DNA from: an uncultured Streptococcus sp.
GTDB lineage: Bacteria > Bacillota > Bacilli > Lactobacillales > Aerococcaceae
Assembly (NCBI GenBank): GCA_963552295.1
Contig: CAUVJW010000001.1
Location: 1-52,200 of the forward strand
Length of the DNA: 52,200 bases
Direction of reading: 5' to 3'
How positions within the stretch are numbered: the first letter of the stretch is position 1; every line of letters begins with the position of its first letter. Below, piece after piece: positions 1 to 52,200 of this stretch. The notes below the pieces were generated by a model that saw only the letters and a program-made list of their open reading frames with translations, was not told the origin of the DNA and made no database searches. The translations under genes and the position numbers were made by a program.

Positions 1-40
1 CTAGTGATAATGACACCATTATCCCGTTATAAAGCAATGG

Positions 41-72
41 AAAGTTCGCTACAGTCGTGGCGAACTTTTTTT
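41..72 (+). terminator. Rho-independent terminator of the gene upstream of the window
   Basis: AAAGTTCGCTAC-agtc-GTGGCGAACTTTTTTT hairpin with T tract, just after a TAA at 30-32. Confidence 0.75.
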
Positions 73-233
73 CGTTCCCGCGACTGTTCCCGTTCCGAGG
101 AGGAGAGCATTTTGCCCGTTGCCTTGCGGTACGCCAAATGTACTAAAATCACACAGCGCATTTATTATTCCATATAGTTTCGTGCATTAATAAGAATGAG
201 AGCACTACTGTGTTAGAATTTCTCTTTGAAGTT

Positions 234-422
234 GACGATGAGAAGAATCGAGCGGATTTTATAATAGCAGTAATGGGGGATGGCATTCAAAGTGAATTAC
301 GTACGCTTGAAAATTTATTTTCTAGAGTACGTTTGAATCTTGAAAGAGCTTGAGACTATGGCTCAAGCCGGTGCCCCATTACAGCTATTATAAAAAAATC
401 CGCAAGGATTCGAATCATCGTC
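234..422 (+). repeat. Structured intergenic element, copy A (core; degenerate palindrome extends ~105-611)
   Basis: GACGATGA(234-241)/TCATCGTC(415-422) closes a long rod; GTGAATTA 292-299, TTTGAA 332-337, GAGAC-tat-GGCTC 352-364; about 90% identical to copy E over ~160 nt by manual alignment. Confidence 0.9.
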
Positions 423-547
423 TTAGGCTAACGCTCAAGAAGCACCATAAGAAATCCTTTGCTCAGTCGATGCACTACTTATTTTATAAAAAACTCACGA
501 AAAAGCGCTGAAATATGGTATTATAGTGAAATAAGGAGGAATGCACT

Positions 548-1123
548 GTGCGAATTATTTCAGGAGAATTTGGCGGAAGACGCTTAAAGGCAGTACCGGG
601 CCAAAATACTCGTCCGACGACTGACAAGATAAAAGAATCGCTCTTCAATATTCTTGGCGGTTATTTTGACGGAGGAGTCATGCTCGACATGTACAGCGGA
701 AGCGGAGCCGTTGCCATCGAGGCCGTCTCTCGTGGGATGGAACGTGCGTTTCTATTCGAGAACAATCGCCTTGCACAAAAGACGATTGAGCAAAATATTG
801 AGATTACAAAATCACCCGAGCAATTTCATTTAAAACGACAAAACGTGAAACAAGGACTCAAAACCATTGCGAGTGATCCAGCGTTTGAACCGTTCGAGTT
901 GGTGTTTATGGATCCGCCATATCGCCTACAAGAAATTGTAAAGGACATTGAGCAGTTGCAAGAGTTGAATCTAGTTTCTCCAGATTGCGTGATTGTCTGC
1001 GAGGTGGATAAGGAAGTGCAACTTCCAGAGCGGATTTTAGACTTTGAGCAATATAAGCGTGTGGAGTACGGCATTACAGCCCTAGTGTTCTTTGACCGTG
1101 CGACTAGCGAAGAGGAGGCTTAA
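548..1123 (+). CDS. rsmD: 16S rRNA m2G966 methyltransferase RsmD
   Basis: MRIISGEFGGRRL...RPTTDKIKESLFN, SAM motif DMYSGSGA, DPPY; GTG start with AAGGAGG RBS. Confidence 0.95.
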   Translation: MRIISGEFGGRRLKAVPGQNTRPTTDKIKESLFNILGGYFDGGVMLDMYSGSGAVAIEAVSRGMERAFLFENNRLAQKTIEQNIEITKSPEQFHLKRQNVKQGLKTIASDPAFEPFELVFMDPPYRLQEIVKDIEQLQELNLVSPDCVIVCEVDKEVQLPERILDFEQYKRVEYGITALVFFDRATSEEEA

Positions 1124-1124
1124 T

Positions 1125-1658
1125 ATGAGAAAAGCGGTAGTAGCAGGAAGCTTCGACCCGATTACAAATGGGCATTTAGATATTATCGAGCGAAGCAGTG
1201 AGCTCTTCGATGAAGTGATTGTGGTTTTATCGCATAATGTTCAGAAAAATTATTTATTTTCTTTAGATGAGCGGAAATCACTGGTTGAAGAGGTAATTGC
1301 GCATGTACCTAATTCCAGAGTGGTAGCCGTAAGCGGAGGCTTAACTGTAGAAGCAGCGGCACAATTAGGAGCTAGCGTTCTTGTCCGTGGCGTTCGAAAC
1401 GCAACCGACTTTGAATATGAAGCGACTCTTGCATCTCATAACCGTGTTCAAAATGGTGATGTTGAGACAGTATTATTACTCAGCAAAGAAGAGTACCGAT
1501 TTGTAAGTTCGTCAATGATGAAGGAATTAGCTCGATTTGGAGGGGACGTAACACCGTTTGTTCCAAGTGTAGTAGCCGATGCCTTACAAGAAAAATACAA
1601 AGATGCGCCTGAACGCACAATAAAAATGGATGAGGAGATAACAGATGTCAAAGGTTAA
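1125..1658 (+). CDS. coaD: Phosphopantetheine adenylyltransferase
   Basis: GSFDPITNGHLDII, RGVR..DFEYE, VSSS motifs; ATG 1125 after GAGGAGG preferred over 1092. Confidence 0.95.
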   Translation: MRKAVVAGSFDPITNGHLDIIERSSELFDEVIVVLSHNVQKNYLFSLDERKSLVEEVIAHVPNSRVVAVSGGLTVEAAAQLGASVLVRGVRNATDFEYEATLASHNRVQNGDVETVLLLSKEEYRFVSSSMMKELARFGGDVTPFVPSVVADALQEKYKDAPERTIKMDEEITDVKG

Positions 1659-2688
1659 GAAGATTATTATTGCAGCCTTAATTTTTGTTGTATTAGCGAT
1701 TGTTGCGATGATTCCAATCCCGTATGTGATTGAATCGCCAGGGACTGCAGAAGAAGTATCCCAATTTTTAACGATTAGTGGAGCAAAAGATGAGGATCCA
1801 GGATCACTGCGGGTGCTGACGGTGTATGTCGAGCAGGCGACCGTTTTAACGTACTTTAAGAAGTTCTTGAAGCATCACGAAATGGTTCCGTCTGAAGAGG
1901 TATTCGGGGATTATACGCCAGAAGAATTCGATGCCCTGCAAGATTTCAGTATGCGTAATGCGCGTTCAAAAGCGGTTCGAGTTGCTTTTGAAGCTGCTGG
2001 AAAAACGGTCGAACGACATGTAAATGGTATTTTCGTCACACGTGTGGATCCAAACTCTAATTTCCGTGACAAGTTAAAAGTTGGAGATATTATCGAAACG
2101 ATTGATGGAAAGAGCCCAGGCAATACCGATGAGAGCTTTGAAGATTTAAGAGACTATTTAGCAGGACTTGAACCAGGACATACGCTAGTCCTTCAAGTGA
2201 AACGTGATGATGCAACAATGACAATCAGCGCGAAGTTGAAAATGAATAGCCGTACTGGTGGTATCCGTCTTGGATTTGGCGGGGAAGTGGATGAAGATGT
2301 GACTTCTGACCCATCCGTTGAATTCGACGCACATGGCGTAAGTGGCCCTTCAGGTGGTTTGATGTTCACGCTTGAAATCTATAACCAAATTACGAATAGT
2401 CATTTGAAAAACGGACATAACATTGCCGGAACAGGAACGATTGAATTAGATGGAACGGTTGGACGTATCGGTGGAATTGATAAGAAATTAGTAGCTGCGG
2501 TTGAAGCAGGTGCGACAGTTTTCTTAGCACCTGATGATGAAATCACGGATGAAATGCGTGCACGTTATCCAGATATTAAATCAAACTACGAAGAAGTCAA
2601 AGAAGCGGCTGAAAAGCTAGGAACAGATATTAAAATTTATCCTGTGAAGACTTTGGATGAAGCTATTGAAATTCTAAAAAATCTATAG
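1645..2688 (+). CDS. ylbL: Membrane-anchored PDZ/Lon-like serine protease (YlbL/SepM family)
   Basis: N-terminal TM, PDZ region, SGPSGGLMFTLEI and IAGTGTI...GRIGGIDKK Lon-type motifs; conserved rsmD-coaD-ylbL synteny. Confidence 0.85.
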   Translation: MSKVKKIIIAALIFVVLAIVAMIPIPYVIESPGTAEEVSQFLTISGAKDEDPGSLRVLTVYVEQATVLTYFKKFLKHHEMVPSEEVFGDYTPEEFDALQDFSMRNARSKAVRVAFEAAGKTVERHVNGIFVTRVDPNSNFRDKLKVGDIIETIDGKSPGNTDESFEDLRDYLAGLEPGHTLVLQVKRDDATMTISAKLKMNSRTGGIRLGFGGEVDEDVTSDPSVEFDAHGVSGPSGGLMFTLEIYNQITNSHLKNGHNIAGTGTIELDGTVGRIGGIDKKLVAAVEAGATVFLAPDDEITDEMRARYPDIKSNYEEVKEAAEKLGTDIKIYPVKTLDEAIEILKNL

Positions 2689-2747
2689 CCAATGAGTCAT
2701 TTTTCTCATATCTTTAATTGGAGAAATCTTTTTAAGGAGTGAGAGGA

Positions 2748-3380
2748 ATGGCTTTTTTTGATGAGTGGAAAGAAAAATGGGAGTCGTGGAGTTTAGCGGT
2801 CAAAGGCGCGGTCATTGGTGGAGTGCTTCTTTTATTAGTTGGTATTGGGTCGTTTGTGTCTAAAAAAGAAGAAGCTGTGGAAGAAACCGAAGCGGTGGTA
2901 ACGACAGTCTTGGCGGAGAAAACGGAAGAAAGTACGACGCTAGAAGCGGTTATTTTCGTTGATATTAAAGGGGCCGTGAAAAAGCCGGGAGTCTATCAAA
3001 TGAAGGTTGGGGACCGTGTGAAAGACGCGATTGATGCCGCAGGAGGACTGACAGCGGAGGCAGATAGCCAGAAAGTGAACTTGGCGCAAAGAGTAGAAGA
3101 CCAGATGGTGATTGTTGTGCCAAAAGTGGGAGAAGAAGCTGAGGCAATTCCAGCGGGTGCAACGAGTAAAGAAGCATCCAAAGAAGGAAAAGTGAATATT
3201 AATACGGCAACGGTGGAAGAGCTGAAGACATTGAAGGGTGTCGGCGAGAAAAAGGCCGAGGCGATTATCGAATACCGAAAGAAGAATGGTTCGTTTAAGA
3301 CGAAGGAAGACTTGATGAAAGTCCGCGGCATTGGCAAGAAGCTCTTCGAGTCCTTTGAGGAAAGGATTGTGACGCAATGA
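2748..3380 (+). CDS. comEA: Competence DNA receptor ComEA
   Basis: TM, VDIKGAVKKPGVY SLBB domain, C-terminal HhH (KVNINTAT..EL..LKGVGEKKA..IIEYR). Confidence 0.92.
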   Translation: MAFFDEWKEKWESWSLAVKGAVIGGVLLLLVGIGSFVSKKEEAVEETEAVVTTVLAEKTEESTTLEAVIFVDIKGAVKKPGVYQMKVGDRVKDAIDAAGGLTAEADSQKVNLAQRVEDQMVIVVPKVGEEAEAIPAGATSKEASKEGKVNINTATVEELKTLKGVGEKKAEAIIEYRKKNGSFKTKEDLMKVRGIGKKLFESFEERIVTQ

Positions 3381-5704
3381 GTTACTGGATACTAGCAGTT
3401 CTTGTAGCGTCAGGCATCGTTGTCTTTGAAGGGACAGTCGCTTGGTGGATTGTCCCTTTATTCATCATTGTTGTGGCGTGGAAACGAGGGCACGAAGCTT
3501 GGAAAAGAGTAGTCGGTGTCATGCTATGTGTAGCGGTTGGGGTACGGCTGTTTTTGTATGTACGTGAAATGTCTCAACCTGCTTTTACTGTCGATGATGC
3601 GATACAGGGGCAACTCGTGTTAAATCCAAACCAGTTGAAGGTGAATGGGGATTTGGTAACGGGAACGGCCACGCTGGAAGCAGGAACGAAGCACGAGAAA
3701 GTCTTTTTTTATTACGTACTGGAGTCGGAATCTGAGCAACAAGCCTTCTTGCAGTTGCGAGAAGTAGTCAGAGTTACGGTGGACGGGACCATTGAAGAAA
3801 TTGAGCATGCACGCAATAAAGGGAATTTCGATGCGAAAAACTACTATTTGAGTCTTGGTGTGCTTCATGCCTTAAAAGTCGAGCGAATAAATTCTAGTAT
3901 GAAGTCCGTCCCAGATTTCTGGAGCTATGTGGAGCATCTGCGGTCTCAGTTGTTGCGAGTTGTAAGAACTCAAAAAGACAGCCGCATCAAACAATATACA
4001 GGAGCCTTACTCTTGGCGGACCGAACGGGTTTTAGCGAAGAAGAGTGGGAACAATATAAACAGCTTGGCCTCTTGCATCTCTTAGCGATTTCCGGATTAC
4101 ATATCTCCTTAATGGTCGCCTGCATTGAACGACTCTCGTGGCGAAGCGGTATTACTAGGGAGAAAACGAAGGGATTACTGGTGCTGTTTGTAGTGCTCTA
4201 CGGATTTGTGATTGGCTGGAATATTAGCGGCACCCGTGCGATTGGAATGGTGTTGTTAGCCGCCTTATCCAAACCGTTCATCAAAAGACGTGGAAGCATA
4301 CAGATGGATTGCTTACTCTGGATGGCGATTGTTTCCATCCTCCTTTGGCCAGGCATTCTTTTAAATGTGGCCTTTCAACTCAGTTATGGATTAACAGCCA
4401 TTATTATTTTTCTCTCGAAATGGCAACACGCGGTCTTGCCTCGCATTCGGGCTAATTTGTGGGTGCCGATTGGGATGAGTCTGATTGCATTGCCGCTTCT
4501 GTGTCAGTATTTCTTTTACTGGAATGCGCTGAGTATTCTTTTGACCGCGCTCTTTTCGATGCTATTTGAAATGCTGCTATTTCCATTGTTAACCGCCTAT
4601 TTATTCGCGGTACTTTTTGGTTTTGTTCCGCTAATAGAACTTCTGACAACGATTGGAGAATTCATTCTTTCTGGAGTTTCTCGTGTCCTTGCGTTCTGCC
4701 AGCAGTTGTCCTTTACGAAATTCATACTGGGGATTTGGGACAAATGGGAAGTGGTTCTCTTTCTTACAATCCTTATTGTCGTCGGGATTTTATTCGAGCA
4801 AAGAAAGATGACGATAAAAAAAGGAGTCCTATCTATACTCGCCATACTTGCGCTATTAATTGAAGTACCATATCACTGGGGAACAGAACTCGTGATGGTG
4901 GACGTTGGGCAAGGGGACTCCATCCTTTTACTAGCGCCAGGTTGGAATCAGGCGACACTTATCGATACAGGTGGCCTCTCGGATTTTAAACAGAAAGAGG
5001 CGTGGCGGCACAGGAAGAAAAAAGACCAAGGAATTACGACAGTTGTTCCCGCCTTGCAAGCAGAAGGCCTCTCGGAGCTCTCACAAGTCATGTTGTCTCA
5101 TGGGGACGAAGACCATGTTGGAAACTTAAAAACCATCGCCAAGCATCTCACTATCCGTCAACTCATTATCGGGAAAGGCATGGAGAAAATTCCACTGATG
5201 CAGGAGATGAAGAAGAGGCATCCAACGATACAATGGCGATTAGTACTGGCAGGAGACGAGTGGAAATGGAATGAGACGAAATGGAAGGTGCTATGGCCAA
5301 AAGGTTTGTCTCATGCGGAAAATGAAGACTCGATACTGGCGCTAGTGACAGTGATGAAGCAGACCATTCTTCTCACAGGAGACGCTTCAGAGAAGGTGGA
5401 AGAGGCTGTCGTTCAGGCGTATCCAAACTTGCGGTTCTCAATCCTTAAAGCGGGGCATCACGGGAGCAGGACATCGAGTGGCGAGGCGCTGCTCAAACTC
5501 GTTCAACCAAGGCTCGCGTTCATATCGTGTGGGAAGCACAATCACTATGGGCATCCCAGTCCAGAGACTTTGGCGAGCTTGAAAGCTACTGGCGCTATCA
5601 TTTTCCGGACGGATCAAGACGGGCAAATTCGGCTTCGTTTCACCCGCGAAAAATTAGAAATCACAACGACACTTACGAAACGGAAAAAAGAATTGAAACA
5701 ATAG
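3377..5704 (+). CDS. comEC: DNA uptake channel ComEC/Rec2
   Basis: HLLAISGLH competence domain, DVGQGDS, SHGDEDH and GHHGS metallo-beta-lactamase motifs. Confidence 0.93.
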   Translation: MSYWILAVLVASGIVVFEGTVAWWIVPLFIIVVAWKRGHEAWKRVVGVMLCVAVGVRLFLYVREMSQPAFTVDDAIQGQLVLNPNQLKVNGDLVTGTATLEAGTKHEKVFFYYVLESESEQQAFLQLREVVRVTVDGTIEEIEHARNKGNFDAKNYYLSLGVLHALKVERINSSMKSVPDFWSYVEHLRSQLLRVVRTQKDSRIKQYTGALLLADRTGFSEEEWEQYKQLGLLHLLAISGLHISLMVACIERLSWRSGITREKTKGLLVLFVVLYGFVIGWNISGTRAIGMVLLAALSKPFIKRRGSIQMDCLLWMAIVSILLWPGILLNVAFQLSYGLTAIIIFLSKWQHAVLPRIRANLWVPIGMSLIALPLLCQYFFYWNALSILLTALFSMLFEMLLFPLLTAYLFAVLFGFVPLIELLTTIGEFILSGVSRVLAFCQQLSFTKFILGIWDKWEVVLFLTILIVVGILFEQRKMTIKKGVLSILAILALLIEVPYHWGTELVMVDVGQGDSILLLAPGWNQATLIDTGGLSDFKQKEAWRHRKKKDQGITTVVPALQAEGLSELSQVMLSHGDEDHVGNLKTIAKHLTIRQLIIGKGMEKIPLMQEMKKRHPTIQWRLVLAGDEWKWNETKWKVLWPKGLSHAENEDSILALVTVMKQTILLTGDASEKVEEAVVQAYPNLRFSILKAGHHGSRTSSGEALLKLVQPRLAFISCGKHNHYGHPSPETLASLKATGAIIFRTDQDGQIRLRFTREKLEITTTLTKRKKELKQ

Positions 5705-5751
5705 ACAAAGACTCGTTTTCAAGATAAACTAAAACAACAGGAGGCGAAGAA

Positions 5752-6783
5752 ATGGAATTTGAGAAACAGCTCAATCGAATTAAAAAAGGGCAAGTCAGTC
5801 TGGTTTATCTCGTTCAAGGGAAAGAACCGTACTTACAAGAGCTTGCACGTAAAGTATTTTTGGGCACCATTGTCGCTCCTGAAGATCAAGATTTGAACGT
5901 GGGACGATTCAATATGGATGAAGTGTCCGTTCAAACCGCGGTTCAAGATGCCGAGTCTGTGCCATTTTTTGGAGACCGCAGATTGGTTATGATTGATAAT
6001 CCAACGTTTTTAACAGGGGAGAAGGAAAAGAAATCCATCGACCATCAGTTGGACCGCCTACAAGCGTATTTAGAAAATCCGATGGATAGTTCGGTGATGG
6101 TTTTCTTTGCGCCGTACGAAAAGTTGGACCAACGTAAGAAAATCGTGAAACAGTTGAAGAAGGTTGCCGTTCTTCTCGATGCAAGCGAACTCTCAGAACG
6201 CGATGTGAGACAATACATCAAGGACTATTTACGTTCGCAACAATATGGCATTCAAGAAGAGGCGTTAAACACTTTACTCCTCAAGACACAATACTCGCTT
6301 ACCACTTGTATGAAAGAGCTTGATAAATTAATGGTTGCCGAAATTGGAACGTATTCCATTCGACTTGAAACGGTCGAGGCGTTAGTGGCTAAAACCTTGG
6401 AACAAAGCATCTTTGATTTTGGAGAAGCCATCCTGAACAAAGACAGCAAGCGTGCCCTTCAAATTTATCATGATATGCTATTGCAAAAAGAAGACCCAAT
6501 CAAAATGAACGCGATTCTATTAGGCCAATTCCGCCTATTGCTTCAAGTATCGTATTTGAAAAAAGCCGGCTACCAAGAACCCGAAATTCAAAAGACACTC
6601 GCAGTGCACCCGTATCGCGTCAAACTCGCACTCAACCAATGTCGTCGCTACGGAACACCATTATTGGAAGCAGCCTTCCAGCAATTAGTCGAAACCGAGT
6701 ACGCATTGAAAACCAGCGTCGGCATCAAAGAAATGCAATTGGAATGGTTCATCCTCCAATTTTGCGGCCAAAGAACGTTATAA
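5752..6783 (+). CDS. holA: DNA polymerase III delta subunit
   Basis: YLVQGKEPY, SVPFFGDRRLV, HPYRVK; canonical position after comEC. Confidence 0.92.
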   Translation: MEFEKQLNRIKKGQVSLVYLVQGKEPYLQELARKVFLGTIVAPEDQDLNVGRFNMDEVSVQTAVQDAESVPFFGDRRLVMIDNPTFLTGEKEKKSIDHQLDRLQAYLENPMDSSVMVFFAPYEKLDQRKKIVKQLKKVAVLLDASELSERDVRQYIKDYLRSQQYGIQEEALNTLLLKTQYSLTTCMKELDKLMVAEIGTYSIRLETVEALVAKTLEQSIFDFGEAILNKDSKRALQIYHDMLLQKEDPIKMNAILLGQFRLLLQVSYLKKAGYQEPEIQKTLAVHPYRVKLALNQCRRYGTPLLEAAFQQLVETEYALKTSVGIKEMQLEWFILQFCGQRTL

Positions 6784-6925
6784 TTAGTCTGTTTGAAACG
6801 TCGATATCTTATTAAAGATTTCGGCGTTGAGTTGTTTGTAAATAATTATCTAATTTTAATTAAAATTTGAGTTGAATTAATAAAAATATGTGGTACAATG
6901 TATATACAATTAAGGAGGGGTTAAA

Positions 6926-7144
6926 ATGAGTACAATTTCATTACGTTTAAATAAAGAAGAAGAGCGCCTTTTTAAAAATTATGCAGACTTTACCGGAGAA
7001 GGGTTAACGACCCTATTAAAGAAAGCATTAACTGAAAAAATTGAAGAAGAATATGATTTACAAGCTGTAAAAGAGTACGAAAGTGCTAAAGCAAATGGAG
7101 AAGTTATATTAGTTGACCATGAGGAATTCTGGGGAGACTTATAA
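6926..7144 (+). CDS. Type II antitoxin (RHH, RelB/DUF6290-like)
   Basis: 72 aa, TISLRLNKEE ribbon-helix-helix start, acidic C-terminus, TAATG overlap with toxin. Confidence 0.75.
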   Translation: MSTISLRLNKEEERLFKNYADFTGEGLTTLLKKALTEKIEEEYDLQAVKEYESAKANGEVILVDHEEFWGDL

Positions 7145-7419
7145 TGAGGTACACACTTTTTTATGATGAACGTCTCAAAAAGAAAATTAAAAAATTAGAT
7201 AATGGAACAAAAGTAATCTTAAAAAAATGGCTTGAAAAAAATTTGATAGACTGTGAAGATCCAAGAAGTAAGGGGAAACCTCTGAGTGGAACTTTATCAA
7301 AATATTGGAGATATAGAGTTGGAAATTATAGATTAATTGTAGAAATCGAAGATGACCAATTAAAAATTATAGCCTTTGAATTTGCGCATAGAAGCAGTGT
7401 TTACAAATTTATTAAATAG
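7144..7419 (+). CDS. RelE/ParE-family type II toxin
   Basis: 91 aa basic protein with GKPLSG..WRYRVGNYRLI..AHRSSVY RelE signature. Confidence 0.85.
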   Translation: MRYTLFYDERLKKKIKKLDNGTKVILKKWLEKNLIDCEDPRSKGKPLSGTLSKYWRYRVGNYRLIVEIEDDQLKIIAFEFAHRSSVYKFIK

Positions 7420-7428
7420 GAGAAACCC

Positions 7429-7704
7429 ATGGAATTACTAATCGTTATCATCGCTGTTGTTTTAGTAGCGGTAATCGCCCTTGCGTTCCGCACAAAACTA
7501 AATACCAGCGGAGCGGTGGAACAAACACCATCAACACAAGAAAGTACACCAGTAGAAGAAGCGTACATCCCAGAAGAATTAGAAGAATACTTACGCGAAT
7601 TGAAACGCAATGGACAATCGATTAAAGCCATTCAAAAATTACGTAACGTAACAGGAATGAGCTTGTCAGAAGCCAAACAATTTGTCGACGATATTATCAT
7701 TTAA
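7429..7704 (+). CDS. Small membrane protein with ribosomal L7/L12 C-terminal-like motif
   Basis: N-terminal TM, IKAIQKLRNVTGMSLSEAKQFVD; TAGGAG RBS. Confidence 0.6.
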   Translation: MELLIVIIAVVLVAVIALAFRTKLNTSGAVEQTPSTQESTPVEEAYIPEELEEYLRELKRNGQSIKAIQKLRNVTGMSLSEAKQFVDDIII

Positions 7705-7710
7705 CAAAAC

Positions 7711-7759
7711 AAAGTGCCCGAGTAGGAGACTAAACACCTCCCTCGGGCACTCTTTTTTT
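7711..7759 (+). terminator. Rho-independent terminator
   Basis: AGTGCCCGAG...CTCGGGCACT followed by T tract. Confidence 0.75.
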
Positions 7760-7880
7760 ATTTCGGACCCTTTACATTATTCGGGGAATATTTTTGGCAC
7801 CTTTTCCTACCCCGGCCACCCTTTCTTTTCCCCCTCCGCCTTCGAATTGATTGGGCTTCTTTTTTTATCTTTAATAATTT

Positions 7881-8131
7881 ACGCCTTACGGATAGCGCGT
7901 TAGAGTAGAACACAAACGAAGAACTCACTGGATTTCATCGTAATCATAATCGTGTTTCAGCAAGCAATGTGAATTACTGAGGGTTAGGGGTTTATCTCTT
8001 ACCCTCAGTTTGAAGCTTGCTAGACTTGAGACTTCGGCTCAAGTCGGTGCAATGATTATGATAACGATGAAAAAATCCAGAGGAGTTCGAAGGGTGTGTT
8101 CTATTCTTTTCATTCATTACCCGTAAGGCGT
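7881..8131 (+). repeat. Structured intergenic element, copy B
   Basis: ACGCCTTACGG/CCGTAAGGCGT and AGAGTAGAACACA/TGTGTTCTATTCT arms; AGCAA-t-GTGAATTA(7969)-CTGAGGG..CCCTCAG-TTTGAA-gc-TTGCT; GAGAC-ttc-GGCTC. Confidence 0.88.
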
Positions 8132-8147
8132 TCTTATTTTTGAGCAT

Positions 8148-8178
8148 AAAAAAAGAGCCCGAGATCAATTCTCAGGCT
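8148..8178 (-). terminator. rpsT terminator
   Basis: Minus strand AGCCTGAGA-attga-TCTCGGGCT-CTTTTTTT. Confidence 0.8.
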
Positions 8179-8183
8179 AATTA

Positions 8184-8438
8184 TTATTTGCTTAATTTTG
8201 CAGCAAGACGTGATTTATCACGAGAAGCTTTGTTTTTGTGGATTAATCCTTTAGAAGCAGCTCCGTCGATTGCTTTGTGAGCAGCACGTAATAATTCTTC
8301 AGCATTTTCAGCACCTTCAGCTACAGCAGCGTCAAATTTTTTGATAGCTGTACGCATAGCAGAAGTTTGAGCGTTGTTAGCAAGTGTTGACTTTTTGTTA
8401 GTACGAACACGTTTGATTTGTGATGCGATATTTGGCAA
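8184..8438 (-). CDS. rpsT: 30S ribosomal protein S20
   Basis: (M)PNIASQIKR...SAMRTAIKK...[19 protein letters not shown] start after GAGGGGTG RBS. Confidence 0.95.
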
Positions 8439-8611
8439 TGGGTTCACCCCTCTTTCATTTAACATGTATAATTACTGATCAGTTGTTTCCAACACGAACT
8501 ATTATACAAAAGTCCTACTTGAATTGCAAGCAAGGTATTGTGAAAGAACAAGACAGACAAACGGTAAAACTCCCGTAATGATGGTATACTAGAAAAGAAA
8601 GAGGTGAAGTC

Positions 8612-10594
8612 ATGGATCAATTTAAATTAGTGGCTCCTTATGCACCAAATGGAGACCAACCTCAAGCCATCCAAGAACTCGTCGATGGCATCAATAATGG
8701 GGTTAAAGAACAGACCTTACTTGGGGCAACCGGAACAGGGAAGACGTTCACGATTGCCAATGTGATTCAAGAAGTCAATAAACCAACGCTAGTATTAGCG
8801 CATAATAAAACATTAGCCGGCCAGTTGTACGGAGAGTTGAAAGAATTCTTCCCGGACAATGCGGTCGAATATTTTGTATCGTACTATGACTACTATCAAC
8901 CGGAGGCGTACGTACCTGCCAGCGATACGTATATTGAGAAGGAATCAAGTGTCAACGATGAGATTGATAAATTACGGCATTCGGCAACAAGCGCCCTTCT
9001 AGAACGTCGCGATGTGATTGTAGTGGCGTCTGTGTCTTCGATGTACGGTTTAGTAAACCCAGAAGATTACCGCGACCATGTATTATCGCTTCGTGAAGGC
9101 ATGGAAATCGAACGCGATGACCTATTGCGTCGATTGGTAGAAATGCAATTCGAGCGTAACGACTATGATTTCCGCCGCGGAACTTTCCGTGTTCGTGGGG
9201 ATGTCGTTGAAATCTTCCTACCAGGAAATGATGCGACGGCCTTTCGTATCGAGTTCTTCGGAGATGAAATCGAAGCGATTAAAGAAGTTGATGTGTTGAC
9301 GGGTGAAATTAAAGCAACCGTGGAACACGTGCCGATTTTCCCAGCAACGCACTTTGTGGCGAACGAGGACCAAATTTCACGGGCCGTGGCAACGATTAAA
9401 GAAGAGCTTGCGGAACGATTAAAAGAATTACGAGACGACAACTTACTGCTAGAAGCACAACGCTTGGAGCAACGTACCAACTACGATATCGAAATGCTCC
9501 TAGAGATGGGGTACTGTAACGGGATTGAGAACTACTCCCGTCATATGGATGGCCGACGTCCAGGACAACCACCGTATACTTTATTAGACTTCTTCCCGAA
9601 AGATTCGCTTTTCGTGGTCGATGAGTCGCATATTACGATGTCGCAAATTCGTGGTATGTATAACGGAGACCGTGCACGTAAGGAGCAGTTAATTAAATAC
9701 GGCTTCCGCTTACCGAGTGCTTTAGATAACCGTCCATTGCGCTTCGAAGAGTTCGAGGAACGCGTGCCGCAAATCATTTATATTTCGGCGACTCCGGGGC
9801 CTTACGAATTATCACATACGCCAACAGTTACTGAGCAAATCATTCGCCCAACCGGCCTGCTCGATCCACCAGTGGAAGTTCGTCCAATTAAAGGACAAAT
9901 TGATGACTTGATTAGTGAAATCAACCTACGTGTAGAACGCAATGAGCGTGTTTTCATTACGACACTAACGAAGAAGATGTCCGAGGACTTGACCGACTAC
10001 TTAGAAGAAGTGGGCATTAAGGTGAAGTACTTGCATAGTGACATTAAGACATTGGAACGTACGGAAATCATCCGTAATTTACGACTCGGAGAATTCGACG
10101 TATTGGTCGGAATCAACTTGCTTCGTGAAGGGTTAGACGTGCCAGAAGTATCCCTTGTGGCGATTCTGGATGCGGATAAGGAAGGCTTCCTTCGTAGTGA
10201 ACGTTCTCTTGTTCAAACGATTGGACGTGCAGCGCGTAATGCGAACGGTCGCGTGATTATGTATGCCGATAAGATTACGGATTCGATGCAAAAAGCGATT
10301 GATGAAACGAATCGTCGTCGTGCCATCCAAGAGGCATACAATAAAGAGCATGGCATCGTTCCGAAGACCATCGTGAAGAATATCCGCGATTTAATTGCGA
10401 TTACGCACGAGGTCGAAAAAGAAGATGCACCAACGACTGCAAAAGACTTTAAGAAGATGACGCAAGAACAACGCCGAGAAGCGCTTGAGTTACTCGAGTT
10501 GGATATGCGTGCCGCAGCCAAAGACCTCGATTTCGAGAAAGCAGCAGACTTACGCGACGTGATTCTCGAATTGCGTGCTGAGTATCGCTTATAA
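8612..10594 (+). CDS. uvrB: Excinuclease ABC subunit B
   Basis: [31 protein letters not shown]-terminal UVR domain. Confidence 0.98.
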
Positions 10595-10606
10595 GAGGAC
10601 ACATTT

Positions 10607-11251
10607 ATGAAATGGAAATTAACAAAGGACTTACCAGAACTGGAAGGGAAAGTCTTTCCGAGCCAAATGGAGGGATTTCATTTTCAGGTAGTGAGTGCCA
10701 GCAAAAAACAAGGCTTAGAAATAGTAGCGCTCGATGAGGTTAACGAGCGCTATACTTTGTTTGATATCCCAACAACGAGTAGCAGTATCGCTCAGGCCTT
10801 GCGCGAAGAGGCAAGTGAGCTAGCGTTCCAATGGATGCATCCTGAGCAATCGGATATCGAAGAAGCACGCCAGAAGTGGACGAAGTGGATGACCGAAAAT
10901 ATCGTCCCGTATCATGGCAATCCGTTTGAGAAGACGGAGGCGATGGGCTTTATGGTCGAAGATAAAGGCAAATGGTATGGGCTCATGATGGAAGTGCCGC
11001 TTCAAAAACTAGGAGTGGCTTCCCAGGCGAACGCCCTTATTTTGAACGTGAAGATTCATCCGGAAGACAAGGAACGACTCATCGCGACTGACGGGATTTT
11101 CGAAGCCTATCATATGAATAAGAAGCATTGGATTTCGATTGCGCTGAATGTGTGCACAGATGATGCACTCATCAAAGAGTGTATCTATACCAGCTACAAA
11201 TGTGTTGCAAAGAAAGACAATTCTTTACTTTCAACGAGAGATTCGCTATAA
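10607..11251 (+). CDS. MmcQ/YjbR-family DNA-binding protein
   Basis: C-terminal KWYGL..LNVK..AYHMNKKHWISI signature. Confidence 0.75.
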   Translation: MKWKLTKDLPELEGKVFPSQMEGFHFQVVSASKKQGLEIVALDEVNERYTLFDIPTTSSSIAQALREEASELAFQWMHPEQSDIEEARQKWTKWMTENIVPYHGNPFEKTEAMGFMVEDKGKWYGLMMEVPLQKLGVASQANALILNVKIHPEDKERLIATDGIFEAYHMNKKHWISIALNVCTDDALIKECIYTSYKCVAKKDNSLLSTRDSL

Positions 11252-11290
11252 TTTTCAACATAGCGTTTTAGCAAAAAGGAGATTTTTTTT

Positions 11291-12283
11291 ATGGTAAATA
11301 TTGCAATTGTAGGAGCGACAGGTGTCGTTGGAACAAAAATGATTGAACGTTTAGAAGAAAGTAACTTACAAGTAGACCACTTATATCTACTTGCTTCAGC
11401 GCGTTCAGCAGGGAAAGTACTACAGTTTAGAGGAAAAGATTATGTAGTCGAAGAATTAACGGAAGACTCCTTCAAGCGTAATATTGACTACGCCATCTTC
11501 TCAGCAGGGGGCGGCACTTCATTGAAATTTGCGCCAATCGCAGAACGTGACGGCGTGATTGTTATCGACAACTCAAGCGCATGGAGAATGGATCCAGAGA
11601 TTGATTTAGTCGTACCAGAATGTAACGCACCAACATTAGAGCGTAAGATTATCGCAAATCCAAACTGCTCAACAATCCAATCGGTTGTGCCATTACGTCC
11701 ATTGCATGATGCATTTGGATTAAAACGTGTGGCGTATACAACTTACCAAGCTGTTTCAGGTTCTGGACAAGCAGGAATTAATGATTTAAGAAATGGGGAA
11801 AAAGGGGAAGCTCCAACAAACTACCCACACCCAATTTACAATAACGTATTGCCGCATATCGATGTGTTTTTAGAAAATGGCTATACAAAAGAAGAAATGA
11901 AAATGATTCAAGAAACTCGCAAGATTCTAGGCTTATCAGATGATGTAGCCATCACTGCTACTTGTGTACGTGTGCCTGTTTATAACTCACACTCTGTAGA
12001 AATCAATGTGACTTTCGAAAAAGATACAACACCTGAAGAAATTCGTGCGATTTTAGAAAAAGCACCTGGCGTAATCGTATTAGATAAGCCTGAGGAAAAT
12101 GTATATCCAACACCATTACAAGCGACTGGACATGATGAAGTGTATGTGGGACGTATTCGTCGCGACATCTCTCAACCTAACAGCTTCCACATCTGGTGTG
12201 TGGGTGACAATATTCGTAAGGGTGCAGCAAGCAACGCGATCCAAATTGCGGAGTATATTGAAGCGCACAATTTACGTAGATAA
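11291..12283 (+). CDS. asd: Aspartate-semialdehyde dehydrogenase
   Basis: GATGVVG, IDNSSAWRM, ANPNCST, DNIRKGAA. Confidence 0.97.
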   Translation: MVNIAIVGATGVVGTKMIERLEESNLQVDHLYLLASARSAGKVLQFRGKDYVVEELTEDSFKRNIDYAIFSAGGGTSLKFAPIAERDGVIVIDNSSAWRMDPEIDLVVPECNAPTLERKIIANPNCSTIQSVVPLRPLHDAFGLKRVAYTTYQAVSGSGQAGINDLRNGEKGEAPTNYPHPIYNNVLPHIDVFLENGYTKEEMKMIQETRKILGLSDDVAITATCVRVPVYNSHSVEINVTFEKDTTPEEIRAILEKAPGVIVLDKPEENVYPTPLQATGHDEVYVGRIRRDISQPNSFHIWCVGDNIRKGAASNAIQIAEYIEAHNLRR

Positions 12284-12288
12284 TTAAA

Positions 12289-12541
12289 TAGAAGACTGGG
12301 CACCTGGGTGACAGTATAGTGAACAATGTTGATTACTCCAAATCCTTACGGATATCTTCATAATAGCTATAACGTTGCACCGGTTCGAGCCTAGGTCTCT
12401 CACCTTTAAAGCCTCAAAGGGAGCGTACGGAATAAAATTCCTACGCTCCCTTTTTCGCATTTAATGCCATCCCACGTTATGGCTATTATAGAATCCGTAA
12501 GATTTTTCGTAATCAACTTTCTAATAAGGCCCAGTCTTCTA
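12289..12541 (-). repeat. Structured intergenic element, copy C (reverse orientation)
   Basis: TAGAAGACTGGGC/GCCCAGTCTTCTA ends; minus strand TTAAA-t-GCGAAAAA-GGGAGCGTA..TACGCTCCC-TTTGAG-gc-TTTAA, GAGAC-cta-GGCTC, CGGTG. Confidence 0.88.
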
Positions 12542-12648
12542 ATGATTATTTACTCCGCTGCACCCCACTGTAGGTATAAAAAAGGATTCGTTGAGGATGG
12601 AAAAACGTGATGTATCATAAATGATACAACTTTAGAAAGTAAAAAAGT

Positions 12649-12688
12649 GAGTGTAACATTTTTGTTACGTAACATAATTGTTACACTC
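12649..12688. promoter_or_regulatory. Tandem palindromic operator-like site upstream of ABC exporter
   Basis: GTAACAtttttGTTAC directly followed by GTAACAtaatTGTTAC; the 40-mer is itself an imperfect palindrome. Confidence 0.45.
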
Positions 12689-12759
12689 TGAAAAATCAGA
12701 GGCAGGAAGCATGTTTTTCCGCTTTTGAAGAGGATAAAATGTGATACAATAAAAGTACT

Positions 12760-14508
12760 ATGAATGTAAAAGGAAGTACGCGTGTGAACAAGTTAAAACC
12801 TTATTTAAAGCCATATCTGAAAGAAACGATATTGGCACCTTTATTTAAATTATTCGAAGCAATTCTGGAGTTGTTTGTTCCGCTCATTATGGCGGTCATT
12901 ATCGATAAAGGTATCGGTAATAAAGATACTGCACTGATTCTCCAACAAGGAGCGATTCTTGTTGGACTCGGAATGGTTGGTGTAGCCGTGTCGATTACCG
13001 CTCAGTATTTTGCGGCAAAGGCGGCAACCGGATTTACCGCCGACGTGAGACAGGCACTCTTTGCCAAAATTCAATACTTTAGTTTCTCGCAACTTGATGC
13101 GCTTGGAAATGACACTTTGCTGACGCGATTGACGAGTGATATGAATCTCGTGCAAAACGGGTTGAACATCGCGCTTCGTCTATTGCTACGTTCGCCGTTT
13201 ATCGTCGGTGGGGCGATTGTGATGGCCTTTGTTGTGAATGTGGAAATGGCATGGACGTTTGCCATCACAGTTCCAATCTTAGCAGTCGTCGTATTCGGGA
13301 TTATTTACTGGACGATTCCGATGTATCGCCGTGTGCAAGGAAAATTGGATCGCATTATGCGCCTCGTGCATGAAAACTTACTCGGTGTGCGTGTGATTCG
13401 TGCATTTAACCGCGAAGAAAAAGAAATTCAGTCGTTTAGAGAAGATACCGAAGCGTTGAATCAAGCGCAACAAAAGGTGAGTGGCCTCTCAGGAGCCATG
13501 AATCCTATTACATTTGTGATTGTGAATGTGGCGCTCATCGTCATTCTTTATGGCGGAGCGATTAAAGTGGACACAGGCACCTTAACGAAAGGGGAAGTCA
13601 TCGCTTTAACCAACTACATGTCTCAAATCTTAGTGGAGCTCGTGAAGTTCGCAAACCTGGTTGTATTGATGACAAAATCAGTAGCGAGTGCAGAGCGTAT
13701 TAACACGATTCTATCGATTGAAGCGGATATGGTCGAAGGTACTGAAAATGTTCATCCTGAAGGCGAAGTGTCAGTGGCGTTTAAAGACGTGACATTGACG
13801 TATCAAGGGGACCAAAACGCAGCGCTGAACCATATCTCATTTACCGCGTTGAAGGGACAGACTATCGGCGTGATTGGTGGGACTGGTAGCGGGAAATCGT
13901 CTCTTGTGAATATGATTCCCCGTTTCTATGATGCGACTGAGGGTAGTGTAGAGGTGTTCGGAGAAGACGTTCGTCGCTACCGTTTTGCATCGCTTCGTGG
14001 AGCGGTCGGAATGGTCTTGCAAAAGGCGCAACTTTTCCGTGGAACGATTGCCGACAATGTCCGTTTTGGAAATGCATCTGTTTCAAGTGAAGTGGTAGAA
14101 CATGCACTCGATATCGCCCAAGCCAGCGAGTTTGTACAGACGAAAGAAGGCGGACTTGATTATGGCATCGAACAAAATGGTCGCAATTTATCCGGTGGGC
14201 AAAAACAACGGATGACGATTGCACGTGCGATTGCTAAACAAGCACCGATTTTAATCCTAGATGATAGTGCTTCGGCATTAGACTTTGCGACCGACGCGAA
14301 ATTGCGTGAGGCGATTAAGAACCAAACGCCACGTCCAACAACCTTTATCGTGTCGCAACGGGCGGCGTCTGTGCAGTATGCAGACTTAATTCTTGTACTC
14401 GATGAAGGAAATCTTGTCGGAAAAGGCACGCATGAAGAGCTCTTAGCTAACAATGAGATTTACCAAGAAATTTACTACTCACAATTTCCAAAGGAGGATG
14501 AAGCATGA
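12760..14508 (+). CDS. ABC exporter, fused permease/ATPase subunit 1 (start may be GTG 12784)
   Basis: TM domain, GGTGSGKS, LSGGQKQR, degenerate Walker B ILDDS and Q switch. Confidence 0.9.
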   Translation: MNVKGSTRVNKLKPYLKPYLKETILAPLFKLFEAILELFVPLIMAVIIDKGIGNKDTALILQQGAILVGLGMVGVAVSITAQYFAAKAATGFTADVRQALFAKIQYFSFSQLDALGNDTLLTRLTSDMNLVQNGLNIALRLLLRSPFIVGGAIVMAFVVNVEMAWTFAITVPILAVVVFGIIYWTIPMYRRVQGKLDRIMRLVHENLLGVRVIRAFNREEKEIQSFREDTEALNQAQQKVSGLSGAMNPITFVIVNVALIVILYGGAIKVDTGTLTKGEVIALTNYMSQILVELVKFANLVVLMTKSVASAERINTILSIEADMVEGTENVHPEGEVSVAFKDVTLTYQGDQNAALNHISFTALKGQTIGVIGGTGSGKSSLVNMIPRFYDATEGSVEVFGEDVRRYRFASLRGAVGMVLQKAQLFRGTIADNVRFGNASVSSEVVEHALDIAQASEFVQTKEGGLDYGIEQNGRNLSGGQKQRMTIARAIAKQAPILILDDSASALDFATDAKLREAIKNQTPRPTTFIVSQRAASVQYADLILVLDEGNLVGKGTHEELLANNEIYQEIYYSQFPKEDEA

Positions 14509-16250
14509 GACAGACAACTCAATGGGAAACCATCCGTAAAGTCCTCCGCTACATCCGTCGCTACCGGATTTATTTCGTAGCGTCCATCCTTATGGCGAGT
14601 GTGAATGTATTCGGAACATTAATGATTCCAAAATTAGTCGGGGAAGCTGTGGACCAAATGCTGGACACGGGCCAAGTGTTCTATGAAGGACTATTTGCCA
14701 TCCTTTGGCAGATTGCCCTCTTTACGGCAGTGGCAGCCATCGCGCAGTGGTTAATGAACCTCAGCAATAACAAGATGACGTACTCTGTGGTTCGTGACCT
14801 TCGTAGAGACGCGCTTGAAAAAATCGAGACATTACCACTCAGTTATTTAGATATTCATCCAGCCGGAGAAATCGAGAGTCGTATCATTGCGGATGCAGAT
14901 CAATTTGCGGATGGATTATTGATGGGATTCACACAGTTATTCACGGGTGTGATGACCATTCTAGGAACCTTAGTCTTTATGCTGAGCGTGAATATGACAT
15001 TGACGCTCGTAGTAGTCGTGGTGACGCCAGTATCCTTCGTGATGGCCAGCTTTGTTGCGAAGAAATCCTATCATTTCTTTAAACAACAATCGGAAATTCG
15101 TGGCGACCAAACCGCCTATATGAATGAGATGATTGAGGGAACACGAGTGGTTACGGCCTTCCAGCAACAAGAAAAAGTCATTGAGGACTTTGCGGTGATT
15201 AATAAGAAGTTAACGGATGTATCGCTCAAGGCTATTTTCTTCTCGAGCATCACGAATCCGGCAACGCGCTTTGTCAATAGCATCGTCTACACAAGTGTGG
15301 GCGTGTTCGGGGCGTTCTTCGTGATGAGTGGTGGCGTGACGGTCGGACAACTGTCTTCCTTCTTAAGTTACGCGAACCAATATACGAAACCATTCAATGA
15401 AATCTCAGGAGTCATTACGGAGTTACAAAATGCGATTGCCTGTGCGAATCGCGTGTTTGAACTGTTGGAACAACCTTCTGAGAGTCCAGAGCGTGCAGGT
15501 GCTGTGTCTCCTGAAAACTTTGACGGGGCTGTGGAATTTAGCCATGTGGATTTCTCTTATGTGAAAGACCAACCGCTTATTGAAGACTTCTCGCTGGATG
15601 TCAAACCAGGGCAACGTGTGGCGATTGTCGGTCCAACCGGAAGTGGGAAGACGACATTGATTAACTTATTGATGCGTTTCTACGATATTAATAGTGGGAA
15701 ATTAGCCATCGACGGGCTTTCGATTGAAGATATCACGCGTCAAAGCCTACGAAATGGATTCGGAATGGTGCTTCAAGAAACATGGCTTCAAACGGGAACT
15801 GTCCGTGAAAATATCACGATGGGAAATCCAACGATTAGCGAAGAAGAGATGATTCGCATCGCAAAACTCTGTCATATTCATGGATTTGTAAGCCGTCTGC
15901 CACAAGGATATGATACGGTGATTTCGGATGATGGTGGAGACTTCTCGCAAGGGCAAAAACAATTGCTCTGCATCGCGCGTGTGATGATGGGGCAACCTAA
16001 TATGCTGATTCTTGATGAAGCGACTTCTTCCATCGATACGCGTACCGAGTTGAAGATTCAAGAAGCCTTTCAACATCTGATGGAAGGACGCACGAGCTTT
16101 ATCGTGGCGCACCGCTTATCGACCATTCGTACCGCAGATGTGATTCTCGTCTTAAAAGACGGACATGTCATTGAAAAAGGAAATCATGCCAGCTTGATGG
16201 AGCAACGTGGATTTTACTACAATCTCTATCAAAGTCAGTGGCAACATTAA
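14505..16250 (+). CDS. ABC exporter, fused permease/ATPase subunit 2
   Basis: GPTGSGKT, FSQGQKQ, ILDEATS, AHRLSTI; ATGA overlap with partner indicates heterodimer. Confidence 0.9.
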   Translation: MRQTTQWETIRKVLRYIRRYRIYFVASILMASVNVFGTLMIPKLVGEAVDQMLDTGQVFYEGLFAILWQIALFTAVAAIAQWLMNLSNNKMTYSVVRDLRRDALEKIETLPLSYLDIHPAGEIESRIIADADQFADGLLMGFTQLFTGVMTILGTLVFMLSVNMTLTLVVVVVTPVSFVMASFVAKKSYHFFKQQSEIRGDQTAYMNEMIEGTRVVTAFQQQEKVIEDFAVINKKLTDVSLKAIFFSSITNPATRFVNSIVYTSVGVFGAFFVMSGGVTVGQLSSFLSYANQYTKPFNEISGVITELQNAIACANRVFELLEQPSESPERAGAVSPENFDGAVEFSHVDFSYVKDQPLIEDFSLDVKPGQRVAIVGPTGSGKTTLINLLMRFYDINSGKLAIDGLSIEDITRQSLRNGFGMVLQETWLQTGTVRENITMGNPTISEEEMIRIAKLCHIHGFVSRLPQGYDTVISDDGGDFSQGQKQLLCIARVMMGQPNMLILDEATSSIDTRTELKIQEAFQHLMEGRTSFIVAHRLSTIRTADVILVLKDGHVIEKGNHASLMEQRGFYYNLYQSQWQH

Positions 16251-16253
16251 CAT

Positions 16254-16295
16254 AAAAAGAAGCGTAGGCTCTATAAAAAGAGTCTACGCTTCTTT
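16254..16295. terminator. Bidirectional terminator between convergent genes
   Basis: AAAAAGAAGCGTAGGCTCT..AGAGTCTACGCTTCTTT. Confidence 0.75.
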
Positions 16296-16341
16296 GAATT
16301 GCTGAAAGTGCAAAATTATCATATATGATAATTTCAAATGA

Positions 16342-18291
16342 TTATAGATTGAATTCTTCTAGCGCTAGAGACGCTTCTTCCCATTCCTCAAGAAGTGTTT
16401 CTTGGCGCTCGAGAAGGGCTCCTTCTTCGGTTGAGAGGGCAGCAGATTTATCTGGGTCAGAATAGTTTTCTTCCAGGGTCATCGCCTCATGCACTTGTTC
16501 GAGTGCCGTTTCGATATCGTGCATCTCCGTTTCTAGTTGCTCGATGCGTCGTGTGAGCGTACGGATTTGACGTTGCTCTTCTTTAGAGGCATGGTAGCTG
16601 GCTTTAGCTTCTGTCATCGGCTGGGCCGTCGCTAGTGGGGCATCCTTGGCCTCTTGCAAAGCGGCGAGTTCTTCTTTCTCTTGTTTTTTCTCGAGATAGT
16701 AGTCGTAGTCGCCTAAATACAGCGTGCTGCCAGTTTCTTCGATTTCAAGAATGGCCGTTGCGACCTTGTTGATGAAGAAACGGTCATGCGAAACGAAACA
16801 AATGGTGCCGTCGTAGTCGATAAGAGCATCTTCGAGCACTTCTTTACTGTCGATATCCAAGTGGTTGGTTGGTTCGTCGAGCAGTAGGAAATTATCATGT
16901 TCTAGAGACAGTTTGCAAAGTGCCAAACGAGCCTTTTCACCCCCGCTGAGTTGAGCTGTTGTTTTCTCAACATCATTTCCTGAGAAAAGGAAGCTACCAA
17001 GAATCGAACGAACGTCTTTTTCAGGCATCGTTGAGTGACGAGACCAGAGTTCTTCTAGAACTGTTTGATTCGATGAGAGGCCGGCCAAGTTTTGGTCATA
17101 GTAACCGACTTGAACGCCAGCACCTAAGTCGATTGAACCTTCGATTAAAGGTAATTCACCCGTAATAGACTTCAAGAGAGTAGATTTTCCAATACCGTTA
17201 GGCCCCACAATCGCGATGGCTTCACGCTTGCGAAGCTGGAAGGAAATCGGACCGCTGAAGGCTTCGTGGTCGTAGCCGATATAAGCGTCGGTTACTTGCA
17301 ACACTTGGTTTCCGGATTCGCGTTCCACGGTAAATTCAAAACGAGCAGAGCGCTGATCGCCTTTTGGTTTCTCTAAGCGTTCCATTTTCTCGAGCTTCTT
17401 ACGGCGTGATTGCGCACGTTTTGTGGTTGAGGCCCGGACTAAGTTTTTCGCAATGAATTCTTCTAAGTCGTGAATCTCTTGTTGCTGCTTCTCGTAGGCT
17501 TTTTGTTTGAGTAAATAGCGTTGCTCGCGTTCTTCTAAGTAGTGCGAGTAATTCCCTTTGTAATATTCACAGGCCTTATGACTGATTTCATAGACTTCGT
17601 TACACACACGGTCCAAGAAGTATTGGTCGTGGGATACGATGACAAGCGCGCTACTTGAAGAGCGTAAGTAGTCTTCAAGCCACGTCAATGTCTCGATATC
17701 CAAGTGGTTGGTTGGTTCGTCTAAAATGAGTAAGTCGTGTTTCTCTAATAAAATACGAGCGAGAGCGAGACGAGTACGTTGGCCTCCAGAGAGTGCTTGA
17801 ATCGGTTGGTCGTAGTCTTCTGGATAGAAACGGAATCCATGAAGAACGGTACGAATTTCAGACTCGTAACCATACGCATTCTTTTGGTTCAATTCTTCTT
17901 GCAATTGGTCGTATCGTTTTAAGGCGAGTTCGTACGCCACGGGGTCACTTAGAAGGTCTGGGTCACCGAGTTGCTCAGCCGCTTTTTGCGCTTGTTTCTT
18001 CAAGGTTTCCACATCTTCGAAGAGATGTACCATTTCTTCCCAAACGGTGCGGGAAGACTGGATGGCAGCGTATTGGTCTAAGTAGCCAATCGAGAGGTCT
18101 TTCTTCTTTGACACAGCGCCAAGAGAAGGTTCTTCGATTCCAGCCAACATTTTTAATAGCGTAGATTTTCCAGTACCATTTCGCCCAACGATGGCAATGC
18201 GTGAATTTTCTTGAATATGAATCGTAATATTTTCAAATAGGACTTCATCCGCAAACGTACGCGCGAGTCCTTGTCCTTGTAATAAAATCAT
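16342..18291 (-). CDS. ABC-F family ATPase (YdiF-like)
   Basis: Two NBDs (GRNGTGKS, GPNGIGKS; LSGG; LDEPTNHLD x2), no TM, C-terminal coiled coil; divergent from rex. Confidence 0.9.
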   Translation of the reverse strand: MILLQGQGLARTFADEVLFENITIHIQENSRIAIVGRNGTGKSTLLKMLAGIEEPSLGAVSKKKDLSIGYLDQYAAIQSSRTVWEEMVHLFEDVETLKKQAQKAAEQLGDPDLLSDPVAYELALKRYDQLQEELNQKNAYGYESEIRTVLHGFRFYPEDYDQPIQALSGGQRTRLALARILLEKHDLLILDEPTNHLDIETLTWLEDYLRSSSSALVIVSHDQYFLDRVCNEVYEISHKACEYYKGNYSHYLEEREQRYLLKQKAYEKQQQEIHDLEEFIAKNLVRASTTKRAQSRRKKLEKMERLEKPKGDQRSARFEFTVERESGNQVLQVTDAYIGYDHEAFSGPISFQLRKREAIAIVGPNGIGKSTLLKSITGELPLIEGSIDLGAGVQVGYYDQNLAGLSSNQTVLEELWSRHSTMPEKDVRSILGSFLFSGNDVEKTTAQLSGGEKARLALCKLSLEHDNFLLLDEPTNHLDIDSKEVLEDALIDYDGTICFVSHDRFFINKVATAILEIEETGSTLYLGDYDYYLEKKQEKEELAALQEAKDAPLATAQPMTEAKASYHASKEEQRQIRTLTRRIEQLETEMHDIETALEQVHEAMTLEENYSDPDKSAALSTEEGALLERQETLLEEWEEASLALEEFNL

Positions 18292-18533
18292 GACGGGTCC
18301 TTTCAATGTGGTATCAGTTTATTTTAGCATAAAAAAGAGGGGGAACAATATTGATACGCGTTCTTCTTTGCATTCACATTCACAATGGGGAGGTTGTGAA
18401 GAAAAAAGCACAAGGCTTGCTGTATATAAGCGAAATTCATTAATGTTCGTGAGGTACAAGCAAACTGTTTGTGAAATGAAATGTCGTTGTGATAGAATAC
18501 GCATGGATAAAAAAGAAAAAGGGAGTCTTATTC

Positions 18534-19181
18534 ATGAAAGATTTAAACGAATTAAAAGAAATCGAAGTGCCACGCGCAACTGCGAAACGTTTGGCCATTT
18601 ATCATCGTTACTTACGTTTCTTGCATGACGCAGGAAAACGTCGCATCTCATCAACTGAATTAAGTGAAGCTGTAAAAGTCGATAGCGCAACAATACGTCG
18701 TGACTTTTCATATTTCGGAGCTTTAGGAAAACGTGGATATGGATATGATGTAGAATACTTATTAGAATTCTTCAGCCATACTTTAAACCAAGATCGCCTA
18801 ACAAACGTCGCTTTAGTAGGGGTCGGTAAATTAGGACAAGCGCTCTTAAACTACAACTTCCACCAAAGCAACAACGTGCGTATTAGCGCAGCGTTCGACG
18901 TAAACGAAGACATCGTTGGAACAATCCAAACAGGTGTGCCAGTTTACAGCATGGATGAAATGGTAGAACAATTGAAAGTTCAACAAATCCAAGTGGCCAT
19001 CTTAACAGTGCCTCAAGATGTAGCTCAAGAAACAGCAGACCGCTTAGTAGAAGCAAATGTTCGCGGAATCTTGAACTTCACACCAATCCGCTTAGACGTA
19101 CCAGAAAACGTTCGAGTTCAAAACGTGGACTTAACAAACGAGTTACAAACTCTCATTTATTTCTTGGACAACCAAAAATAA
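18534..19181 (+). CDS. rex: Redox-sensing repressor Rex
   Basis: [40 protein letters not shown]. Confidence 0.96.
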
Positions 19182-19258
19182 TCTATTGAAAGGCATCCAT
19201 ATAGGTTGCCTTTTTTGTATAAAAAATAAGCACTAATCCAATCCGATTTGCGGAGCGA

Positions 19259-19531
19259 TTAGTGCTTTTCTTTTGGTTCTTTATCGTCTAGTGAATCCTC
19301 GTCATCGGGCAGATTCTCGATGAGGTTGGCGAGTTTTTTCAACTCGTTGTAGGTGCGAAGCATGTTGATACTTGTTACGATGCTTGTCGTTGCGAATAGA
19401 CAGCAGAATAATGTGATAAAGTCAAATCCATTTCCAGGATAATGCGTCGTTGCTAGAAAGATAAAGAAGACGGCTAATACGATTTCAAAATATAGTTTTC
19501 TAAAGAAACTTTTTCGTGTCATCGCAATCAT
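19259..19531 (-). CDS. Small membrane protein (YdiK/DUF4305-like)
   Basis: Two hydrophobic segments, GGAAAGG RBS, position between rex and groES. Confidence 0.55.
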   Translation of the reverse strand: MIAMTRKSFFRKLYFEIVLAVFFIFLATTHYPGNGFDFITLFCCLFATTSIVTSINMLRTYNELKKLANLIENLPDDEDSLDDKEPKEKH

Positions 19532-19624
19532 CCTTTCCTGTGAAAATCTTACAAAATTCCAGACAAATAAGCAAGTATTTATTCTTGATTTTTCCTGACC
19601 AAATGAGTATCATAAAACTATGAG

Positions 19625-19651
19625 TTAGCACTCAGCGTTTTTGAGTGCTAA
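19625..19651 (+). promoter_or_regulatory. CIRCE element (HrcA operator)
   Basis: Perfect TTAGCACTC-N9-GAGTGCTAA downstream of TTGATT(19585)-17-TATCAT(19608) promoter. Confidence 0.97.
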
Positions 19652-19673
19652 AAAAGATGAAGGAGGATATCAT

Positions 19674-21577
<1,904 letters not shown>

Positions 21578-21579
21578 TC

Positions 21580-21618
21580 AAAGAGGGGTGAAAGTTTTTC
21601 ACCCCTCTTTTTCTTTTT
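21580..21618 (+). terminator. groEL terminator
   Basis: AAAGAGGGGTGAAA..TTTCACCCCTCTTTTT. Confidence 0.85.
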
Positions 21619-21637
21619 GGAATAAAAACACCGAAAG

Positions 21638-21867
21638 GTGCTTACTAAAAAATGAACTTCGTTCAAAACTTCGAACACTGAAGGATTTGTTTATAATAGC
21701 TGTAATGGGACAACGGTTCGAGCCTGTCGTCTCTCACCTCAAAAGCCTCAAAGGAGCCGTACGGAATGACTTCCTACGGCTCCTAATTCGCATTTTGTGT
21801 TATTCCCCATTACTGCTACTATAAAATCCTTCGTGTTCTCCGTTTTGAACATTTTTTTGAGTGATAC
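21638..21867 (-). repeat. Structured intergenic element, copy D (reverse orientation)
   Basis: GTTCAAAAC/GTTTTGAAC arms; minus strand CAAAA-t-GCGAATTA-GGAGCCGTA..TACGGCTCC-TTTGAG-gc-TTTTG, GAGAC-gaca-GGCTC. Confidence 0.88.
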
Positions 21868-21934
21868 TTATAAAAAAGAGGATGAATAGAGAAAGAAAAT
21901 AAGACCAACAGAAATGTTGGTCTTATTGTTGTGC

Positions 21935-22639
21935 TTATGATAATAAAGTACGGCAGTGATCGTACTCTGGATATAAAGAGAATTCTGCGCTGAGGAAGTC
22001 TTCGATAAAGGCGAAGCGTTCTTTAACCATCGAACGAAGGACTTCGGACTCTGTATGCTCCAAGGCATAAGCCGTTACTTGCAGGAAGAGTTGTGGGTGC
22101 GTGTCTTGCAAGATTTCAAGGAGTCCCTCCAAGGTATCGGGATTTTCCTGTCCGATTTGTTGCAATAAGGTATGGATGGAAATCCAGTCTTTCATCTCAT
22201 ACGTTATGTCTTCGGTAGTTACTTCCAGCTGAGAGAGGAAATCGTCGAAAGAGTTTGCCACTTCAAGCCACTGATCCATTTCAACGTCAATCAGACGGAT
22301 GCTTGGTTCCCGTTCAATACCGTTTTGATAATCGAAGGCGTAGTAGACAGGTCCGTCTTGGAAAAAGACTACGAAGTACTCGGGCAACCCTGTCACTTCT
22401 GGAGACCATGCAGCATCCAGAATGCTTGGGAAATACGGGCCTTCTGAGTAGCCGCTCAGTCCATTACAGAGGGCGTAGTCGAGGCCAAAGCGCGTTGGTT
22501 CCACCGTTGTAATCTTAGTGTTCGTGAAGAATCCGGCACCATTTTCCAAAAGAAAATCCACGTAGCTTTGTGGTAGTGGAAAACGAGAGAAATTCTCCTT
22601 CGTCTGTGGAATTGGTGAGAATAACTGTTGCTGAATCAT
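21935..22639 (-). CDS. SMI1/KNR4 (SUKH) family protein
   Basis: LPQSYVDFLLENGAG...YYAFDY..EPSIRLID..VANSFDDFL; ATG 22639 after GAAAGGAG. Confidence 0.72.
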   Translation of the reverse strand: MIQQQLFSPIPQTKENFSRFPLPQSYVDFLLENGAGFFTNTKITTVEPTRFGLDYALCNGLSGYSEGPYFPSILDAAWSPEVTGLPEYFVVFFQDGPVYYAFDYQNGIEREPSIRLIDVEMDQWLEVANSFDDFLSQLEVTTEDITYEMKDWISIHTLLQQIGQENPDTLEGLLEILQDTHPQLFLQVTAYALEHTESEVLRSMVKERFAFIEDFLSAEFSLYPEYDHCRTLLS

Positions 22640-22784
22640 GGGGCTCCTTTCTACTGCAAAATCCGTCTTAGGATGGATGCAGAAAAATTTACGTTTTGCT
22701 ACTCTATCTTTACCTACTATTTTACACACATTTAGGAAAATATGGTACAATGAGGGTATTAAATCTAAAGGAGAGTGTCACAAA

Positions 22785-23345
22785 ATGACAGTAGTATGGA
22801 TTGTATTAGGAGTCTTGGCAGTAATTGTTCTATGGGCAATGTTTGCTTACAACGGACTTGTACAACAAAAAAACTGGGTTCAAGAAGCTTGGGCGCAAAT
22901 CGATGTTCAATTACAACGTCGTAATGACTTAGTTCCAAACCTTGTTGAAACAGTGAAAGGTTACGCAAAACACGAACAAGAAACATTAACTCAAGTAATT
23001 GCGATGAGAAACCAAATTGCAAACATGGGTAGCGATGTTTCACCACAAGAAAAAATGGAAGCATCTAACCAATTATCAGGTGCTTTAAAAACTATTTTCG
23101 CTTTAGCTGAAAGCTATCCTGATTTAAAAGCGAATGACAGCTTCTTAAACTTACAAGAAGAATTGACAAACACAGAGAACAAAATCTCTTACGCTCGTCA
23201 ATTATACAATTCAAGTGTTGCGAGATATAACATCTCTATTCAATCAATTCCAACAAATATTATTGCTGGTTTTGGTGGATTCACTAAAGAAGAAATGTTA
23301 GAAACTCCAGTTGAAGCTCGTAAAGTTCCTGAAGTGAAATTTTAA
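22785..23345 (+). CDS. lemA: LemA family protein
   Basis: YNGLV..AWAQIDVQLQRR.DL.PNLVETVKGY, ESYPDLKA, TENKISYARQLYN. Confidence 0.95.
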   Translation: MTVVWIVLGVLAVIVLWAMFAYNGLVQQKNWVQEAWAQIDVQLQRRNDLVPNLVETVKGYAKHEQETLTQVIAMRNQIANMGSDVSPQEKMEASNQLSGALKTIFALAESYPDLKANDSFLNLQEELTNTENKISYARQLYNSSVARYNISIQSIPTNIIAGFGGFTKEEMLETPVEARKVPEVKF

Positions 23346-23378
23346 TTGACAGTTCATTAGTAGGGAGGGAGTGCTAGG

Positions 23379-24272
23379 ATGTTATACCAACAAATTGCTT
23401 CCAACAAACGCAAAACGCTTGTCGTGATTGTGTTGTACATGGCGCTCTTCGTTGCAGTGGGAATCGGAATTGGATATTACGCCTTACGCAGTGTCGTCGC
23501 TGGGGTCATTATCGCCCTTGTTGCAGGTGGATTATATTCAATGATGATGATTGCAAATGCGACTAATGTAGTGATGCAATTAAACCATGCCAGAGAAATT
23601 ACAGATAAAAATCAAGCACCAATGATTTGGAATATCGTGAGCGATATGGCCATGATCGCAAAAGTACCAATGCCACGTATCTTTATTATTGAGGACGAAT
23701 CTCCAAACGCGTTTGCGACAGGAAGTTCTCCAGAAAAAGCAGCCGTGGCGGTCACAACAGGGCTTTTAGAACGTTTGAATCGTGAAGAACTAGAAGGGGT
23801 TATTGCCCACGAGTTTGGACACATTCGGAACTATGACGTTCGCCTTCAAACAATTGCGATTGCGCTTGGTGCCGTGATTGCCATGCTTGTCCAATTCGGA
23901 AGTCGCATGATGTTCTGGGGTGGCGGTAGTAGAGACCGAGATGATGATGATAACGGTGGTGGCGCAAATGCCATTTTCATGGTCATCGGTTTAATCGCGA
24001 TGATTCTTGGACCATTTATGTCGACGATTCTACAATTGGCCTTGTCACGAAACCGTGAGTACTTAGCAGATGCGTCAGCAGTGGAATTCACACGAAATCC
24101 ATATGGACTTATTTCTGCACTGACGAAGATTTCAGAAGCCCCGCCAATGACGGAAGCCGACAAGAAGAGTGCGGCGTTATATATCTCAAATCCGTTTGGG
24201 GAAGAAGGAGATTCACTCTTCTCAACACACCCATCAACGGCAAATCGTATTAAACGATTAGAAAAAATGTAG
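23379..24272 (+). CDS. htpX: Membrane zinc metalloprotease HtpX
   Basis: [26 protein letters not shown]. Confidence 0.95.
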
Positions 24273-24350
24273 AAATTAGACTGGGGGCTCCTCAGTCTTT
24301 TTGTTTTCAGAAAGTGAAACTTTTTAACGATAAGAAAAGAGGTTAGATGG

Positions 24351-24656
24351 ATGTCGTTTATTAGAAAAAATGTACTACTGGAAGAGGGAACGTTCTTTTA
24401 TTATCTACATGAGGAAAGCCTCTTTCACGAAGAATCTTATAAGGAATTATGTGCGTATATTGAAGGGTTGGAATCTATTTCATTAGAGGACTTTAAAGAT
24501 CTTGTTTTTCTTCATCACCAATTGATTCGTCATTTAGTGTATCATTTTGACCCTGTGGATATTGTTGAATTAAAGAGCATTCCAAAAGATTATTGGGAAG
24601 TGATTGAAAGAATAGACATTGCGGTGAAAAGAATCACTCAGAAAGTCAAATGCTAA
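24351..24656 (+). CDS. Small acidic protein, possibly Imm41-like immunity protein
   Basis: 101 aa, F-x-R-x-N..GTFFYYLHE..F..ESY..L pattern recalled from Imm41-type proteins; own RBS and terminator; not confirmed. Confidence 0.4.
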   Translation: MSFIRKNVLLEEGTFFYYLHEESLFHEESYKELCAYIEGLESISLEDFKDLVFLHHQLIRHLVYHFDPVDIVELKSIPKDYWEVIERIDIAVKRITQKVKC

Positions 24657-24867
24657 GAATAGGTACTCCAATAGAAGGGTAGAAAGAGAGTTGAAGTAAT
24701 CATTTCAACTCTTTTTTGCGTATAAAGGGTGGAGACTCTACTTTAGAATGTTGCTAAATTGTTACAAAAGAAAGCGGTTCACAAAGAAAAATGTAATCTA
24801 ATATATATGTTTTAGTAGAAAGAAATCCTTTATAATGGAACATGATAAACTCTATGGAGGTGAGACT

Positions 24868-25635
24868 GTGGCTAAACAATTGTATATCCATTACGATAGC
24901 GTATCGAACCATGTACTAACGAAGTCGATTGCGTTTCGTTTGTCTGCCTTACCACAGTCTGAGATTCCGCAAAACCTACTTCTTTTAAACGGGAAGTCCA
25001 GCCTTGCCACACACGATCCATATACGGGCTTCATGTGGGTGAAGGGACGTAAAAATGTGTTAGCGTATCTCCAAGGGGTAGAAGAAGGCAAAGAGGCGCC
25101 ATCGAACTGGGTGGACTTTGATTCGATTGATTTCGTACATCAATTAACACCGCAAGAAATTGCAGACTTGCTGTATATTTCGCACGCGAAGACGCACTTG
25201 CATTCGCCGTTCTTCTATAAATTACAAAACAACTTTATTTACTTGTCACTTGAAAATGGCTACTCGAAAGTGTACTACCGTAAAATTGAGCAGTTCTTGC
25301 CAATCTTATCAACGCAAGTCCAAATCGAGATGACAGATATCTTAAACGAGACACCGAAGTTCTTATTCTTTGGTTCTGACAAAGTGGCTTCAGCGATTTC
25401 TATCGAAGCGCTCAAAGAAATGATGCCATTGTATCGTGAAGGAATCAGTCTTGCTTTTGATAAAGTCACAAAGAAAGAAGACAGCTACGAAGTACCAATC
25501 TTCTTAACAGAAGACCGTTATCATTATTCCGATAAAGAAGTGACACAAAACGTCCGCATCGGACAACTCGCGTATAGCGAAACGTATCAAAACTGGAAGG
25601 TTTCAGCGAAACTTCCAACAAATGACGCCATCTAA
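24868..25635 (+). CDS. Conserved hypothetical protein
   Basis: Long ORF with GGAGG RBS before GTG 24868; AHLHSPFFYKLQNNF-type motif typical of a Bacilli family; downstream terminator. Confidence 0.65.
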   Translation: MAKQLYIHYDSVSNHVLTKSIAFRLSALPQSEIPQNLLLLNGKSSLATHDPYTGFMWVKGRKNVLAYLQGVEEGKEAPSNWVDFDSIDFVHQLTPQEIADLLYISHAKTHLHSPFFYKLQNNFIYLSLENGYSKVYYRKIEQFLPILSTQVQIEMTDILNETPKFLFFGSDKVASAISIEALKEMMPLYREGISLAFDKVTKKEDSYEVPIFLTEDRYHYSDKEVTQNVRIGQLAYSETYQNWKVSAKLPTNDAI

Positions 25636-25802
25636 AGCACTTTTCACAGCGGTTGTGAAAGGTGTTTTTTTAATCCCTTGGCCGTAACTTGTAACCGTTG
25701 GGCCGTTTTGTTATACTGAAAAGTGCAAGGTTATTTTCAAAATAACGTTCGAAGAGCCTAAATGAGGCGGTTCGCAGTACGCGAATAGTTTGGAGGATTC
25801 AT

Positions 25803-26876
25803 ATGAAAATTGTAGTGATTTACGGCGGAAAGAGTGCAGAGCACGATATTTCAATTTTAACAGCCGGTTCAATTATTAAAGAAATTTATTTCGAGTATTA
25901 CGATGTGCAACCAGTGTACATTACAAAAGAAGGAACATGGTTAAAAGGAGAAGCGTTAAAAGCACCTGTAGCTTTTGATCAAGCACTTCGTTTAACAGAA
26001 GGCCCTGTAGCGCATTTTGCAACAACAGAAGGCGAAACATCAACAGGCGTTCGCATCCAACCATGCGATATCGCAGGACCAGATACAGTAGTTTTCCCAA
26101 TCTTACACGGACCAAACGGGGAAGATGGAACGATTCAAGGATTATTCGAAATCTTAGACTTACCATATGTGGGGTGTGGCGTATTAGCCAGCGCAAACGG
26201 AATGGACAAAATTGCCAGCAAGCATTTATTCCAGCAAGCAGGCATTCCACAAGTGCCCTTCGTACCTTTTGTGAAAGCTGATTTCGAAAAATCACCAGAA
26301 GCCATCTTCACACGTGTCGAAGGAACATTACGCTATCCAGTGTTCGTGAAACCAGCGAATATGGGTTCTAGTGTTGGAATTTCTAAAGCGACAAACCGCG
26401 AAGAATTAACAGCAGCCATCGAAGAAGCGTTGAAATATGACCGTCGTATCGTCGTGGAACAAGGAATCGACGCGCGCGAAGTCGAAGTAGCGGTTCTTGG
26501 AAACGATGAAGTGAACACATCTGTGGTTGGGGAAGTCGTGAAACAAGCAGGCTTCTACGATTACAACGAGAAATACATTAACAACACAACAACACTTCAA
26601 ATTCCAGCAGCGATTCCAGAAGAAGTCTCTGCTAAAATTCGTGAGTATGCTGTAACAGCATTCCGTGCTATTGACGGTAGTGGCTTAACACGTTGTGATT
26701 TCTTCTTAACAGAAACAAACGAAGTGTTTATTAACGAAGTGAATACAATGCCAGGGTTCACACAATTTAGTATGTATCCAAAACTTTGGGAAGCAATGGG
26801 CATTTCCTATAAAGATTTAGTCGAAGAACTCATTCAATTAGCGTTGAAACGCTATAACGATCGTCACGCGAGATAA
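25803..26876 (+). CDS. ddl: D-alanine--D-alanine ligase
   Basis: GGKSAEH, HGPNGEDG, KPANMGSSVG, FYDYNEKY (Tyr type), NEVNTMPG. Confidence 0.96.
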   Translation: MKIVVIYGGKSAEHDISILTAGSIIKEIYFEYYDVQPVYITKEGTWLKGEALKAPVAFDQALRLTEGPVAHFATTEGETSTGVRIQPCDIAGPDTVVFPILHGPNGEDGTIQGLFEILDLPYVGCGVLASANGMDKIASKHLFQQAGIPQVPFVPFVKADFEKSPEAIFTRVEGTLRYPVFVKPANMGSSVGISKATNREELTAAIEEALKYDRRIVVEQGIDAREVEVAVLGNDEVNTSVVGEVVKQAGFYDYNEKYINNTTTLQIPAAIPEEVSAKIREYAVTAFRAIDGSGLTRCDFFLTETNEVFINEVNTMPGFTQFSMYPKLWEAMGISYKDLVEELIQLALKRYNDRHAR

Positions 26877-26887
26877 GGGGTAGAAAG

Positions 26888-28273
26888 ATGAGTATTGGAA
26901 CAGTTGCTGAAATTACAAAAGCCGTCGAAGCGATTGATTATCAGTCAGCACATCGATTTGAAGTTATCGAATCTGTGGCCTTCGATACACGAAAATTAGG
27001 ACCAAACAGCCTTTTCGTGCCACTTCAAGGGCAAACAGACGGACATGATTATATTGAACAAGCGATTCAAGCCGGCGCAACAGCCGTGTTATGGGGCAAA
27101 CAAGATGTAACGCCACCAGATGGAATCTGTGCCATTTGGGTGGATGACCCACTTCAAGCTTTTCAAAAATTAGCGAAATGGTACTTAGAAAAAGTATCGC
27201 CACGCATCGTTGGAATCACAGGTAGTTCTGGGAAAACAACGACAAAAGATATGACAGCAGCCGCTCTAGGCGCACGCTACCGTGTCTACAAAACACAAGG
27301 AAACTTCAATAACGATATCGGCCTACCACAAACGATTTTAGATATGCCCGAATCTACTGAAGCGCTTGTCTTAGAGATGGGAATGAGCGAATTCCACGAA
27401 ATCGAATTCTTATCAAAATTAGCACGCCCAGAAGTTGTTGCGATTACGCTCATCGGTGAGTCGCATATGGAACAATTGGGAAGCAAGGAAGGCATAGCCA
27501 AAGCCAAACTGGAAATCCTTTCTGGACTACAAGAAAATGGAACCTTTATTTATCCAGCGCATGAAGAGTTAATTACAGCAGGGATTGCGCAAGCTGAAAA
27601 ACCAGCAACCTTCAAAATCGTTACAGTCGGTGAAGGAAGCAAAGAACTATCAGCTAAGAACATCGAACTTTATTCAGACCACACCGCGTTTGAATTAGTG
27701 ACGCCATCAGAAACCGTGGCGGTAACATTACCAGTCCTTGGCGCGTACAATGTTTCAAATGCACTACTTGCGATTGAAATTGCACGCACATTAGATGTTC
27801 CACTTTCAGATACCGTGTCCGCCTTAGCAAACTTCGAATTGACGAAGAACCGTACGCAATGGGTGAAAGGCCAAAACGGAGTAGCCATCCTAAATGATGC
27901 TTACAACGCCAGCCCAATCGCGATGAAATCGGTCATTAAATCATTTGTTTCAGTCGAAGCAGCAGGCCGTCGCGTCCTCGTTCTTGGGGATATCCGCGAA
28001 CTCGGAGAACATTCGAAAGAATTGCACGCCAGCATCTCAGAAGTCATTTCTCCAAGCGAAGTCGCACTTGTGTACTTGTACGGCGAAGAAATGGAAGCAC
28101 TCTATGATGCGTTGAAAGACCAGTTCGATTCAACTGCCCTTCACCATTACATGGACAAAGAAGCGTTGATTGCAGACTTGAAAGCTGAACTCAAAGAAGG
28201 CGACCAAGTTCTTATAAAATCAAGCAACGGCACAGGCTTACTAGCAGTTGTCGATGCCCTAAAAGCAGAATAA
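26888..28273 (+). CDS. murF: UDP-MurNAc-tripeptide--D-Ala-D-Ala ligase
   Basis: GITGSSGKTTTK, NFNNDIG, NDAYNASP, LGDIRELG. Confidence 0.95.
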   Translation: MSIGTVAEITKAVEAIDYQSAHRFEVIESVAFDTRKLGPNSLFVPLQGQTDGHDYIEQAIQAGATAVLWGKQDVTPPDGICAIWVDDPLQAFQKLAKWYLEKVSPRIVGITGSSGKTTTKDMTAAALGARYRVYKTQGNFNNDIGLPQTILDMPESTEALVLEMGMSEFHEIEFLSKLARPEVVAITLIGESHMEQLGSKEGIAKAKLEILSGLQENGTFIYPAHEELITAGIAQAEKPATFKIVTVGEGSKELSAKNIELYSDHTAFELVTPSETVAVTLPVLGAYNVSNALLAIEIARTLDVPLSDTVSALANFELTKNRTQWVKGQNGVAILNDAYNASPIAMKSVIKSFVSVEAAGRRVLVLGDIRELGEHSKELHASISEVISPSEVALVYLYGEEMEALYDALKDQFDSTALHHYMDKEALIADLKAELKEGDQVLIKSSNGTGLLAVVDALKAE

Positions 28274-28285
28274 CAAATATAAAGT

Positions 28286-28320
28286 AAAGCGAGAGACGCA
28301 CCAACGTCCCTCGCTTTTTT
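28286..28320 (+). terminator. murF terminator
   Basis: AAAGCGAGAGACG..CGTCCCTCGCTTTTT. Confidence 0.75.
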
Positions 28321-28392
28321 CGTCCCCTCATGGAGAACTACCCATTATAAAGTGTCCCCATTTCTCAACCGCACCACGAGAAGCAAACACTC

Positions 28393-28668
28393 CCGCCTCC
28401 TCCCGCTTTTTACAGTTTGGAATGCGCTGTGATTACGGGCGGAAAATCTAGCGGATTCAATAGTATCAGTAATGGGGGATAGCATTCAAAGTGAATTACG
28501 TACTCTTGAAAATTTTTTCTAGAGTACGTTTGAATCTTGAAAGAGCTTGAGACCGTGGCTCAAGCCGGTGCCCCATTACAGCTATTATTGATAAATCCGC
28601 AAGGATTTGAAGCCCGTAAAGTCTTATTCCTTAAGCATTTTTAAAGAATAAAAAGCAGGAGTCGGCGG
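28393..28668 (+). repeat. Structured intergenic element, copy E (palindrome extends ~28336-28751)
   Basis: TTACGGGC/GCCCGTAA, GCGGATT/AATCCGC arms; GTGAATTA 28491; GAGAC-cgt-GGCTC; close to copy A. Confidence 0.9.
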
Positions 28669-28678
28669 TCTGTATTCT

Positions 28679-28707
28679 TTGCATTCTCGCGGGATGCGTG
28701 CTATACT
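28679..28707 (+). promoter_or_regulatory. Sigma-A promoter of cshA
   Basis: TTGCAT-17 bp-TATACT with extended TG. Confidence 0.7.
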
Positions 28708-28861
28708 ATTCGCTGAGTTGAGAAATGTACACACATTTATAATAGATAGTTTGAAATTTAAACGATTGTAGAAGTCTGGTGCTCTTACGAAAAGCTCCAG
28801 GCTTTTGTTATGAAGGGAAATCCCTCGTGTGCTTCTCACCGAAGTATCCAAGGAGGAAAAT

Positions 28862-30391
28862 ATGAAATTTAATGAATTAGGATTGGATTCTGCCTTACTA
28901 GAATCTATCGAAAAAATGGGGTTTGAGGAAGCAACTCCAATTCAAGCACAAACCATTCCAAAGGCCTTAGCAGGTTTAGATGTGATTGGACAAGCGCAAA
29001 CAGGGACTGGTAAAACAGCCGCATTTGGTTTGCCAATGCTTCAAAAAATCGACCCAAGTAAAAAAGGCGTACAAGGACTTGTTATCGCACCAACTCGTGA
29101 ACTTGCGATTCAAACACAAGAAGAATTGTTCCGTCTCGGACGCGACAAAAAAATTCGTGTACAAGCGGTTTACGGTGGCGCGGACATTAACCGTCAAATT
29201 CGCCAATTAAAAGAAAATCCACAAATCGTTGTGGGAACTCCAGGTCGTCTTTTAGACCACATTTCACGCCGTACATTAAAGCTTGCGACAGTGGAAACAC
29301 TTGTCTTAGACGAAGCGGATGAAATGTTAAACATGGGATTCTTGGAAGATATCGAATCGATTATCAAACAAGTTCCAGAAAACCGCCAAACACTTTTATT
29401 CTCTGCGACAATGCCAGATGATATTAAACGTATCGGTGTTCAATTTATGAAAGATCCAGAGCATGTTCGTATCAAATCAAATGAGATGACTGCGACATTA
29501 ATCGATCAATATTTCGTAAAATGTAAAGACTACGAGAAATTCGACATTATGACACGTTTATTAGATGTTCAAACGCCTGAATTAACGATCGTATTCGGAC
29601 GTACAAAACGCCGTGTAGACGAATTAGCACGCGGACTTGAAATGCGTGGCTATCGTGCAGAAGGAATCCACGGAGACTTAAGCCAACAAAAACGTATGAG
29701 CGTTCTTCGTGACTTCAAGAACAACCATTTAGACATCTTAGTCGCTACAGACGTGGCAGCACGTGGACTAGATATCTCAGGCGTAACGCACGTGTACAAC
29801 TACGATATCCCACAAGACCCAGAAAGCTATGTACACCGTATTGGACGTACAGGCCGTGCTGGTCAAGAAGGAATGTCTGTAACATTCGTGACACCAAACG
29901 AAATGGATTACTTACGTGTGATTGAAGAATTAACACGCAAACGTATGACAAGCCTTCGTCCACCAACGCAAACAGAAGCCTTGGAAGGACAAACAAAAAC
30001 AGCCATCGAGTCTATCGACGAAATGATGAAAACTGTGGAACCAAGACGTTTCAAAGAAGCGGTATCTTACTTATTAGACGAGTACGAACCAGAAGAATTG
30101 GCAGCTCTATTACTCAAGAGCATGATTAAAGACCCAACTGAAATTCCAGTTAAAATCACGCCAGAACGTCCATTGCCTAGCCGCAAACGTGGCAACAGCC
30201 GTGGAAACTACAACCGTAGCGACCGTAAAGATAACCGAGGACGTAACGGAAAAGGAAGCTTCAAGCGCAAAGAAGACCGTCGTGGCCGTGGCTTAGAAGA
30301 CGAATATACACGCGGATATAAAGGGAAAGATTCTCGCCGCCGTAACAACAAAAAGAAATCTGACAAAGGATTTACCATCCGTCAGAAATAA
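28862..30391 (+). CDS. cshA: DEAD-box RNA helicase CshA
   Basis: Q motif, [32 protein letters not shown], basic C-tail; AAGGAGG RBS. Confidence 0.95.
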
Positions 30392-30499
30392 TGACTGAAG
30401 CAGACTAGCGAAATGCTAGTCTGCTTTTTTGAAATCTCATATTGACAGCATCTGCTATAAAACGGTAATATAAGGAAAAAACATGTGAGGTAGAAGTAA

Positions 30500-31207
30500 A
30501 TGGGTGCTCGATTGAAAAAACCGCTTTGGGTTCTATTCTTTTTTGTAGCGTATACTGTCATATACGTGGGAATTGCATTTGTGTTCCACAAGAATTTGTG
30601 GAATCTAGGTCGGCAATCGAATATGTGGAAGTTAATAGTTACGATTGTTTGCATGGGTATTTTGTTCATTTTTATGAACCATGTATATACAAAATTGTTT
30701 AAGCCAACAGTAAAAAGAAAAATTCAACTGATTGATTTAATTTTTATTTTTTTAACGTATATTGCTGTTAGATTTTCAGTTTATTTGATTTATAGTTTGT
30801 GGAGTTCAATGGCGTATCGGACAAATGGATTAAAACTAGTTGATTTTTTCTTTGCGGTAGGACTACCACTAACGATAGACAAATTTATTTTTGCTTTTGA
30901 GGCACTAGATCTCGTTTGTATTGCACCTTTGTTCGAAGAATTTCTTTTTAGAGGTTTTCTGAATAATTTGCTCCGAGGAAAAGTGAATGCTTTTGTTAGA
31001 ATGTCTATCGTTTCAATTCTATTTGCAGTTCTTCATATGCCATATATCCAAAATTGGATACAGTTTATAGCTTATCTTATTTTCTCTATTGTTCTTTTTC
31101 TTATGTATGAACGAAGAAGAAGTTTGTTTGACGCAATCCTATTACATAGCCTTTATAATGGACTTCTTGTAATCTTGTTCATCGAAATACCGAAACGCTT
31201 CTTTTAG
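30500..31207 (+). CDS. CPBP/Abi (CAAX) intramembrane metalloprotease
   Basis: APLFEEFLFRG, FAVLH, HSLYN; visibly AT-rich. Confidence 0.85.
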   Translation: MGARLKKPLWVLFFFVAYTVIYVGIAFVFHKNLWNLGRQSNMWKLIVTIVCMGILFIFMNHVYTKLFKPTVKRKIQLIDLIFIFLTYIAVRFSVYLIYSLWSSMAYRTNGLKLVDFFFAVGLPLTIDKFIFAFEALDLVCIAPLFEEFLFRGFLNNLLRGKVNAFVRMSIVSILFAVLHMPYIQNWIQFIAYLIFSIVLFLMYERRRSLFDAILLHSLYNGLLVILFIEIPKRFF

Positions 31208-31383
31208 AAAATTAGTCAGTGACTTCTGTAAGGGAGTCACTTTTTTTGTGGAAATTTTTTTGATTTTAGGTTCATTTTAGTTTTAAGGAGTATTCTCTTA
31301 TTAAGGAAGACGCCAAAAGAAAGAAGCGATTTTCTTTCAATAGAACAGTGTTTTGATACAATAAGGAAAAGAGGGATACAATC

Positions 31384-32145
31384 ATGACTGTTTTAACTAA
31401 AATCAGACCTAAAGAACCATTAAAAAATTTAAAGTGGTTTGACATCCTCATCGTGACAATCATCATGTTCGGGGAGTTTATCATTCGATCCACGCAACAA
31501 TTTCTACAGAGTTTACAACCAGTAACAGAAGTTGCCCAGCAGTATACGGAAACGATAACGTCCTATAGCGACGGGGCAGCGTATTCGAGTAATTTTACGC
31601 TACAGGTGATATTACTAGCGATTGCACTCTTGTACTTAGTCATCCGTCATTACGACTTCAAGCAGTTGAAGATTCGTTTTCACTGGTCTGTACTCATCTG
31701 GGTACCGTTATTATTCACGATGGTCGGACTCTTCGGCGACGTTGTAACAACGCTTAGCGGCGAATACAATTACTTCGACCCAGCGCTTGTTCCGTTCATG
31801 AACCCACAGGAAATCATCAATAAGTTCTTAGCGTTATCTCCAATGGCCATTGCTTATGGTCTGTTAAATGGATTCTACGAAGAGTTCTTCTTCCTTGGGT
31901 TAATGACATCGGTGAAGAAAGAACATCAGTGGAAGGCTTTAGCATTCTCAACACTGGTTCGTTTCTCATTCCATACGTATCAAGGAATGTTGTGGGCAAT
32001 TATTATCGGAGTCGTGTACGGATTGTTCTACTACTTCATGTACAAGAAAGTGGTCAAAAACCTATTACCATTCTTCCTTATGCACGCATTGGCAGATATG
32101 TTTGGTTCAACCTTCATCTACTTATTAATCGCATGGGCATACTAA
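31384..32145 (+). CDS. CPBP/Abi family membrane protein
   Basis: NGFYEEFFF, RFSFHTYQG, HALAD. Confidence 0.8.
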   Translation: MTVLTKIRPKEPLKNLKWFDILIVTIIMFGEFIIRSTQQFLQSLQPVTEVAQQYTETITSYSDGAAYSSNFTLQVILLAIALLYLVIRHYDFKQLKIRFHWSVLIWVPLLFTMVGLFGDVVTTLSGEYNYFDPALVPFMNPQEIINKFLALSPMAIAYGLLNGFYEEFFFLGLMTSVKKEHQWKALAFSTLVRFSFHTYQGMLWAIIIGVVYGLFYYFMYKKVVKNLLPFFLMHALADMFGSTFIYLLIAWAY

Positions 32146-32332
32146 CGTTGAGCAAAGCGCATCCTGGAAAGGGTGCGTTTTTCTTATTGAAAGGCTGCAA
32201 TTACCATATATGGTAATTGCGTATTGGAGTGGAGTAAAAACAGTGTGAAATCAAGCTTCTTTCTTATGTGTGAGGGGGAGGGTTATGGTATGATAGCGCT
32301 AGTGATATCAGTAAAAGCGAGGAGACTTTCAG

Positions 32333-33364
32333 ATGTATTATGTAAAAAATCAACGTAATGGACAAGAAATCTACGATGCAACGACAAACTTAGCCATCGA
32401 ATATTTCTTATTAAACGAAAAGAAACTCGATGAACCAATTTTGTTATTTTATATTAACGAAAATGCGATTATCATCGGGAAAAACCAAAATACCATCGAA
32501 GAAATCAATCAAGATGGTGTAGATAAACTTGGCGTACAAGTGGTTCGTCGTTTCTCAGGCGGTGGAGCCGTGTATCACGATATGGGAAATATCTGCTTCT
32601 GCTTCATTACAGAAGATGATGGCGATAGCTTCCGTGATTTTGGAAAATTCACAGAACCCGTGATTGAAGCACTCCATAAAATGGGAGCAACAGGGGCAGA
32701 ATTACAAGGGCGTAACGACCTTCTCATCGACGGCAAGAAATTCTCTGGAAATGCGATGTATTCAAACAATGGCCGTTTAACAGCGCACGGAACATTAATG
32801 CTCGATCTAGATGTGAGCATTTTGCCTCAAATTTTACGTCCAAAACAAGAGAAAATCGCGTCAAAAGGAATCAAGTCAGTTCGTTCACGCGTGACAAATA
32901 TCAAACCGTACTTAGCGCCTGAATACCAAGACTTAGACATCTTACAATTCCGCGAAGTGCTCTTGAAAAACATCTTCAATGTGGAAGATACATCAACGAT
33001 TAAAGAGTATGTTCTAACGGATGAAGACTGGGTGCGTGTAGAAGAATTACGCAGCAAGTACTTCAACAACCCGGATTGGAACTACGGAAAAAATCCAAAA
33101 TTCGAATTCAAACAATCAAAACGTACACCAGCCGGCCAAATCGAGTTCAGCTTGAACGTTGAAAAGAATGCCATCAAAGACATTAAGATTAACGGAGACT
33201 TCTTCGGTCTTGGTGAAATCAGCGATGTAGAAAAAGCGCTTGTGGGCGTAGGATACAACCGCGAAGACTTAACGAAAGCCTTCGAAGCCATCGACATCCG
33301 CCGTTACTTCGGTAATGTGACAGTGGACATCCTAGTGAACCTATTACTAGGGGTAGAAGAATAA
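32333..33364 (+). CDS. lplA: Lipoate--protein ligase
   Basis: IGKNQN, RRFSGGGAVYHD, GRNDL..GKKFSGNA, SVRSRV. Confidence 0.93.
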   Translation: MYYVKNQRNGQEIYDATTNLAIEYFLLNEKKLDEPILLFYINENAIIIGKNQNTIEEINQDGVDKLGVQVVRRFSGGGAVYHDMGNICFCFITEDDGDSFRDFGKFTEPVIEALHKMGATGAELQGRNDLLIDGKKFSGNAMYSNNGRLTAHGTLMLDLDVSILPQILRPKQEKIASKGIKSVRSRVTNIKPYLAPEYQDLDILQFREVLLKNIFNVEDTSTIKEYVLTDEDWVRVEELRSKYFNNPDWNYGKNPKFEFKQSKRTPAGQIEFSLNVEKNAIKDIKINGDFFGLGEISDVEKALVGVGYNREDLTKAFEAIDIRRYFGNVTVDILVNLLLGVEE

Positions 33365-33516
33365 AATAGAATACTCGGCTATAGAGGCCGATGAAGTGGA
33401 ACCTAGCAGTGATGCTGGGTTCTTTTTTTTGCTTTCTCGTATAGTAAAAGCCGCGGTGGAGCAGTATAATATAGATGAGTTCAGGAATCCGTTTTTAGGG
33501 AGAGGGGTTGTTGGAA

Positions 33517-33864
33517 ATGAGTCAAAAAGTTAGAGAAATTGTTACTATAGTATTTGGGTTCATCAGTGGAGTGAATGCCATCTATCAGCTACTATTTCGT
33601 CAAGATATCGCGCTGTTTATTGTGAATGCGATAGTTGTTGGTGCTTTCTTTTATTCTTGGTTGAATCGGGATAATCCAGAAAAGCTCAAGAAGATGAATC
33701 GCGGAGGGGCTGCTATTTTGATTTTAATAGTCGCTTCAATCGCTTTTGCCTTGATCATGAATCATTTTGGGTTTGAGCAATGGGAGTCGTGGCAAAAATT
33801 CGTCGTTAGATTCACGTTTTTCTTTGGCTTAGTGACGGTAGTGAATCGATATATTAAAAAATAA
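33517..33864 (+). CDS. Hypothetical membrane protein (start 33508 or 33517)
   Basis: Four hydrophobic segments, purine-rich RBS. Confidence 0.6.
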   Translation: MSQKVREIVTIVFGFISGVNAIYQLLFRQDIALFIVNAIVVGAFFYSWLNRDNPEKLKKMNRGGAAILILIVASIAFALIMNHFGFEQWESWQKFVVRFTFFFGLVTVVNRYIKK

Positions 33865-33884
33865 TAGTTTAACGGAGGCGTCAT

Positions 33885-34709
33885 ATGGCACTTTTACACG
33901 TTTCATTTTTTTCAAAAACATTAATGAGAACCATCCCGCTGTCAGTCTACTTGCCTAGCGATGCGGTGGATTTTAATAATCAGTATCTCTCGGAAGGTCC
34001 GTACAGAGCGTTGGTGTTACTGCATGGAGTGTTAGGCAGTGAACAGGATTGGGTCAATCAAACGCGCATTCTTCGATACGCCAAAGAGAAAAATCTCGTC
34101 CTCATCATGCCTTCTGGTGAAAATCATTTTTACGTAGACCAACCGTGGAACTATACGAACTATGGAGAATTTATCGGGGTGGAACTACCAGAAATCTCAC
34201 GCCGAATGTTTCCTATATCTCGAAAACGGGAAGACTTAGGTATTGCCGGGCTTTCAATGGGTGGCTACGGAGCGCTTCGAAACGGTATCAAATATCCCGA
34301 CACCTTTAGCGTCATAGGGGCGTTCTCTAGCGCGATTAAGAAACAGGTACTTCCACCAGAGGAGATTCCAGAAGCACCGTTCTTTTTAAGAAAAAGCTTT
34401 TTGGAGGCGGTCTTCAAAGATGAGGAGACCTTTGTGGCGGAAGGCAATCAGTTGTATCATGCCGTCCAAACAATGGAGCATAAGGACGCGCTCTCGGTCT
34501 TTATGGCATGTGGTACAGAAGATTGGCTTTTGGAAGACAATCGTAGCTACAGCAGCTTTTTGAAAGAACAAGGAGTGTCGCTAACGTATCAAGAGCACGT
34601 CGGCGGACACGAATGGGATTTCTGGGACTGGGCGATGAAGCAGTTCCTAGACTGGTGGATTCCAGAAGATGCAGACCAAGGTGTGTCTAGCGGGAATGTG
34701 AAATCGTAA
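33885..34709 (+). CDS. Alpha/beta hydrolase, tributyrin/acetyl esterase family
   Basis: LLHG, GLSMGG nucleophile elbow, CGTED, GGHEWDFW. Confidence 0.85.
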   Translation: MALLHVSFFSKTLMRTIPLSVYLPSDAVDFNNQYLSEGPYRALVLLHGVLGSEQDWVNQTRILRYAKEKNLVLIMPSGENHFYVDQPWNYTNYGEFIGVELPEISRRMFPISRKREDLGIAGLSMGGYGALRNGIKYPDTFSVIGAFSSAIKKQVLPPEEIPEAPFFLRKSFLEAVFKDEETFVAEGNQLYHAVQTMEHKDALSVFMACGTEDWLLEDNRSYSSFLKEQGVSLTYQEHVGGHEWDFWDWAMKQFLDWWIPEDADQGVSSGNVKS

Positions 34710-34766
34710 GACGAGCGCGATATTGTTGCAAGCACATCACCATAATGGTAGAATATTTTGTATATT

Positions 34767-35002
34767 AGAGCGATGAACAAGAGGAGTAAAATGACTTTGT
34801 TTACGAGAGAGGGAAGACTTGGTGAAACTTCCTAGCAGATTCATTTGAAGGTAGCTTGTGAGCTTACTCTACGAAATGCAGTAATAGAGTACGGAGACGA
34901 CACTTCGTTACCAACATCGAGGCGTAATGAATGATTACGCGAATATTAGGTGGTACCACGAAATCAATCGTCCTATGGAGAGTGTCTTCATAGGATTTTT
35001 TT
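34767..35002 (+). promoter_or_regulatory. Valine T-box riboswitch leader
   Basis: Stem I AGAGA/GGTGAAA motifs, GTA (Val) specifier at 34851, T-box AGGTGGTACCACG 34948-34960, terminator 34971-35002; promoter TTGCAA(34726)-17-TAGAAT. Confidence 0.93.
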
Positions 35003-35036
35003 ATTGGACACAAACAAGATACAAGGAGGAAAATCA

Positions 35037-37679
35037 ATGGCTAAAGAAATGTCATCTAAGTTTCAACCACAAGAAGTTGAAGCTGGTAAATATCAATGGT
35101 GGGTTGATTCAGGTGTCTTCCATCCAAACGAAGATCCAAATGCTGAACCTTATTCAATCGTTATCCCGCCACCAAACGTAACAGGGAAATTACACTTAGG
35201 ACATGCTTGGGACGTAACGTTACAAGACATGATTATCCGTCAAAAACGTATGCAAGGGTTCGACACTTTATGGTTACCAGGGATGGACCATGCTGGGATT
35301 GCAACTCAAGCAAAAGTAGAAGAAAAATTACGCGGAGAAGGTTTGTCTCGTTATGACCTTGGCCGTGAGAAGTTCCTTGAACAAACATGGGAATGGAAGG
35401 AAGAGTATGCCAGCCATATCCGAGAACAATGGGCAAAAATGGGGATTTCTGTAGACTACCGCAGAGAGCGTTTCACATTAGATAAAGGGTTATCTGACGC
35501 CGTGAAGAAAGTCTTCGTAACTTTATACGAAAAAGGCTTAATCTACCGTGGTGAGTACATCATCAACTGGGACCCTAAAGCCAAAACATCATTATCCGAT
35601 ATCGAAGTTATCCATAAAGACGTAGAAGGCGCGTTCTATCATATGAACTACCCTCTAGCAGACGGAAGTGGATTCCTAGAAATCGCAACAACTCGTCCAG
35701 AAACACTTCTTGGAGATACAGCGGTTGCGGTTCACCCAGACGACGAACGTTACCAAGCGCTTATCGGGAAAACAGTTATCTTGCCGTTAGTAAACCGTGA
35801 AATTCCAATCATTGCTGACGAATACGTTGAGCAAGATTTCGGAACAGGGGTTGTAAAAATCACTCCAGCGCATGACCCTAATGACTTTGAAGTAGGGAAC
35901 CGTCACAACTTACCTCGTATTAACGTGATGAACGATGATGCGACAATGAACGAGTTAGCAGGTAAATACGAAGGCATGGACCGCTTTGCTGCGCGTAAAG
36001 CCATCGTGAAAGATTTGGAAGAAGCTGGCCTTCTTGTGAAAATCGAAAAACATTTACACAGCGTTGGTCACTCAGAACGTACAGATGTCGTTGTTGAACC
36101 ACGTCTTTCAAAACAATGGTTCGTTAAAATGGGACCTTTGGCAGAACAAGCCATCAATGCGCAACGTGAAGAGGGCGACAATACTGTAAACTTCTACCCA
36201 CCACGTTTCAATGATGCGTACTTACGCTGGATGGAAAACATTCACGACTGGGTAATTTCACGTCAATTATGGTGGGGACACCAAATTCCAGCTTGGTATC
36301 ATAAAGAAACAGGCGAAGTATACGTAGGCATGGAAGCGCCAAGCGATATCGAAAACTGGACACAAGATCCAGACGTATTAGATACTTGGTTCTCATCTGC
36401 GTTATGGCCATTTTCAACAATGGGTTGGCCAGACGAACAAGCAGCTGACTACAAACGTTATTATCCAACGAACACACTTGTAACAGGATACGACATCCTT
36501 ACTTTCTGGGTAAGTCGTATGATGTTCCAAGGATTAGAATTTACAGGCAAACGTCCATTCAAGAACGTTTTAATTCACGGATTGATTCGTGATAGCCAAG
36601 GTCGTAAGATGAGTAAGTCTCTTGGAAACGGGGTTGACCCAATGGAGGTTATCGAGCAATATGGTGCCGATGCGCTTCGTTGGTTCTTAGCAAACGGTTC
36701 TGCTCCAGGGCAAGACGTTCGTTACTCAACAGACAAGATGGATGCTGCATGGAACTTCATCAACAAGATTTGGAATGCAAGCCGTTACGCATTAATGAAC
36801 GTGGGCGACTTAACAGCGGACCAAGTGGATATCACTGGTGAGAAGACACTTGCGGATAAATGGATTTTAACGCGCTTGAATCAAACGATTGGCAAAGTGA
36901 CAGAACTCTTCGAGAAATTCGAATTCGGTGAAGCAGGACGTCTCTTATATCGCTTCATCTGGGATGATTTCTGTGACTGGTATATCGAAATGTCGAAAGA
37001 AACATTAGCAGGGGACGACGAAGCTGCGAAATTAACAACACGTAGCATTCTTGTATATGTATTAGACAACACATTACGTCTATTACACCCAATCATGCCT
37101 TTCGTGACAGAAGAAATCTGGCAATCTGTTCCTCACGTTGGGGAATCATTAGTGGTCGCAACTTATCCAACAGTTCACCCAGAACAAATGGATGAAAAAG
37201 CAGCCGAAGAAATGGAATTCTTAATGGACTTTATCCGTTCAGTACGTACGGTTCGTAATGAAATGAACACACCATTATCAAAACCAATTAACATCATTGC
37301 GAAAGTGAGCGACGCTGCGCACTACGCGATCTTGAAAGAAAACGAATCTTACATTGCACGCTTCTCAAATCCAGAAGAATTCGTGTATGGTGAAGACGTT
37401 GAAGCGCCATCTGATGCGGTTACTTCAGTCATCACAGGTGCTGAAATTTACTTGCCGTTAGCAGGGCTAATCAACATCGAAGACGAAATCGCTCGTCTTG
37501 AAAAAGAAGCAGAGAAATTGCAACAAGAAGTGGATCGTGTCGAGAAGAAATTATCGAACGAGAAATTTGTGGCAAAAGCTCCTGAAGCGGTTGTTGAAGC
37601 TGAACGTGCAAAAGGTGCGGACTATCAAGCACAACGCGAAGCCGTGTTAGAACGTATCGCAACATTAAAGAAAATCTAA
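35037..37679 (+). CDS. valS: Valine--tRNA ligase
   Basis: [19 protein letters not shown]-terminal coiled coil; ATG 35037 after AAGGAGG. Confidence 0.98.
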
Positions 37680-37786
37680 TCCGTTTCAATGGCGGGGAGA
37701 GCGTATGAAGTGTCATGCGCTCTCTTTTGTATGTTCCAAAGAGTCATTTTCTGTTATGATAAATGAGGAAAACAGGAGGTGAGTGA

Positions 37787-39058
37787 ATGATTCAAGAGTG
37801 GTTAAAAAAGAGCGAGAGTATTCCGCGTAAACATGGATTGTACCGCATGGAGGCTATCCTAGAAGCACTTGGAAATCCAGAACGAGGGTTGAAGACTATT
37901 CATATTGCTGGAACGAATGGAAAAGGGTCCACTGCGGCGATGGTAACGGCCTTTGCGAAGGCGCATGGATTGCGAGTAGGGACATTCACTTCACCACATA
38001 TGGACAGTATTAAGGAACGGATTCAGCTAGACGGAGTGCCTCTAGGGGAAGAGCCGTTCTGGCAAGCCGCATCGGTCGTAAGAGAGGTGGAGAACCGCTT
38101 ATTCGAAGAGTGGGGCGCCTTTAACTATTTTGAGATTTTAACGGCGATGATGTTTGTCGTCTTTCAACAGGAAGCTGTCGACCTTGCAATTATTGAGGTC
38201 GGGATTGGAGGTCTTCTCGATAATACGAATGTTGGGCATCCACTCGTCAGTGTCATTACGACGATTGGGTTGGATCATCAAGACTTACTCGGAACTACGT
38301 TGGAAGAAATTACGGCGCAAAAAGCAGGGATTATTAAGGCTGGGCAGCAAGTGGTTGTCGGGCCAGTTACGCGTGAATGTATGGATGTGATACATAGTAC
38401 CTCTAGTAAACAAGGTGCAACAGTGCAGGCGTTTGGGGAAGATTTTTCACTAGTAGAAGATTCGTATCAAGATGCAGTATTCACGATTTCGCTGAAGCAG
38501 TTAGCCCTTAACGGAACCTTCCAAAAGGAGAATGCGACTGTTGCGATTCGAGCGTTTCGCGCGTGGATGGAAGCTACGGGTAGAAGTGTGCAGGCCGAAT
38601 TCATCGAGGCGGCATTACAAGTGGTTTCCTGGCCAGGGCGCATGGAAGTATTGCAAGCGACACCGCTTGTGATCATCGACGGAGCCCATAATTTACCAGC
38701 TATCGAGCGACTCGTTCAAAACATGACGGCTCACGTTGGCAAGAAACAGACGCTGTTATTTAGCGCGCTCACTCGAAAAGATAGTCAACAGATGCTTCTA
38801 AGGTTGCAGGAAGCTCTTCCTGACGTGAACATCATCTTGACGAGTTTCCATCCTTCAAGAGGCATGTCGATTGCTAGAAGTGATGTGGAAGCGTACTTGG
38901 ATTCTCCACAGGTTTCTTATGAAGAAAGCTTTGAAGACGTCATCGACCGTTTCGCCAGTGTAACAGACGATAAGACCGAATTATGGGTGACGGGGTCATT
39001 GTATTTTATCGCCGAAGTTCGACATTGGTGGAAGAACCGTAAGCCCAAAGAAGAATAG
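37787..39058 (+). CDS. folC: Folylpolyglutamate synthase/dihydrofolate synthase
   Basis: HIAGTNGKGS, FTSPH, EVGIGG.LD.TN, WPGR, DGAHN, GSLYF. Confidence 0.93.
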   Translation: MIQEWLKKSESIPRKHGLYRMEAILEALGNPERGLKTIHIAGTNGKGSTAAMVTAFAKAHGLRVGTFTSPHMDSIKERIQLDGVPLGEEPFWQAASVVREVENRLFEEWGAFNYFEILTAMMFVVFQQEAVDLAIIEVGIGGLLDNTNVGHPLVSVITTIGLDHQDLLGTTLEEITAQKAGIIKAGQQVVVGPVTRECMDVIHSTSSKQGATVQAFGEDFSLVEDSYQDAVFTISLKQLALNGTFQKENATVAIRAFRAWMEATGRSVQAEFIEAALQVVSWPGRMEVLQATPLVIIDGAHNLPAIERLVQNMTAHVGKKQTLLFSALTRKDSQQMLLRLQEALPDVNIILTSFHPSRGMSIARSDVEAYLDSPQVSYEESFEDVIDRFASVTDDKTELWVTGSLYFIAEVRHWWKNRKPKEE

Positions 39059-39101
39059 ACATCGTAACTCTTTGTAGAGAAAACAAAGAGGAAGTGTCAC
39101 A

Positions 39102-39785
39102 ATGATTGAATCAAAATTATTAGAAGTGCCTTTAAGCGCTATGCCACGAGAACGCCTCGAACGGTATGGCGCTAAAGTGCTTGAAACGCATGAATTACTC
39201 GCGATATTACTGCGAACAGGGTCCAAGGATTTAAACGTCCTGCAACTGGCGGTTGTTGTCTTAAACACCTTCGAGGACTTGCATTCGCTGAAGATGGCGA
39301 GCCTGGACGAACTCATGCACATTAATGGCATCGGCAGAACCAAGGCAATTGAACTCAAGGCAGCGATGGAACTTGGGGTGCGCTTAAGTAATGCCGCGCA
39401 AATGAAACTCGGGAAGATTACGTCCTCCAAGATGGCCGGCCAGTGGATTGTGCAGGAGTTGAAGGATGCCTATCAGGAACATCTTGTCGCCTTGTATTTG
39501 AACACGAAAAACGAGATTATCAAGAAGAAAATGATCTTCATCGGTGGTTTGAACAGTGCAGTGGCGCATCCTAGAGAAATCTTCCGGGAGGCAGTACGGT
39601 TTTCGGCGGCGCGCGTCATCATTGGCCATAATCACCCAAGCGGAAATCCCGAACCCTCCCAAGCGGATATCGATTTTACACGTCGCTTGATGGAGTGTGG
39701 TGAACTCATGGGCATCGAGCTTCTAGATCATTTTGTAGTCGGAGGAGAGGAGTACATTTCTTTAAAAGAATTCGGGGCTTTTTAA
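39102..39785 (+). CDS. radC: RadC/UPF0758 JAB-domain protein
   Basis: PRERL...ELLAILLRTG, HPREIF, HNHPSG..PS.AD, LLDH. Confidence 0.93.
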   Translation: MIESKLLEVPLSAMPRERLERYGAKVLETHELLAILLRTGSKDLNVLQLAVVVLNTFEDLHSLKMASLDELMHINGIGRTKAIELKAAMELGVRLSNAAQMKLGKITSSKMAGQWIVQELKDAYQEHLVALYLNTKNEIIKKKMIFIGGLNSAVAHPREIFREAVRFSAARVIIGHNHPSGNPEPSQADIDFTRRLMECGELMGIELLDHFVVGGEEYISLKEFGAF

Positions 39786-39948
39786 AAACGACTCAAAAGA
39801 ATGTGAAAAGTTGAATTTTAGAAAAAGATGAAAACAGATTGTTTTCAATTTTCACGAAAAATAATATTGAAAATTAACGAAACGATTCGGAAAAAACGCA
39901 CAAAACGGCAATTGTTCTACTTAATTCTCAGTGAAATCGGAAATACTC

Positions 39949-40083
39949 TTGCAAATTTGCCTGTGAGATGTTATACTTAGGTTGTGTTTTTGTTATGTAA
40001 AGAAATTGTGTAAGATATTACTCCTTTCGAACCATTAGCAAGAATATCAATAACAAGTGCTATGGCACAAGGAGGAAATGTTC
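39949..40083 (+). promoter_or_regulatory. cspA promoter and long 5' leader
   Basis: TTGCAA(39949)-17-TATACT(39972) with extended TG; ~100 nt UTR typical of csp genes. Confidence 0.6.
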
Positions 40084-40284
40084 ATGGAACAAGGTACAGT
40101 AAAATGGTTTAACTCAGAAAAAGGTTTTGGGTTTATCGAACGTGAAGGTGGAAACGATGTATTCGTACACTTCTCAGCAATCCAATCAGAAGGATTCAAA
40201 ACATTAGAAGAAGGACAAGCAGTTCAATTCGATGTTGAAGAAGGCGCTCGTGGACCACAAGCAGCTAACGTAGTTAAACTATAA
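40084..40284 (+). CDS. cspA: Cold-shock protein
   Basis: [27 protein letters not shown]; terminator 40302-40328; exact paralogue name uncertain. Confidence 0.92.
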
Positions 40285-40490
40285 TTTAACTTAAACTTTG
40301 ATACCACCGGTTTTCCGGTGGTTTTTTTGTGCGCAAAAACAGAAGAGTCGAAGCTTAAAATGTACAAATTTGGCCATGTCCATATATGGCCTTTTTGTCC
40401 TCCCCCTCCCAAGAATTTCTTTTTATTTTTGTCCTTTTTTAGTAAGTTGGTTTCAAAATTATTGGTGATTTTTTGTTAGAAGCTGCCCCA

Positions 40491-40750
40491 GCTGGAATGG
40501 GAGAAACAAGTGCGAATCGATTTTTGAAAAACGAAGAGTCTTCGGATTCTATAGGAATAATAATAGCGGTCATAATCGATGTGAATTACTGACTCTGGAA
40601 ATTCATTTCCTAGAGTCAGTTTGAAGCTCGATAGGAAACGAGACCTGGGCTCGTTCCGGTATAGCTATTGTTGTTCCTATGAAGATATCCGAAGGTGTTT
40701 GTAGTTTTTCAAAACAGCACAAAACATCTAATTGTTTCTTCCATTCCAGC
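40491..40750 (+). repeat. Structured intergenic element, copy F (palindrome extends ~40412-40873)
   Basis: GCTGGAATGGGAGAAACAA/TTGTTTCTTCCATTCCAGC arms; ATCGA-t-GTGAATTA(40581)-CTGACTCT..AGAGTCAG-TTTGAA-gc-TCGAT; GAGAC-ctg-GGCTC. Confidence 0.88.
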
Positions 40751-40936
40751 CGAAGGCTCACCAGTTTTTTACACAAAAAATATCACCATAATATTACAGA
40801 AACCGTTTTTATATTACGAAATAAAAAAGTTTCCTAAAAATCTATAAAATACAAGAATAAAAAGCTAAATTCTGCTATACTAGAATAGAATTCTTACAGC
40901 CAAGTCTGTAGAAGAATTATCTAAGGAGGAAACAGT

Positions 40937-41938
40937 GTGGTTGCATTAAATTTTAAAGCACAGAATATCGGAATTGACTTAGGCACAGCTAACACGATTG
41001 TTTATCTAGAAGATGAGGGAATCGTCACACGTGAACCTTCCGTGGTTGCAAAAAATATCGTTACAGAAGAAATTATCGCAGTAGGAAAATCTGCATTTGA
41101 AATGATTGGTAGAACACCAGAAAATATCGTGGCATTACGCCCAATGAAAGATGGCGTAATCGCTGACTACAATACAACGACAGCAATGTTGAAATACTTC
41201 ATTCAGTCGATTGTGGGCCGCTCATTCTTTAAACCAGTGGTCATTATTTGTGTGCCAAGTGGCATTACAGACGTTGAAAAAAGAGCCGTTTTAGACGCGA
41301 CAAAATATGCAGGAGCCAAAGAAGCGTACGTGGTTGAAGAACCATTCGCAGCTGCGGTTGGGGCAGGCCTTCCTGTCACAGACCCAACTGGAAGCATGAT
41401 TGTCGATATCGGTGGCGGTACGACAGACGTTGCGACGATTTCTCTTGGTGGAATCGTGAATAGCCGTTCAATTCGTGTCGGAGGAGACGAGTTAAACGAG
41501 TCTATTATTCAGCATGTTCGTAAGACGTACAATTTACTAATCGGGGAACGTACGGCTGAAGAATTAAAAATTATGTTAGGTTCAGCTTCCGTTGAAAAAG
41601 CACAAGGAAGCATGCAAGTGCGTGGTCGTGATATGGTTACGGGATTGCCACGTGTTGTTGAAGTGCCTGCAAAAGAAATTGCAGTTGCGATGAGTGAAAT
41701 TATTCATCAAATTTTAGACGCAGTAAAAGATGTATTGGAACAAACACCGCCAGAAATTTCTGCGGACGTTATTGATCATGGAATCGTGTTAACAGGGGGA
41801 GGCGCAATGCTTCGTCACCTTGCTGAGATGATTTCGAAGGAAACGCAAGTACCAGCCTTTGTGGCCAACGATCCACTCGATTGTGTGGCACTAGGAACAG
41901 GTGCGATTTTAGCAAATCCATCATTAATGAAAAAATAG
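40937..41938 (+). CDS. mreB: Actin-like rod shape protein MreB
   Basis: [28 protein letters not shown]; followed by mreC, mreD. Confidence 0.95.
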
Positions 41939-41973
41939 AGTCCGTTGAAAAATAAAAAAAGAGGAGTGATGAT

Positions 41974-42822
41974 GTGAATCCAATTTTTTCAAATAAGAAA
42001 CTAATTGGTTGGGTAATCGGAATTATCACGGCATTAGCATTGATCATGTATTCCGTTACTTACGGCAGTAATATCGTGACTCAAGGTGTTAATGATGTAA
42101 CCAATATTCTAGGAAGATTAGTCTCTTATCCAGCAAATAGTATTAATGATTTTATCGATAGCGTGAGTGATTTATCAAATACGTATCAAGAAAATCAATC
42201 GTTAAAACAAAAAATCGATACCATTCATGAATTAGAAGTTCAATTGAGTGAGTTAAAACGTGATAACCAAAAAATGAAGGAAACGCTCAAGTTGCAAGAT
42301 ACGCTGAACGATTATACGTTAGTGAATGCGACGGTGATTGCGCGTAATCCAGATACATGGCGTGATGTCATTACAATTAACAAAGGGTCTAATGACGGCA
42401 TCCAACCGCAAATGTCTGTTATGAGTGATAATGGACTTGTAGGGAAAGTTATGGACGTGAATCCAACGAGTGCACGTGTAGCGCTATTATCGAATGCTGA
42501 TAATACATTAGTGCGTGTGGCGGCGATGATTCAAAACGAAAAAGAACCAATCTACGGAACGATCACTGGCTATGACGATAAAACCAATATGTTAGTGATG
42601 AGCCAAATTCAAGCAACGCAAGATATCAAAGTTGGGGATAAAGTCGTGACAAGTGGTCTCGGTGGCATTTCTCCAAACTCACTATATATCGGTACGGTTG
42701 AAGAAGTGGCGATGGACCGTTTTGGCTTGTATAAAGAAGTGAAAATTCGTCCAGCAGCGGATACAAATGACGTTCGTTATGTGACGGTTGTTATTCGTAC
42801 AAGCGAAAGCGAGGGGCAATAA
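41974..42822 (+). CDS. mreC: Rod shape protein MreC
   Basis: TM, coiled coil, INKGS.DG, GLVGKV, GDKVVTSGLGG. Confidence 0.92.
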   Translation: MNPIFSNKKLIGWVIGIITALALIMYSVTYGSNIVTQGVNDVTNILGRLVSYPANSINDFIDSVSDLSNTYQENQSLKQKIDTIHELEVQLSELKRDNQKMKETLKLQDTLNDYTLVNATVIARNPDTWRDVITINKGSNDGIQPQMSVMSDNGLVGKVMDVNPTSARVALLSNADNTLVRVAAMIQNEKEPIYGTITGYDDKTNMLVMSQIQATQDIKVGDKVVTSGLGGISPNSLYIGTVEEVAMDRFGLYKEVKIRPAADTNDVRYVTVVIRTSESEGQ

Positions 42823-43382
42823 TGCGCATCTCAAAAAGAGTTTACTGGGTGTTATTTGTTTATATTCTTGCTTTCTTAGCCGATGGAGTGTTAACGAATC
42901 ATTTTTCAAAATTATTCCTCTTCTCAGGCTATAGCTTAACACCTCGAATGATTATTATCGCTGTCGTGATGTTAAACTTTATGATTGACCAAAAATCGAT
43001 GTTCTGGTTTACAGTCGTTGCAGGATTCTTAGTGGACAGTTACTACTCGGGCGTCCTCGGTGTTTACATGGCGCTGTTTGCGGTGATTGTACGAATCATT
43101 AATTTGGTTCGCTCAAACATCCTTCAAAATCCATTTACGTTAGGACTTGCGCTAGTCTTCTTCTTAAGTTTCACCGAAGTCTCTGTTTACTTCGTATATG
43201 CCTTACGAGGAGTAGCGAGCATGAGTTGGAACGAGTTCTTAGTAGTGAGACTCGGGGCAACCTTAATGTTAAACATCGTGATTTACTATATTTTATATCT
43301 CCCGCTTCGCAATTTTGCTAGATGGGTGAACTCAACTCCGGTCGTAAGTCCACACGACTTAATGAACCATCGTAGAGCATAA
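42822..43382 (+). CDS. mreD: Rod shape protein MreD
   Basis: Polytopic membrane protein, G.L.D.YYSGVLG; after mreC. Confidence 0.88.
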   Translation: MRISKRVYWVLFVYILAFLADGVLTNHFSKLFLFSGYSLTPRMIIIAVVMLNFMIDQKSMFWFTVVAGFLVDSYYSGVLGVYMALFAVIVRIINLVRSNILQNPFTLGLALVFFLSFTEVSVYFVYALRGVASMSWNEFLVVRLGATLMLNIVIYYILYLPLRNFARWVNSTPVVSPHDLMNHRRA

Positions 43383-43500
43383 TAGGAGAAAGGTTTGGCT
43401 GTTTGTGGCCAAGCCTTTTTGATTGCACGTTAATAGTACTGACAAAGGCGATAGATATGGTATAATAAAGAGAATTAGTGTCAAGAGAAAGAGGAATTGA

Positions 43501-44142
43501 ATGAAGAAAGCAACATTTTTAAAAGCAAGTCTAATCTCGAAAGGGATCATTGCGACCTGTGCGATTGTCGGTTTTCTAATGCAGATGACGCTTCACGGCT
43601 GGCATGGACTTCGTTACTACACGAATCAATCGAATCTACTCGTTGGATTGTTTATGGTGTACTTGCTATTGAAATACCGCAAAGACGGCCATTGGAGTAA
43701 GATGGACCTTCGATTGAAGGGTGGCGTTACGGTTGCGATTCTTCTAACGGGGCTGGTATATCACTTTATGTTAGCACCACAAAAGACAGCCGAAGAGTTC
43801 TGGACGATTGAGAATTTCCTATCGCACTATATTGTGCCGTTTGGAACCTTGCTCGATTGCATCGTCTTTGATAAAGGACATTGCTACAAGTGGTATGATC
43901 CATTTACGTGGACGCTATTGCCGCTGGTCTATGCGATTGTATCTGTGGCGATTGCACTCATCACACGTATTCCGATTGGAAATAACAAAGATGGCCCATT
44001 CCCATATTTCTTCTTGAATGTGGATAAATATGGATTTGTCGGTGTCTTGCAATATTGCTTAGGATTAGCCGTAGCCTTTTTAATCGGCTCGTATATTCTT
44101 TTCGTATTTAAAAATGGATTCAAAACAAAGGAACGTTTATAA
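43501..44142 (+). CDS. Pr6Pr/FAR-17a-like membrane protein
   Basis: YYTNQSN, HYIVP, PYFFLN motifs, six TM segments. Confidence 0.7.
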   Translation: MKKATFLKASLISKGIIATCAIVGFLMQMTLHGWHGLRYYTNQSNLLVGLFMVYLLLKYRKDGHWSKMDLRLKGGVTVAILLTGLVYHFMLAPQKTAEEFWTIENFLSHYIVPFGTLLDCIVFDKGHCYKWYDPFTWTLLPLVYAIVSVAIALITRIPIGNNKDGPFPYFFLNVDKYGFVGVLQYCLGLAVAFLIGSYILFVFKNGFKTKERL

Positions 44143-44156
44143 GAGAGGAGTCTTTC

Positions 44157-45236
44157 ATGGTTCGAGATATTGGAATCGACTTAGGAACAGCGAATATTTT
44201 AGTGTTCTTAAAAGATCGTGGAATTATTTTAAATGAACCGTCACTCGTTGCGCTAGATGAGCGTAATGGCGACGTGATTGCAGTCGGTGAACGTGCGTAT
44301 CAAATGGTGGGCCGTACACCTAAAGAAATCAATGTGCACCATCCATTAAAAGGTGGGGTAATTGCGGATATCGCGGTTACTGAGCAATTGCTTGAATTGT
44401 TCATGCAAAAATTAAACTTAAATAGTTGGTTCTCTAAACCAGATATTTTGATTTGCACACCAACAAATATTACGACAGTCGAGCAAAAAGCGATTATCCA
44501 AGCAGCGATTAAATGCGGTGGACGTAATATTTACTTAGAGGAAGAACCAAAAGTGGCCGCAGTCGGCGTTGGACTCGATATCTTCTCTCCAATTGGAAAC
44601 ATGGTCATCGATATCGGTGGCGGAACAAGTGATATTGCCGTTCTTTCAATGGGCTCAACGGTCACAAGCCGTTCGATTAAATTGGCTGGCGACAATATGG
44701 ACTTTGCTATTTCGGAATATATTAAAGACAAATATCAACTCATTATCGGAGACCGTACCGCTGAAGCCATCAAGATGAATCTCGGTAGTGCGATTGAAGT
44801 GGAAAACGAGTCGGATATGATTGTTAAAGGTCGCGATATGACGACTGGTTTGCCGAAGACGGTAACGATTTATACAAATGAAATTTATCATTGCTTAAAA
44901 GAAATGCTCGATACGATTGGCGAAGAAGCTAGACTCGTACTCGAAGCAACTCCACCAGAACTCGCAGGCGATATTATCGAACGCGGCGTGATGGTGACAG
45001 GGGGCGGAGCGCTCATCCAAGGAATCGACCGTATGCTTTCAGAGAAGCTACAAGTTCCTGTGATGGTGGCGGAGAACCCGCTTCAAAGTGTTGCGATTGG
45101 AACAGGAATCTTATTAAACCGCATTAAAGCAGATCGTGGTATTTTCTCAGGACTCAGAAGACTTTTCAGTTCTAAGAAAGTCGTAATGAACCCAACTGCG
45201 AATATGATTGATGATGAAAGGAAAGAAGAAGCATGA
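44157..45236 (+). CDS. Second MreB-family protein (Mbl-like)
   Basis: [29 protein letters not shown]-terminal extension. Confidence 0.88.
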   Translation: MVRDIGIDLGTANILVFLKDRGIILNEPSLVALDERNGDVIAVGERAYQMVGRTPKEINVHHPLKGGVIADIAVTEQLLELFMQKLNLNSWFSKPDILICTPTNITTVEQKAIIQAAIKCGGRNIYLEEEPKVAAVGVGLDIFSPIGNMVIDIGGGTSDIAVLSMGSTVTSRSIKLAGDNMDFAISEYIKDKYQLIIGDRTAEAIKMNLGSAIEVENESDMIVKGRDMTTGLPKTVTIYTNEIYHCLKEMLDTIGEEARLVLEATPPELAGDIIERGVMVTGGGALIQGIDRMLSEKLQVPVMVAENPLQSVAIGTGILLNRIKADRGIFSGLRRLFSSKKVVMNPTANMIDDERKEEA

Positions 45237-45427
45237 AGCAAGAATTGAAAAATAGTGGTCACTTATTATTGACGGCGCTACTCCGTGTCTTAATCTTCGT
45301 GATTATTGCAGTCATCTTATTTGCACTTGGCTTAATGGTTGGCTATGCCGTTCTTGGTGAAGGTCACAACCCATTTGATATTTTCTCAAAAGAAGTATGG
45401 GACAAGATTTTCAACTTTATTAACTAA
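45233..45427 (+). CDS. EpuA-like small membrane protein
   Basis: GLMVGYAVLG.G..P.DIF...W..I pattern; ATGA overlap. Confidence 0.65.
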   Translation: MKQELKNSGHLLLTALLRVLIFVIIAVILFALGLMVGYAVLGEGHNPFDIFSKEVWDKIFNFIN

Positions 45428-45438
45428 CAAGCAGATAG

Positions 45439-45455
45439 ATTGACCTTTGTTGACT
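45439..45455 (-). promoter_or_regulatory. CtsR box overlapping clpP -35
   Basis: Minus strand AGTCAAC-aaa-GGTCAAT heptad repeat; promoter TTGACC-17-TAGACT. Confidence 0.7.
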
Positions 45456-45497
45456 ATTGAAGTAGACTAAAACAAAATAAAATTTGGAGGAAGACTT

Positions 45498-46091
45498 ATG
45501 AATTTAATTCCAACAGTTATCGAGCAATCTTCTCGAGGAGAACGTGCTTATGATATTTACTCACGTTTATTAAAAGACCGTATTATTATGGTGAGCGGAC
45601 CAGTTCACGACGATATGGCCAATGCGATTATCGCGCAATTACTATTCTTAGATGCACAAGATCCTGAGAAAGATATTTACATGTATATTAACTCTCCCGG
45701 AGGAAGTGTAACAGCAGGTTTAGCCATCTACGATACAATGAACTTCATCAAAGCAGACGTTCAAACCATCGCGATGGGACTAGCAGCATCAATGGGTTCA
45801 TTCCTATTAACAGCTGGTGCTAAAGGGAAACGCTATGCATTACCAAACGCTGAAATCTTAATTCACCAACCATTAGGTGGAGCTCAAGGTCAAGCGACAG
45901 AAATTGAAATTGCAGCACGTCAAATCTTGAAAACACGTGAACGCTTAAATAAAATCTTGGCGAAACAAACAGGACAAAAATTATCACGTATCGAAAAAGA
46001 TACAGACCGTGATAACTACATGACAGCACAAGAAGCATTAGAATATGGCTTAATTGATGCGATCATGGAAAGCTCAAAAGAAATGAAATAA
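45498..46091 (+). CDS. clpP: ATP-dependent Clp protease proteolytic subunit
   Basis: [32 protein letters not shown]. Confidence 0.98.
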
Positions 46092-46282
46092 CAGTGTGAA
46101 AACTGAAGAATACCTTCTGAAACAAATCGTTTTGGAGGTATTCTTTTTTTATTGTTTTGATTTCTGAAGATTTAACATTTAAAATATTGTTTTTATGTGA
46201 AATTTTTCATTTATTGTTTATTAATGTTTGTGAAAACGTTATAATAGTAATTGTAATAATAAAAATAAAAAGTGAAAGGTGA

Positions 46283-48046
<1,764 letters not shown>

Positions 48047-48183
48047 GCTAGTAATGGATCGTGCAGTAGAACTTTTCCAGTTCGCTGCACGATTTTTTTT
48101 TCGCCGTATATCTTCCTTTTTAGTCGTGAAAGCGGTACAATAGACACATACGACTTTGTTAGAAGGTAAAAGGGGAAAAGGTT

Positions 48184-49302
48184 ATGACAACAGAAGGAAA
48201 TCCATTAAATAATGCTCGTGTAGCATATGAATATTACGAATTACCAGGGGAATTGGTAGATATTCAACCTTTAGGAAATGGATTAATTAATAAAACCTAT
48301 CAAATTACACATACACATGAAAATGAAGAAAAACAATATGTATTACAAGCGATTAATCATAAAATTTTTCCAAATGTACGTGGATTAATGGAAAATATCG
48401 AGAAGGTAACGACTTATCTTCGTGAGAAATACGAAGCAGAAGGGCGCGATGCTGCTCGTGAAACGCTTCGTGTCATCCGTACAAAAGATGGCCATTTAAC
48501 AGCCAACTTGGATAACGGAACCTACTGGCGTATTTATGATTCAGTGAAAAATAGCTATTCATTAGATAAAGTAGAAAGTCCAGAGCAATTTTACATCACA
48601 GCGAAAGCATTTGGTCGTTTTGCCTATGACTTAAACGACTTCGATGCAAGCCAATTGGTCGAAGTGATTCCGCAATTCCACGATACACGTAATCGTTACA
48701 GACAGTTGGAAGAAGCGATTAGAGAAGATCGCGTTGGCCGTGTGAAAGAGGTGCAAGAAGAGATTGCATTTATCCAAAATCGTAAAGCGGACTGCTTCTT
48801 ATTATATGATTTACTGGATGAAGGCGTATTGCCGCTTCGTGTAACGCACAATGATACAAAATTAAACAACATTATGTTCGACAGTGAAACGAAAGAACCG
48901 CTTTGCATTGTGGACCTTGATACAGTGATGCCAGGCTTAGTGTTATTTGATTTTGGGGATTCGATTCGATTTGGTGCAAACGACTGCGCCGAGGACGAAC
49001 CTGATTTATCAAAAGTGAACTTTGATTTCGACTTATACGAAACTTACGTGAAAGGCTTTATCGAAGGAACAAACGGCATCTTGACGGAAGCCGAACTCAA
49101 ATACTTACCTTGGGGTGCGCGTGTCATCACGCTAGAACAAGGCATTCGTTTCTTGACGGACTATATCAATGGGGACGTTTATTACGCAACGACTCGTCCA
49201 GGACAAAACTTGGACCGTGCACGTACGCAATTGAAATTGGTACAAGATATGGAAAACGTGTGGGATAAGATGGTCGAAGCTGTTAAAAACGCACAAAAAT
49301 AA
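48184..49302 (+). CDS. APH/choline-kinase-fold phosphotransferase (N-acetylhexosamine kinase-like)
   Basis: GNGLINKT, HNDTKLNN, DLDT, DFGD. Confidence 0.75.
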   Translation: MTTEGNPLNNARVAYEYYELPGELVDIQPLGNGLINKTYQITHTHENEEKQYVLQAINHKIFPNVRGLMENIEKVTTYLREKYEAEGRDAARETLRVIRTKDGHLTANLDNGTYWRIYDSVKNSYSLDKVESPEQFYITAKAFGRFAYDLNDFDASQLVEVIPQFHDTRNRYRQLEEAIREDRVGRVKEVQEEIAFIQNRKADCFLLYDLLDEGVLPLRVTHNDTKLNNIMFDSETKEPLCIVDLDTVMPGLVLFDFGDSIRFGANDCAEDEPDLSKVNFDFDLYETYVKGFIEGTNGILTEAELKYLPWGARVITLEQGIRFLTDYINGDVYYATTRPGQNLDRARTQLKLVQDMENVWDKMVEAVKNAQK

Positions 49303-49352
49303 GAAATTCAGACTCTCTGACAGATTTGTCAGAGAGTTTTTTGTAGTTCTGA

Positions 49353-49401
49353 ACACTATATATTGTAAATTATAACGATTCTAAAACACAATATATTGTG
49401 T
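49353..49401. promoter_or_regulatory. Tandem NrdR boxes
   Basis: ACACTATATATTGTAA (49353) and ACACAATATATTGTGT (49386) upstream of nrdD. Confidence 0.85.
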
Positions 49402-49462
49402 TTTAGGGGTTGATTTTTATTTTTTGAGTGCTAAAATAAGGACTAGAGTTTAAGGAGGAATC

Positions 49463-51664
49463 GTGATGAGTGTAGAGACATTAACAGCGTTATCGGTCAC
49501 GAAGAGGGATGGCCGACAAGTCGAATTTCAAAAGGAAAAAATTCAACGTGCGATTGAAAAAGCGGAAATCGGATTGAATGGTACATTAAGCGATGAGCGG
49601 ATGGTAGTGCTTGGTTGCATCGTAGAGGATGTCCTCGCGGAGATTTCAAGACGCTTTAACGATACGATTGAGATTTATGAAATTCAAAATATCATTGAAC
49701 ATTTTCTGATTGAAGATGGGGAATCAGAGCTTGCACAAGAGTATATCTCCTACCGTGTAGACCGTGATTTACGCCGTAAGAATCAGTTGGATTTTCAATG
49801 GGCGCTCTCACGATTAACGAATAAAGAAGCTAGCGTCGTCAACGAGAACGCGAATAAAGATAGTAAAGTTTTTAATACACAGCGCGACTTAACGGCTGGG
49901 ACGGTTGGGAAGATTATCGGTTTGAAGATGCTTCCGCCGCACGTGGCCAATGCGCATTTAAAAGGCGACATCCATTATCACGACTTGGACTATCATCCAT
50001 ATATGCCGCTCACGAACTGTTGCTTAATTGACTTTGAGCATATGCTAGGGCTTGGCTTTAAAATCGGAAATGCAGAAGTGGAGTCTCCTAAATCCATTCA
50101 AACAGCGACTGCCCAAATGGCTCAAATCATCGCGAATGTAGCGAGCAGTCAGTATGGGGGTTGTTCTGCTAACCGTGTGGATGAGTTACTGGCACCTTAT
50201 GCAGCTAAGAATTATGAAAAGCATTTAGCAGATGCAAAAGTCTGGATTGAAGGAGCGGACCGTCAAGAAGCGTACGCGATGAAGAAGACGGAAAAAGATA
50301 TTTATGATGCGATGCAATCCTTAGAATATGAAATCAACACGCTCTATACATCGCAAGGACAAACACCGTTTACCACACTTGGATTTGGACTCGGAACGAA
50401 TCACTTTGAACGTTGTATTCAAAAAGCTATCTTGCAAGTACGCATGGAAGGAATTGGCAAAGAAAAACGGACGGCCATCTTCCCGAAACTCGTCTTCACA
50501 TTGAAACGTGGCGTGAATTTGGAAGCCAATGACCCAAACTACGACGTGAAGCAATTGGCGTTGGAATGTGCGACAAAACGCATGTATCCAGACGTATTAA
50601 GCTATGACCAAATCGTTCGTTTAACAGGAAGCTTCAAGGTACCGATGGGATGCCGTTCATTCTTACAAGGATGGAAAGACGAAAACGGCCAAGAAGTGAA
50701 CGACGGACGGATGAACTTAGGGGTTGTCACGCTCAATATTCCTCGAATTGCCCTTGAAGCGGGCGGATCTCTTCAAAAGTTTTGGGAGATTTTTGAGGAA
50801 AAGCTAGCGATTTGTAAAGACTCACTTGTCTACCGTGTGGAACGTTGTAAGGAAGCCACTCGAGATAATGCGCCGGTCTTATATCATTATGGAGCATTTG
50901 GCCAACGCTTGAAGGAGGACGAAGAAGTCGACGTCTTATTTAGAAACAAACGTGCGACGGTTTCTCTAGGCTATATCGGCCTCTATGAAGCAGCAACGGC
51001 CTTCTTTGGACCTGCGTGGGAAACGAATCCTGAAGCCAAAGCGTTCACCTTAGAAATCGTGAAATCGTTGAAGGCTCATACGGATGCATGGGGCGACGAG
51101 TATGGCTATCATTTCAGCGTTTATGCGACTCCAAGTGAAAGCTTGACAGACCGTTTCTGTAAGCTCGATATTGAAAAATTCGGTCTCGTGCCAGACATTA
51201 CCGAGAAGGAATACTACACGAATAGTTTCCATTATGATGTGCGCAAAAATCCAACGCCATTTGAAAAGATTGAGTTCGAGAAAGATTATCCAGTGTATTC
51301 TTCAGGGGGATTTATCCATTACTGCGAATACCCAGTGCTTCGTCAAAATCCAAAGGCGCTGGAAGCTGTGTGGGATTTTGCCTATGACAAAGTTGGATAC
51401 CTTGGAACGAACACACCAATCGACCACTGCTATAAGTGCGGATTTGACGGTGAATTTACTCCAACGGCTAAAGGATTCGAATGTCCACAATGTAAGAACC
51501 ATGATCCGCAAACGTGTGATGTGGTGAAACGAACTTGTGGTTACCTTGGAAATCCGCAAGCACGTCCGATGGTGCATGGTCGTCACGTGGAAATTTCTTC
51601 GCGTGTGAAACATATGCCAAAACTCAAGGAACGCTATGCGCTTGGGGTGACAGAGGATGAATAA
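49463..51664 (+). CDS. nrdD: Anaerobic (class III) ribonucleotide reductase
   Basis: ATP cone VTKRDG, TNCC, MGCRS, C-x2-C zinc site, KRTCGYLG glycyl radical motif. Confidence 0.97.
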   Translation: MMSVETLTALSVTKRDGRQVEFQKEKIQRAIEKAEIGLNGTLSDERMVVLGCIVEDVLAEISRRFNDTIEIYEIQNIIEHFLIEDGESELAQEYISYRVDRDLRRKNQLDFQWALSRLTNKEASVVNENANKDSKVFNTQRDLTAGTVGKIIGLKMLPPHVANAHLKGDIHYHDLDYHPYMPLTNCCLIDFEHMLGLGFKIGNAEVESPKSIQTATAQMAQIIANVASSQYGGCSANRVDELLAPYAAKNYEKHLADAKVWIEGADRQEAYAMKKTEKDIYDAMQSLEYEINTLYTSQGQTPFTTLGFGLGTNHFERCIQKAILQVRMEGIGKEKRTAIFPKLVFTLKRGVNLEANDPNYDVKQLALECATKRMYPDVLSYDQIVRLTGSFKVPMGCRSFLQGWKDENGQEVNDGRMNLGVVTLNIPRIALEAGGSLQKFWEIFEEKLAICKDSLVYRVERCKEATRDNAPVLYHYGAFGQRLKEDEEVDVLFRNKRATVSLGYIGLYEAATAFFGPAWETNPEAKAFTLEIVKSLKAHTDAWGDEYGYHFSVYATPSESLTDRFCKLDIEKFGLVPDITEKEYYTNSFHYDVRKNPTPFEKIEFEKDYPVYSSGGFIHYCEYPVLRQNPKALEAVWDFAYDKVGYLGTNTPIDHCYKCGFDGEFTPTAKGFECPQCKNHDPQTCDVVKRTCGYLGNPQARPMVHGRHVEISSRVKHMPKLKERYALGVTEDE

Positions 51665-52200
51665 CCCGAAGCCAAAAGAATGGACCAGCCAGCAGTATTC
51701 CCAAGGGAAGATTGCAAGCTATAAACCGTATAATTTTGTCGATGGGGAAGGGGTACGCTGCTCGCTGTATGTGAGTGGCTGCCTTTTTGCCTGTGAAGGG
51801 TGTTATAACGTCATCGCGCAAAATTTCAACTACGGCATTCCGTATACGAAGGAACTCGAAGCACAAATCGTTGAAGATGTGGGCGCTTCGTATTGTCAGG
51901 GTTTAACACTCTTAGGAGGTGAGCCGTTTTTAAATACGGGTGTCTGCCTTTCTCTAGTAAAGGCTCTCAGACTAGCATACGGGCACACCAAAGACGTGTG
52001 GTCGTGGACCGGGTATACATGGGAAGAATTGATGCAAGAAACAGAGGATAAGCTCGAATTACTCAGCTTGATTGATATTTTAGTCGACGGACGATTTGAA
52101 CTCGCCAAGAAGGATTTGACCTTGCAGTTTCGAGGTAGTAGCAATCAGCGCATTATCGATGTGCAGGCGTCTCTTGAAGCTGGGAAAGTCATTTTATGGA
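51657..52200 (+). CDS. nrdG: Anaerobic RNR activating enzyme (runs off window end)
   Basis: MNNPKPKEW..NFVDGEGVRCSLYVSGCLFACEGCYN radical SAM CxxxCxxC, GGEPF, DGRF, FRGSSNQR; translated by hand, absent from ORF track. Confidence 0.93.
   Translation, partial: MNNPKPKEWTSQQYSQGKIASYKPYNFVDGEGVRCSLYVSGCLFACEGCYNVIAQNFNYGIPYTKELEAQIVEDVGASYCQGLTLLGGEPFLNTGVCLSLVKALRLAYGHTKDVWSWTGYTWEELMQETEDKLELLSLIDILVDGRFELAKKDLTLQFRGSSNQRIIDVQASLEAGKVILW

Follow-up and report, generated by a model that had tools for sequence, protein, structure and literature searches.

In bacteria of the Granulicatella adiacens group, many copies of an intergenic hairpin element, read on its GYGAAWWA strand, carry on their 5' side a decayed reverse-complement copy of the host DNA on their 3' side. 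The 5' arm is added DNA that is missing from empty sites, its polarity is fixed, and it decays faster than its 3' partner. The pattern was probably produced by hairpin-seeded polar snap-back or template-switch synthesis in an ancestor of the group, followed by decay.

Mirrored flanks in the window and across genomes

Copies A to F of the element lie in the window (the whole stretch of 52,200 nucleotides analysed). For each copy, the 5' arm proposed in a sequence-only reading was aligned with the reverse complement of its 3' partner, and the score was compared with those of 1000 dinucleotide shuffles. The core of copy A (241-416, plus strand; nhmmer 164.8 bits, CM R1 167.7 bits; RNA fold -76.1 kcal/mol, z -10.1) is preceded by an arm (105-240, plus strand) in which the rsmD promoter, the RBS and ~20 opening codons recur inverted and decayed, and is followed by its host partner (417-611, plus strand), which comprises the rsmD upstream region and the rsmD start (ORF 548-1123); 105-184 against the reverse complement of 496-611 scored 28 (z 5.6), which 0/1000 shuffles reached. 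In copy B the arm (7838-7914, plus strand; 3-79 nt from the core by local alignment) includes a decayed inverted rpsT terminator, the core (7917-8093, plus strand) was located by nhmmer, and the partner (8095-8177, plus strand) holds the intact terminator of rpsT (ORF 8184-8465, minus strand). Here 7838-7869 against 8146-8177 scored 35 (z 7.1; 0/1000), and 7838-8177 forms a single long hairpin with the core at its tip (DNA fold -82.9 kcal/mol, z -13.7). Copy C lies on the minus strand, with its partner at 12276-12334 (the end of the asd coding sequence with its stop codon, ORF 11291-12283, plus spacer), its core at 12335-12509 (CM 179.2 bits) and its arm at 12511-12553 (2-44 nt from the core; shuffles 0/1000); 12529-12568 against 12200-12301 scored 30 (z 7.5; 0/1000).

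Copy E gave the score of 38 (z 11.6; 0/1000) for 28336-28411 against 28650-28751. Its arm (28270-28425, plus strand) lies 15-170 nt from the core (28440-28613, plus strand; nhmmer, CM) and contains a best-conserved block, 28336-28369, that is identical in genome G023; its partner (28635-28811, plus strand) is the cshA upstream region (ORF 28829-30391). The mirror of copy F was moderate (40412-40484 against 40762-40873; score 33, z 3.4, 6/1000), with the arm at 40449-40509 by strict alignment (a permissive one extends to 240 nt from the core), the core at 40531-40705 (nhmmer) and the partner, the mreB upstream region (ORF 40937-41938), at 40732-40804, all on the plus strand. For copy D (core 21668-21842, minus strand; nhmmer, CM), the arms at 21873-21886 and 21598-21612 were weakly supported (score 18, z 3.1, 15/1000): the match is 9 nt long, A/T-rich and weak taken alone, and local flank alignment also gave no significant mirror. 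Cross-copy pairs of the window arms scored at most 16, and alignments in direct orientation, with no reverse complement, 2-15. The gene names given to the neighbours (RsmD, S20, Asd, GroEL, CshA and MreB) were correct, all lying above NCBIfam cut-offs.

Genomes of G. adiacens-like bacteria hold about 70 to 95 copies each. The window's assembly contains 71 element matches, 53 of them near full length and 43 with 300-nt flanks, copy A, with just 240 nt of upstream sequence, being left out of the last set. The median mirror score in this assembly was 34 for a copy's own flanks, 19 for cross-copy pairs and 18 for direct orientation. The number of the 43 copies above the 95th percentile of the cross-copy control fell from 32 at 0-50 nt to 19 at 50-100 nt, 8 at 100-150 nt, 4 at 150-200 nt and 1 at 200-300 nt. 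In two genomes, 52/96 full copies had a 5' flank that mirrored the 3' flank above the 99th percentile of cross-copy controls; the arm often starts 1-5 nt from the core, and the arms were colinear around it in 44/52 significant mirrors. The mirrored flanks described by the sequence-only reading were thus confirmed against shuffled controls at copies A, B, C and E, and genome-wide by the 52 copies. Its statement that every copy is mirrored was too strong, with 44 of the 96 below threshold and copy D weak.

Direction of copying, arm decay and empty sites

The view that the 3' partner is original and the 5' arm derived was supported by coding overlap, by the faster decay of the 5' arm and by its absence at empty sites. 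Among the 52 significant mirrors, long ORFs (at least 100 aa) overlapped the 3' arm in 30 and the 5' arm in 5, a count helped by the element sitting nearer genes on its 3' side (distance to the next gene 60-82 nt, against 235-251 nt on the 5' side); three of the five 5'-arm overlaps were examined, and all three were apparently spurious. In the 44 colinear mirrors the 5' arm was shorter in 34, equal in 7 and longer in 3. Template switching would lead one to expect either arm as source, with no fixed polarity, and both the ORF overlaps and the arm lengths depart from that expectation. Fixed polarity, first noted in the window, held genome-wide in two genomes, with the 3' side as source on either replication orientation (15 lagging, 10 leading; hand count). 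A symmetric hairpin alone does not by itself explain why snap-back should occur on one strand only. At the copy at 1782381 in G023, the 3' arm overlaps ~130 nt at the 3' end of the adjacent convergent gene, which from inspection by eye we tentatively take to be recR.

At 17 loci compared between genomes G000 and G023, identity was 91.2% for orthologous arms and 95.8% for partners, and between species the 5' arm changes at roughly double the rate of the 3' partner. Orthologous arms of copy A were compared across five species; the rsmD arm varies freely among species and rsmD does not. The arm had also been thought mutated at birth, and ordinary decay with early deletions explains its state equally well.

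At true empty sites the 5' arm was missing and the 3' partner present. At site #13 (G000 C3:25638), close relatives and a second subclade have true empty alleles that lack arm and core, and the insertion is a net addition in which no host sequence was replaced. At site #17 the second subclade has neither arm nor core, and the terminator is intact beside the arm. The copy F locus in G023 is element-free and armless, with the 3' partner present from about 40770 onward. Site #13 further contains ~25 nt of filler between core and host, which the arm mirrors as well and for which no donor was found, and a 9-nt block of the host promoter spacer that is mirrored by the arm differs between filled and empty alleles; at this one site, copying the other way round keeps a small probability. 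At its filled/empty junctions (one clean pair) a direct repeat was not visible by eye.

Among 1378 pairs of cores in G023, the highest identity was 88.6% and the median 66%, and most element loci are common to G000 and G023. No fresh, near-perfect arm was seen among the copies, so that the mechanism is read from relics; all duplication events are old.

The hairpin core, its distribution and the enzymes sought

The core is ~176 nt long (~190 nt with its base) and covaries strongly: 96.4% of cells were paired and 38/49 pairs had changed on both sides, values that 0/500 shuffles reached. On the element strand the 5' flank is pyrimidine-rich and G-poor, and 40/53 copies lie near a convergent stop codon (median distance 42 nt). 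Searches against Rfam release 15 gave no match on the elements of the whole window at gathering score, chance-level matches only on copy E at E up to 10, and no match on nine copies from other genera. The core is an undescribed, strongly structured multi-copy family of Lactobacillales. It was found in 24/150 other sampled genomes of the order (9/47 genera). It is present in G. seriolae, Aerococcus, Desemzia and other Lactobacillales, and was not found in the sister clade, covariance model included. Copies in genomes G143, G089 and G051, which belong to other genera, finish with T runs when read on the element strand (by eye); G. adiacens-group copies are without them.

In nine genomes from other genera, the mirror exceeded the 99th percentile in 4/59 related cores (~0.6 expected), and the flank gaps were symmetric (97 vs 82 nt). 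The mirror is nearly confined to the G. adiacens group and the duplication is therefore lineage-specific; since related cores elsewhere are mostly without it, the hairpin alone is insufficient. The duplication had been proposed as the insertion signature of the element family, a proposal that these 59 cores do not support.

No dedicated nuclease, reverse transcriptase or primase-polymerase of the kind postulated earlier was found to co-occur with the element among the families searched. RVT_1 (PF00078) was absent from G000, G023 and G007 and represented by four genes in the element-free G009. Y1_Tnp (PF01797) gave no match in G000 or in G023 (a complete genome, 99% complete, with 95 element matches) and two in G007, whose IS200-like element shows no likeness to the core; TnpB and IS110 were absent from G000 and G023, and Prim-Pol did not co-occur with the element. 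The mismatch spectrum of the arms, in which the signature of a DGR was looked for, was flat with no A bias. An SbcD-like ORF (40-63 bits, below the cut-off of 77.65) was present in all five genomes tested, element-bearing and element-free.

Probable fold-back synthesis and competing explanations

In the favoured account, the hairpin would repeatedly have seeded polar fold-back at the DNA level in the ancestor of the G. adiacens group. It would form on the complement of the GYGAAWWA strand, and its 3' end would snap back and copy its own strand, that is the element's 3' flank, either at insertion or later. From 30 to ~200 nt of inverted host DNA would so be added, with the hairpin's 5' base at one end and a pyrimidine-rich boundary at the other. 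The new arm, presumably non-functional, would be shortened quickly by deletions and then drift, and selection would preserve the 3' partner for its role as gene end, terminator, promoter or gene start. An added arm that begins at the hairpin base is the geometry expected of self-primed synthesis, and to this extent the snap-back step of the sequence-only reading stands; a rolling-hairpin replicon or a dedicated nuclease is not supported, the copies being chromosome-internal and orthologous across species, with no Y1 or Prim-Pol co-occurring.

Several known systems share parts of this picture. MITEs and REP/BIME, ERIC, BOX, RUP and Correia repeats are multi-copy, intergenic and hairpin-forming, often lie at gene ends and show short direct target duplications or none; bacterial intergenic palindromic repeats can be co-transcribed and act as terminators or RNA-stability elements. 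The element resembles them in copy number, intergenic position, hairpin formation and proximity to gene ends, but it carries an inverted flank copy, for which we know of no precedent among such repeats, and its copies combine a median identity of 66% with 96% pairing. The marks of a MITE, almost identical copies with a transposase to match, were not found (best pair 88.6%; Y1_Tnp, TnpB and IS110 absent from G000 and G023). Single-strand transposition of the IS200/IS605 type, with its non-autonomous PATE and REP-RAYT derivatives, depends on hairpins and acts on a specific strand, to which the orientation is tied, and it leaves no direct target duplication. Hairpin dependence and strand-linked orientation are shared, whereas neither G000 nor G023 has a Y1 transposase and flanks are copied here, which to our knowledge the IS200/IS605 family does not do. 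Marks of a retroelement (retron, DGR or group II intron) were likewise not seen, with PF00078 absent from G000, G023 and G007 and the mismatch spectrum flat. In the rolling-hairpin replication of parvoviruses, too, a terminal hairpin folds back so that its 3' end serves as primer on its own strand. That process replicates linear single-stranded genomes by means of a Rep nuclease, whereas the element is a repeat within the chromosome that has a single internal hairpin, and neither a replicon nor a nuclease was found. Plant microRNA genes are reportedly born by inverted duplication of target genes, and resemble the element in having an inverted gene fragment beside a gene, a long complementary hairpin and a decaying arm; they are eukaryotic, not seeded by a repeat family and not polar, unlike the bacterial, seeded and polar arms described here.

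The arm is new reverse-complement sequence that continues the adjacent stem. In template switching and inverted-repeat expansion (PMC8794818, PMC13100816), a single event along the nascent or the complementary strand likewise yields a reverse-complement copy, and an existing hairpin stem is created or lengthened with no need of a dedicated enzyme. Those copies measure a few to tens of nt, whereas the arms here measure 30-200 nt, are a net insertion at the one judgeable site (#13), occur at more than 50 loci seeded by one repeat family, and lie on a fixed side of an asymmetric core in any replication orientation. Element and arms also form an inverted duplication centred on a palindrome. Palindromes nucleate self-centred inverted duplications through hairpin intermediates in E. 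coli, where an interrupted palindrome lies at the duplication centre and the proposed course is a break close by, then degradation, folding into an intrastrand hairpin, and copying (Darmon et al. 2010, PMC3315005). Those events are large, unstable and found in sbcCD recA mutants; here they are short, polar, fixed in wild genomes and conserved across species.

It is unlikely, though worth serious consideration, that fold-back was coupled to integration, the arm being made as a new copy is laid down and the inverted flank being a "target duplication". A host 3' end would prime on a single-stranded GYGAAWWA strand (DNA or RNA) and copy the hairpin, with snap-back, copying of the originating host strand and rejoining to follow. 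Polarity would be automatic if the element template exists as one strand only, G:U pairs outnumber A:C pairs on that strand (76 vs 26), arm and core are jointly present or absent at the true empties of #13 and #17, the #13 arm mirrors the filler, as copying of all sequence 3' of the core would predict, and the patchy distribution of the family indicates that it moves. However, the cores of other genera are mostly mirrorless with symmetric gaps, and fold-back is therefore not the family's general insertion mode; nor was a reverse transcriptase found in G000, G023 or G007, a donor for the filler, or any young copy. We regard as rather doubtful the further proposition that this is a novel type of hairpin mobile element whose integration leaves the inverted flank copy as an "inverted target duplication". 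Such an element would use target-primed copying of a single-stranded hairpin, obligatory snap-back and insertion beside pyrimidine-rich tracts, with host polymerases or a not-yet-recognised enzyme; if true, this would be transposition chemistry with no described counterpart in bacteria.

There is little likelihood that selection and not a polar mutation process made the pattern, with arms kept or recruited because their RNA pairs with the end or start of the neighbouring gene as a cis-antisense, RBS-masking or 3'-end-stabilising hairpin. The structural constraint or homogenisation of the core, the fixed sites beside genes and the pyrimidine-rich, G-poor 5' flank would suit such a function. The arms nevertheless drift at about twice the partner rate with many deletions, their mirror signal is at background by 150-200 nt, and the rsmD arm is free to differ between species; an 80-nt complement is in any case not attainable by point mutation, and a copying event is needed regardless. 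Insertion into pre-existing palindromes such as terminator hairpins, whose flanks were already inverted repeats, is highly improbable: it agrees with the near-perfect, copy-specific inverted repeats of the innermost 8-12 bp, the A-rich 5' and T-rich 3' proximal flanks and the perfect 13-bp repeat that brackets copy C just after asd, but coding regions of many genes, rsmD and asd among them, are represented in the arms, copy B has its complete terminator on the 3' side and a decayed version in the 5' arm, and at #13 and #17 the unoccupied insertion point has no palindrome. This origin is refuted for the long arms, and the few base pairs closest to the core are the only place where it could still apply. 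Misassembly or chimerism in the metagenome bin, or chance likeness of AT-rich flanks, has a negligible probability despite the window's fragmented assembly (154 contigs, 83% complete), being refuted by orthologous loci with the same arms, normally diverged, in a complete chromosome of 1.97 Mb and in over 20 further assemblies, and by scores unmatched in shuffle, cross-copy or direct-orientation controls.

Fold-back and template-switch synthesis have until now been studied mainly in engineered palindromes of E. coli and yeast and in cancer genomes. If hairpin-seeded fold-back is correct, one small hairpin family has left dozens of short, inverted pieces of genes on a constant side of its copies, and these genomes would hold a natural, genome-wide record of such synthesis. 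The constant polarity would then suggest that one step acts on a single strand, be it a nick, a stalling event or a single-stranded intermediate. Independently of this reading, the core represents an undescribed structured multi-copy element with no Rfam family. Annotators should expect pseudo-fragments of rsmD, asd and other neighbours beside the real genes. Fold-back of this kind would also give long gene-complementary hairpins a one-step origin in bacteria, as raw material for antisense regulation.

Inverted flank copies in the window and genome-wide

The six copies of the element in the window have conserved cores at 241-416 (copy A), 7917-8093 (B), 28440-28613 (E) and 40531-40705 (F) on the plus strand, and at 12335-12509 (C) and 21668-21842 (D) on the minus strand. 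A sequence-only reading had claimed that every copy, read on its GYGAAWWA strand (the element strand), carries 5′ of the core an arm that is a decayed inverted copy of the host DNA 3′ of it (the partner). With the arm coordinates of that reading, each 5′ arm was compared with the reverse complement of its 3′ partner, and scores were evaluated against 1000 dinucleotide shuffles. The observed mirror score was reached by 0/1000 shuffles for copies A, B, C and E (z 5.6 to 11.6); the mirror of copy F was moderate (score equalled in 6/1000) and that of copy D weak (15/1000, the match being 9-nt A/T). Cross-copy arm pairs scored at most 16 and direct-orientation comparisons 2-15. The neighbouring genes had been named correctly (RsmD, S20, Asd, GroEL, CshA and MreB). 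The arm of copy A is a decayed inverted copy of the rsmD ribosome-binding site and first ~20 codons, a likeness even plainer in related species, and at copy B the whole stretch 7838-8177 forms a single 340-nt hairpin (DNA fold, −82.9 kcal/mol, z −13.7). Elsewhere in the window, the annotated start of a 909-aa ORF (34950-37679) falls within a T-box leader at 34764-34978 (+; 130.6 bits, gathering score 93), and an Rfam 'cspA thermoregulator' match at 39986-40329 (+; 79.1, barely above the gathering score of 78) spans a small cold-shock-like gene and terminator, with copy F directly downstream.

The window's own assembly (G000; 1.43 Mb, 154 contigs, 83% complete) contained 71 element matches, 53 of them near full length and 43 of these with 300-nt flanks; copy A, with just 240 nt upstream, was left out of this set. 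Median mirror scores in G000 were 34 for a copy's own flanks, 19 for cross-copy pairs and 18 in direct orientation. The signal peaked beside the core and had faded by 150-200 nt: copies above the 95th percentile of the control numbered 32/43 at 0-50 nt, 19/43 at 50-100, 8/43 at 100-150, 4/43 at 150-200 and 1/43 at 200-300. In a complete relative (G023; 1,965,422 bp) there were 95 matches, 53 of full length. Across both genomes 52/96 full copies, many of them orthologous pairs and so not independent, exceeded the 99th percentile of the cross-copy control, which bears out the original observation and extends it genome-wide; 44/96 stayed below this threshold, and 'every copy' was therefore too strong. 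The best-preserved arms seen (~100 nt, score 74) belong to the G000 copy at C4:24664. G023 also contains tandem element arrays with a spacing of 240-350 nt (1275221/1275534/1275781 and other clusters).

Flanks of weaker relatives of the core were tested on 59 copies from ten wider-family genomes (G162, G143, G146, G089, G120, G083, G170, G034, G074 and G051), one of 60 copies having been dropped for a short flank and Granulicatella seriolae being sampled with 5 of its 128 copies. A mirror was present in 4/59 copies at the 99th percentile and 6/59 at the 95th, with two to three of the passing copies belonging to G. seriolae; the gaps to the flanking genes were almost equal (97 and 82 nt). The mirror is therefore a trait of the G. 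adiacens group and not of the whole family, which counts against a family-wide insertion signature.

Empty sites and allele variation

Most G000 loci were common to G023, and the element was absent between placed outer flanks at 6/38; conversely, an empty G000 site was found for 0/33 placeable G023 copies. The sequence-only reading had proposed orthologous empty sites as a check on whether the arm comes only with the element, and in true empties it was indeed missing: at site #13 (G000 C3:25638), in the second subclade at site #17 (G000 C3:27869), and at the locus of copy F in G023. Both G023 and G044 have the 3′ partner at locus F without the element.

Close relatives are polymorphic at site #13. 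Empty alleles of the same subclade and of a second subclade have the identical short spacer and are therefore ancestral; filled alleles have gained ~38 nt, the core and ~39 nt, with no host DNA replaced. The arm mirrors host promoter DNA past the insertion point. Two features of the site fit less well: ~25 nt of filler between core and host have no match elsewhere in G000 or G023, and a mirrored 9-nt spacer block differs between filled and empty alleles, though it also varies among the empties.

At site #17 the neighbouring gene's final five codons and stop recur in inverted form as the arm. Apparent empties in the close subclade (L230, L231, L233, L235, L240, L243, L238 and L246) were rejected as deletion scars: short direct repeats bracket the loss of the core, and both the 5′ arm and the element's 5′ base survive; within this set L238 has a different internal deletion and L246 contains ~190 nt of another hairpin-rich sequence within the core.

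Other genomes have one-copy, two-copy or recombinant alleles at locus F (variants L263, L267, L270, L261 and L280), and unequal recombination between copies is therefore ongoing. In G023 the interval from the csp gene to mreB, which holds copy F in G000, contains a 3.6-kb insert (1564898-1568532) with a 1033-aa ORF whose N-terminus is signal-peptide-like. Locus A has the element in 26/26 clade genomes (23 complete, 3 truncated at contig ends) and lacks it at 4/4 sister-clade loci examined. In three of its orthologues (L012, L035 and L036) the core centre is of a different subfamily than in the window copy (241-416), while orthology extends over the outer stem and both arms; gene conversion between copies has thus exchanged one for another.

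Polarity, origin and decay of the arms

Among the 52 significant mirrors an ORF (at least 100 aa, overlap at least 10 nt) was overlapped by the 3′ arm in 30 and by the 5′ arm in 5, a count that is favoured by the closeness of genes on the 3′ side. Of the five 5′-arm overlaps three look spurious, one being with an ORF misread over tRNA genes and two with G023 ORFs missing at the orthologous G000 loci; a fourth comes from a non-colinear match. Such a false reading, a 110-aa 'ORF' over tRNA genes and a terminator, lies at G000 C4:24264-24593, upstream of the C4:24664 copy. The next gene lay at a median distance of 235-251 nt in the 5′ direction and of 60-82 nt in the 3′ direction, the larger gap being 5′ in 45/53 and 28/37 copies; in G023 the 3′ side of 40/53 copies looks onto a convergent gene at its stop codon (median 42 nt). 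Independent of this closeness are the empty sites and the asymmetry in arm length: in 44 colinear mirrors (8 non-colinear ones excluded) the 5′ arm was the shorter one in 34 and the longer one in 3, with both arms of equal length in 7. Polarity is not set by the direction of replication: the element strand is on the lagging side in 37/53 copies, but mirrors pointing the same way occur in both orientations (15 lagging, 10 leading, counted by hand).

The arm begins at the hairpin base, is added DNA, mirrors everything 3′ of the core, filler included, and stops at a pyrimidine-rich tract. All this would follow from fold-back or template-switch synthesis, in which synthesis of the complementary strand would start in the 3′ flank and cross the core, and the new strand would fold at the finished hairpin, copy itself and rejoin the template. 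The strand used is inferred; a nick or a stall at the 5′ edge may be the trigger, and the event may take place at integration or later. Experimental and comparative precedent for such synthesis exists (PMC3315005, PMC8794818 and PMC13100816).

On the element strand the 25 nt just outside the arm end are pyrimidine-rich and G-poor (C 0.30, T 0.34, G 0.16), and C-rich 12-mers occur in 27/96 5′ flanks on this strand versus 3/96 on the other (background ~4%). An origin of these tracts as inverted ribosome-binding sites was rejected on their similar frequency with a gene end (17/63) or a gene start (9/27) as 3′ neighbour; at site #13 the empty allele has host DNA that aligns to the tract. The motif AGCAC occurs 47 times on the element strand of the 96 5′ flanks and 8 times on the opposite strand, but sits 28-33 nt beyond the end of the arm in 7/44 arms, too few for a conserved 5′ module of the element. 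Both 3′ transduction and longer ends common to all copies were rejected: flanks compared between copies were no more alike than the control, and the filler of site #13 has no second match.

Core identity in G023 had a median of 66% and a maximum of 88.6%; no copying is recent and all events are ancient. Between G000 and G023, at 17 orthologous loci, arms were 91.2% and partners 95.8% identical, so that arms are less constrained than partners. An arm and its own partner were 89.2% identical with 8.5 gap nt, against 1.2 and 0.8 gap nt in the orthologue comparisons, and most deletions thus precede the split. Palindromes are prone to instability. The deletions reflect either an imperfect copy at birth or fast breakage of long near-perfect palindromes, the latter fitting such instability (PMC3315005). 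The mismatch spectrum between arm and partner was flat, and a DGR-like or editing-like process that mutates the arm was rejected accordingly.

The interpretation given in the sequence-only reading is supported in part: polar fold-back is retained as the likely process, and the rolling-hairpin machinery attached to it is not supported. Three genomes with the element (G000, G023 and G007) and two without (G009 and G001) were searched for a co-distributed enzyme, and among these five none of RVT_1 (G009 only), Y1_Tnp (G007 only), the TnpB zinc-ribbon domain (none), IS110 (G001 only) or Prim-Pol (G000 only, domain gene at C5:31493-31942) tracks the element. The four reverse-transcriptase genes of G009 (579-638-aa frames) are probably group II introns. 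The IS200-like element of G007 does not resemble the core and was rejected as mobilizer, as was loss of SbcD as a lineage-specific cause, an SbcD-like ORF being present in 5/5 genomes, with and without the element.

The core and its wider family

The core (~176 nt) consists of a long outer stem and two inner hairpins, with the conserved unpaired motifs GYGAAWWA, TTTGARGCTT, GAGAC and GGCTC. Its 49 pairs were 96.4% paired over 36 copies, with both-side changes in 38 pairs, values reached by 0/500 shuffles and by no slid control. On the GYGAAWWA strand G:U pairs outnumbered A:C pairs (76 versus 26; 57 copies), and this strand therefore folds single-stranded, as RNA or DNA. Since template switching can itself maintain stem pairing (PMC8794818), the covariation need not be all selection. 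Small shares of the stretch occurred in five sequencing runs; the four that were compared with it consist of contigs, one of them only presumably RNA, which show neither strand nor ends, and their core pieces came from other copies.

By BLAST the element was present in 19/24 other genomes of the genus, in a clade that includes G. adiacens, and in 0/16 from other families. A covariance model found weaker members of the core family in 25/151 genomes of the order (G000 counted), spread over 9/47 genera and three families, with scores of 80-100 bits in the wider family versus 160-188 in the clade. Matches numbered 31 in Aerococcus sanguinicola, 128 in G. seriolae and 7 in Desemzia incerta; 12 further named genomes and the sister clade (0/5 genomes) yielded none. 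Several wider-family copies end in terminator-like T runs on the element strand. No Rfam family matched the core, and searches of the PMC open-access subset and bioRxiv listed no paper that treats the element or any repeats accompanied by inverted copies of a flank. The work on the mirror also yields, as a by-product, an undescribed repeat family: the core belongs to a strongly structured, multi-copy Lactobacillales family with no Rfam entry.

Follow-up and report, generated by a model that had tools for sequence, protein, structure and literature searches.

The window, i.e., the whole stretch of 52,200 nucleotides that was analysed, begins with the 3' end of a gene for a NusG domain II protein (1–32; an orthologous ORF in L002 matches PF07009). 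Between this gene and the sequences of interest lies a terminator-like hairpin with a T tail (42–72), which was recognized by eye and not listed by the scanner. It is followed by a left arm (102–236), which is a shortened, imperfect reverse complement of 418–615, and by one copy (copy A, 237–417) of a repeat, hereafter the core, in which a long outer stem leads to a three-way junction that bears two inner hairpins. The template of the arm (418–615) comprises a variable spacer, a −10-like box (516–524), the RBS (533–539), and codons 1–23 of rsmD. The latter gene, which encodes the 16S rRNA m2G966 methyltransferase (548–1123; TIGR00095 above cut-off), precedes coaD (1125–1658; TIGR01510 above cut-off). 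All these features are on the plus strand.

The original prediction had described eight collinear blocks that mirror the start of rsmD. All eight pairs were found in place, four of them exact (TGCCTT, GCG, CGCCAAAT, and TTTCGTG) and four with one or two mismatches or a gap. Smith-Waterman alignment of 73–233 with the reverse complement of 423–650 gave a score of 82.5, whereas the scores of 3000 dinucleotide shuffles averaged 40.0 (sd 6.0) and never exceeded 70. When 24,628 genome windows were compared on both strands, the cognate window was the top non-self match (74.5 vs 65.0 for the runner-up), and RNA folding of 60–660 yielded a z of −8.3 (20 shuffles only). The extents could be refined to 102–223 (up to about 236) for the arm and 450–615 for the template, with 104 matches. 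The complement of AAGGAGG (533–539) was absent from the mirror, as had been claimed; this gap is one of eight in the rsmD arm and is common to all 14 distinct rsmD alleles. The centre of the palindrome, which the prediction had left unnamed, is the multi-copy, ~180-bp core at 237–417.

The proposed direction of copying, with host DNA as the template and the arm as the copy, agreed with the comparison of 14 orthologous alleles, in which the right side was 99% identical (counted beyond the first 100 nt) and the arm 79–84%, as against 87.5% at third codon positions. The core was present upstream of rsmD at 19 of the 19 closest loci, one of them in a complete genome, and the arm varied among them, which rules out an assembly artefact. 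No core was found at 11 more distant rsmD loci. Two relatives (L011 and L014) retained the core and were devoid of the anti-rsmD portion of the arm. We also observed that the apex at this site (241–414 of the window compared with L002, L006, L011, L015, and L019) differed wholesale while the flanks were unchanged, apparently a sign of exchange between paralogous cores.

Five other cores were found in the window. The second copy (7913–8094, plus strand) is preceded by an arm at 7838–7912, whose template is 8097–8177. Two copies are on the minus strand, one with a short arm at most (12334–12513) and one without significant arm (21667–21846). A close relative of copy A (28436–28614, plus strand) follows an arm (28286–28425) that mirrors the promoter region (28635–28805) of a DEAD-box helicase gene, and the last copy (40527–40706, plus strand) has an arm at 40412–40526 with its template at 40720–40873. 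The window also contains a DUF6290 gene paired with a ParE-family toxin gene (6926–7419), likely a type II toxin-antitoxin module, as well as a T-box leader (34764–34978) and a cspA thermoregulator (39986–40329), both matching Rfam at gathering score.

The repeat core and its carriers

The ~180-bp core had 73 matches (71 at E ≤ 1e-5) in the 1.43-Mb genome of the oral bacterium to which the window belongs (G000, 83% complete), six of them in the window, and no match in Rfam at gathering score. When 30 copies were aligned, two-sided changes were seen at 34 of 40 pairs and 95% of the cells were paired, above all 500 shuffles and slid controls. Like a MITE, the core is therefore a non-coding, multi-copy sequence that folds into a covarying stem-loop. 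The inner stem, which could be parsed in 58 of the 73 copies, was represented by 40 different arms, and 444 of its 464 pairs were Watson-Crick, with only nine G.T or A.C. The junction bases are conserved. The commonest loop was C(UUCG)G (6/57), and GNRA loops were found in 6/57. Where a gene ends at the core, the mismatches of the outer stem leaned toward G.U on the mRNA strand (42 vs 14, counts that are not independent). Each arm of the outer stem (260–265 in the window and the opposite arm) carries a TATAAT-like hexamer directed into the core; the scanner reported one weak plus-strand site there (238–265), at chance level.

Named records with the core pattern were mostly Granulicatella adiacens-like bins and Aerococcus, from which we infer that the window belongs to the G. 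adiacens group and that genus g16 is Aerococcus. Among 140 genomes of the family, 54 had a looser pattern (29 of 43 within the genus), and the strict pattern was found in 0 of 400 further genomes from the class sample. Phage and plasmid collections gave no match; among viral contigs, two loci had a core, at least one of them being syntenic with host DNA. Most core sites are common across the group.

Several variants of the core were noted. Tandem arm-plus-core units occur, and long forms (G000 C11:17854–18296; L121, L072, L079, L092, and L106) have between two and five additional hairpins. At a given site, some relatives have the short form and others the long one, a pattern suggestive of conversion between copies. 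The long form has a 132-nt insert that resembles a repeat in L030, from another family of the order (E 1e-4), and is weakly similar to the Streptococcus sRNA SpF43 (26 bits, gathering 70). Apex-deleted remnants (G000 C4 near 19990 and C83 near 4481) kept the outer stem and the arms; at the C4 remnant, both the final codons of the host gene and the arm differ from their counterparts in allele L103. Locus L051 has the left flank of one core site and the right flank of another, either because the core mediated a rearrangement or because of mis-assembly. Concerning distribution, only 3 of 55 pattern matches on the chromosome of G023, the complete genome used for comparison, were within 540 kb–1.40 Mb, i.e., 44% of the chromosome (p = 2e-10). 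This is the terminus side, dnaA being at position 22. The terminus-side 500 kb of G301 was also nearly free of core. Many cores of G000 follow genes for aminoacyl-tRNA synthetases or other housekeeping proteins, as judged from ORF starts.

In relatives, the core was found to be associated with ISL3 insertion sequences. In G163, which is of the Aerococcus type, it was located between the transposase stop and the right end in nine of nine ISL3 tails; in G203, it was within the left ends of ISL3 copies; and in G155, it formed a 242-bp element with ISL3-type ends (left 11 and right 14 of 19) and 8-bp duplications (4/11 exact, 7/11 within one mismatch). The covariance model matched the cores of these three genomes with E values of 3e-13 to 8e-11. 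Of 34 ISL3 tails that we examined, many were without core and several had no tail sequence. As many tails are without core, ISL3 is a vehicle of the core rather than its definition. In G009, the 3' tail of ISL3 (L167 and sister copies) was filled by a different long hairpin with a branched apex, to which model R1 had no match; this genome also carries core remnants (L183 and L175).

The Granulicatella copies were different. ISL3-type ends were found in 0/48 copies of G000 and 0/55 of G023, and the ISL3 transposase domain (PF01610) was not found in G000 (83% complete) and was represented by one truncated copy in G023, while 8 of 10 congeners sampled had ISL3 matches. A metagenome scan with the ISL3 transposase found nothing. 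The core is thus like ISL3 elements and MITEs in its location inside ISL3 (3' tail in G163, 5' end in G203) and in the 242-bp ISL3-ended element of G155, and unlike them in Granulicatella, where its copies lack ISL3-type ends and show no clear target duplication (see below). We know of no MITE that copies its flank.

Comparison with other repeats brought likenesses and differences. EFAR (named in PMC3733652) is a modular palindromic repeat of Firmicutes with B, J, and T modules. As described in the accessible portions of the sources, BOX, RUP, and SPRITE (PMC3049150) and STAR (PMC3532100; 10.1101/2023.05.16.541063) are, like the core, intergenic and often near gene 3' ends, and, together with EFAR, share with it a modular build, long-lived sites, and variable stems. 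Arms copied from the host flank are not described in those portions for BOX, RUP, SPRITE, or STAR, and no sequence identity between the core and a named family was established. REP/REPIN-RAYT and Ssn/NTS, as presented in PMC11893778, are also many-copy single-strand hairpins, whose conserved unpaired bases suggest recognition by a protein.

Inverted copies of the flank

Mirroring of the flank proved to be a property of the family. When all cores of G000 were oriented alike, the left flank mirrored its own right flank best in 21 of 56 copies (about one expected), and the mirror was above the 95% null in 35 of 60 (three expected); 25 of 60 had no significant arm. In G023, the own right flank ranked first in 20 of 67 copies. 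Right flanks were 48% coding and left flanks 13%; the gene to the right ended, rather than started, at the core in 34 of 52 G000 copies. Across 27 orthologous sites, the left flank was ~80–85% identical and the right flank 93–96% (beyond the first 50 nt). The arm was shorter than its template in 31 of 35 cases, and there were 64 clean gaps in which the arm lacked template bases, as against nine in which it had extra ones.

The side of the arm follows the orientation of the core. At one site, where the core lies between two convergent genes, it has opposite orientations in G000 and G023 and the arm switches side accordingly, the G023 arm being short (score 43). Both orientations were found on both replichores of G023, and fork direction alone therefore does not determine the side of the arm. 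Around a GIY-YIG operon, two sites filled in G000 were empty in G023. In this comparison, which is unrooted as to gain or loss, the arm, the core, and ~20–25 nt of right spacer were all extra DNA, one of the two arms was a copy of the final codons of the host gene, and neither site showed a clear target duplication. The two cores concerned (G000 C3:25636–28042) face opposite directions and bracket the operon with its small GIY-YIG gene. The arms are new DNA, corresponding to the net insertion of a shortened inverted copy to the left of the core.

To sum up, the feature is real and general: in Granulicatella, an uncatalogued hairpin repeat linked to ISL3 bears one-sided, skip-shortened copies of host DNA. 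No description of the core or of flank-copying arms was found in the literature that we searched, most subscription papers and supplements being outside the search.

The arms add 75–190 nt on one side and are ~70–80% matched to their template; the longest perfect run among 157 arms was 23 nt. In the six best-aligned of 21 site groups (score ≥ 55, which leaves the rsmD group, with a score of 47, outside), the fixed differences between arm and template amounted to 63 substitutions, 41 deletions, and 4 insertions, as compared to 164 substitutions and 18 indels among alleles. The blocks between gaps were mostly 8–19 nt in these groups. For the rsmD group, a best-of-alleles reading, which is biased toward matches and lowers the substitution count, gave one substitution and eight deletions. 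Neutral decay simulated through the same pipeline produced ~9–10 substitutions per deletion. The forward skips of the arms are unlike ordinary decay. In three arms, they comprised terminator hairpins of the template.

Short gaps without microhomology made up 25 of 32 in the arms, 6 of 26 among real inter-allele indels, and 215 of 399 in the simulation. This excludes slippage; it gives no proof of blockwise copying, because 37 of 49 gaps in chance alignments were likewise without microhomology.

Once formed, the copies drift and recombine about as fast as neutral DNA. In 55 of 59 alleles, complementarity was above that expected for neutral decay from the consensus, which suggested selection maintaining the pairing. 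This idea was dropped because unpaired arm columns were no more polymorphic than paired ones (0.17 vs 0.20, p = 0.63). A template-matching allele existed for 122 of the 128 columns of the rsmD arm, which is what would result from decay of the alleles from a copy that was nearly exact and already shortened. The arms showed no G.U strand bias (42 vs 44), and a test for G.U strand asymmetry over all copies was also negative. A C/T-rich tract was observed in 16 of 55 left flanks, as compared to 4–6 on the remaining three strand-sides and 6% of windows drawn at random. It was mostly untemplated. Arm end-points obtained by anchored extension were too loose for defining a tail.

Hairpin nuclease and candidate enzymes

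A search for SbcD was positive in 25 of 25 genomes of genus g16 and in 0 of 43 from Granulicatella; SbcC was looked for in three Granulicatella genomes (G000, G023, and G009) and likewise not found. Arms at z > 2 were present in 21/48 copies in G000, 19/55 in G023, and 2/3 in G703/G710, as against 3/66 in SbcD-bearing genomes, a contrast that amounts to two or three lineages since related genomes are not independent. Three SbcD-less genomes nevertheless had few such arms (G732, 3/11; G730, 0/4; G203, 1/10 and mostly IS-borne). Long arms go with the absence of SbcCD; that this absence is the cause is our interpretation.

We also searched for enzymes that could make the arms. An origin through reverse transcription was rejected, as no reverse transcriptase (PF00078) was found in G000 or in the complete G023. 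A Y1 transposase (PF01797, RAYT) was not found in G000, G023, or G301, which sets these genomes apart from REP/REPIN-RAYT systems. PF01797 was present in G013 and G041, where the covariance model reported no core at the two loci scanned. Unlike in Ssn/NTS, a small GIY-YIG gene was bracketed by cores at only 1 of 12 loci, in G000. A Y1 transposase or an Ssn helper was rejected on these grounds, and genes of the DinB family did not discriminate, since they were found in five of five genomes tested.

Origin of the arms

The best reading, which we hold with moderate confidence, is hairpin-primed fold-back copying that is tolerated when SbcCD is absent. The core is a MITE-like hairpin module, which is carried with ISL3 insertion sequences in relatives; in the G. 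adiacens group, it is devoid of the ISL3 ends, which have been lost, and occupies mostly long-held intergenic sites. In a single-stranded region, the core would fold, and a minus-strand 3' end at its left boundary could snap back on the outer stem and be elongated with the DNA on the right of the core as template. Copying may proceed 10–20 nt at a time, with re-priming slightly further on, so that bases are skipped, and the new copy would then be rejoined to the left flank. The outcome would be that observed, a shortened inverted copy inserted to the left of the core. The resulting near-palindromes of 300–500 bp would persist because their hosts are without the hairpin nuclease SbcCD.

Precedents exist for parts of this scheme. 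Template switching between inverted-repeat arms is established, and, in PMC5941160, quasipalindrome correction (Ripley mechanism) resembles the present case in that copying is templated between hairpin arms and stems vary while staying Watson-Crick. As described there, it perfects short arms in place, whereas the arms described here are one-sided, fixed in orientation, and marked by forward skips. In E. coli without SbcCD and RecA, an interrupted palindrome seeds an inverted duplication, again a fold-back that leads to an inverted copy of the flank; the product, according to PMC3315005, is chromosome-scale, exact, and dependent on loss of recA, whereas our arms are short, skip-ridden, and rejoined.

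Other observations fit hairpin-primed fold-back copying less well. Known template switching perfects arms and has no side fixed by an element, whereas these arms are only ~70–80% matched and one-sided. The searches for a polymerase or nuclease were negative, with no reverse transcriptase in G000 or G023, no Y1 transposase in G000, G023, or G301, and no ISL3 in G000 (83% complete). The correlation with SbcCD comes from two or three lineages, arms are few in SbcD-less G203, G730, and G732, and 25 of 60 G000 copies are without significant arm. The microhomology-free gaps are shared with chance alignments, and the UUCG and GNRA loops, as well as the G.U lean of the outer stem, hint at RNA.

A more tentative possibility is that the core directs its own polar copying, with a host or element-recruited enzyme that would cut or stall at the left boundary and a skip-prone polymerase that would write the copy. 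If true, such copying at the end of an insertion sequence could yield a second inverted end and found new MITEs, and it would become visible where SbcCD is lost.

It is rather unlikely that a single perfect inverted duplication of the right flank arose at insertion and that selection against long perfect palindromes, acting on the DNA or on RNase III substrates, then rapidly fixed deletions in the unconstrained arm until no run above ~20 bp was left. The 122 matching columns of the rsmD arm and its best-of-alleles reading (with the bias toward matches mentioned above) are in line with such pruning, as are the deletions common to all alleles and the longest run of 23 nt. But real inter-allele deletions occur in microhomology (mean 2.15), while 25 of 32 arm gaps have none; six to ten successive selected deletions per site would be required before substitutions build up; and SbcCD, the nuclease that would impose a cost at the DNA level, was not found in the Granulicatella genomes tested.

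We consider it decidedly unlikely that the core is a structured RNA with selected arms, such that the 3' end of a read-through mRNA folds onto the coding region and alters stability or termination, with bulges spaced so as to avoid RNase III. This idea draws on the strong covariation of the core, its conserved junction bases and UUCG and GNRA loops, the 34 of 52 copies behind a gene 3' end, and the 55 of 59 alleles above neutral-decay complementarity; in addition, S. aureus spacer-STAR repeats keep an RNA stem of variable sequence, according to 10.1101/2023.05.16.541063. However, decay from a more perfect ancestor passes the complementarity test as well, and the polymorphism of unpaired and paired columns did not differ. 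Furthermore, the arms have no G.U bias, G.U is nearly absent from the inner stem, apex-deleted remnants and empty alleles exist, and promoter-side copies, whose two arms are unlikely to share a transcript, have arms built in the same way.

Finally, the original prediction suggested that the arm could pair with the start of rsmD in a read-through RNA and that loss of the anti-RBS may reflect selection against silencing of rsmD-coaD; we find this highly improbable in view of the generality of the mirror, its geometry, the predicted fold, and the alleles devoid of the distal arm. On its side are the stability of the plus-strand fold (−172 kcal/mol), the anti-RBS gap in all 14 distinct alleles, and the poor match of the RBS at the two sites where it is clearly spanned by an arm (0.16 and 0.20 vs 0.33–0.57 beside); the latter counts in favour of the prediction, but two sites are too few for a test, and other arms retain part of the RBS complement. 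As a terminator-like hairpin (42–72) precedes the arm and an extended −10-like TGgTATTAT (516–524, found by eye and not listed by the scanner) lies inside the template, transcription of rsmD probably begins near 530, which would leave the arm outside the mRNA. In the predicted fold of a read-through RNA, the start codon was paired (P = 1.0), as were most RBS bases, and skipping of the anti-RBS would therefore not rescue translation. The minus-strand duplex was the stronger one (−98.7 vs −88.9 for the plus strand), and the mismatches of the rsmD arms, which on the sense strand were C.A rather than G.T (57 vs 6, from few independent sites), favour pairing on the other strand. The anti-RBS gap is just one of eight, skips being typical of all arms, and L011 and L014 do without the distal arm. 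The same mirror is present at 35 of 60 copies, with a gene ending at the core in 34 of 52. The rsmD mirror looks like one by-product without a specific regulatory task, and the mirror of a gene start is, by itself, no evidence of antisense control.

What emerges for the G. adiacens group is a small repeat that, at dozens of places in each genome, promoters and gene ends among them, adds host sequence to its own flank. This provides a natural data set on the growth of inverted repeats in bacteria, with core orientation and lack of SbcCD as two testable handles. If the skips arise at synthesis, an unusual copying activity is still to be found.

Follow-up and report, generated by a model that had tools for sequence, protein, structure and literature searches.

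What is the palindromic element that recurs, in both orientations, along a 52,200-nucleotide stretch (the window) of the draft genome G000 (1.43 Mb, 83% complete), and what keeps its fold so constant? The observation of a six-copy structured family, made initially on the letters of the window, is confirmed. The family consists of non-coding imperfect palindromes and belongs to a known type of bacterial repeat; what is unusual is how well its branched core is conserved.

A rod capped by a three-way junction

The initial annotation had proposed six copies. Each of them was found, with coordinates and strand unchanged, and a covariance model built from the six recovers exactly those six in the window. 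Copy A (234..422, + strand; model core 240-416, 186.3 bits) is closed by an outer stem in which GACGATGA (234-241) is paired with TCATCGTC (415-422). Its three-way-junction head (286..372, + strand), read from the letters with a structure given by RNAalifold and the covariance model, comprises a P2 helix (TTCAA at 286-290 with TTGAA at 340-344), the 5' junction motif GTGAATTA at 292-299, a P3 hairpin (300-331), TTTGAA (332-337), a P4 hairpin bearing GAGAC..GGCTC (346-368) and CGGT (369-372). Copy B ("form 1"; 7881..8131, + strand; model core 7916-8093) has a rod that runs on into flanking DNA (about 7842-8172), with two similar arms resembling terminators opposed to each other there; the stretch that differs among species alleles covers 7875-8134. 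Copy C (12289..12541, - strand; model core 12335-12510), with AGAAGACTGGGC/GCCCAGTCTTCT as its outermost stem, starts 6 nt beyond the stop of the aspartate-semialdehyde dehydrogenase gene, to which it is antisense. Copy D (21638..21867, - strand; model core 21668-21843) lies between the convergent groEL and SUKH-family genes, copy E (28393..28668, + strand; model core 28439-28613) downstream of a Mur-ligase gene, and copy F (40491..40750, + strand; model core 40530-40705) about 160 nt beyond the terminator of a cold-shock gene. The contexts described at the outset (A, E and F sense, C antisense, B and D between convergent genes) match both the ORF list and the Pfam matches. The motifs GYGAAWWA, TTTGAR, GAGAC-N3-4-GGCTC and CGKT are all present, and the 5-bp helices TTCAA/TTGAA, AGCAA/TTGCT, TTAAA/TTTAA, CAAAA/TTTTG and ATCGA/TCGAT read as had been reported.

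The six copies fold as a long rod capped by a three-way junction. Three parts make up this junction: a hairpin arm whose internal loop is GA-rich (GYGAAUUA / UUUGAR), the small hairpin GAGAC..GGCUC and the linker CGGU. Rod length is variable, and the whole element measures between about 180 and 400 nt. It is the central head that is conserved, and the outer arms show no sequence conservation; the conserved blocks CGGATT.TATA and CGAAG are located within the rod, with CGAAG motifs on the same strand in both arms. RNAalifold, run on a plain MAFFT alignment of the six copies, gives 61 pairs, 35 of which have at least one compensatory double change. The RNA fold of copy B reaches -119.1 kcal/mol, compared with -60.8 +/- 4.5 in 200 shuffles (z = -12.95; 0/200 as good), and its complement folded as DNA gives z = -12.43. 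Among the G000 copies, pairing is found in 93.2% of 3990 cells and compensatory changes at 58 of the 61 pairs; this level of pairing was reached by none of 500 shuffles, and slid partners pair in just 36-43% of cells. The 43 copies from other genera carry the same head motifs, are 93.9% paired and covary at 57/61 pairs; in all genera the two adjacent hairpins of the head are enclosed by a rod of at least 30 pairs. The claim that stems covary around fixed junction and loop motifs is thus borne out.

That this pattern indicates selection on a single-stranded fold, as had been concluded, holds only in part. The model score is strand-specific (186 bits on one strand versus 27 on the other), and the asymmetry of the conserved motifs favours recognition of a single strand. 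In contrast, the variable stems are nearly pure Watson-Crick, with 136 G.U/U.G against 97 A.C/C.A, both clustered in few columns, and mismatches are almost nil in the nine proximal P3 pairs and in five of the seven P2 pairs. Stems without an excess of G.U, together with a random orientation relative to genes, fit better with stems whose pairing is preserved in the DNA itself or on both strands than with a one-strand RNA, and it is in this way that, judging from the alignments, the stem pairing looks to be maintained. The family thereby offers a clean case in which strong covariation alone does not prove RNA, the stems being Watson-Crick only and the modules exchanged between copies, which matters for the interpretation of covariation statistics on repeated elements.

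Abundance and spread of the family

The expectation of many more copies per genome proved correct: a covariance model search found 65 full-length and 4 partial copies in G000, and 76 matches in its complete relative G023. The window holds 6 copies per 52 kb, versus a genome average of about 1 per 22 kb. Spread within the genus is patchy, the element being present in 19 of 24 genus genomes and not found in 5; in another comparison, 6 of 31 genus genomes had no shared element-type match. At the level of the order, 22 of 151 genomes have the element, confined to three of nine families, and none of the 93 genomes sampled from families f4-f9 matches. In the family of Enterococcus lemanii, 9 of 121 genomes match, and an Enterococcus-like genome (G129, near E. 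diestrammenae, not E. faecalis) gives 20 weak matches. Aerococcus, Jeotgalibaca and some Enterococcus have shorter relatives (about 150-185 nt) that share the head motifs.

Searched against Rfam 15 at gathering score, the window returned only a T-box and cspA, neither overlapping a copy; copy E at E<=10 gave just three chance-level matches (E>1), and five loci of other genera at E<=0.1 gave no match on the elements. The family is therefore absent from Rfam, for the window copies as well as for the loci of other genera. A likeness to the Bacillaceae-1 RNA, which the initial annotation had suggested, is not supported: copy E gave no match to that family even at E<=10. A large and deeply conserved structured family, spanning three Lactobacillales families, is thus missing from Rfam; for Granulicatella, it is undescribed in the literature searched.

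Placement, conservation and change in place

Gene contexts could be counted for the 39 G000 copies flanked on either side by a long ORF or lying inside one: tandem genes flank 12 copies in sense and 14 in antisense, convergent genes flank 11 and divergent genes 1, and the remaining copy is within an ORF. Background intergenic regions number 690 tandem, 76 convergent and 78 divergent, so that convergent intervals hold 11/39 copies versus 76/844 in the background. Copies sit at gene 3' ends in either orientation, and in many cases no more than a few tens of nt separate the start of the element from a stop codon. A run of at least five T within 30 nt on the 3' side accompanies 15 of 63 copies, and a run of at least five A on the 5' side accompanies 20 of 63, compared with 6.7% of random 30-mers. 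Most copies are therefore not classical terminators; assignment to an intrinsic terminator or SPRITE-like class was rejected, hairpin plus T-run being enriched yet in the minority.

Copies A, D, E and F hold their place in the relatives searched. The core of copy A is 96.6% identical in G023 versus 86.6% for its flanks, and that of copy C 97.7% versus 83.8%; the core of copy D shows 99.4% identity in G018 (flanks 94.3%) and only 81.8% in G023 (flanks 92.2%). Core identity equals or exceeds that of the flanks in 16 of 21 ortholog comparisons, which are not independent of one another, and three of the five exceptions are replacements. The rod arms of copy E are orthologous to those of G018 and G023, with flanks 94.7-96.2% identical. 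Its head (28499..28568, + strand), replaced by a copy-A-like head in G000, holds 38 of the 44 core differences from G023 and 36 of the 42 from G018, a distribution which we read as a probable tract of ectopic gene conversion. Locus B has two unrelated variants among species, plus a chimera in G041 in which form 2 has entered the site of form 1. Copy C is missing in G018, where a terminator-like hairpin and T-run stand in its place, and one copy, complete in G046, has lost its centre in G000, G004 and G007. Adjacent pairs of copies are frequent in G023 (13 versus about 2 expected). Presence/absence polymorphism among relatives was thus observed, in few events, and only two (copy C in G018 and locus B) resemble true gain or loss instead of conversion.

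The copies are old: pairwise identity of the cores has a median of 0.56 and a maximum of 0.92; without near-identical copies, no recent transposition is shown. The description of the family as mobile is consequently apt as history and not for the present, since no two cores exceed 92% identity and most window copies are positionally kept across species. The family is now almost sedentary. It changes through head swaps by ectopic gene conversion, through replacement or nesting at occupied sites, and through central deletions that leave short terminator-like hairpins; such decay suggests one possible origin of terminators and 3'-end structures.

No consistent direct target duplication was seen at the flanks, which prolong the palindrome instead: flanking positions are Watson-Crick complementary in proportions of 0.56-0.68 at offsets 1-7 and 0.48 at offset 8, compared with about 0.3 for mismatched partners. 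TA is found at both junctions in about half of the copies and, being self-complementary, makes duplication and palindrome indistinguishable there. The arms are inverted repeats throughout, and their extreme ends vary from copy to copy. In the G000 assembly, at 83% completeness, no inverted pair of arm motifs 400-4000 bp apart encloses a gene; the two arm-motif pairs found correspond to separate known copies. No plasmid or phage carrier was found.

Known repeats and competing explanations

Several described families invite comparison: EFAR, the Enterococcus faecalis/faecium repeats (De Gregorio et al. 2009 FEMS Microbiol Lett 292:7, cited in PMC3733652), and the related Efa-1, 163 bp in 65 copies and described as a "pair of adjacent stem-loops" (PMC2267715); the BOX, RUP and SPRITE repeats of Streptococcus pneumoniae (MITE review PMC10969869); and the enterobacterial ERIC/IRU and REP/BIME (PMC2267715, PMC3733652). 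EFAR elements are, like the present family, high-copy, non-coding, structured, intergenic, palindromic "miniature insertion sequences" of Lactobacillales, of about 160-170 bp in enterococci compared with 150-190 nt for the present family in Enterococcus-type genomes. BOX, RUP and SPRITE are likewise abundant, structured, intergenic, clustering, inserted into one another and in some cases terminator-like, and BOX, in a further likeness, is not known to have an autonomous partner. ERIC and REP are imperfect palindromes at gene 3' ends, which keep orthologous places, are largely immobile and are more conserved than junk would be, gene conversion having been proposed for REP. The classical MITEs (Correia/NEMIS, bcr1, Nezha) also resemble the present family in being small, non-coding, multi-copy and near genes, with inverted ends.

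There are also differences. EFAR, compared here by its description, reportedly consists of two stem-loop modules (B and T), each folding on its own, with an unstructured linker, whereas the present family has two hairpins inside one long rod, at a three-way junction. BOX is modular (A-B-C), unlike the rod with junction found here. ERIC is a simple 127-bp hairpin and REP measures 20-40 bp; both differ in phylum and sequence, and are devoid of a conserved branched core. In MITEs, the terminal inverted repeats are conserved, the target is directly duplicated and a parent IS usually exists, whereas the ends are the least conserved part of the present elements, no direct duplication was seen and no parent was found in G000. 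The functional likeness to REPINs, EFAR and bcr repeats that had been suggested thus stands as regards a multi-copy, non-coding, structured 3'-end family, but not as regards a REPIN-like dependence on a Y1 transposase.

Indeed, movement of the element as ssDNA by a domesticated Y1 (RAYT/TnpA) transposase, in a REPIN-like or IS200/IS605-derived manner, appears very improbable. The hairpin architecture, the strand-specific motifs and a weak replication-linked orientation bias would suit it, but the Y1 transposase PF01797, present in 13 of 31 genus genomes, is absent from the element-bearing G000 (83% complete) and from the complete G023 with its 76 copies, yet is found in G014 and G024, which have none. 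This gene distribution largely refutes REPIN/RAYT; moreover, it is the centre and not the ends that is conserved, element length far exceeds that of REP hairpins, and a short-hairpin (20-40 bp), inverted-pair build with conserved ends and a variable middle was not found. The orientation bias itself (27 of the 76 G023 copies co-oriented with the replication fork, p = 0.015, with the terminus assumed opposite dnaA), which flips with the replichore, could also befit DNA structural sites used by the host. As for REP/BIME, the long palindromes between gene ends would then be extruded, or be bound by nucleoid or topoisomerase proteins, and supercoiling between transcription units would thereby be relieved, consistent with the enrichment between convergent genes, the Watson-Crick-only pairing on both strands and the positions conserved among species. 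We nevertheless hold this to be quite unlikely: the bias is modest, the asymmetric head is left unexplained, we know of no binding protein for the element, and the element, which was not found in 5/24 genus genomes or in most genomes of the order, does not answer a general need.

A functional structured RNA family deserves more weight, as a possible yet doubtful alternative. The copies would be independent small RNAs or cis-acting 3'-UTR modules, the junction binding a conserved host protein and the rod acting as a protective or processing helix. Besides the strand-specific motifs and score, this agrees with the U.G closing pair beside the GA-rich loop (conserved in 28/64 copies in G000 and 29/42 in other genera), the 6x6 GA/U-rich internal loop, the same-strand CGAAG motifs, a fold conserved over three bacterial families, the cores of A, C and D more conserved than flanking genes, and the many starts shortly past a stop codon, from which co-transcription would follow. 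However, copies show no preferred direction relative to the gene upstream (12 sense, 14 antisense), so that in half of the cases transcription would yield the complement of a cis-acting RNA. On reading the consensus, there appears to be no convincing promoter at a fixed place, the variable stems are devoid of the G.U pairs usual in evolving RNA helices, relatives carry the element patchily, copies disappear or lose their centre with no obvious harm, and seventy copies per genome would be unusual for an RNA gene.

The explanation that we favour, to which we accord about an even chance, is a palindromic insertion sequence comparable to EFAR, BOX and ERIC, non-autonomous and by now nearly sedentary, whose core is predicted to serve strand-specific recognition by a protein. 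The element would have come into a clade of Granulicatella adiacens type and, in a patchy manner, into other lineages akin to Aerococcaceae, Carnobacteriaceae and Enterococcaceae, and would have multiplied to about 70 copies at gene 3' ends. Its strand-specific head may be read by a putative enzyme supplied in trans, although we know of no such partner. Pairing would be kept at the DNA level by arm-to-arm templated correction and selection, making a hairpin possible on either strand; such a hairpin would suit the 3' ends of transcripts coming from either side, or a DNA hairpin or cruciform. A tolerated or useful role of this sort would account for resident copies matching or exceeding the adjacent genes in conservation.

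Several observations run against this insertion-sequence explanation. Y1 transposase genes do not follow the element, G000 holds no longer element sharing the arm motifs, and neither consistent direct target duplications nor near-identical copies were seen. True gain or loss is suggested by two events only, and most copies are not classical terminators. Resident copies are more conserved than neighbouring coding DNA, which suggests a host function and is not predicted by a purely selfish reading. The conserved U.G pair and the same-strand CGAAG motifs are typical of folded RNA.

The junction, with its GA-rich 6x6 loop, U.G closing pair, GAGAC..GGCUC hairpin and same-strand CGAAG boxes, could also be the working module of an undescribed Lactobacillales system, either a widespread protein-bound structured RNA class on a palindromic chassis or the recognition site of a putative enzyme that would copy heads into sites already occupied, a proposal that we consider unlikely. 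Were the head to bind a protein or to direct site-for-site replacement, the mechanism would be new; with a head-copying enzyme, replacement would be homing-like, a mode of spread unlike transposition with target duplication.

The elements also have a practical consequence. In G000, 26 of the 65 copies lack a long ORF on at least one side before the contig end, and contigs from four public runs often terminate at the elements, which thus break the short-read assemblies of these oral bacteria.

The repeat family and its fold

All six copies of the structured element described in the initial annotation were found, with coordinates and strands as claimed: A at 234-422 (+), B at 7881-8131 (+), C at 12289-12541 (-), D at 21638-21867 (-), E at 28393-28668 (+) and F at 40491-40750 (+). 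The motifs and helices listed for them agree exactly with the sequence (alignment A1 of the six copies), each copy forming a long base-paired rod closed by a three-way-junction head. The six cores (the stretch covered by the covariance model R1, which was built from these copies), aligned plainly with MAFFT and folded with RNAalifold, gave 61 predicted pairs, 35 of them having one compensatory double change or more. The fold of copy B is much stronger than chance, with -119.1 kcal/mol as RNA against -60.8 ± 4.5 in 200 shuffles (z = -12.95), and a z-score of -12.43 for the DNA fold of its complementary strand.

The element as a whole had not been recognised at the outset, and no Rfam 15 family was found on the copies. 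At gathering thresholds, the matches in the whole window were limited to a T-box and a borderline match to cspA, both located elsewhere, and copy E searched at E ≤ 10 gave three matches, all at chance level. The likeness to the Bacillaceae-1 motif suggested initially was thus not borne out, since no Rfam 15 family matches, the relaxed search with copy E included.

A search with R1 of the window's own draft genome (G000; 154 contigs totalling 1.43 Mb at 83% completeness, with 39% G+C) retrieved 65 full-length and four partial copies, three of the latter being truncated at contig ends. In the resulting 69-row model-fitted alignment, which is biased towards R1 and with which the independent six-sequence fold and the single-sequence z-scores concur, standard pairs occupy 93.2% of 3990 cells, versus 69.6% in shuffles. 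Changes on both sides are seen in 58 of the 61 pairs, and paired cells drop to 36-43% when the 3' partner is shifted by 1-3 columns. None of 500 shuffles attains any of five pairing measures.

When flanks of 110-150 nt were added, the rod was prolonged far outwards in many copies, the largest extended hairpins reaching about 380 nt and -150 to -185 kcal/mol. The outer arms show no sequence conservation from copy to copy. Within a copy they are complementary, with 56-68% Watson-Crick pairs at offsets 1-7 past the model ends and 48% at offset 8, compared with about 30% in a control that pairs 5' and 3' flanks taken from different copies. No direct target duplication was visible at the element flanks.

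Hosts, age and turnover

A pattern scan in which each species was represented by a single genome gave contigs labelled as Granulicatella (G. adiacens, unnamed species, and MAGs under other labels), Jeotgalibaca, Aerococcus and Enterococcus lemanii. Matches are present in 19 of the 24 genomes of the genus sample, the richest having at least 67; the complete genome G023 has 76 and another complete genome of the genus, G009, none. The order sample gave matches in 22 of 151 genomes, with 9/19, 10/19 and 2/19 in families f1, f2 and f3 and 0/93 in the other six families, and the family of E. lemanii in nine of 121. Forty-three copies taken from these further genera retain the architecture at a shorter length (about 150-190 nt), with 93.9% of cells paired and compensatory changes in 57 of 61 pairs. 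They also retain the head consensus, aATGTGAATTAc ... gTTTGAAGCTtg. AAG. GAGAC..GCTC. CGGTC, and carry a CGAAG ... CG(A/T)AG box pair on the same strand close to their ends; no Rfam family overlaps them.

Head-only matches in E. lemanii were considered as an insertion sequence and rejected, as they correspond to a repeat variant of about 290 bp with a longer second hairpin. In this variant (genome G047, loci L261-L263), the head retains TGTGAATTA and TTTGAAGCT and the second hairpin is far longer; at least three copies adjoin paralogous flanking sequence.

No match was obtained by blastn of copy E against plasmid and phage collections, nor from plasmids queried with a copy from genome G129. 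Among viral contigs, 75 stretches matched the head pattern and the model confirmed one (L344). Its three copies border the host genes Asp23 and FakA next to phage-like genes, which places the copies in host DNA beside a prophage.

Pairwise identity of the G000 cores has a median of 56% and a maximum of 92%, so no burst has occurred recently. The position of copies A, D, E and F is retained in relatives with 73-96% flank identity. Truly orthologous cores are at least as conserved as their mostly coding flanks: 96.6% versus 86.6% identity for copy A, 97.7% versus 83.8% for copy C, and 99.4% versus 94.3% for copy D in the related genome G018. The same holds in 12 of 14 comparisons on a second contig.

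Replacement is seen at other loci. At locus E, the rod arms are orthologous with those of G018 and G023, whereas the head (28499-28568) is unlike both and nearly that of copy A; this head is read as an ectopic conversion tract, with the shared rod segments GTAATGGGG and CCCCATTAC as its borders. The G023 ortholog of copy D has a different head. Two unrelated variants are found at locus B in different species, and in G041 the second is fused to the first variant's 3' arm, which looks like one element arriving at an already occupied site. Entire modules pass between copies, so that the 'compensatory' signal comes in large part from such exchange rather than from stepwise compensation.

Five to ten relatives were probed for empty sites with DNA queries of 7-20 kb, and a single absence was detected, that of copy C in G018, where a hairpin, GGGCTGGAT..ATCCAGTCC, followed by T6 stands in its place; the same comparisons also uncovered gene-content indels unrelated to the elements. 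Contigs of four public DNA runs provided no clean empty site and mostly stop at elements. Short-read assemblies, the G000 draft among them, are fragmented by the repeats, the contigs of runs X1-X4 often ending at copies B, C and D. One element is full in G046, and in G000, G004 and G007 only a short hairpin of its own outer arms is left, followed by a T-run. GGAT-loop-ATCC hairpins of this sort were also considered as a pre-existing target family; the 12 present in G000 lie within the control range (median 6, 95th percentile 20). Since no abundant family is thus indicated, these short hairpins are read as remnants of central deletions and not as targets.

Placement and nature of the element

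Gene context was counted for the 39 G000 copies that are either flanked on each side by a long ORF or embedded in one; the remaining 26 of the 65 have at least one side without a long ORF before the contig end. Twelve copies lie between tandem genes in the sense orientation, 14 in antisense, 11 between convergent genes, one between divergent genes and one inside an ORF, for a background of 690 tandem, 76 convergent and 78 divergent intergenic intervals. Gene 3' ends are therefore preferred, with no preferred orientation to the gene. In G023 (n = 76), 27 copies are co-oriented with the replication fork and 49 opposed (p = 0.015), with dnaA at the record start and the terminus taken as opposite dnaA. 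Neighbours less than 700 bp apart number 13 in this genome, versus about two expected. A run of at least five T within 30 nt 3' of the element accompanies only 15 of 63 copies. Promoters were also considered, but the conserved TATAAT of the arms seems to lack a good -35 box (consensus read by eye).

The fold could be read on one strand, as in an RNA, or pair at the DNA level on both. One-strand reading is favoured by the model score of 186 bits on one strand versus 27 on the other, by a conserved U.G pair adjoining a GA/U-rich 6x6 internal loop, and by the CGAAG boxes, which lie on the same strand and so cannot form an inverted repeat. DNA-level pairing is in turn favoured by the fully variable head stems P2 and P3, which are nearly pure Watson-Crick, by the random orientation towards genes, by the exchange of modules between copies, and by a G.U/U.G count (136) barely above that of A.C/C.A (97), both being confined to few columns. 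This last asymmetry, weak and position-bound, does not decide between RNA and DNA. No RNA run was present among the 24 listed public runs carrying sequence.

The repeat family is real, strongly structured and ancient, and new to the databases searched. It most likely represents a palindromic insertion sequence that is non-autonomous and now almost immobile, with the branched core as a putative recognition site and a hairpin tolerated or used at gene ends. It is of the same kind as EFAR, BOX, ERIC and REP, namely a structured palindromic intergenic repeat, and differs by their defining tests from REPINs and classical MITEs, as well as from any Rfam family. A REPIN/IS200-like mobilisation by a Y1 transposase did not hold: Y1 genes occur in 13 of 31 genomes of the genus, including two element-free ones, and are absent from G000 and the complete G023. 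No longer element sharing its arm motifs with the family was found in G000, and neither search provided a candidate partner enzyme. The nearest named candidate, compared by description only, is EFAR of enterococci, which has a two-module build. Efa-1 is described as a 'pair of adjacent stem-loops' (PMC2267715). In the literature searched, nothing relevant was found on such repeats in Granulicatella.

Neighbouring features

The T-box leader (34764-34978, +; 130.6 bits for a gathering score of 93) lies directly 5' of a 909-aa ORF (34950-37679), overlapping its called start; the ORF probably encodes an aminoacyl-tRNA synthetase regulated by the T-box. The borderline cspA thermoregulator match (39986-40329, +; 79.1 bits for a gathering score of 78) covers a cold-shock gene together with its terminator, about 160 nt ahead of copy F. 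Right behind this terminator, at about 40380-40396, G018 (L216) and G046 (L217) have an extra 1.1-1.4 kb, which in G018 encodes a 369-aa membrane protein absent from the window.

Just upstream of copy B lie two 91-aa ORFs (+), the first (7144-7419) for a ParE-family toxin and the second at 7429-7704, an order unusual for parDE. A 431-bp stretch (24312-24742) with a 101-aa ORF (24351-24656) without Pfam match is present here; G018 and G046 have 8 bp in its place, and contigs from two of the public runs also omit it. Another stretch, of 2 kb (46095-48090), carries a fumarate-reductase-like 585-aa flavoprotein gene (FMN_bind and FAD_binding_2); it is present in G023 and missing from G046 and G018, which have 3 and 19 bp instead, and is thus a gene-content polymorphism.

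Follow-up and report, generated by a model that had tools for sequence, protein, structure and literature searches.

The aspartate-semialdehyde dehydrogenase gene asd is followed, in the window (the whole stretch of 52,200 nt of DNA that was analysed), by one of six copies of a dispersed non-coding repeat. The outer arm of this copy, copy C, is a gapped reverse-complement copy of the end of the gene. The features at the locus are the following.

11291..12283, plus strand: asd, aspartate-semialdehyde dehydrogenase (PF02774 and PF01118), its 3' end is intact and is the native sequence from which the mirror derives
12186..12301, plus strand: native mirrored stretch, the asd end and 18 bases past the stop (sequence, fold, hop test, orthologs)
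12256-12278, 12229-12249 and about 12203-12219, plus strand: asd segments skipped in the mirror
12331..12376, minus strand: conserved 3' arm of copy C, with a purine-rich bulge and a GAA/GGA internal loop (arm alignments of 66 copies, inverted repeat I21)
12377..12467, minus strand: conserved core of copy C, a three-way junction with a long hairpin P2-P3 carrying a tandem G.A loop and a short hairpin P5 with an A.G/A.A mismatch (alignment, covariation)
12473..12520, minus strand: conserved 5' arm of copy C (inverted repeat and arm alignments)
12529..12574, minus strand: locus-specific mirror, in which the asd end is copied in reverse complement with three skips

The asd protein is 98-100% identical across 13 close loci. 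The mirror starts as a perfect 13-bp stem (12289-12301 with 12529-12541), and outward from this stem the arm alternates between match and skip. Read as its reverse complement, 12529-12568 corresponds successively to asd 12276-12301, 12248-12255 and 12220-12228, with the coordinates and words of the original prediction. Its view of the arm as a mirror copied from the asd end is supported, and the same is true of the whole repeat family. The skips measure 23, 21 and about 17 nt, and their junctions share 3, 2 and 5 bases. Together the 23-nt and 21-nt hops, the outer ones, account exactly for 12 further arm bases. A double-hop cover of this length was reached by 5 of 20000 Markov shuffles of asd (p about 2.5e-4) and by none of 20000 random genome stretches, which places the match beyond chance. 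The third hop has 3 bases of support in the source genome, and the orthologous arms of relatives stretch its match to about asd 12186-12206. This hop test supersedes both a gapped-alignment score that was insensitive to the hops (p = 0.38) and a word test that was post hoc. Since an independent DNA run gives one contig spanning 11300-12678 with 12 substitutions and no gap, the mirror is not an assembly artefact. The region folds far better than shuffles (z = -8), a promoter and terminator scan of the locus gave chance-level results, and the arms persist in relatives after the partner arm is lost.

Other palindromic sequences share this neighbourhood. Two near-perfect palindromes (12612-12627 and 12649-12688) precede an ABC transporter at 12760 and are kept in relatives, even in those that lack the repeat there. 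In several genomes half of copy C has given way to a third repeat, about 150 bp long, which is inserted in the 3' strand of the P3 stem, behind asd (loci L007, L009, L011 and L014), near 10100 (L397) and in copy C11 of the source genome, G000. In a repeat-poor sister clade (L015-L017) a different palindromic repeat occupies the same site behind asd.

The repeat family and its mirrored flank

The repeat unit of about 190 nt is non-coding, strongly structured and dispersed through the genomes of Granulicatella, a bacterium of the mouth. A profile search of the 1.43-Mb, 83% complete source genome gave 74 matches, 66 of them strong and near full length, and the complete genome of a relative, G086, gave 87. 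The core folds into a three-way junction. Pairing holds in 93.5% of 945 cells across 31 diverse copies, and 22 of 31 pairs carry two-sided changes, so that pairing and covariation stand far above shuffled and slid controls, with the structure drawn from the same sequences that were scored, which inflates the slid control. The purine-rich conserved loops and the tandem G.A pairs are all on one strand, here called plus, and copy C lies with this strand on the minus strand of the window. The plus strand folds better in 51 of 65 copies (52 of 65 with DNA parameters). The core of copy C scores 110 bits against our model R1, and the other five copies of the window are as follows.

271..384, plus strand: core of copy A, its 5' mirror, at about 130-256, derives from the promoter and start of the gene at 548
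7958..8059, plus strand: core of copy B, which mirrors the terminator of the gene at 8184-8465
21700..21812, minus strand: core of copy D, behind groEL
28470..28581, plus strand: core of copy E, with a mirror at about 28340-28420 of the promoter of a DEAD-box helicase gene
40565..40671, plus strand: core of copy F, with a mirror at about 40410-40510 of the mreB promoter region

Rfam 15 gave no match at gathering score over the repeat in the window, only weak chance matches with E up to 5. Matches to the model occur in 37 of 151 Lactobacillales genomes, weak streptococcal ones included, and a phylum-wide model search of 151 genomes returned, besides the source genome, one weak partial site. The literature searched held no account of this repeat or of one-sided, gap-rich flank mirrors; supplements and subscription journals, outside that scope, could hold the core. 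About a quarter of the sampled Lactobacillales genomes contain this three-way-junction motif, which covaries strongly and is apparently not yet catalogued.

Throughout the family the mirror lies on the 5' side of the repeat and native DNA on the 3' side. In the Granulicatella adiacens group it covers roughly 50-200 bases of native DNA from the 3' side, and its partners are gene ends or promoters next to the other side of the repeat. Beyond the conserved 45-base arms, 37 of 52 full-flank copies exceed the 95th percentile of 400 swapped-flank pairs, and gaps number 122 on the 5' side against 31 on the 3' side. At non-coding partners some gaps are due to insertion into the 3' side. In the 18 of 91 loci whose partner is coding, the mirror carries 52 gaps and the gene 9. 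In G000 the 5' arm is shorter than the 3' arm in 60 of 66 copies, and in G086 in 67 of 72. This polarity is independent of context: copies occupy both replichore strands (57 and 30 in G086) and the 5' arm is still the derived one in 67 of 72, and copies face both ways relative to genes. The 3' side runs into ORFs in 14 copies against one on the 5' side, and the next ORF lies at a distance of 257 on the 5' side against 119 on the 3' side.

The mirror is a net insertion. The mreB promoter exists without repeat or mirror in G086 and in G325, and of seven syntenic sites that gave no profile match in the other genome most held damaged copies and two were informative; in both of these the mirror is added sequence, and one mirror preserves an older state of its gene. 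Transduction of a donor flank was considered and rejected, the proximal 3' arms of 72 copies in G086 matching only other repeats. One locus shows exchange of cores between copies, and copies are found nested within older arms.

Several further observations concern the repeat and its surroundings. Tandem duplications of mirror plus repeat are always added on the 5' side (L352, L356, L335, L336 and L410 in G086; C22 and C3 in G000). Independent re-copying in such pairs was rejected, since the near-identical pairs (7 of 16) mostly share their skips and are therefore later tandem duplications. Between the far end of the mirror and the upstream terminator there are short, C-rich and highly variable duplications (window 7760-7840, 28320-28340 and 40385-40410), with a diversity of 0.26 per site at copy B. 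A T run occurs within 30 bases of the mirror end in 12 of 58 cases, against 0 of 37 at partner-side ends. A 130-bp two-hairpin insert is found at the same core position, inside a conserved GAATTA word, at unrelated loci (L006, L011, L139, L219 and C11 of G000 near 17900), and is a second element targeting the repeat. In G086 the plus strand of the repeat lies on lagging-strand sequence in 57 of 87 matches. Elsewhere in the window two small adjacent ORFs (6927-7419) resemble a type II toxin-antitoxin pair, putatively RelB/RelE-like, and a T-box leader before the valyl-tRNA synthetase gene (34764-34978) and a cspA thermoregulator (39986-40329) are both ordinary.

Sizes, junctions and timing of the skips

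In order to compare the skips at asd with those of the family, 97 confident skips from 89 non-redundant loci were set against simulated random deletions run through the same alignment. The similar skip sizes noted in the original prediction do not extend to the family: 28 of the 97 skips are of 1 nt, 14 are of at least 10 nt, and only 4 fall within 17-23 nt. The mirror of copy E carries an 18-nt skip that is common to all 21 genomes aligned. Junctions sharing a base are fewer than simulated (29 of 97 against 43% expected, p = 0.013), with a mean of 0.42 shared bases against 0.72, and one-base skips within runs are depleted (4 of 28 against 48% simulated, p = 0.0006). The 14 skips of at least 10 nt share 0.71 bases against 0.66 simulated, which is chance, and the skips at coding partners 0.31 against 0.80. 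Enrichment of microhomology at the junctions of all mirrored arms had been expected, but none appeared in four tests, two of which were limited, one holding 25 junctions and another being biased low by design. The asd junctions are the tail of this family-wide distribution. The GTG-bridged skip claimed for copy A did not survive either; the best alignment continues without it, and the G086 ortholog keeps the bases supposedly removed. Hairpins in the skipped segments gave p = 0.09 with n = 5.

The timing of the gaps can be followed among orthologs. Differences between mirror and partner that are common to all orthologs comprise 90 gaps and 42 substitutions, and those that are polymorphic 116 gaps and 139 substitutions, counts that are noisy. 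Overall the gap-to-mismatch ratio of mirror to partner is 0.40, against 0.14-0.18 for erosion simulated at ortholog rates. Among orthologs the mirror accumulates 0.13-0.20 indels per substitution, whereas the distal native side hardly varies. The rate of change in the mirror does not exceed that of four-fold sites, and a hypermutable arm was rejected on this ground. The longest perfect mirror run in 82 alignments is 23 nt, and none of them is near-perfect. A proxy for copy age did not correlate with mirror quality. Arms track changes in the partner at 46 of 86 inner columns, 10 of 28 columns at 45-70 nt and 2 of 25 distal columns, and because tracking falls in this way, the far mirror is a one-time copy, the near arm being kept matched. 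At mreB there are two alleles, each with a proximal mirror fitted to its own 3' variant, and some genomes retain longer, less gapped mirrors. Erosion of the mirror by deletion accounts for part of the gaps.

Related cores, ISL3 ends and candidate enzymes

The same core occurs in uniform units of 242-258 bp in a Jeotgalibaca-like genome (G149) and in family f2. ISL3-like ends, judged by terminal repeats read from retrieved ISL3 loci, are present on both sides of 11 of 14 copies in G149, 13 of 18 in f2 and 2 of 11 in two other genomes (G125/G141), and 8-bp direct target repeats flank 8 of 14, 10 of 18 and 0 of 11, respectively. Granulicatella copies carry both ISL3 ends in 4 of 89 loci at a threshold of at least 15 of 24 bases, which is chance level, as a single end reaches 15 of 24 in 54 of 300 random windows. 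At the clean empty Granulicatella sites, which are few and at which the element ends are not fixed, no 8-bp repeat was seen by eye. The ISL3 transposase (PF01610) is encoded in 21 of 31 genomes of the genus and was not found in the 83% complete G000. The core is not part of ISL3 elements themselves, 33 ISL3 loci holding two matches, neither inside an intact element. A mirror is present in 0 of 14 copies in G149, 1 of 18 in f2 and 2 of 11 in G125/G141, against 20 of 30 sampled Granulicatella loci, the copies from other genera being the best-scoring among those listed.

The distribution of the hairpin nuclease subunit SbcD was compared with that of the mirrors. A search with one Pfam family, SbcD_C, gave no match in 41 Granulicatella genomes and matches in 106 of 151 genomes of the order Lactobacillales; all six repeat-rich genomes of other genera that were checked gave a match. 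Streptococcal relatives are mostly without SbcD (one weak match in 19) and show little mirror (4 of 20 usable loci, from 30 sampled). A distant Granulicatella, G032, has 142 matches of a related core, whose arms are perfect inverted repeats of about 30-36 bp with a different middle in each copy; 7 of 25 exceed the control, and there is no polarity. The loss of SbcD is one phylogenetic event and is not sufficient for mirrors, as the streptococci and G032 illustrate. The homogenisation of arms in G032, a genome without SbcD, is striking in its own right (L162, L478-L501). Streptococcal repeats (L168, L171, L172, L502-L528) share the P5 hairpin and a variable-loop hairpin with the Granulicatella repeat; possibly these are of BOX type, which would tie BOX to this superfamily.

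No enzyme for the fold-back step was found among the Y1, reverse transcriptase, GIY-YIG and DUF559 candidates. Y1 transposase genes number zero in G000 and occur in 13 of 31 genomes of the genus, and none of 10 Y1 loci examined holds a repeat copy. An IS200-type element with a 159-aa open frame occupies 10 different sites in as many genomes of the genus (L316-L325) and is broken by a stop in G008. Reverse transcriptase (RVT_1) was detected in 5 of the 31 genomes, among them the repeat-poor G009, and in neither G000 nor the complete G086. GIY-YIG nucleases were rejected as partners, their genes being present also in G009 and not flanked by copies, as was DUF559, whose sole match near a copy resembles a Vsr-type gene and has the repeat on just one of its sides. 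Paired copies in G086 enclose no nuclease-like ORF, and no linked gene emerged among the listed ORFs near the best matches in other genera and on three of five viral contigs, whose matches look like host DNA at prophage edges.

Origin of the mirror and comparison with known systems

The explanation that we favour, with slightly better than even confidence, is strand-specific fold-back synthesis with forward skips, tolerated in a genus without SbcCD and followed by drift. A free 3' end would arise on the minus strand of the repeat just outside the conserved arm and its GAA loop, and candidate triggers are a stalled fork on the more stable plus-strand fold, a nick or break, or an insertion intermediate. 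The arms being complementary, this end could fold back on its own strand and be extended over the neighbouring DNA by a low-fidelity, poorly processive polymerase, which may re-register forward about once per 15-25 bases, microhomology not being needed. Looped template would persist as a skip and looped primer would be trimmed. The extended strand would then rejoin the chromosome and leave an imperfect palindrome of 300-500 bases, which would survive through the loss of SbcCD in the genus. Subsequently the mirror would drift and lose bases, the native side being held by selection, and short re-copying would keep the inner 45-70 bases of the arms matched. Conserved inner-arm mismatches would survive because synthesis starts outside the loop.

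The sequence of the added strand fits the extension of a minus-strand 3' end folded onto the other arm. A bias among wobble mismatches (87 to 47) also leans to minus-strand synthesis, with swapped controls leaning likewise (84 to 68). In the available part of one study, SbcCD of E. coli guards against palindrome-centred fold-back duplications (PMC3315005). A second, as far as its accessible text goes, describes Mre11 as suppressing fold-back duplications in yeast, with proofreading trimming the flaps (PMC10622511). Ordinary template switching, in the portion available of a third, perfects arms and follows fork direction (PMC5941160). A bolder form of strand-specific fold-back synthesis holds that an element once carried between ISL3 ends switched in Granulicatella to a dedicated strand-specific nick and an error-prone, template-skipping polymerase, building its 5' arm from target DNA. 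We regard this form as unlikely. If it were true, every insertion would make an antisense arm against the end, promoter or ribosome-binding site of a neighbouring gene, and a bacterial mobile element would leave an inverted instead of a direct target duplication.

A rather unlikely rival is that the mirror was born as a perfect inverted duplication and then lost bases through ordinary deletions on its neutral side only, the native side being conserved. Indels among orthologs are indeed several times as frequent in mirror arms as in their partners, and the arms evolve no faster than synonymous sites; the 116 polymorphic gap stretches and the longer, less gapped mreB mirrors of some genomes also suit erosion. 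The slipped-strand deletions of the original prediction are upheld as far as the mirror has suffered lineage-specific deletions. However, slippage needs repeats and these are lacking at the junctions, the one-base gaps being scarce in runs. The gap-to-mismatch ratio is two to three times the ortholog rate, gaps common to all orthologs are in excess, no near-perfect mirror exists among the 82 alignments, and a polar duplication step would still be required.

We give less credence still to a retro-element RNA, in which a target-primed reverse transcriptase copies the RNA and the end of the cDNA then folds back to copy the flank of the target ahead of joining, so that the mirror is made at insertion. 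Such a scheme would account at once for polarity, net insertion and errors, and the one-strand purine-rich loops and tandem G.A pairs, together with the better folding of that strand, agree with it, as do snap-back 5' junctions described for R2 proteins in the available part of PMC11371274. But the patchy occurrence of RVT_1 argues against it, and the ISL3-like ends and 8-bp target repeats of the same core elsewhere are the signature of a DNA transposase; the P5 loop sequences do not decide between RNA and DNA. Hopping of a polymerase between microhomologies in steps of about 20 nt, as first proposed, is highly improbable; the sizes and shared bases of the three asd skips fit this picture, but it has no support beyond that locus. 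Across the family sizes near 20 nt are rare, long skips share bases at chance level and coding partners share fewer than simulated. Least probable of all is that the long arms are selected regulatory RNA helices sequestering neighbouring gene ends, promoters or ribosome-binding sites: the strong fold, the reach of some mirrors into start regions (copy A) and a mirror diversity below four-fold sites at two of three loci would suit this, but distal arms barely track their partners and vary at 93 of 601 constant partner positions, the plus strand has no G.U excess, copies face both ways relative to genes and arms remain after partner arm loss.

The repeat family bears on the question of how BOX, EFAR and other small repeats of bacteria spread and change. 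The BOX elements of pneumococci and S. suis consist of boxA-(boxB)n-boxC modules, and the EFAR repeats of enterococci are composed of B-J-T modules (165-170 bp). The family offers a natural comparison, since one core behaves as an ordinary ISL3-type MITE in some genera and seeds one-sided, gap-rich mirrors in a genus that lacks SbcD. Each genome would supply dozens of dated fold-back events and, in them, a record of the errors made during copying. Bacteria would also acquire in this way long hairpins that are antisense to neighbouring genes; in plants, inverted duplication is regarded as a source of small-RNA hairpins.

Among known systems, ISL3-type MITEs, BOX, RUP and SPRITE (PMC3049150) and EFAR (named in PMC3733652) are, in the parts of these sources that were available, likewise non-coding, intergenic, present in tens of copies, strongly folded, nested and mostly old. 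The Granulicatella copies differ in lacking ISL3 ends and in having locus-specific, one-sided host mirrors, which those same parts do not mention. REP and REPIN sequences with their RAYT (Y1 HUH) share dispersed hairpins with a conserved mismatch near the loop, according to the accessible portion of PMC3733652, whereas no Y1 gene stands beside any Granulicatella copy examined and the Y1 genes of the genus are IS200-type at unrelated sites. The snap-back of R2 cDNA, in the available text of PMC11371274, likewise has an inverted segment on the 5' side only and a self-primed new strand, but is eukaryotic and driven by a reverse transcriptase, and the Granulicatella repeat has no linked one. In the SbcCD (E. 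coli, PMC3315005) and Mre11 (yeast, PMC10622511) fold-backs, as far as the accessible parts describe them, a palindrome end primes synthesis and a nuclease suppresses the product, which accords with SbcD not being found in Granulicatella; those events are chromosome-scale and faithful, whereas the Granulicatella mirrors are short, error-rich, polar and fixed at dozens of loci. Template switching at quasi-palindromes (the Ripley model) rewrites one arm from the other in the available part of PMC5941160, and the co-varying inner arms (46 of 86) and the perfect arms of G032 share this feature. In that account, however, arms become perfect, tracts are short and the fork sets the direction, whereas here 50-200 skip-rich bases are copied on a side set by the strand of the repeat. 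The repeat is neither an ISL3 MITE in this genus nor a REP/RAYT system nor an Rfam family, and it works like fold-back template switching at a MITE-derived hairpin.
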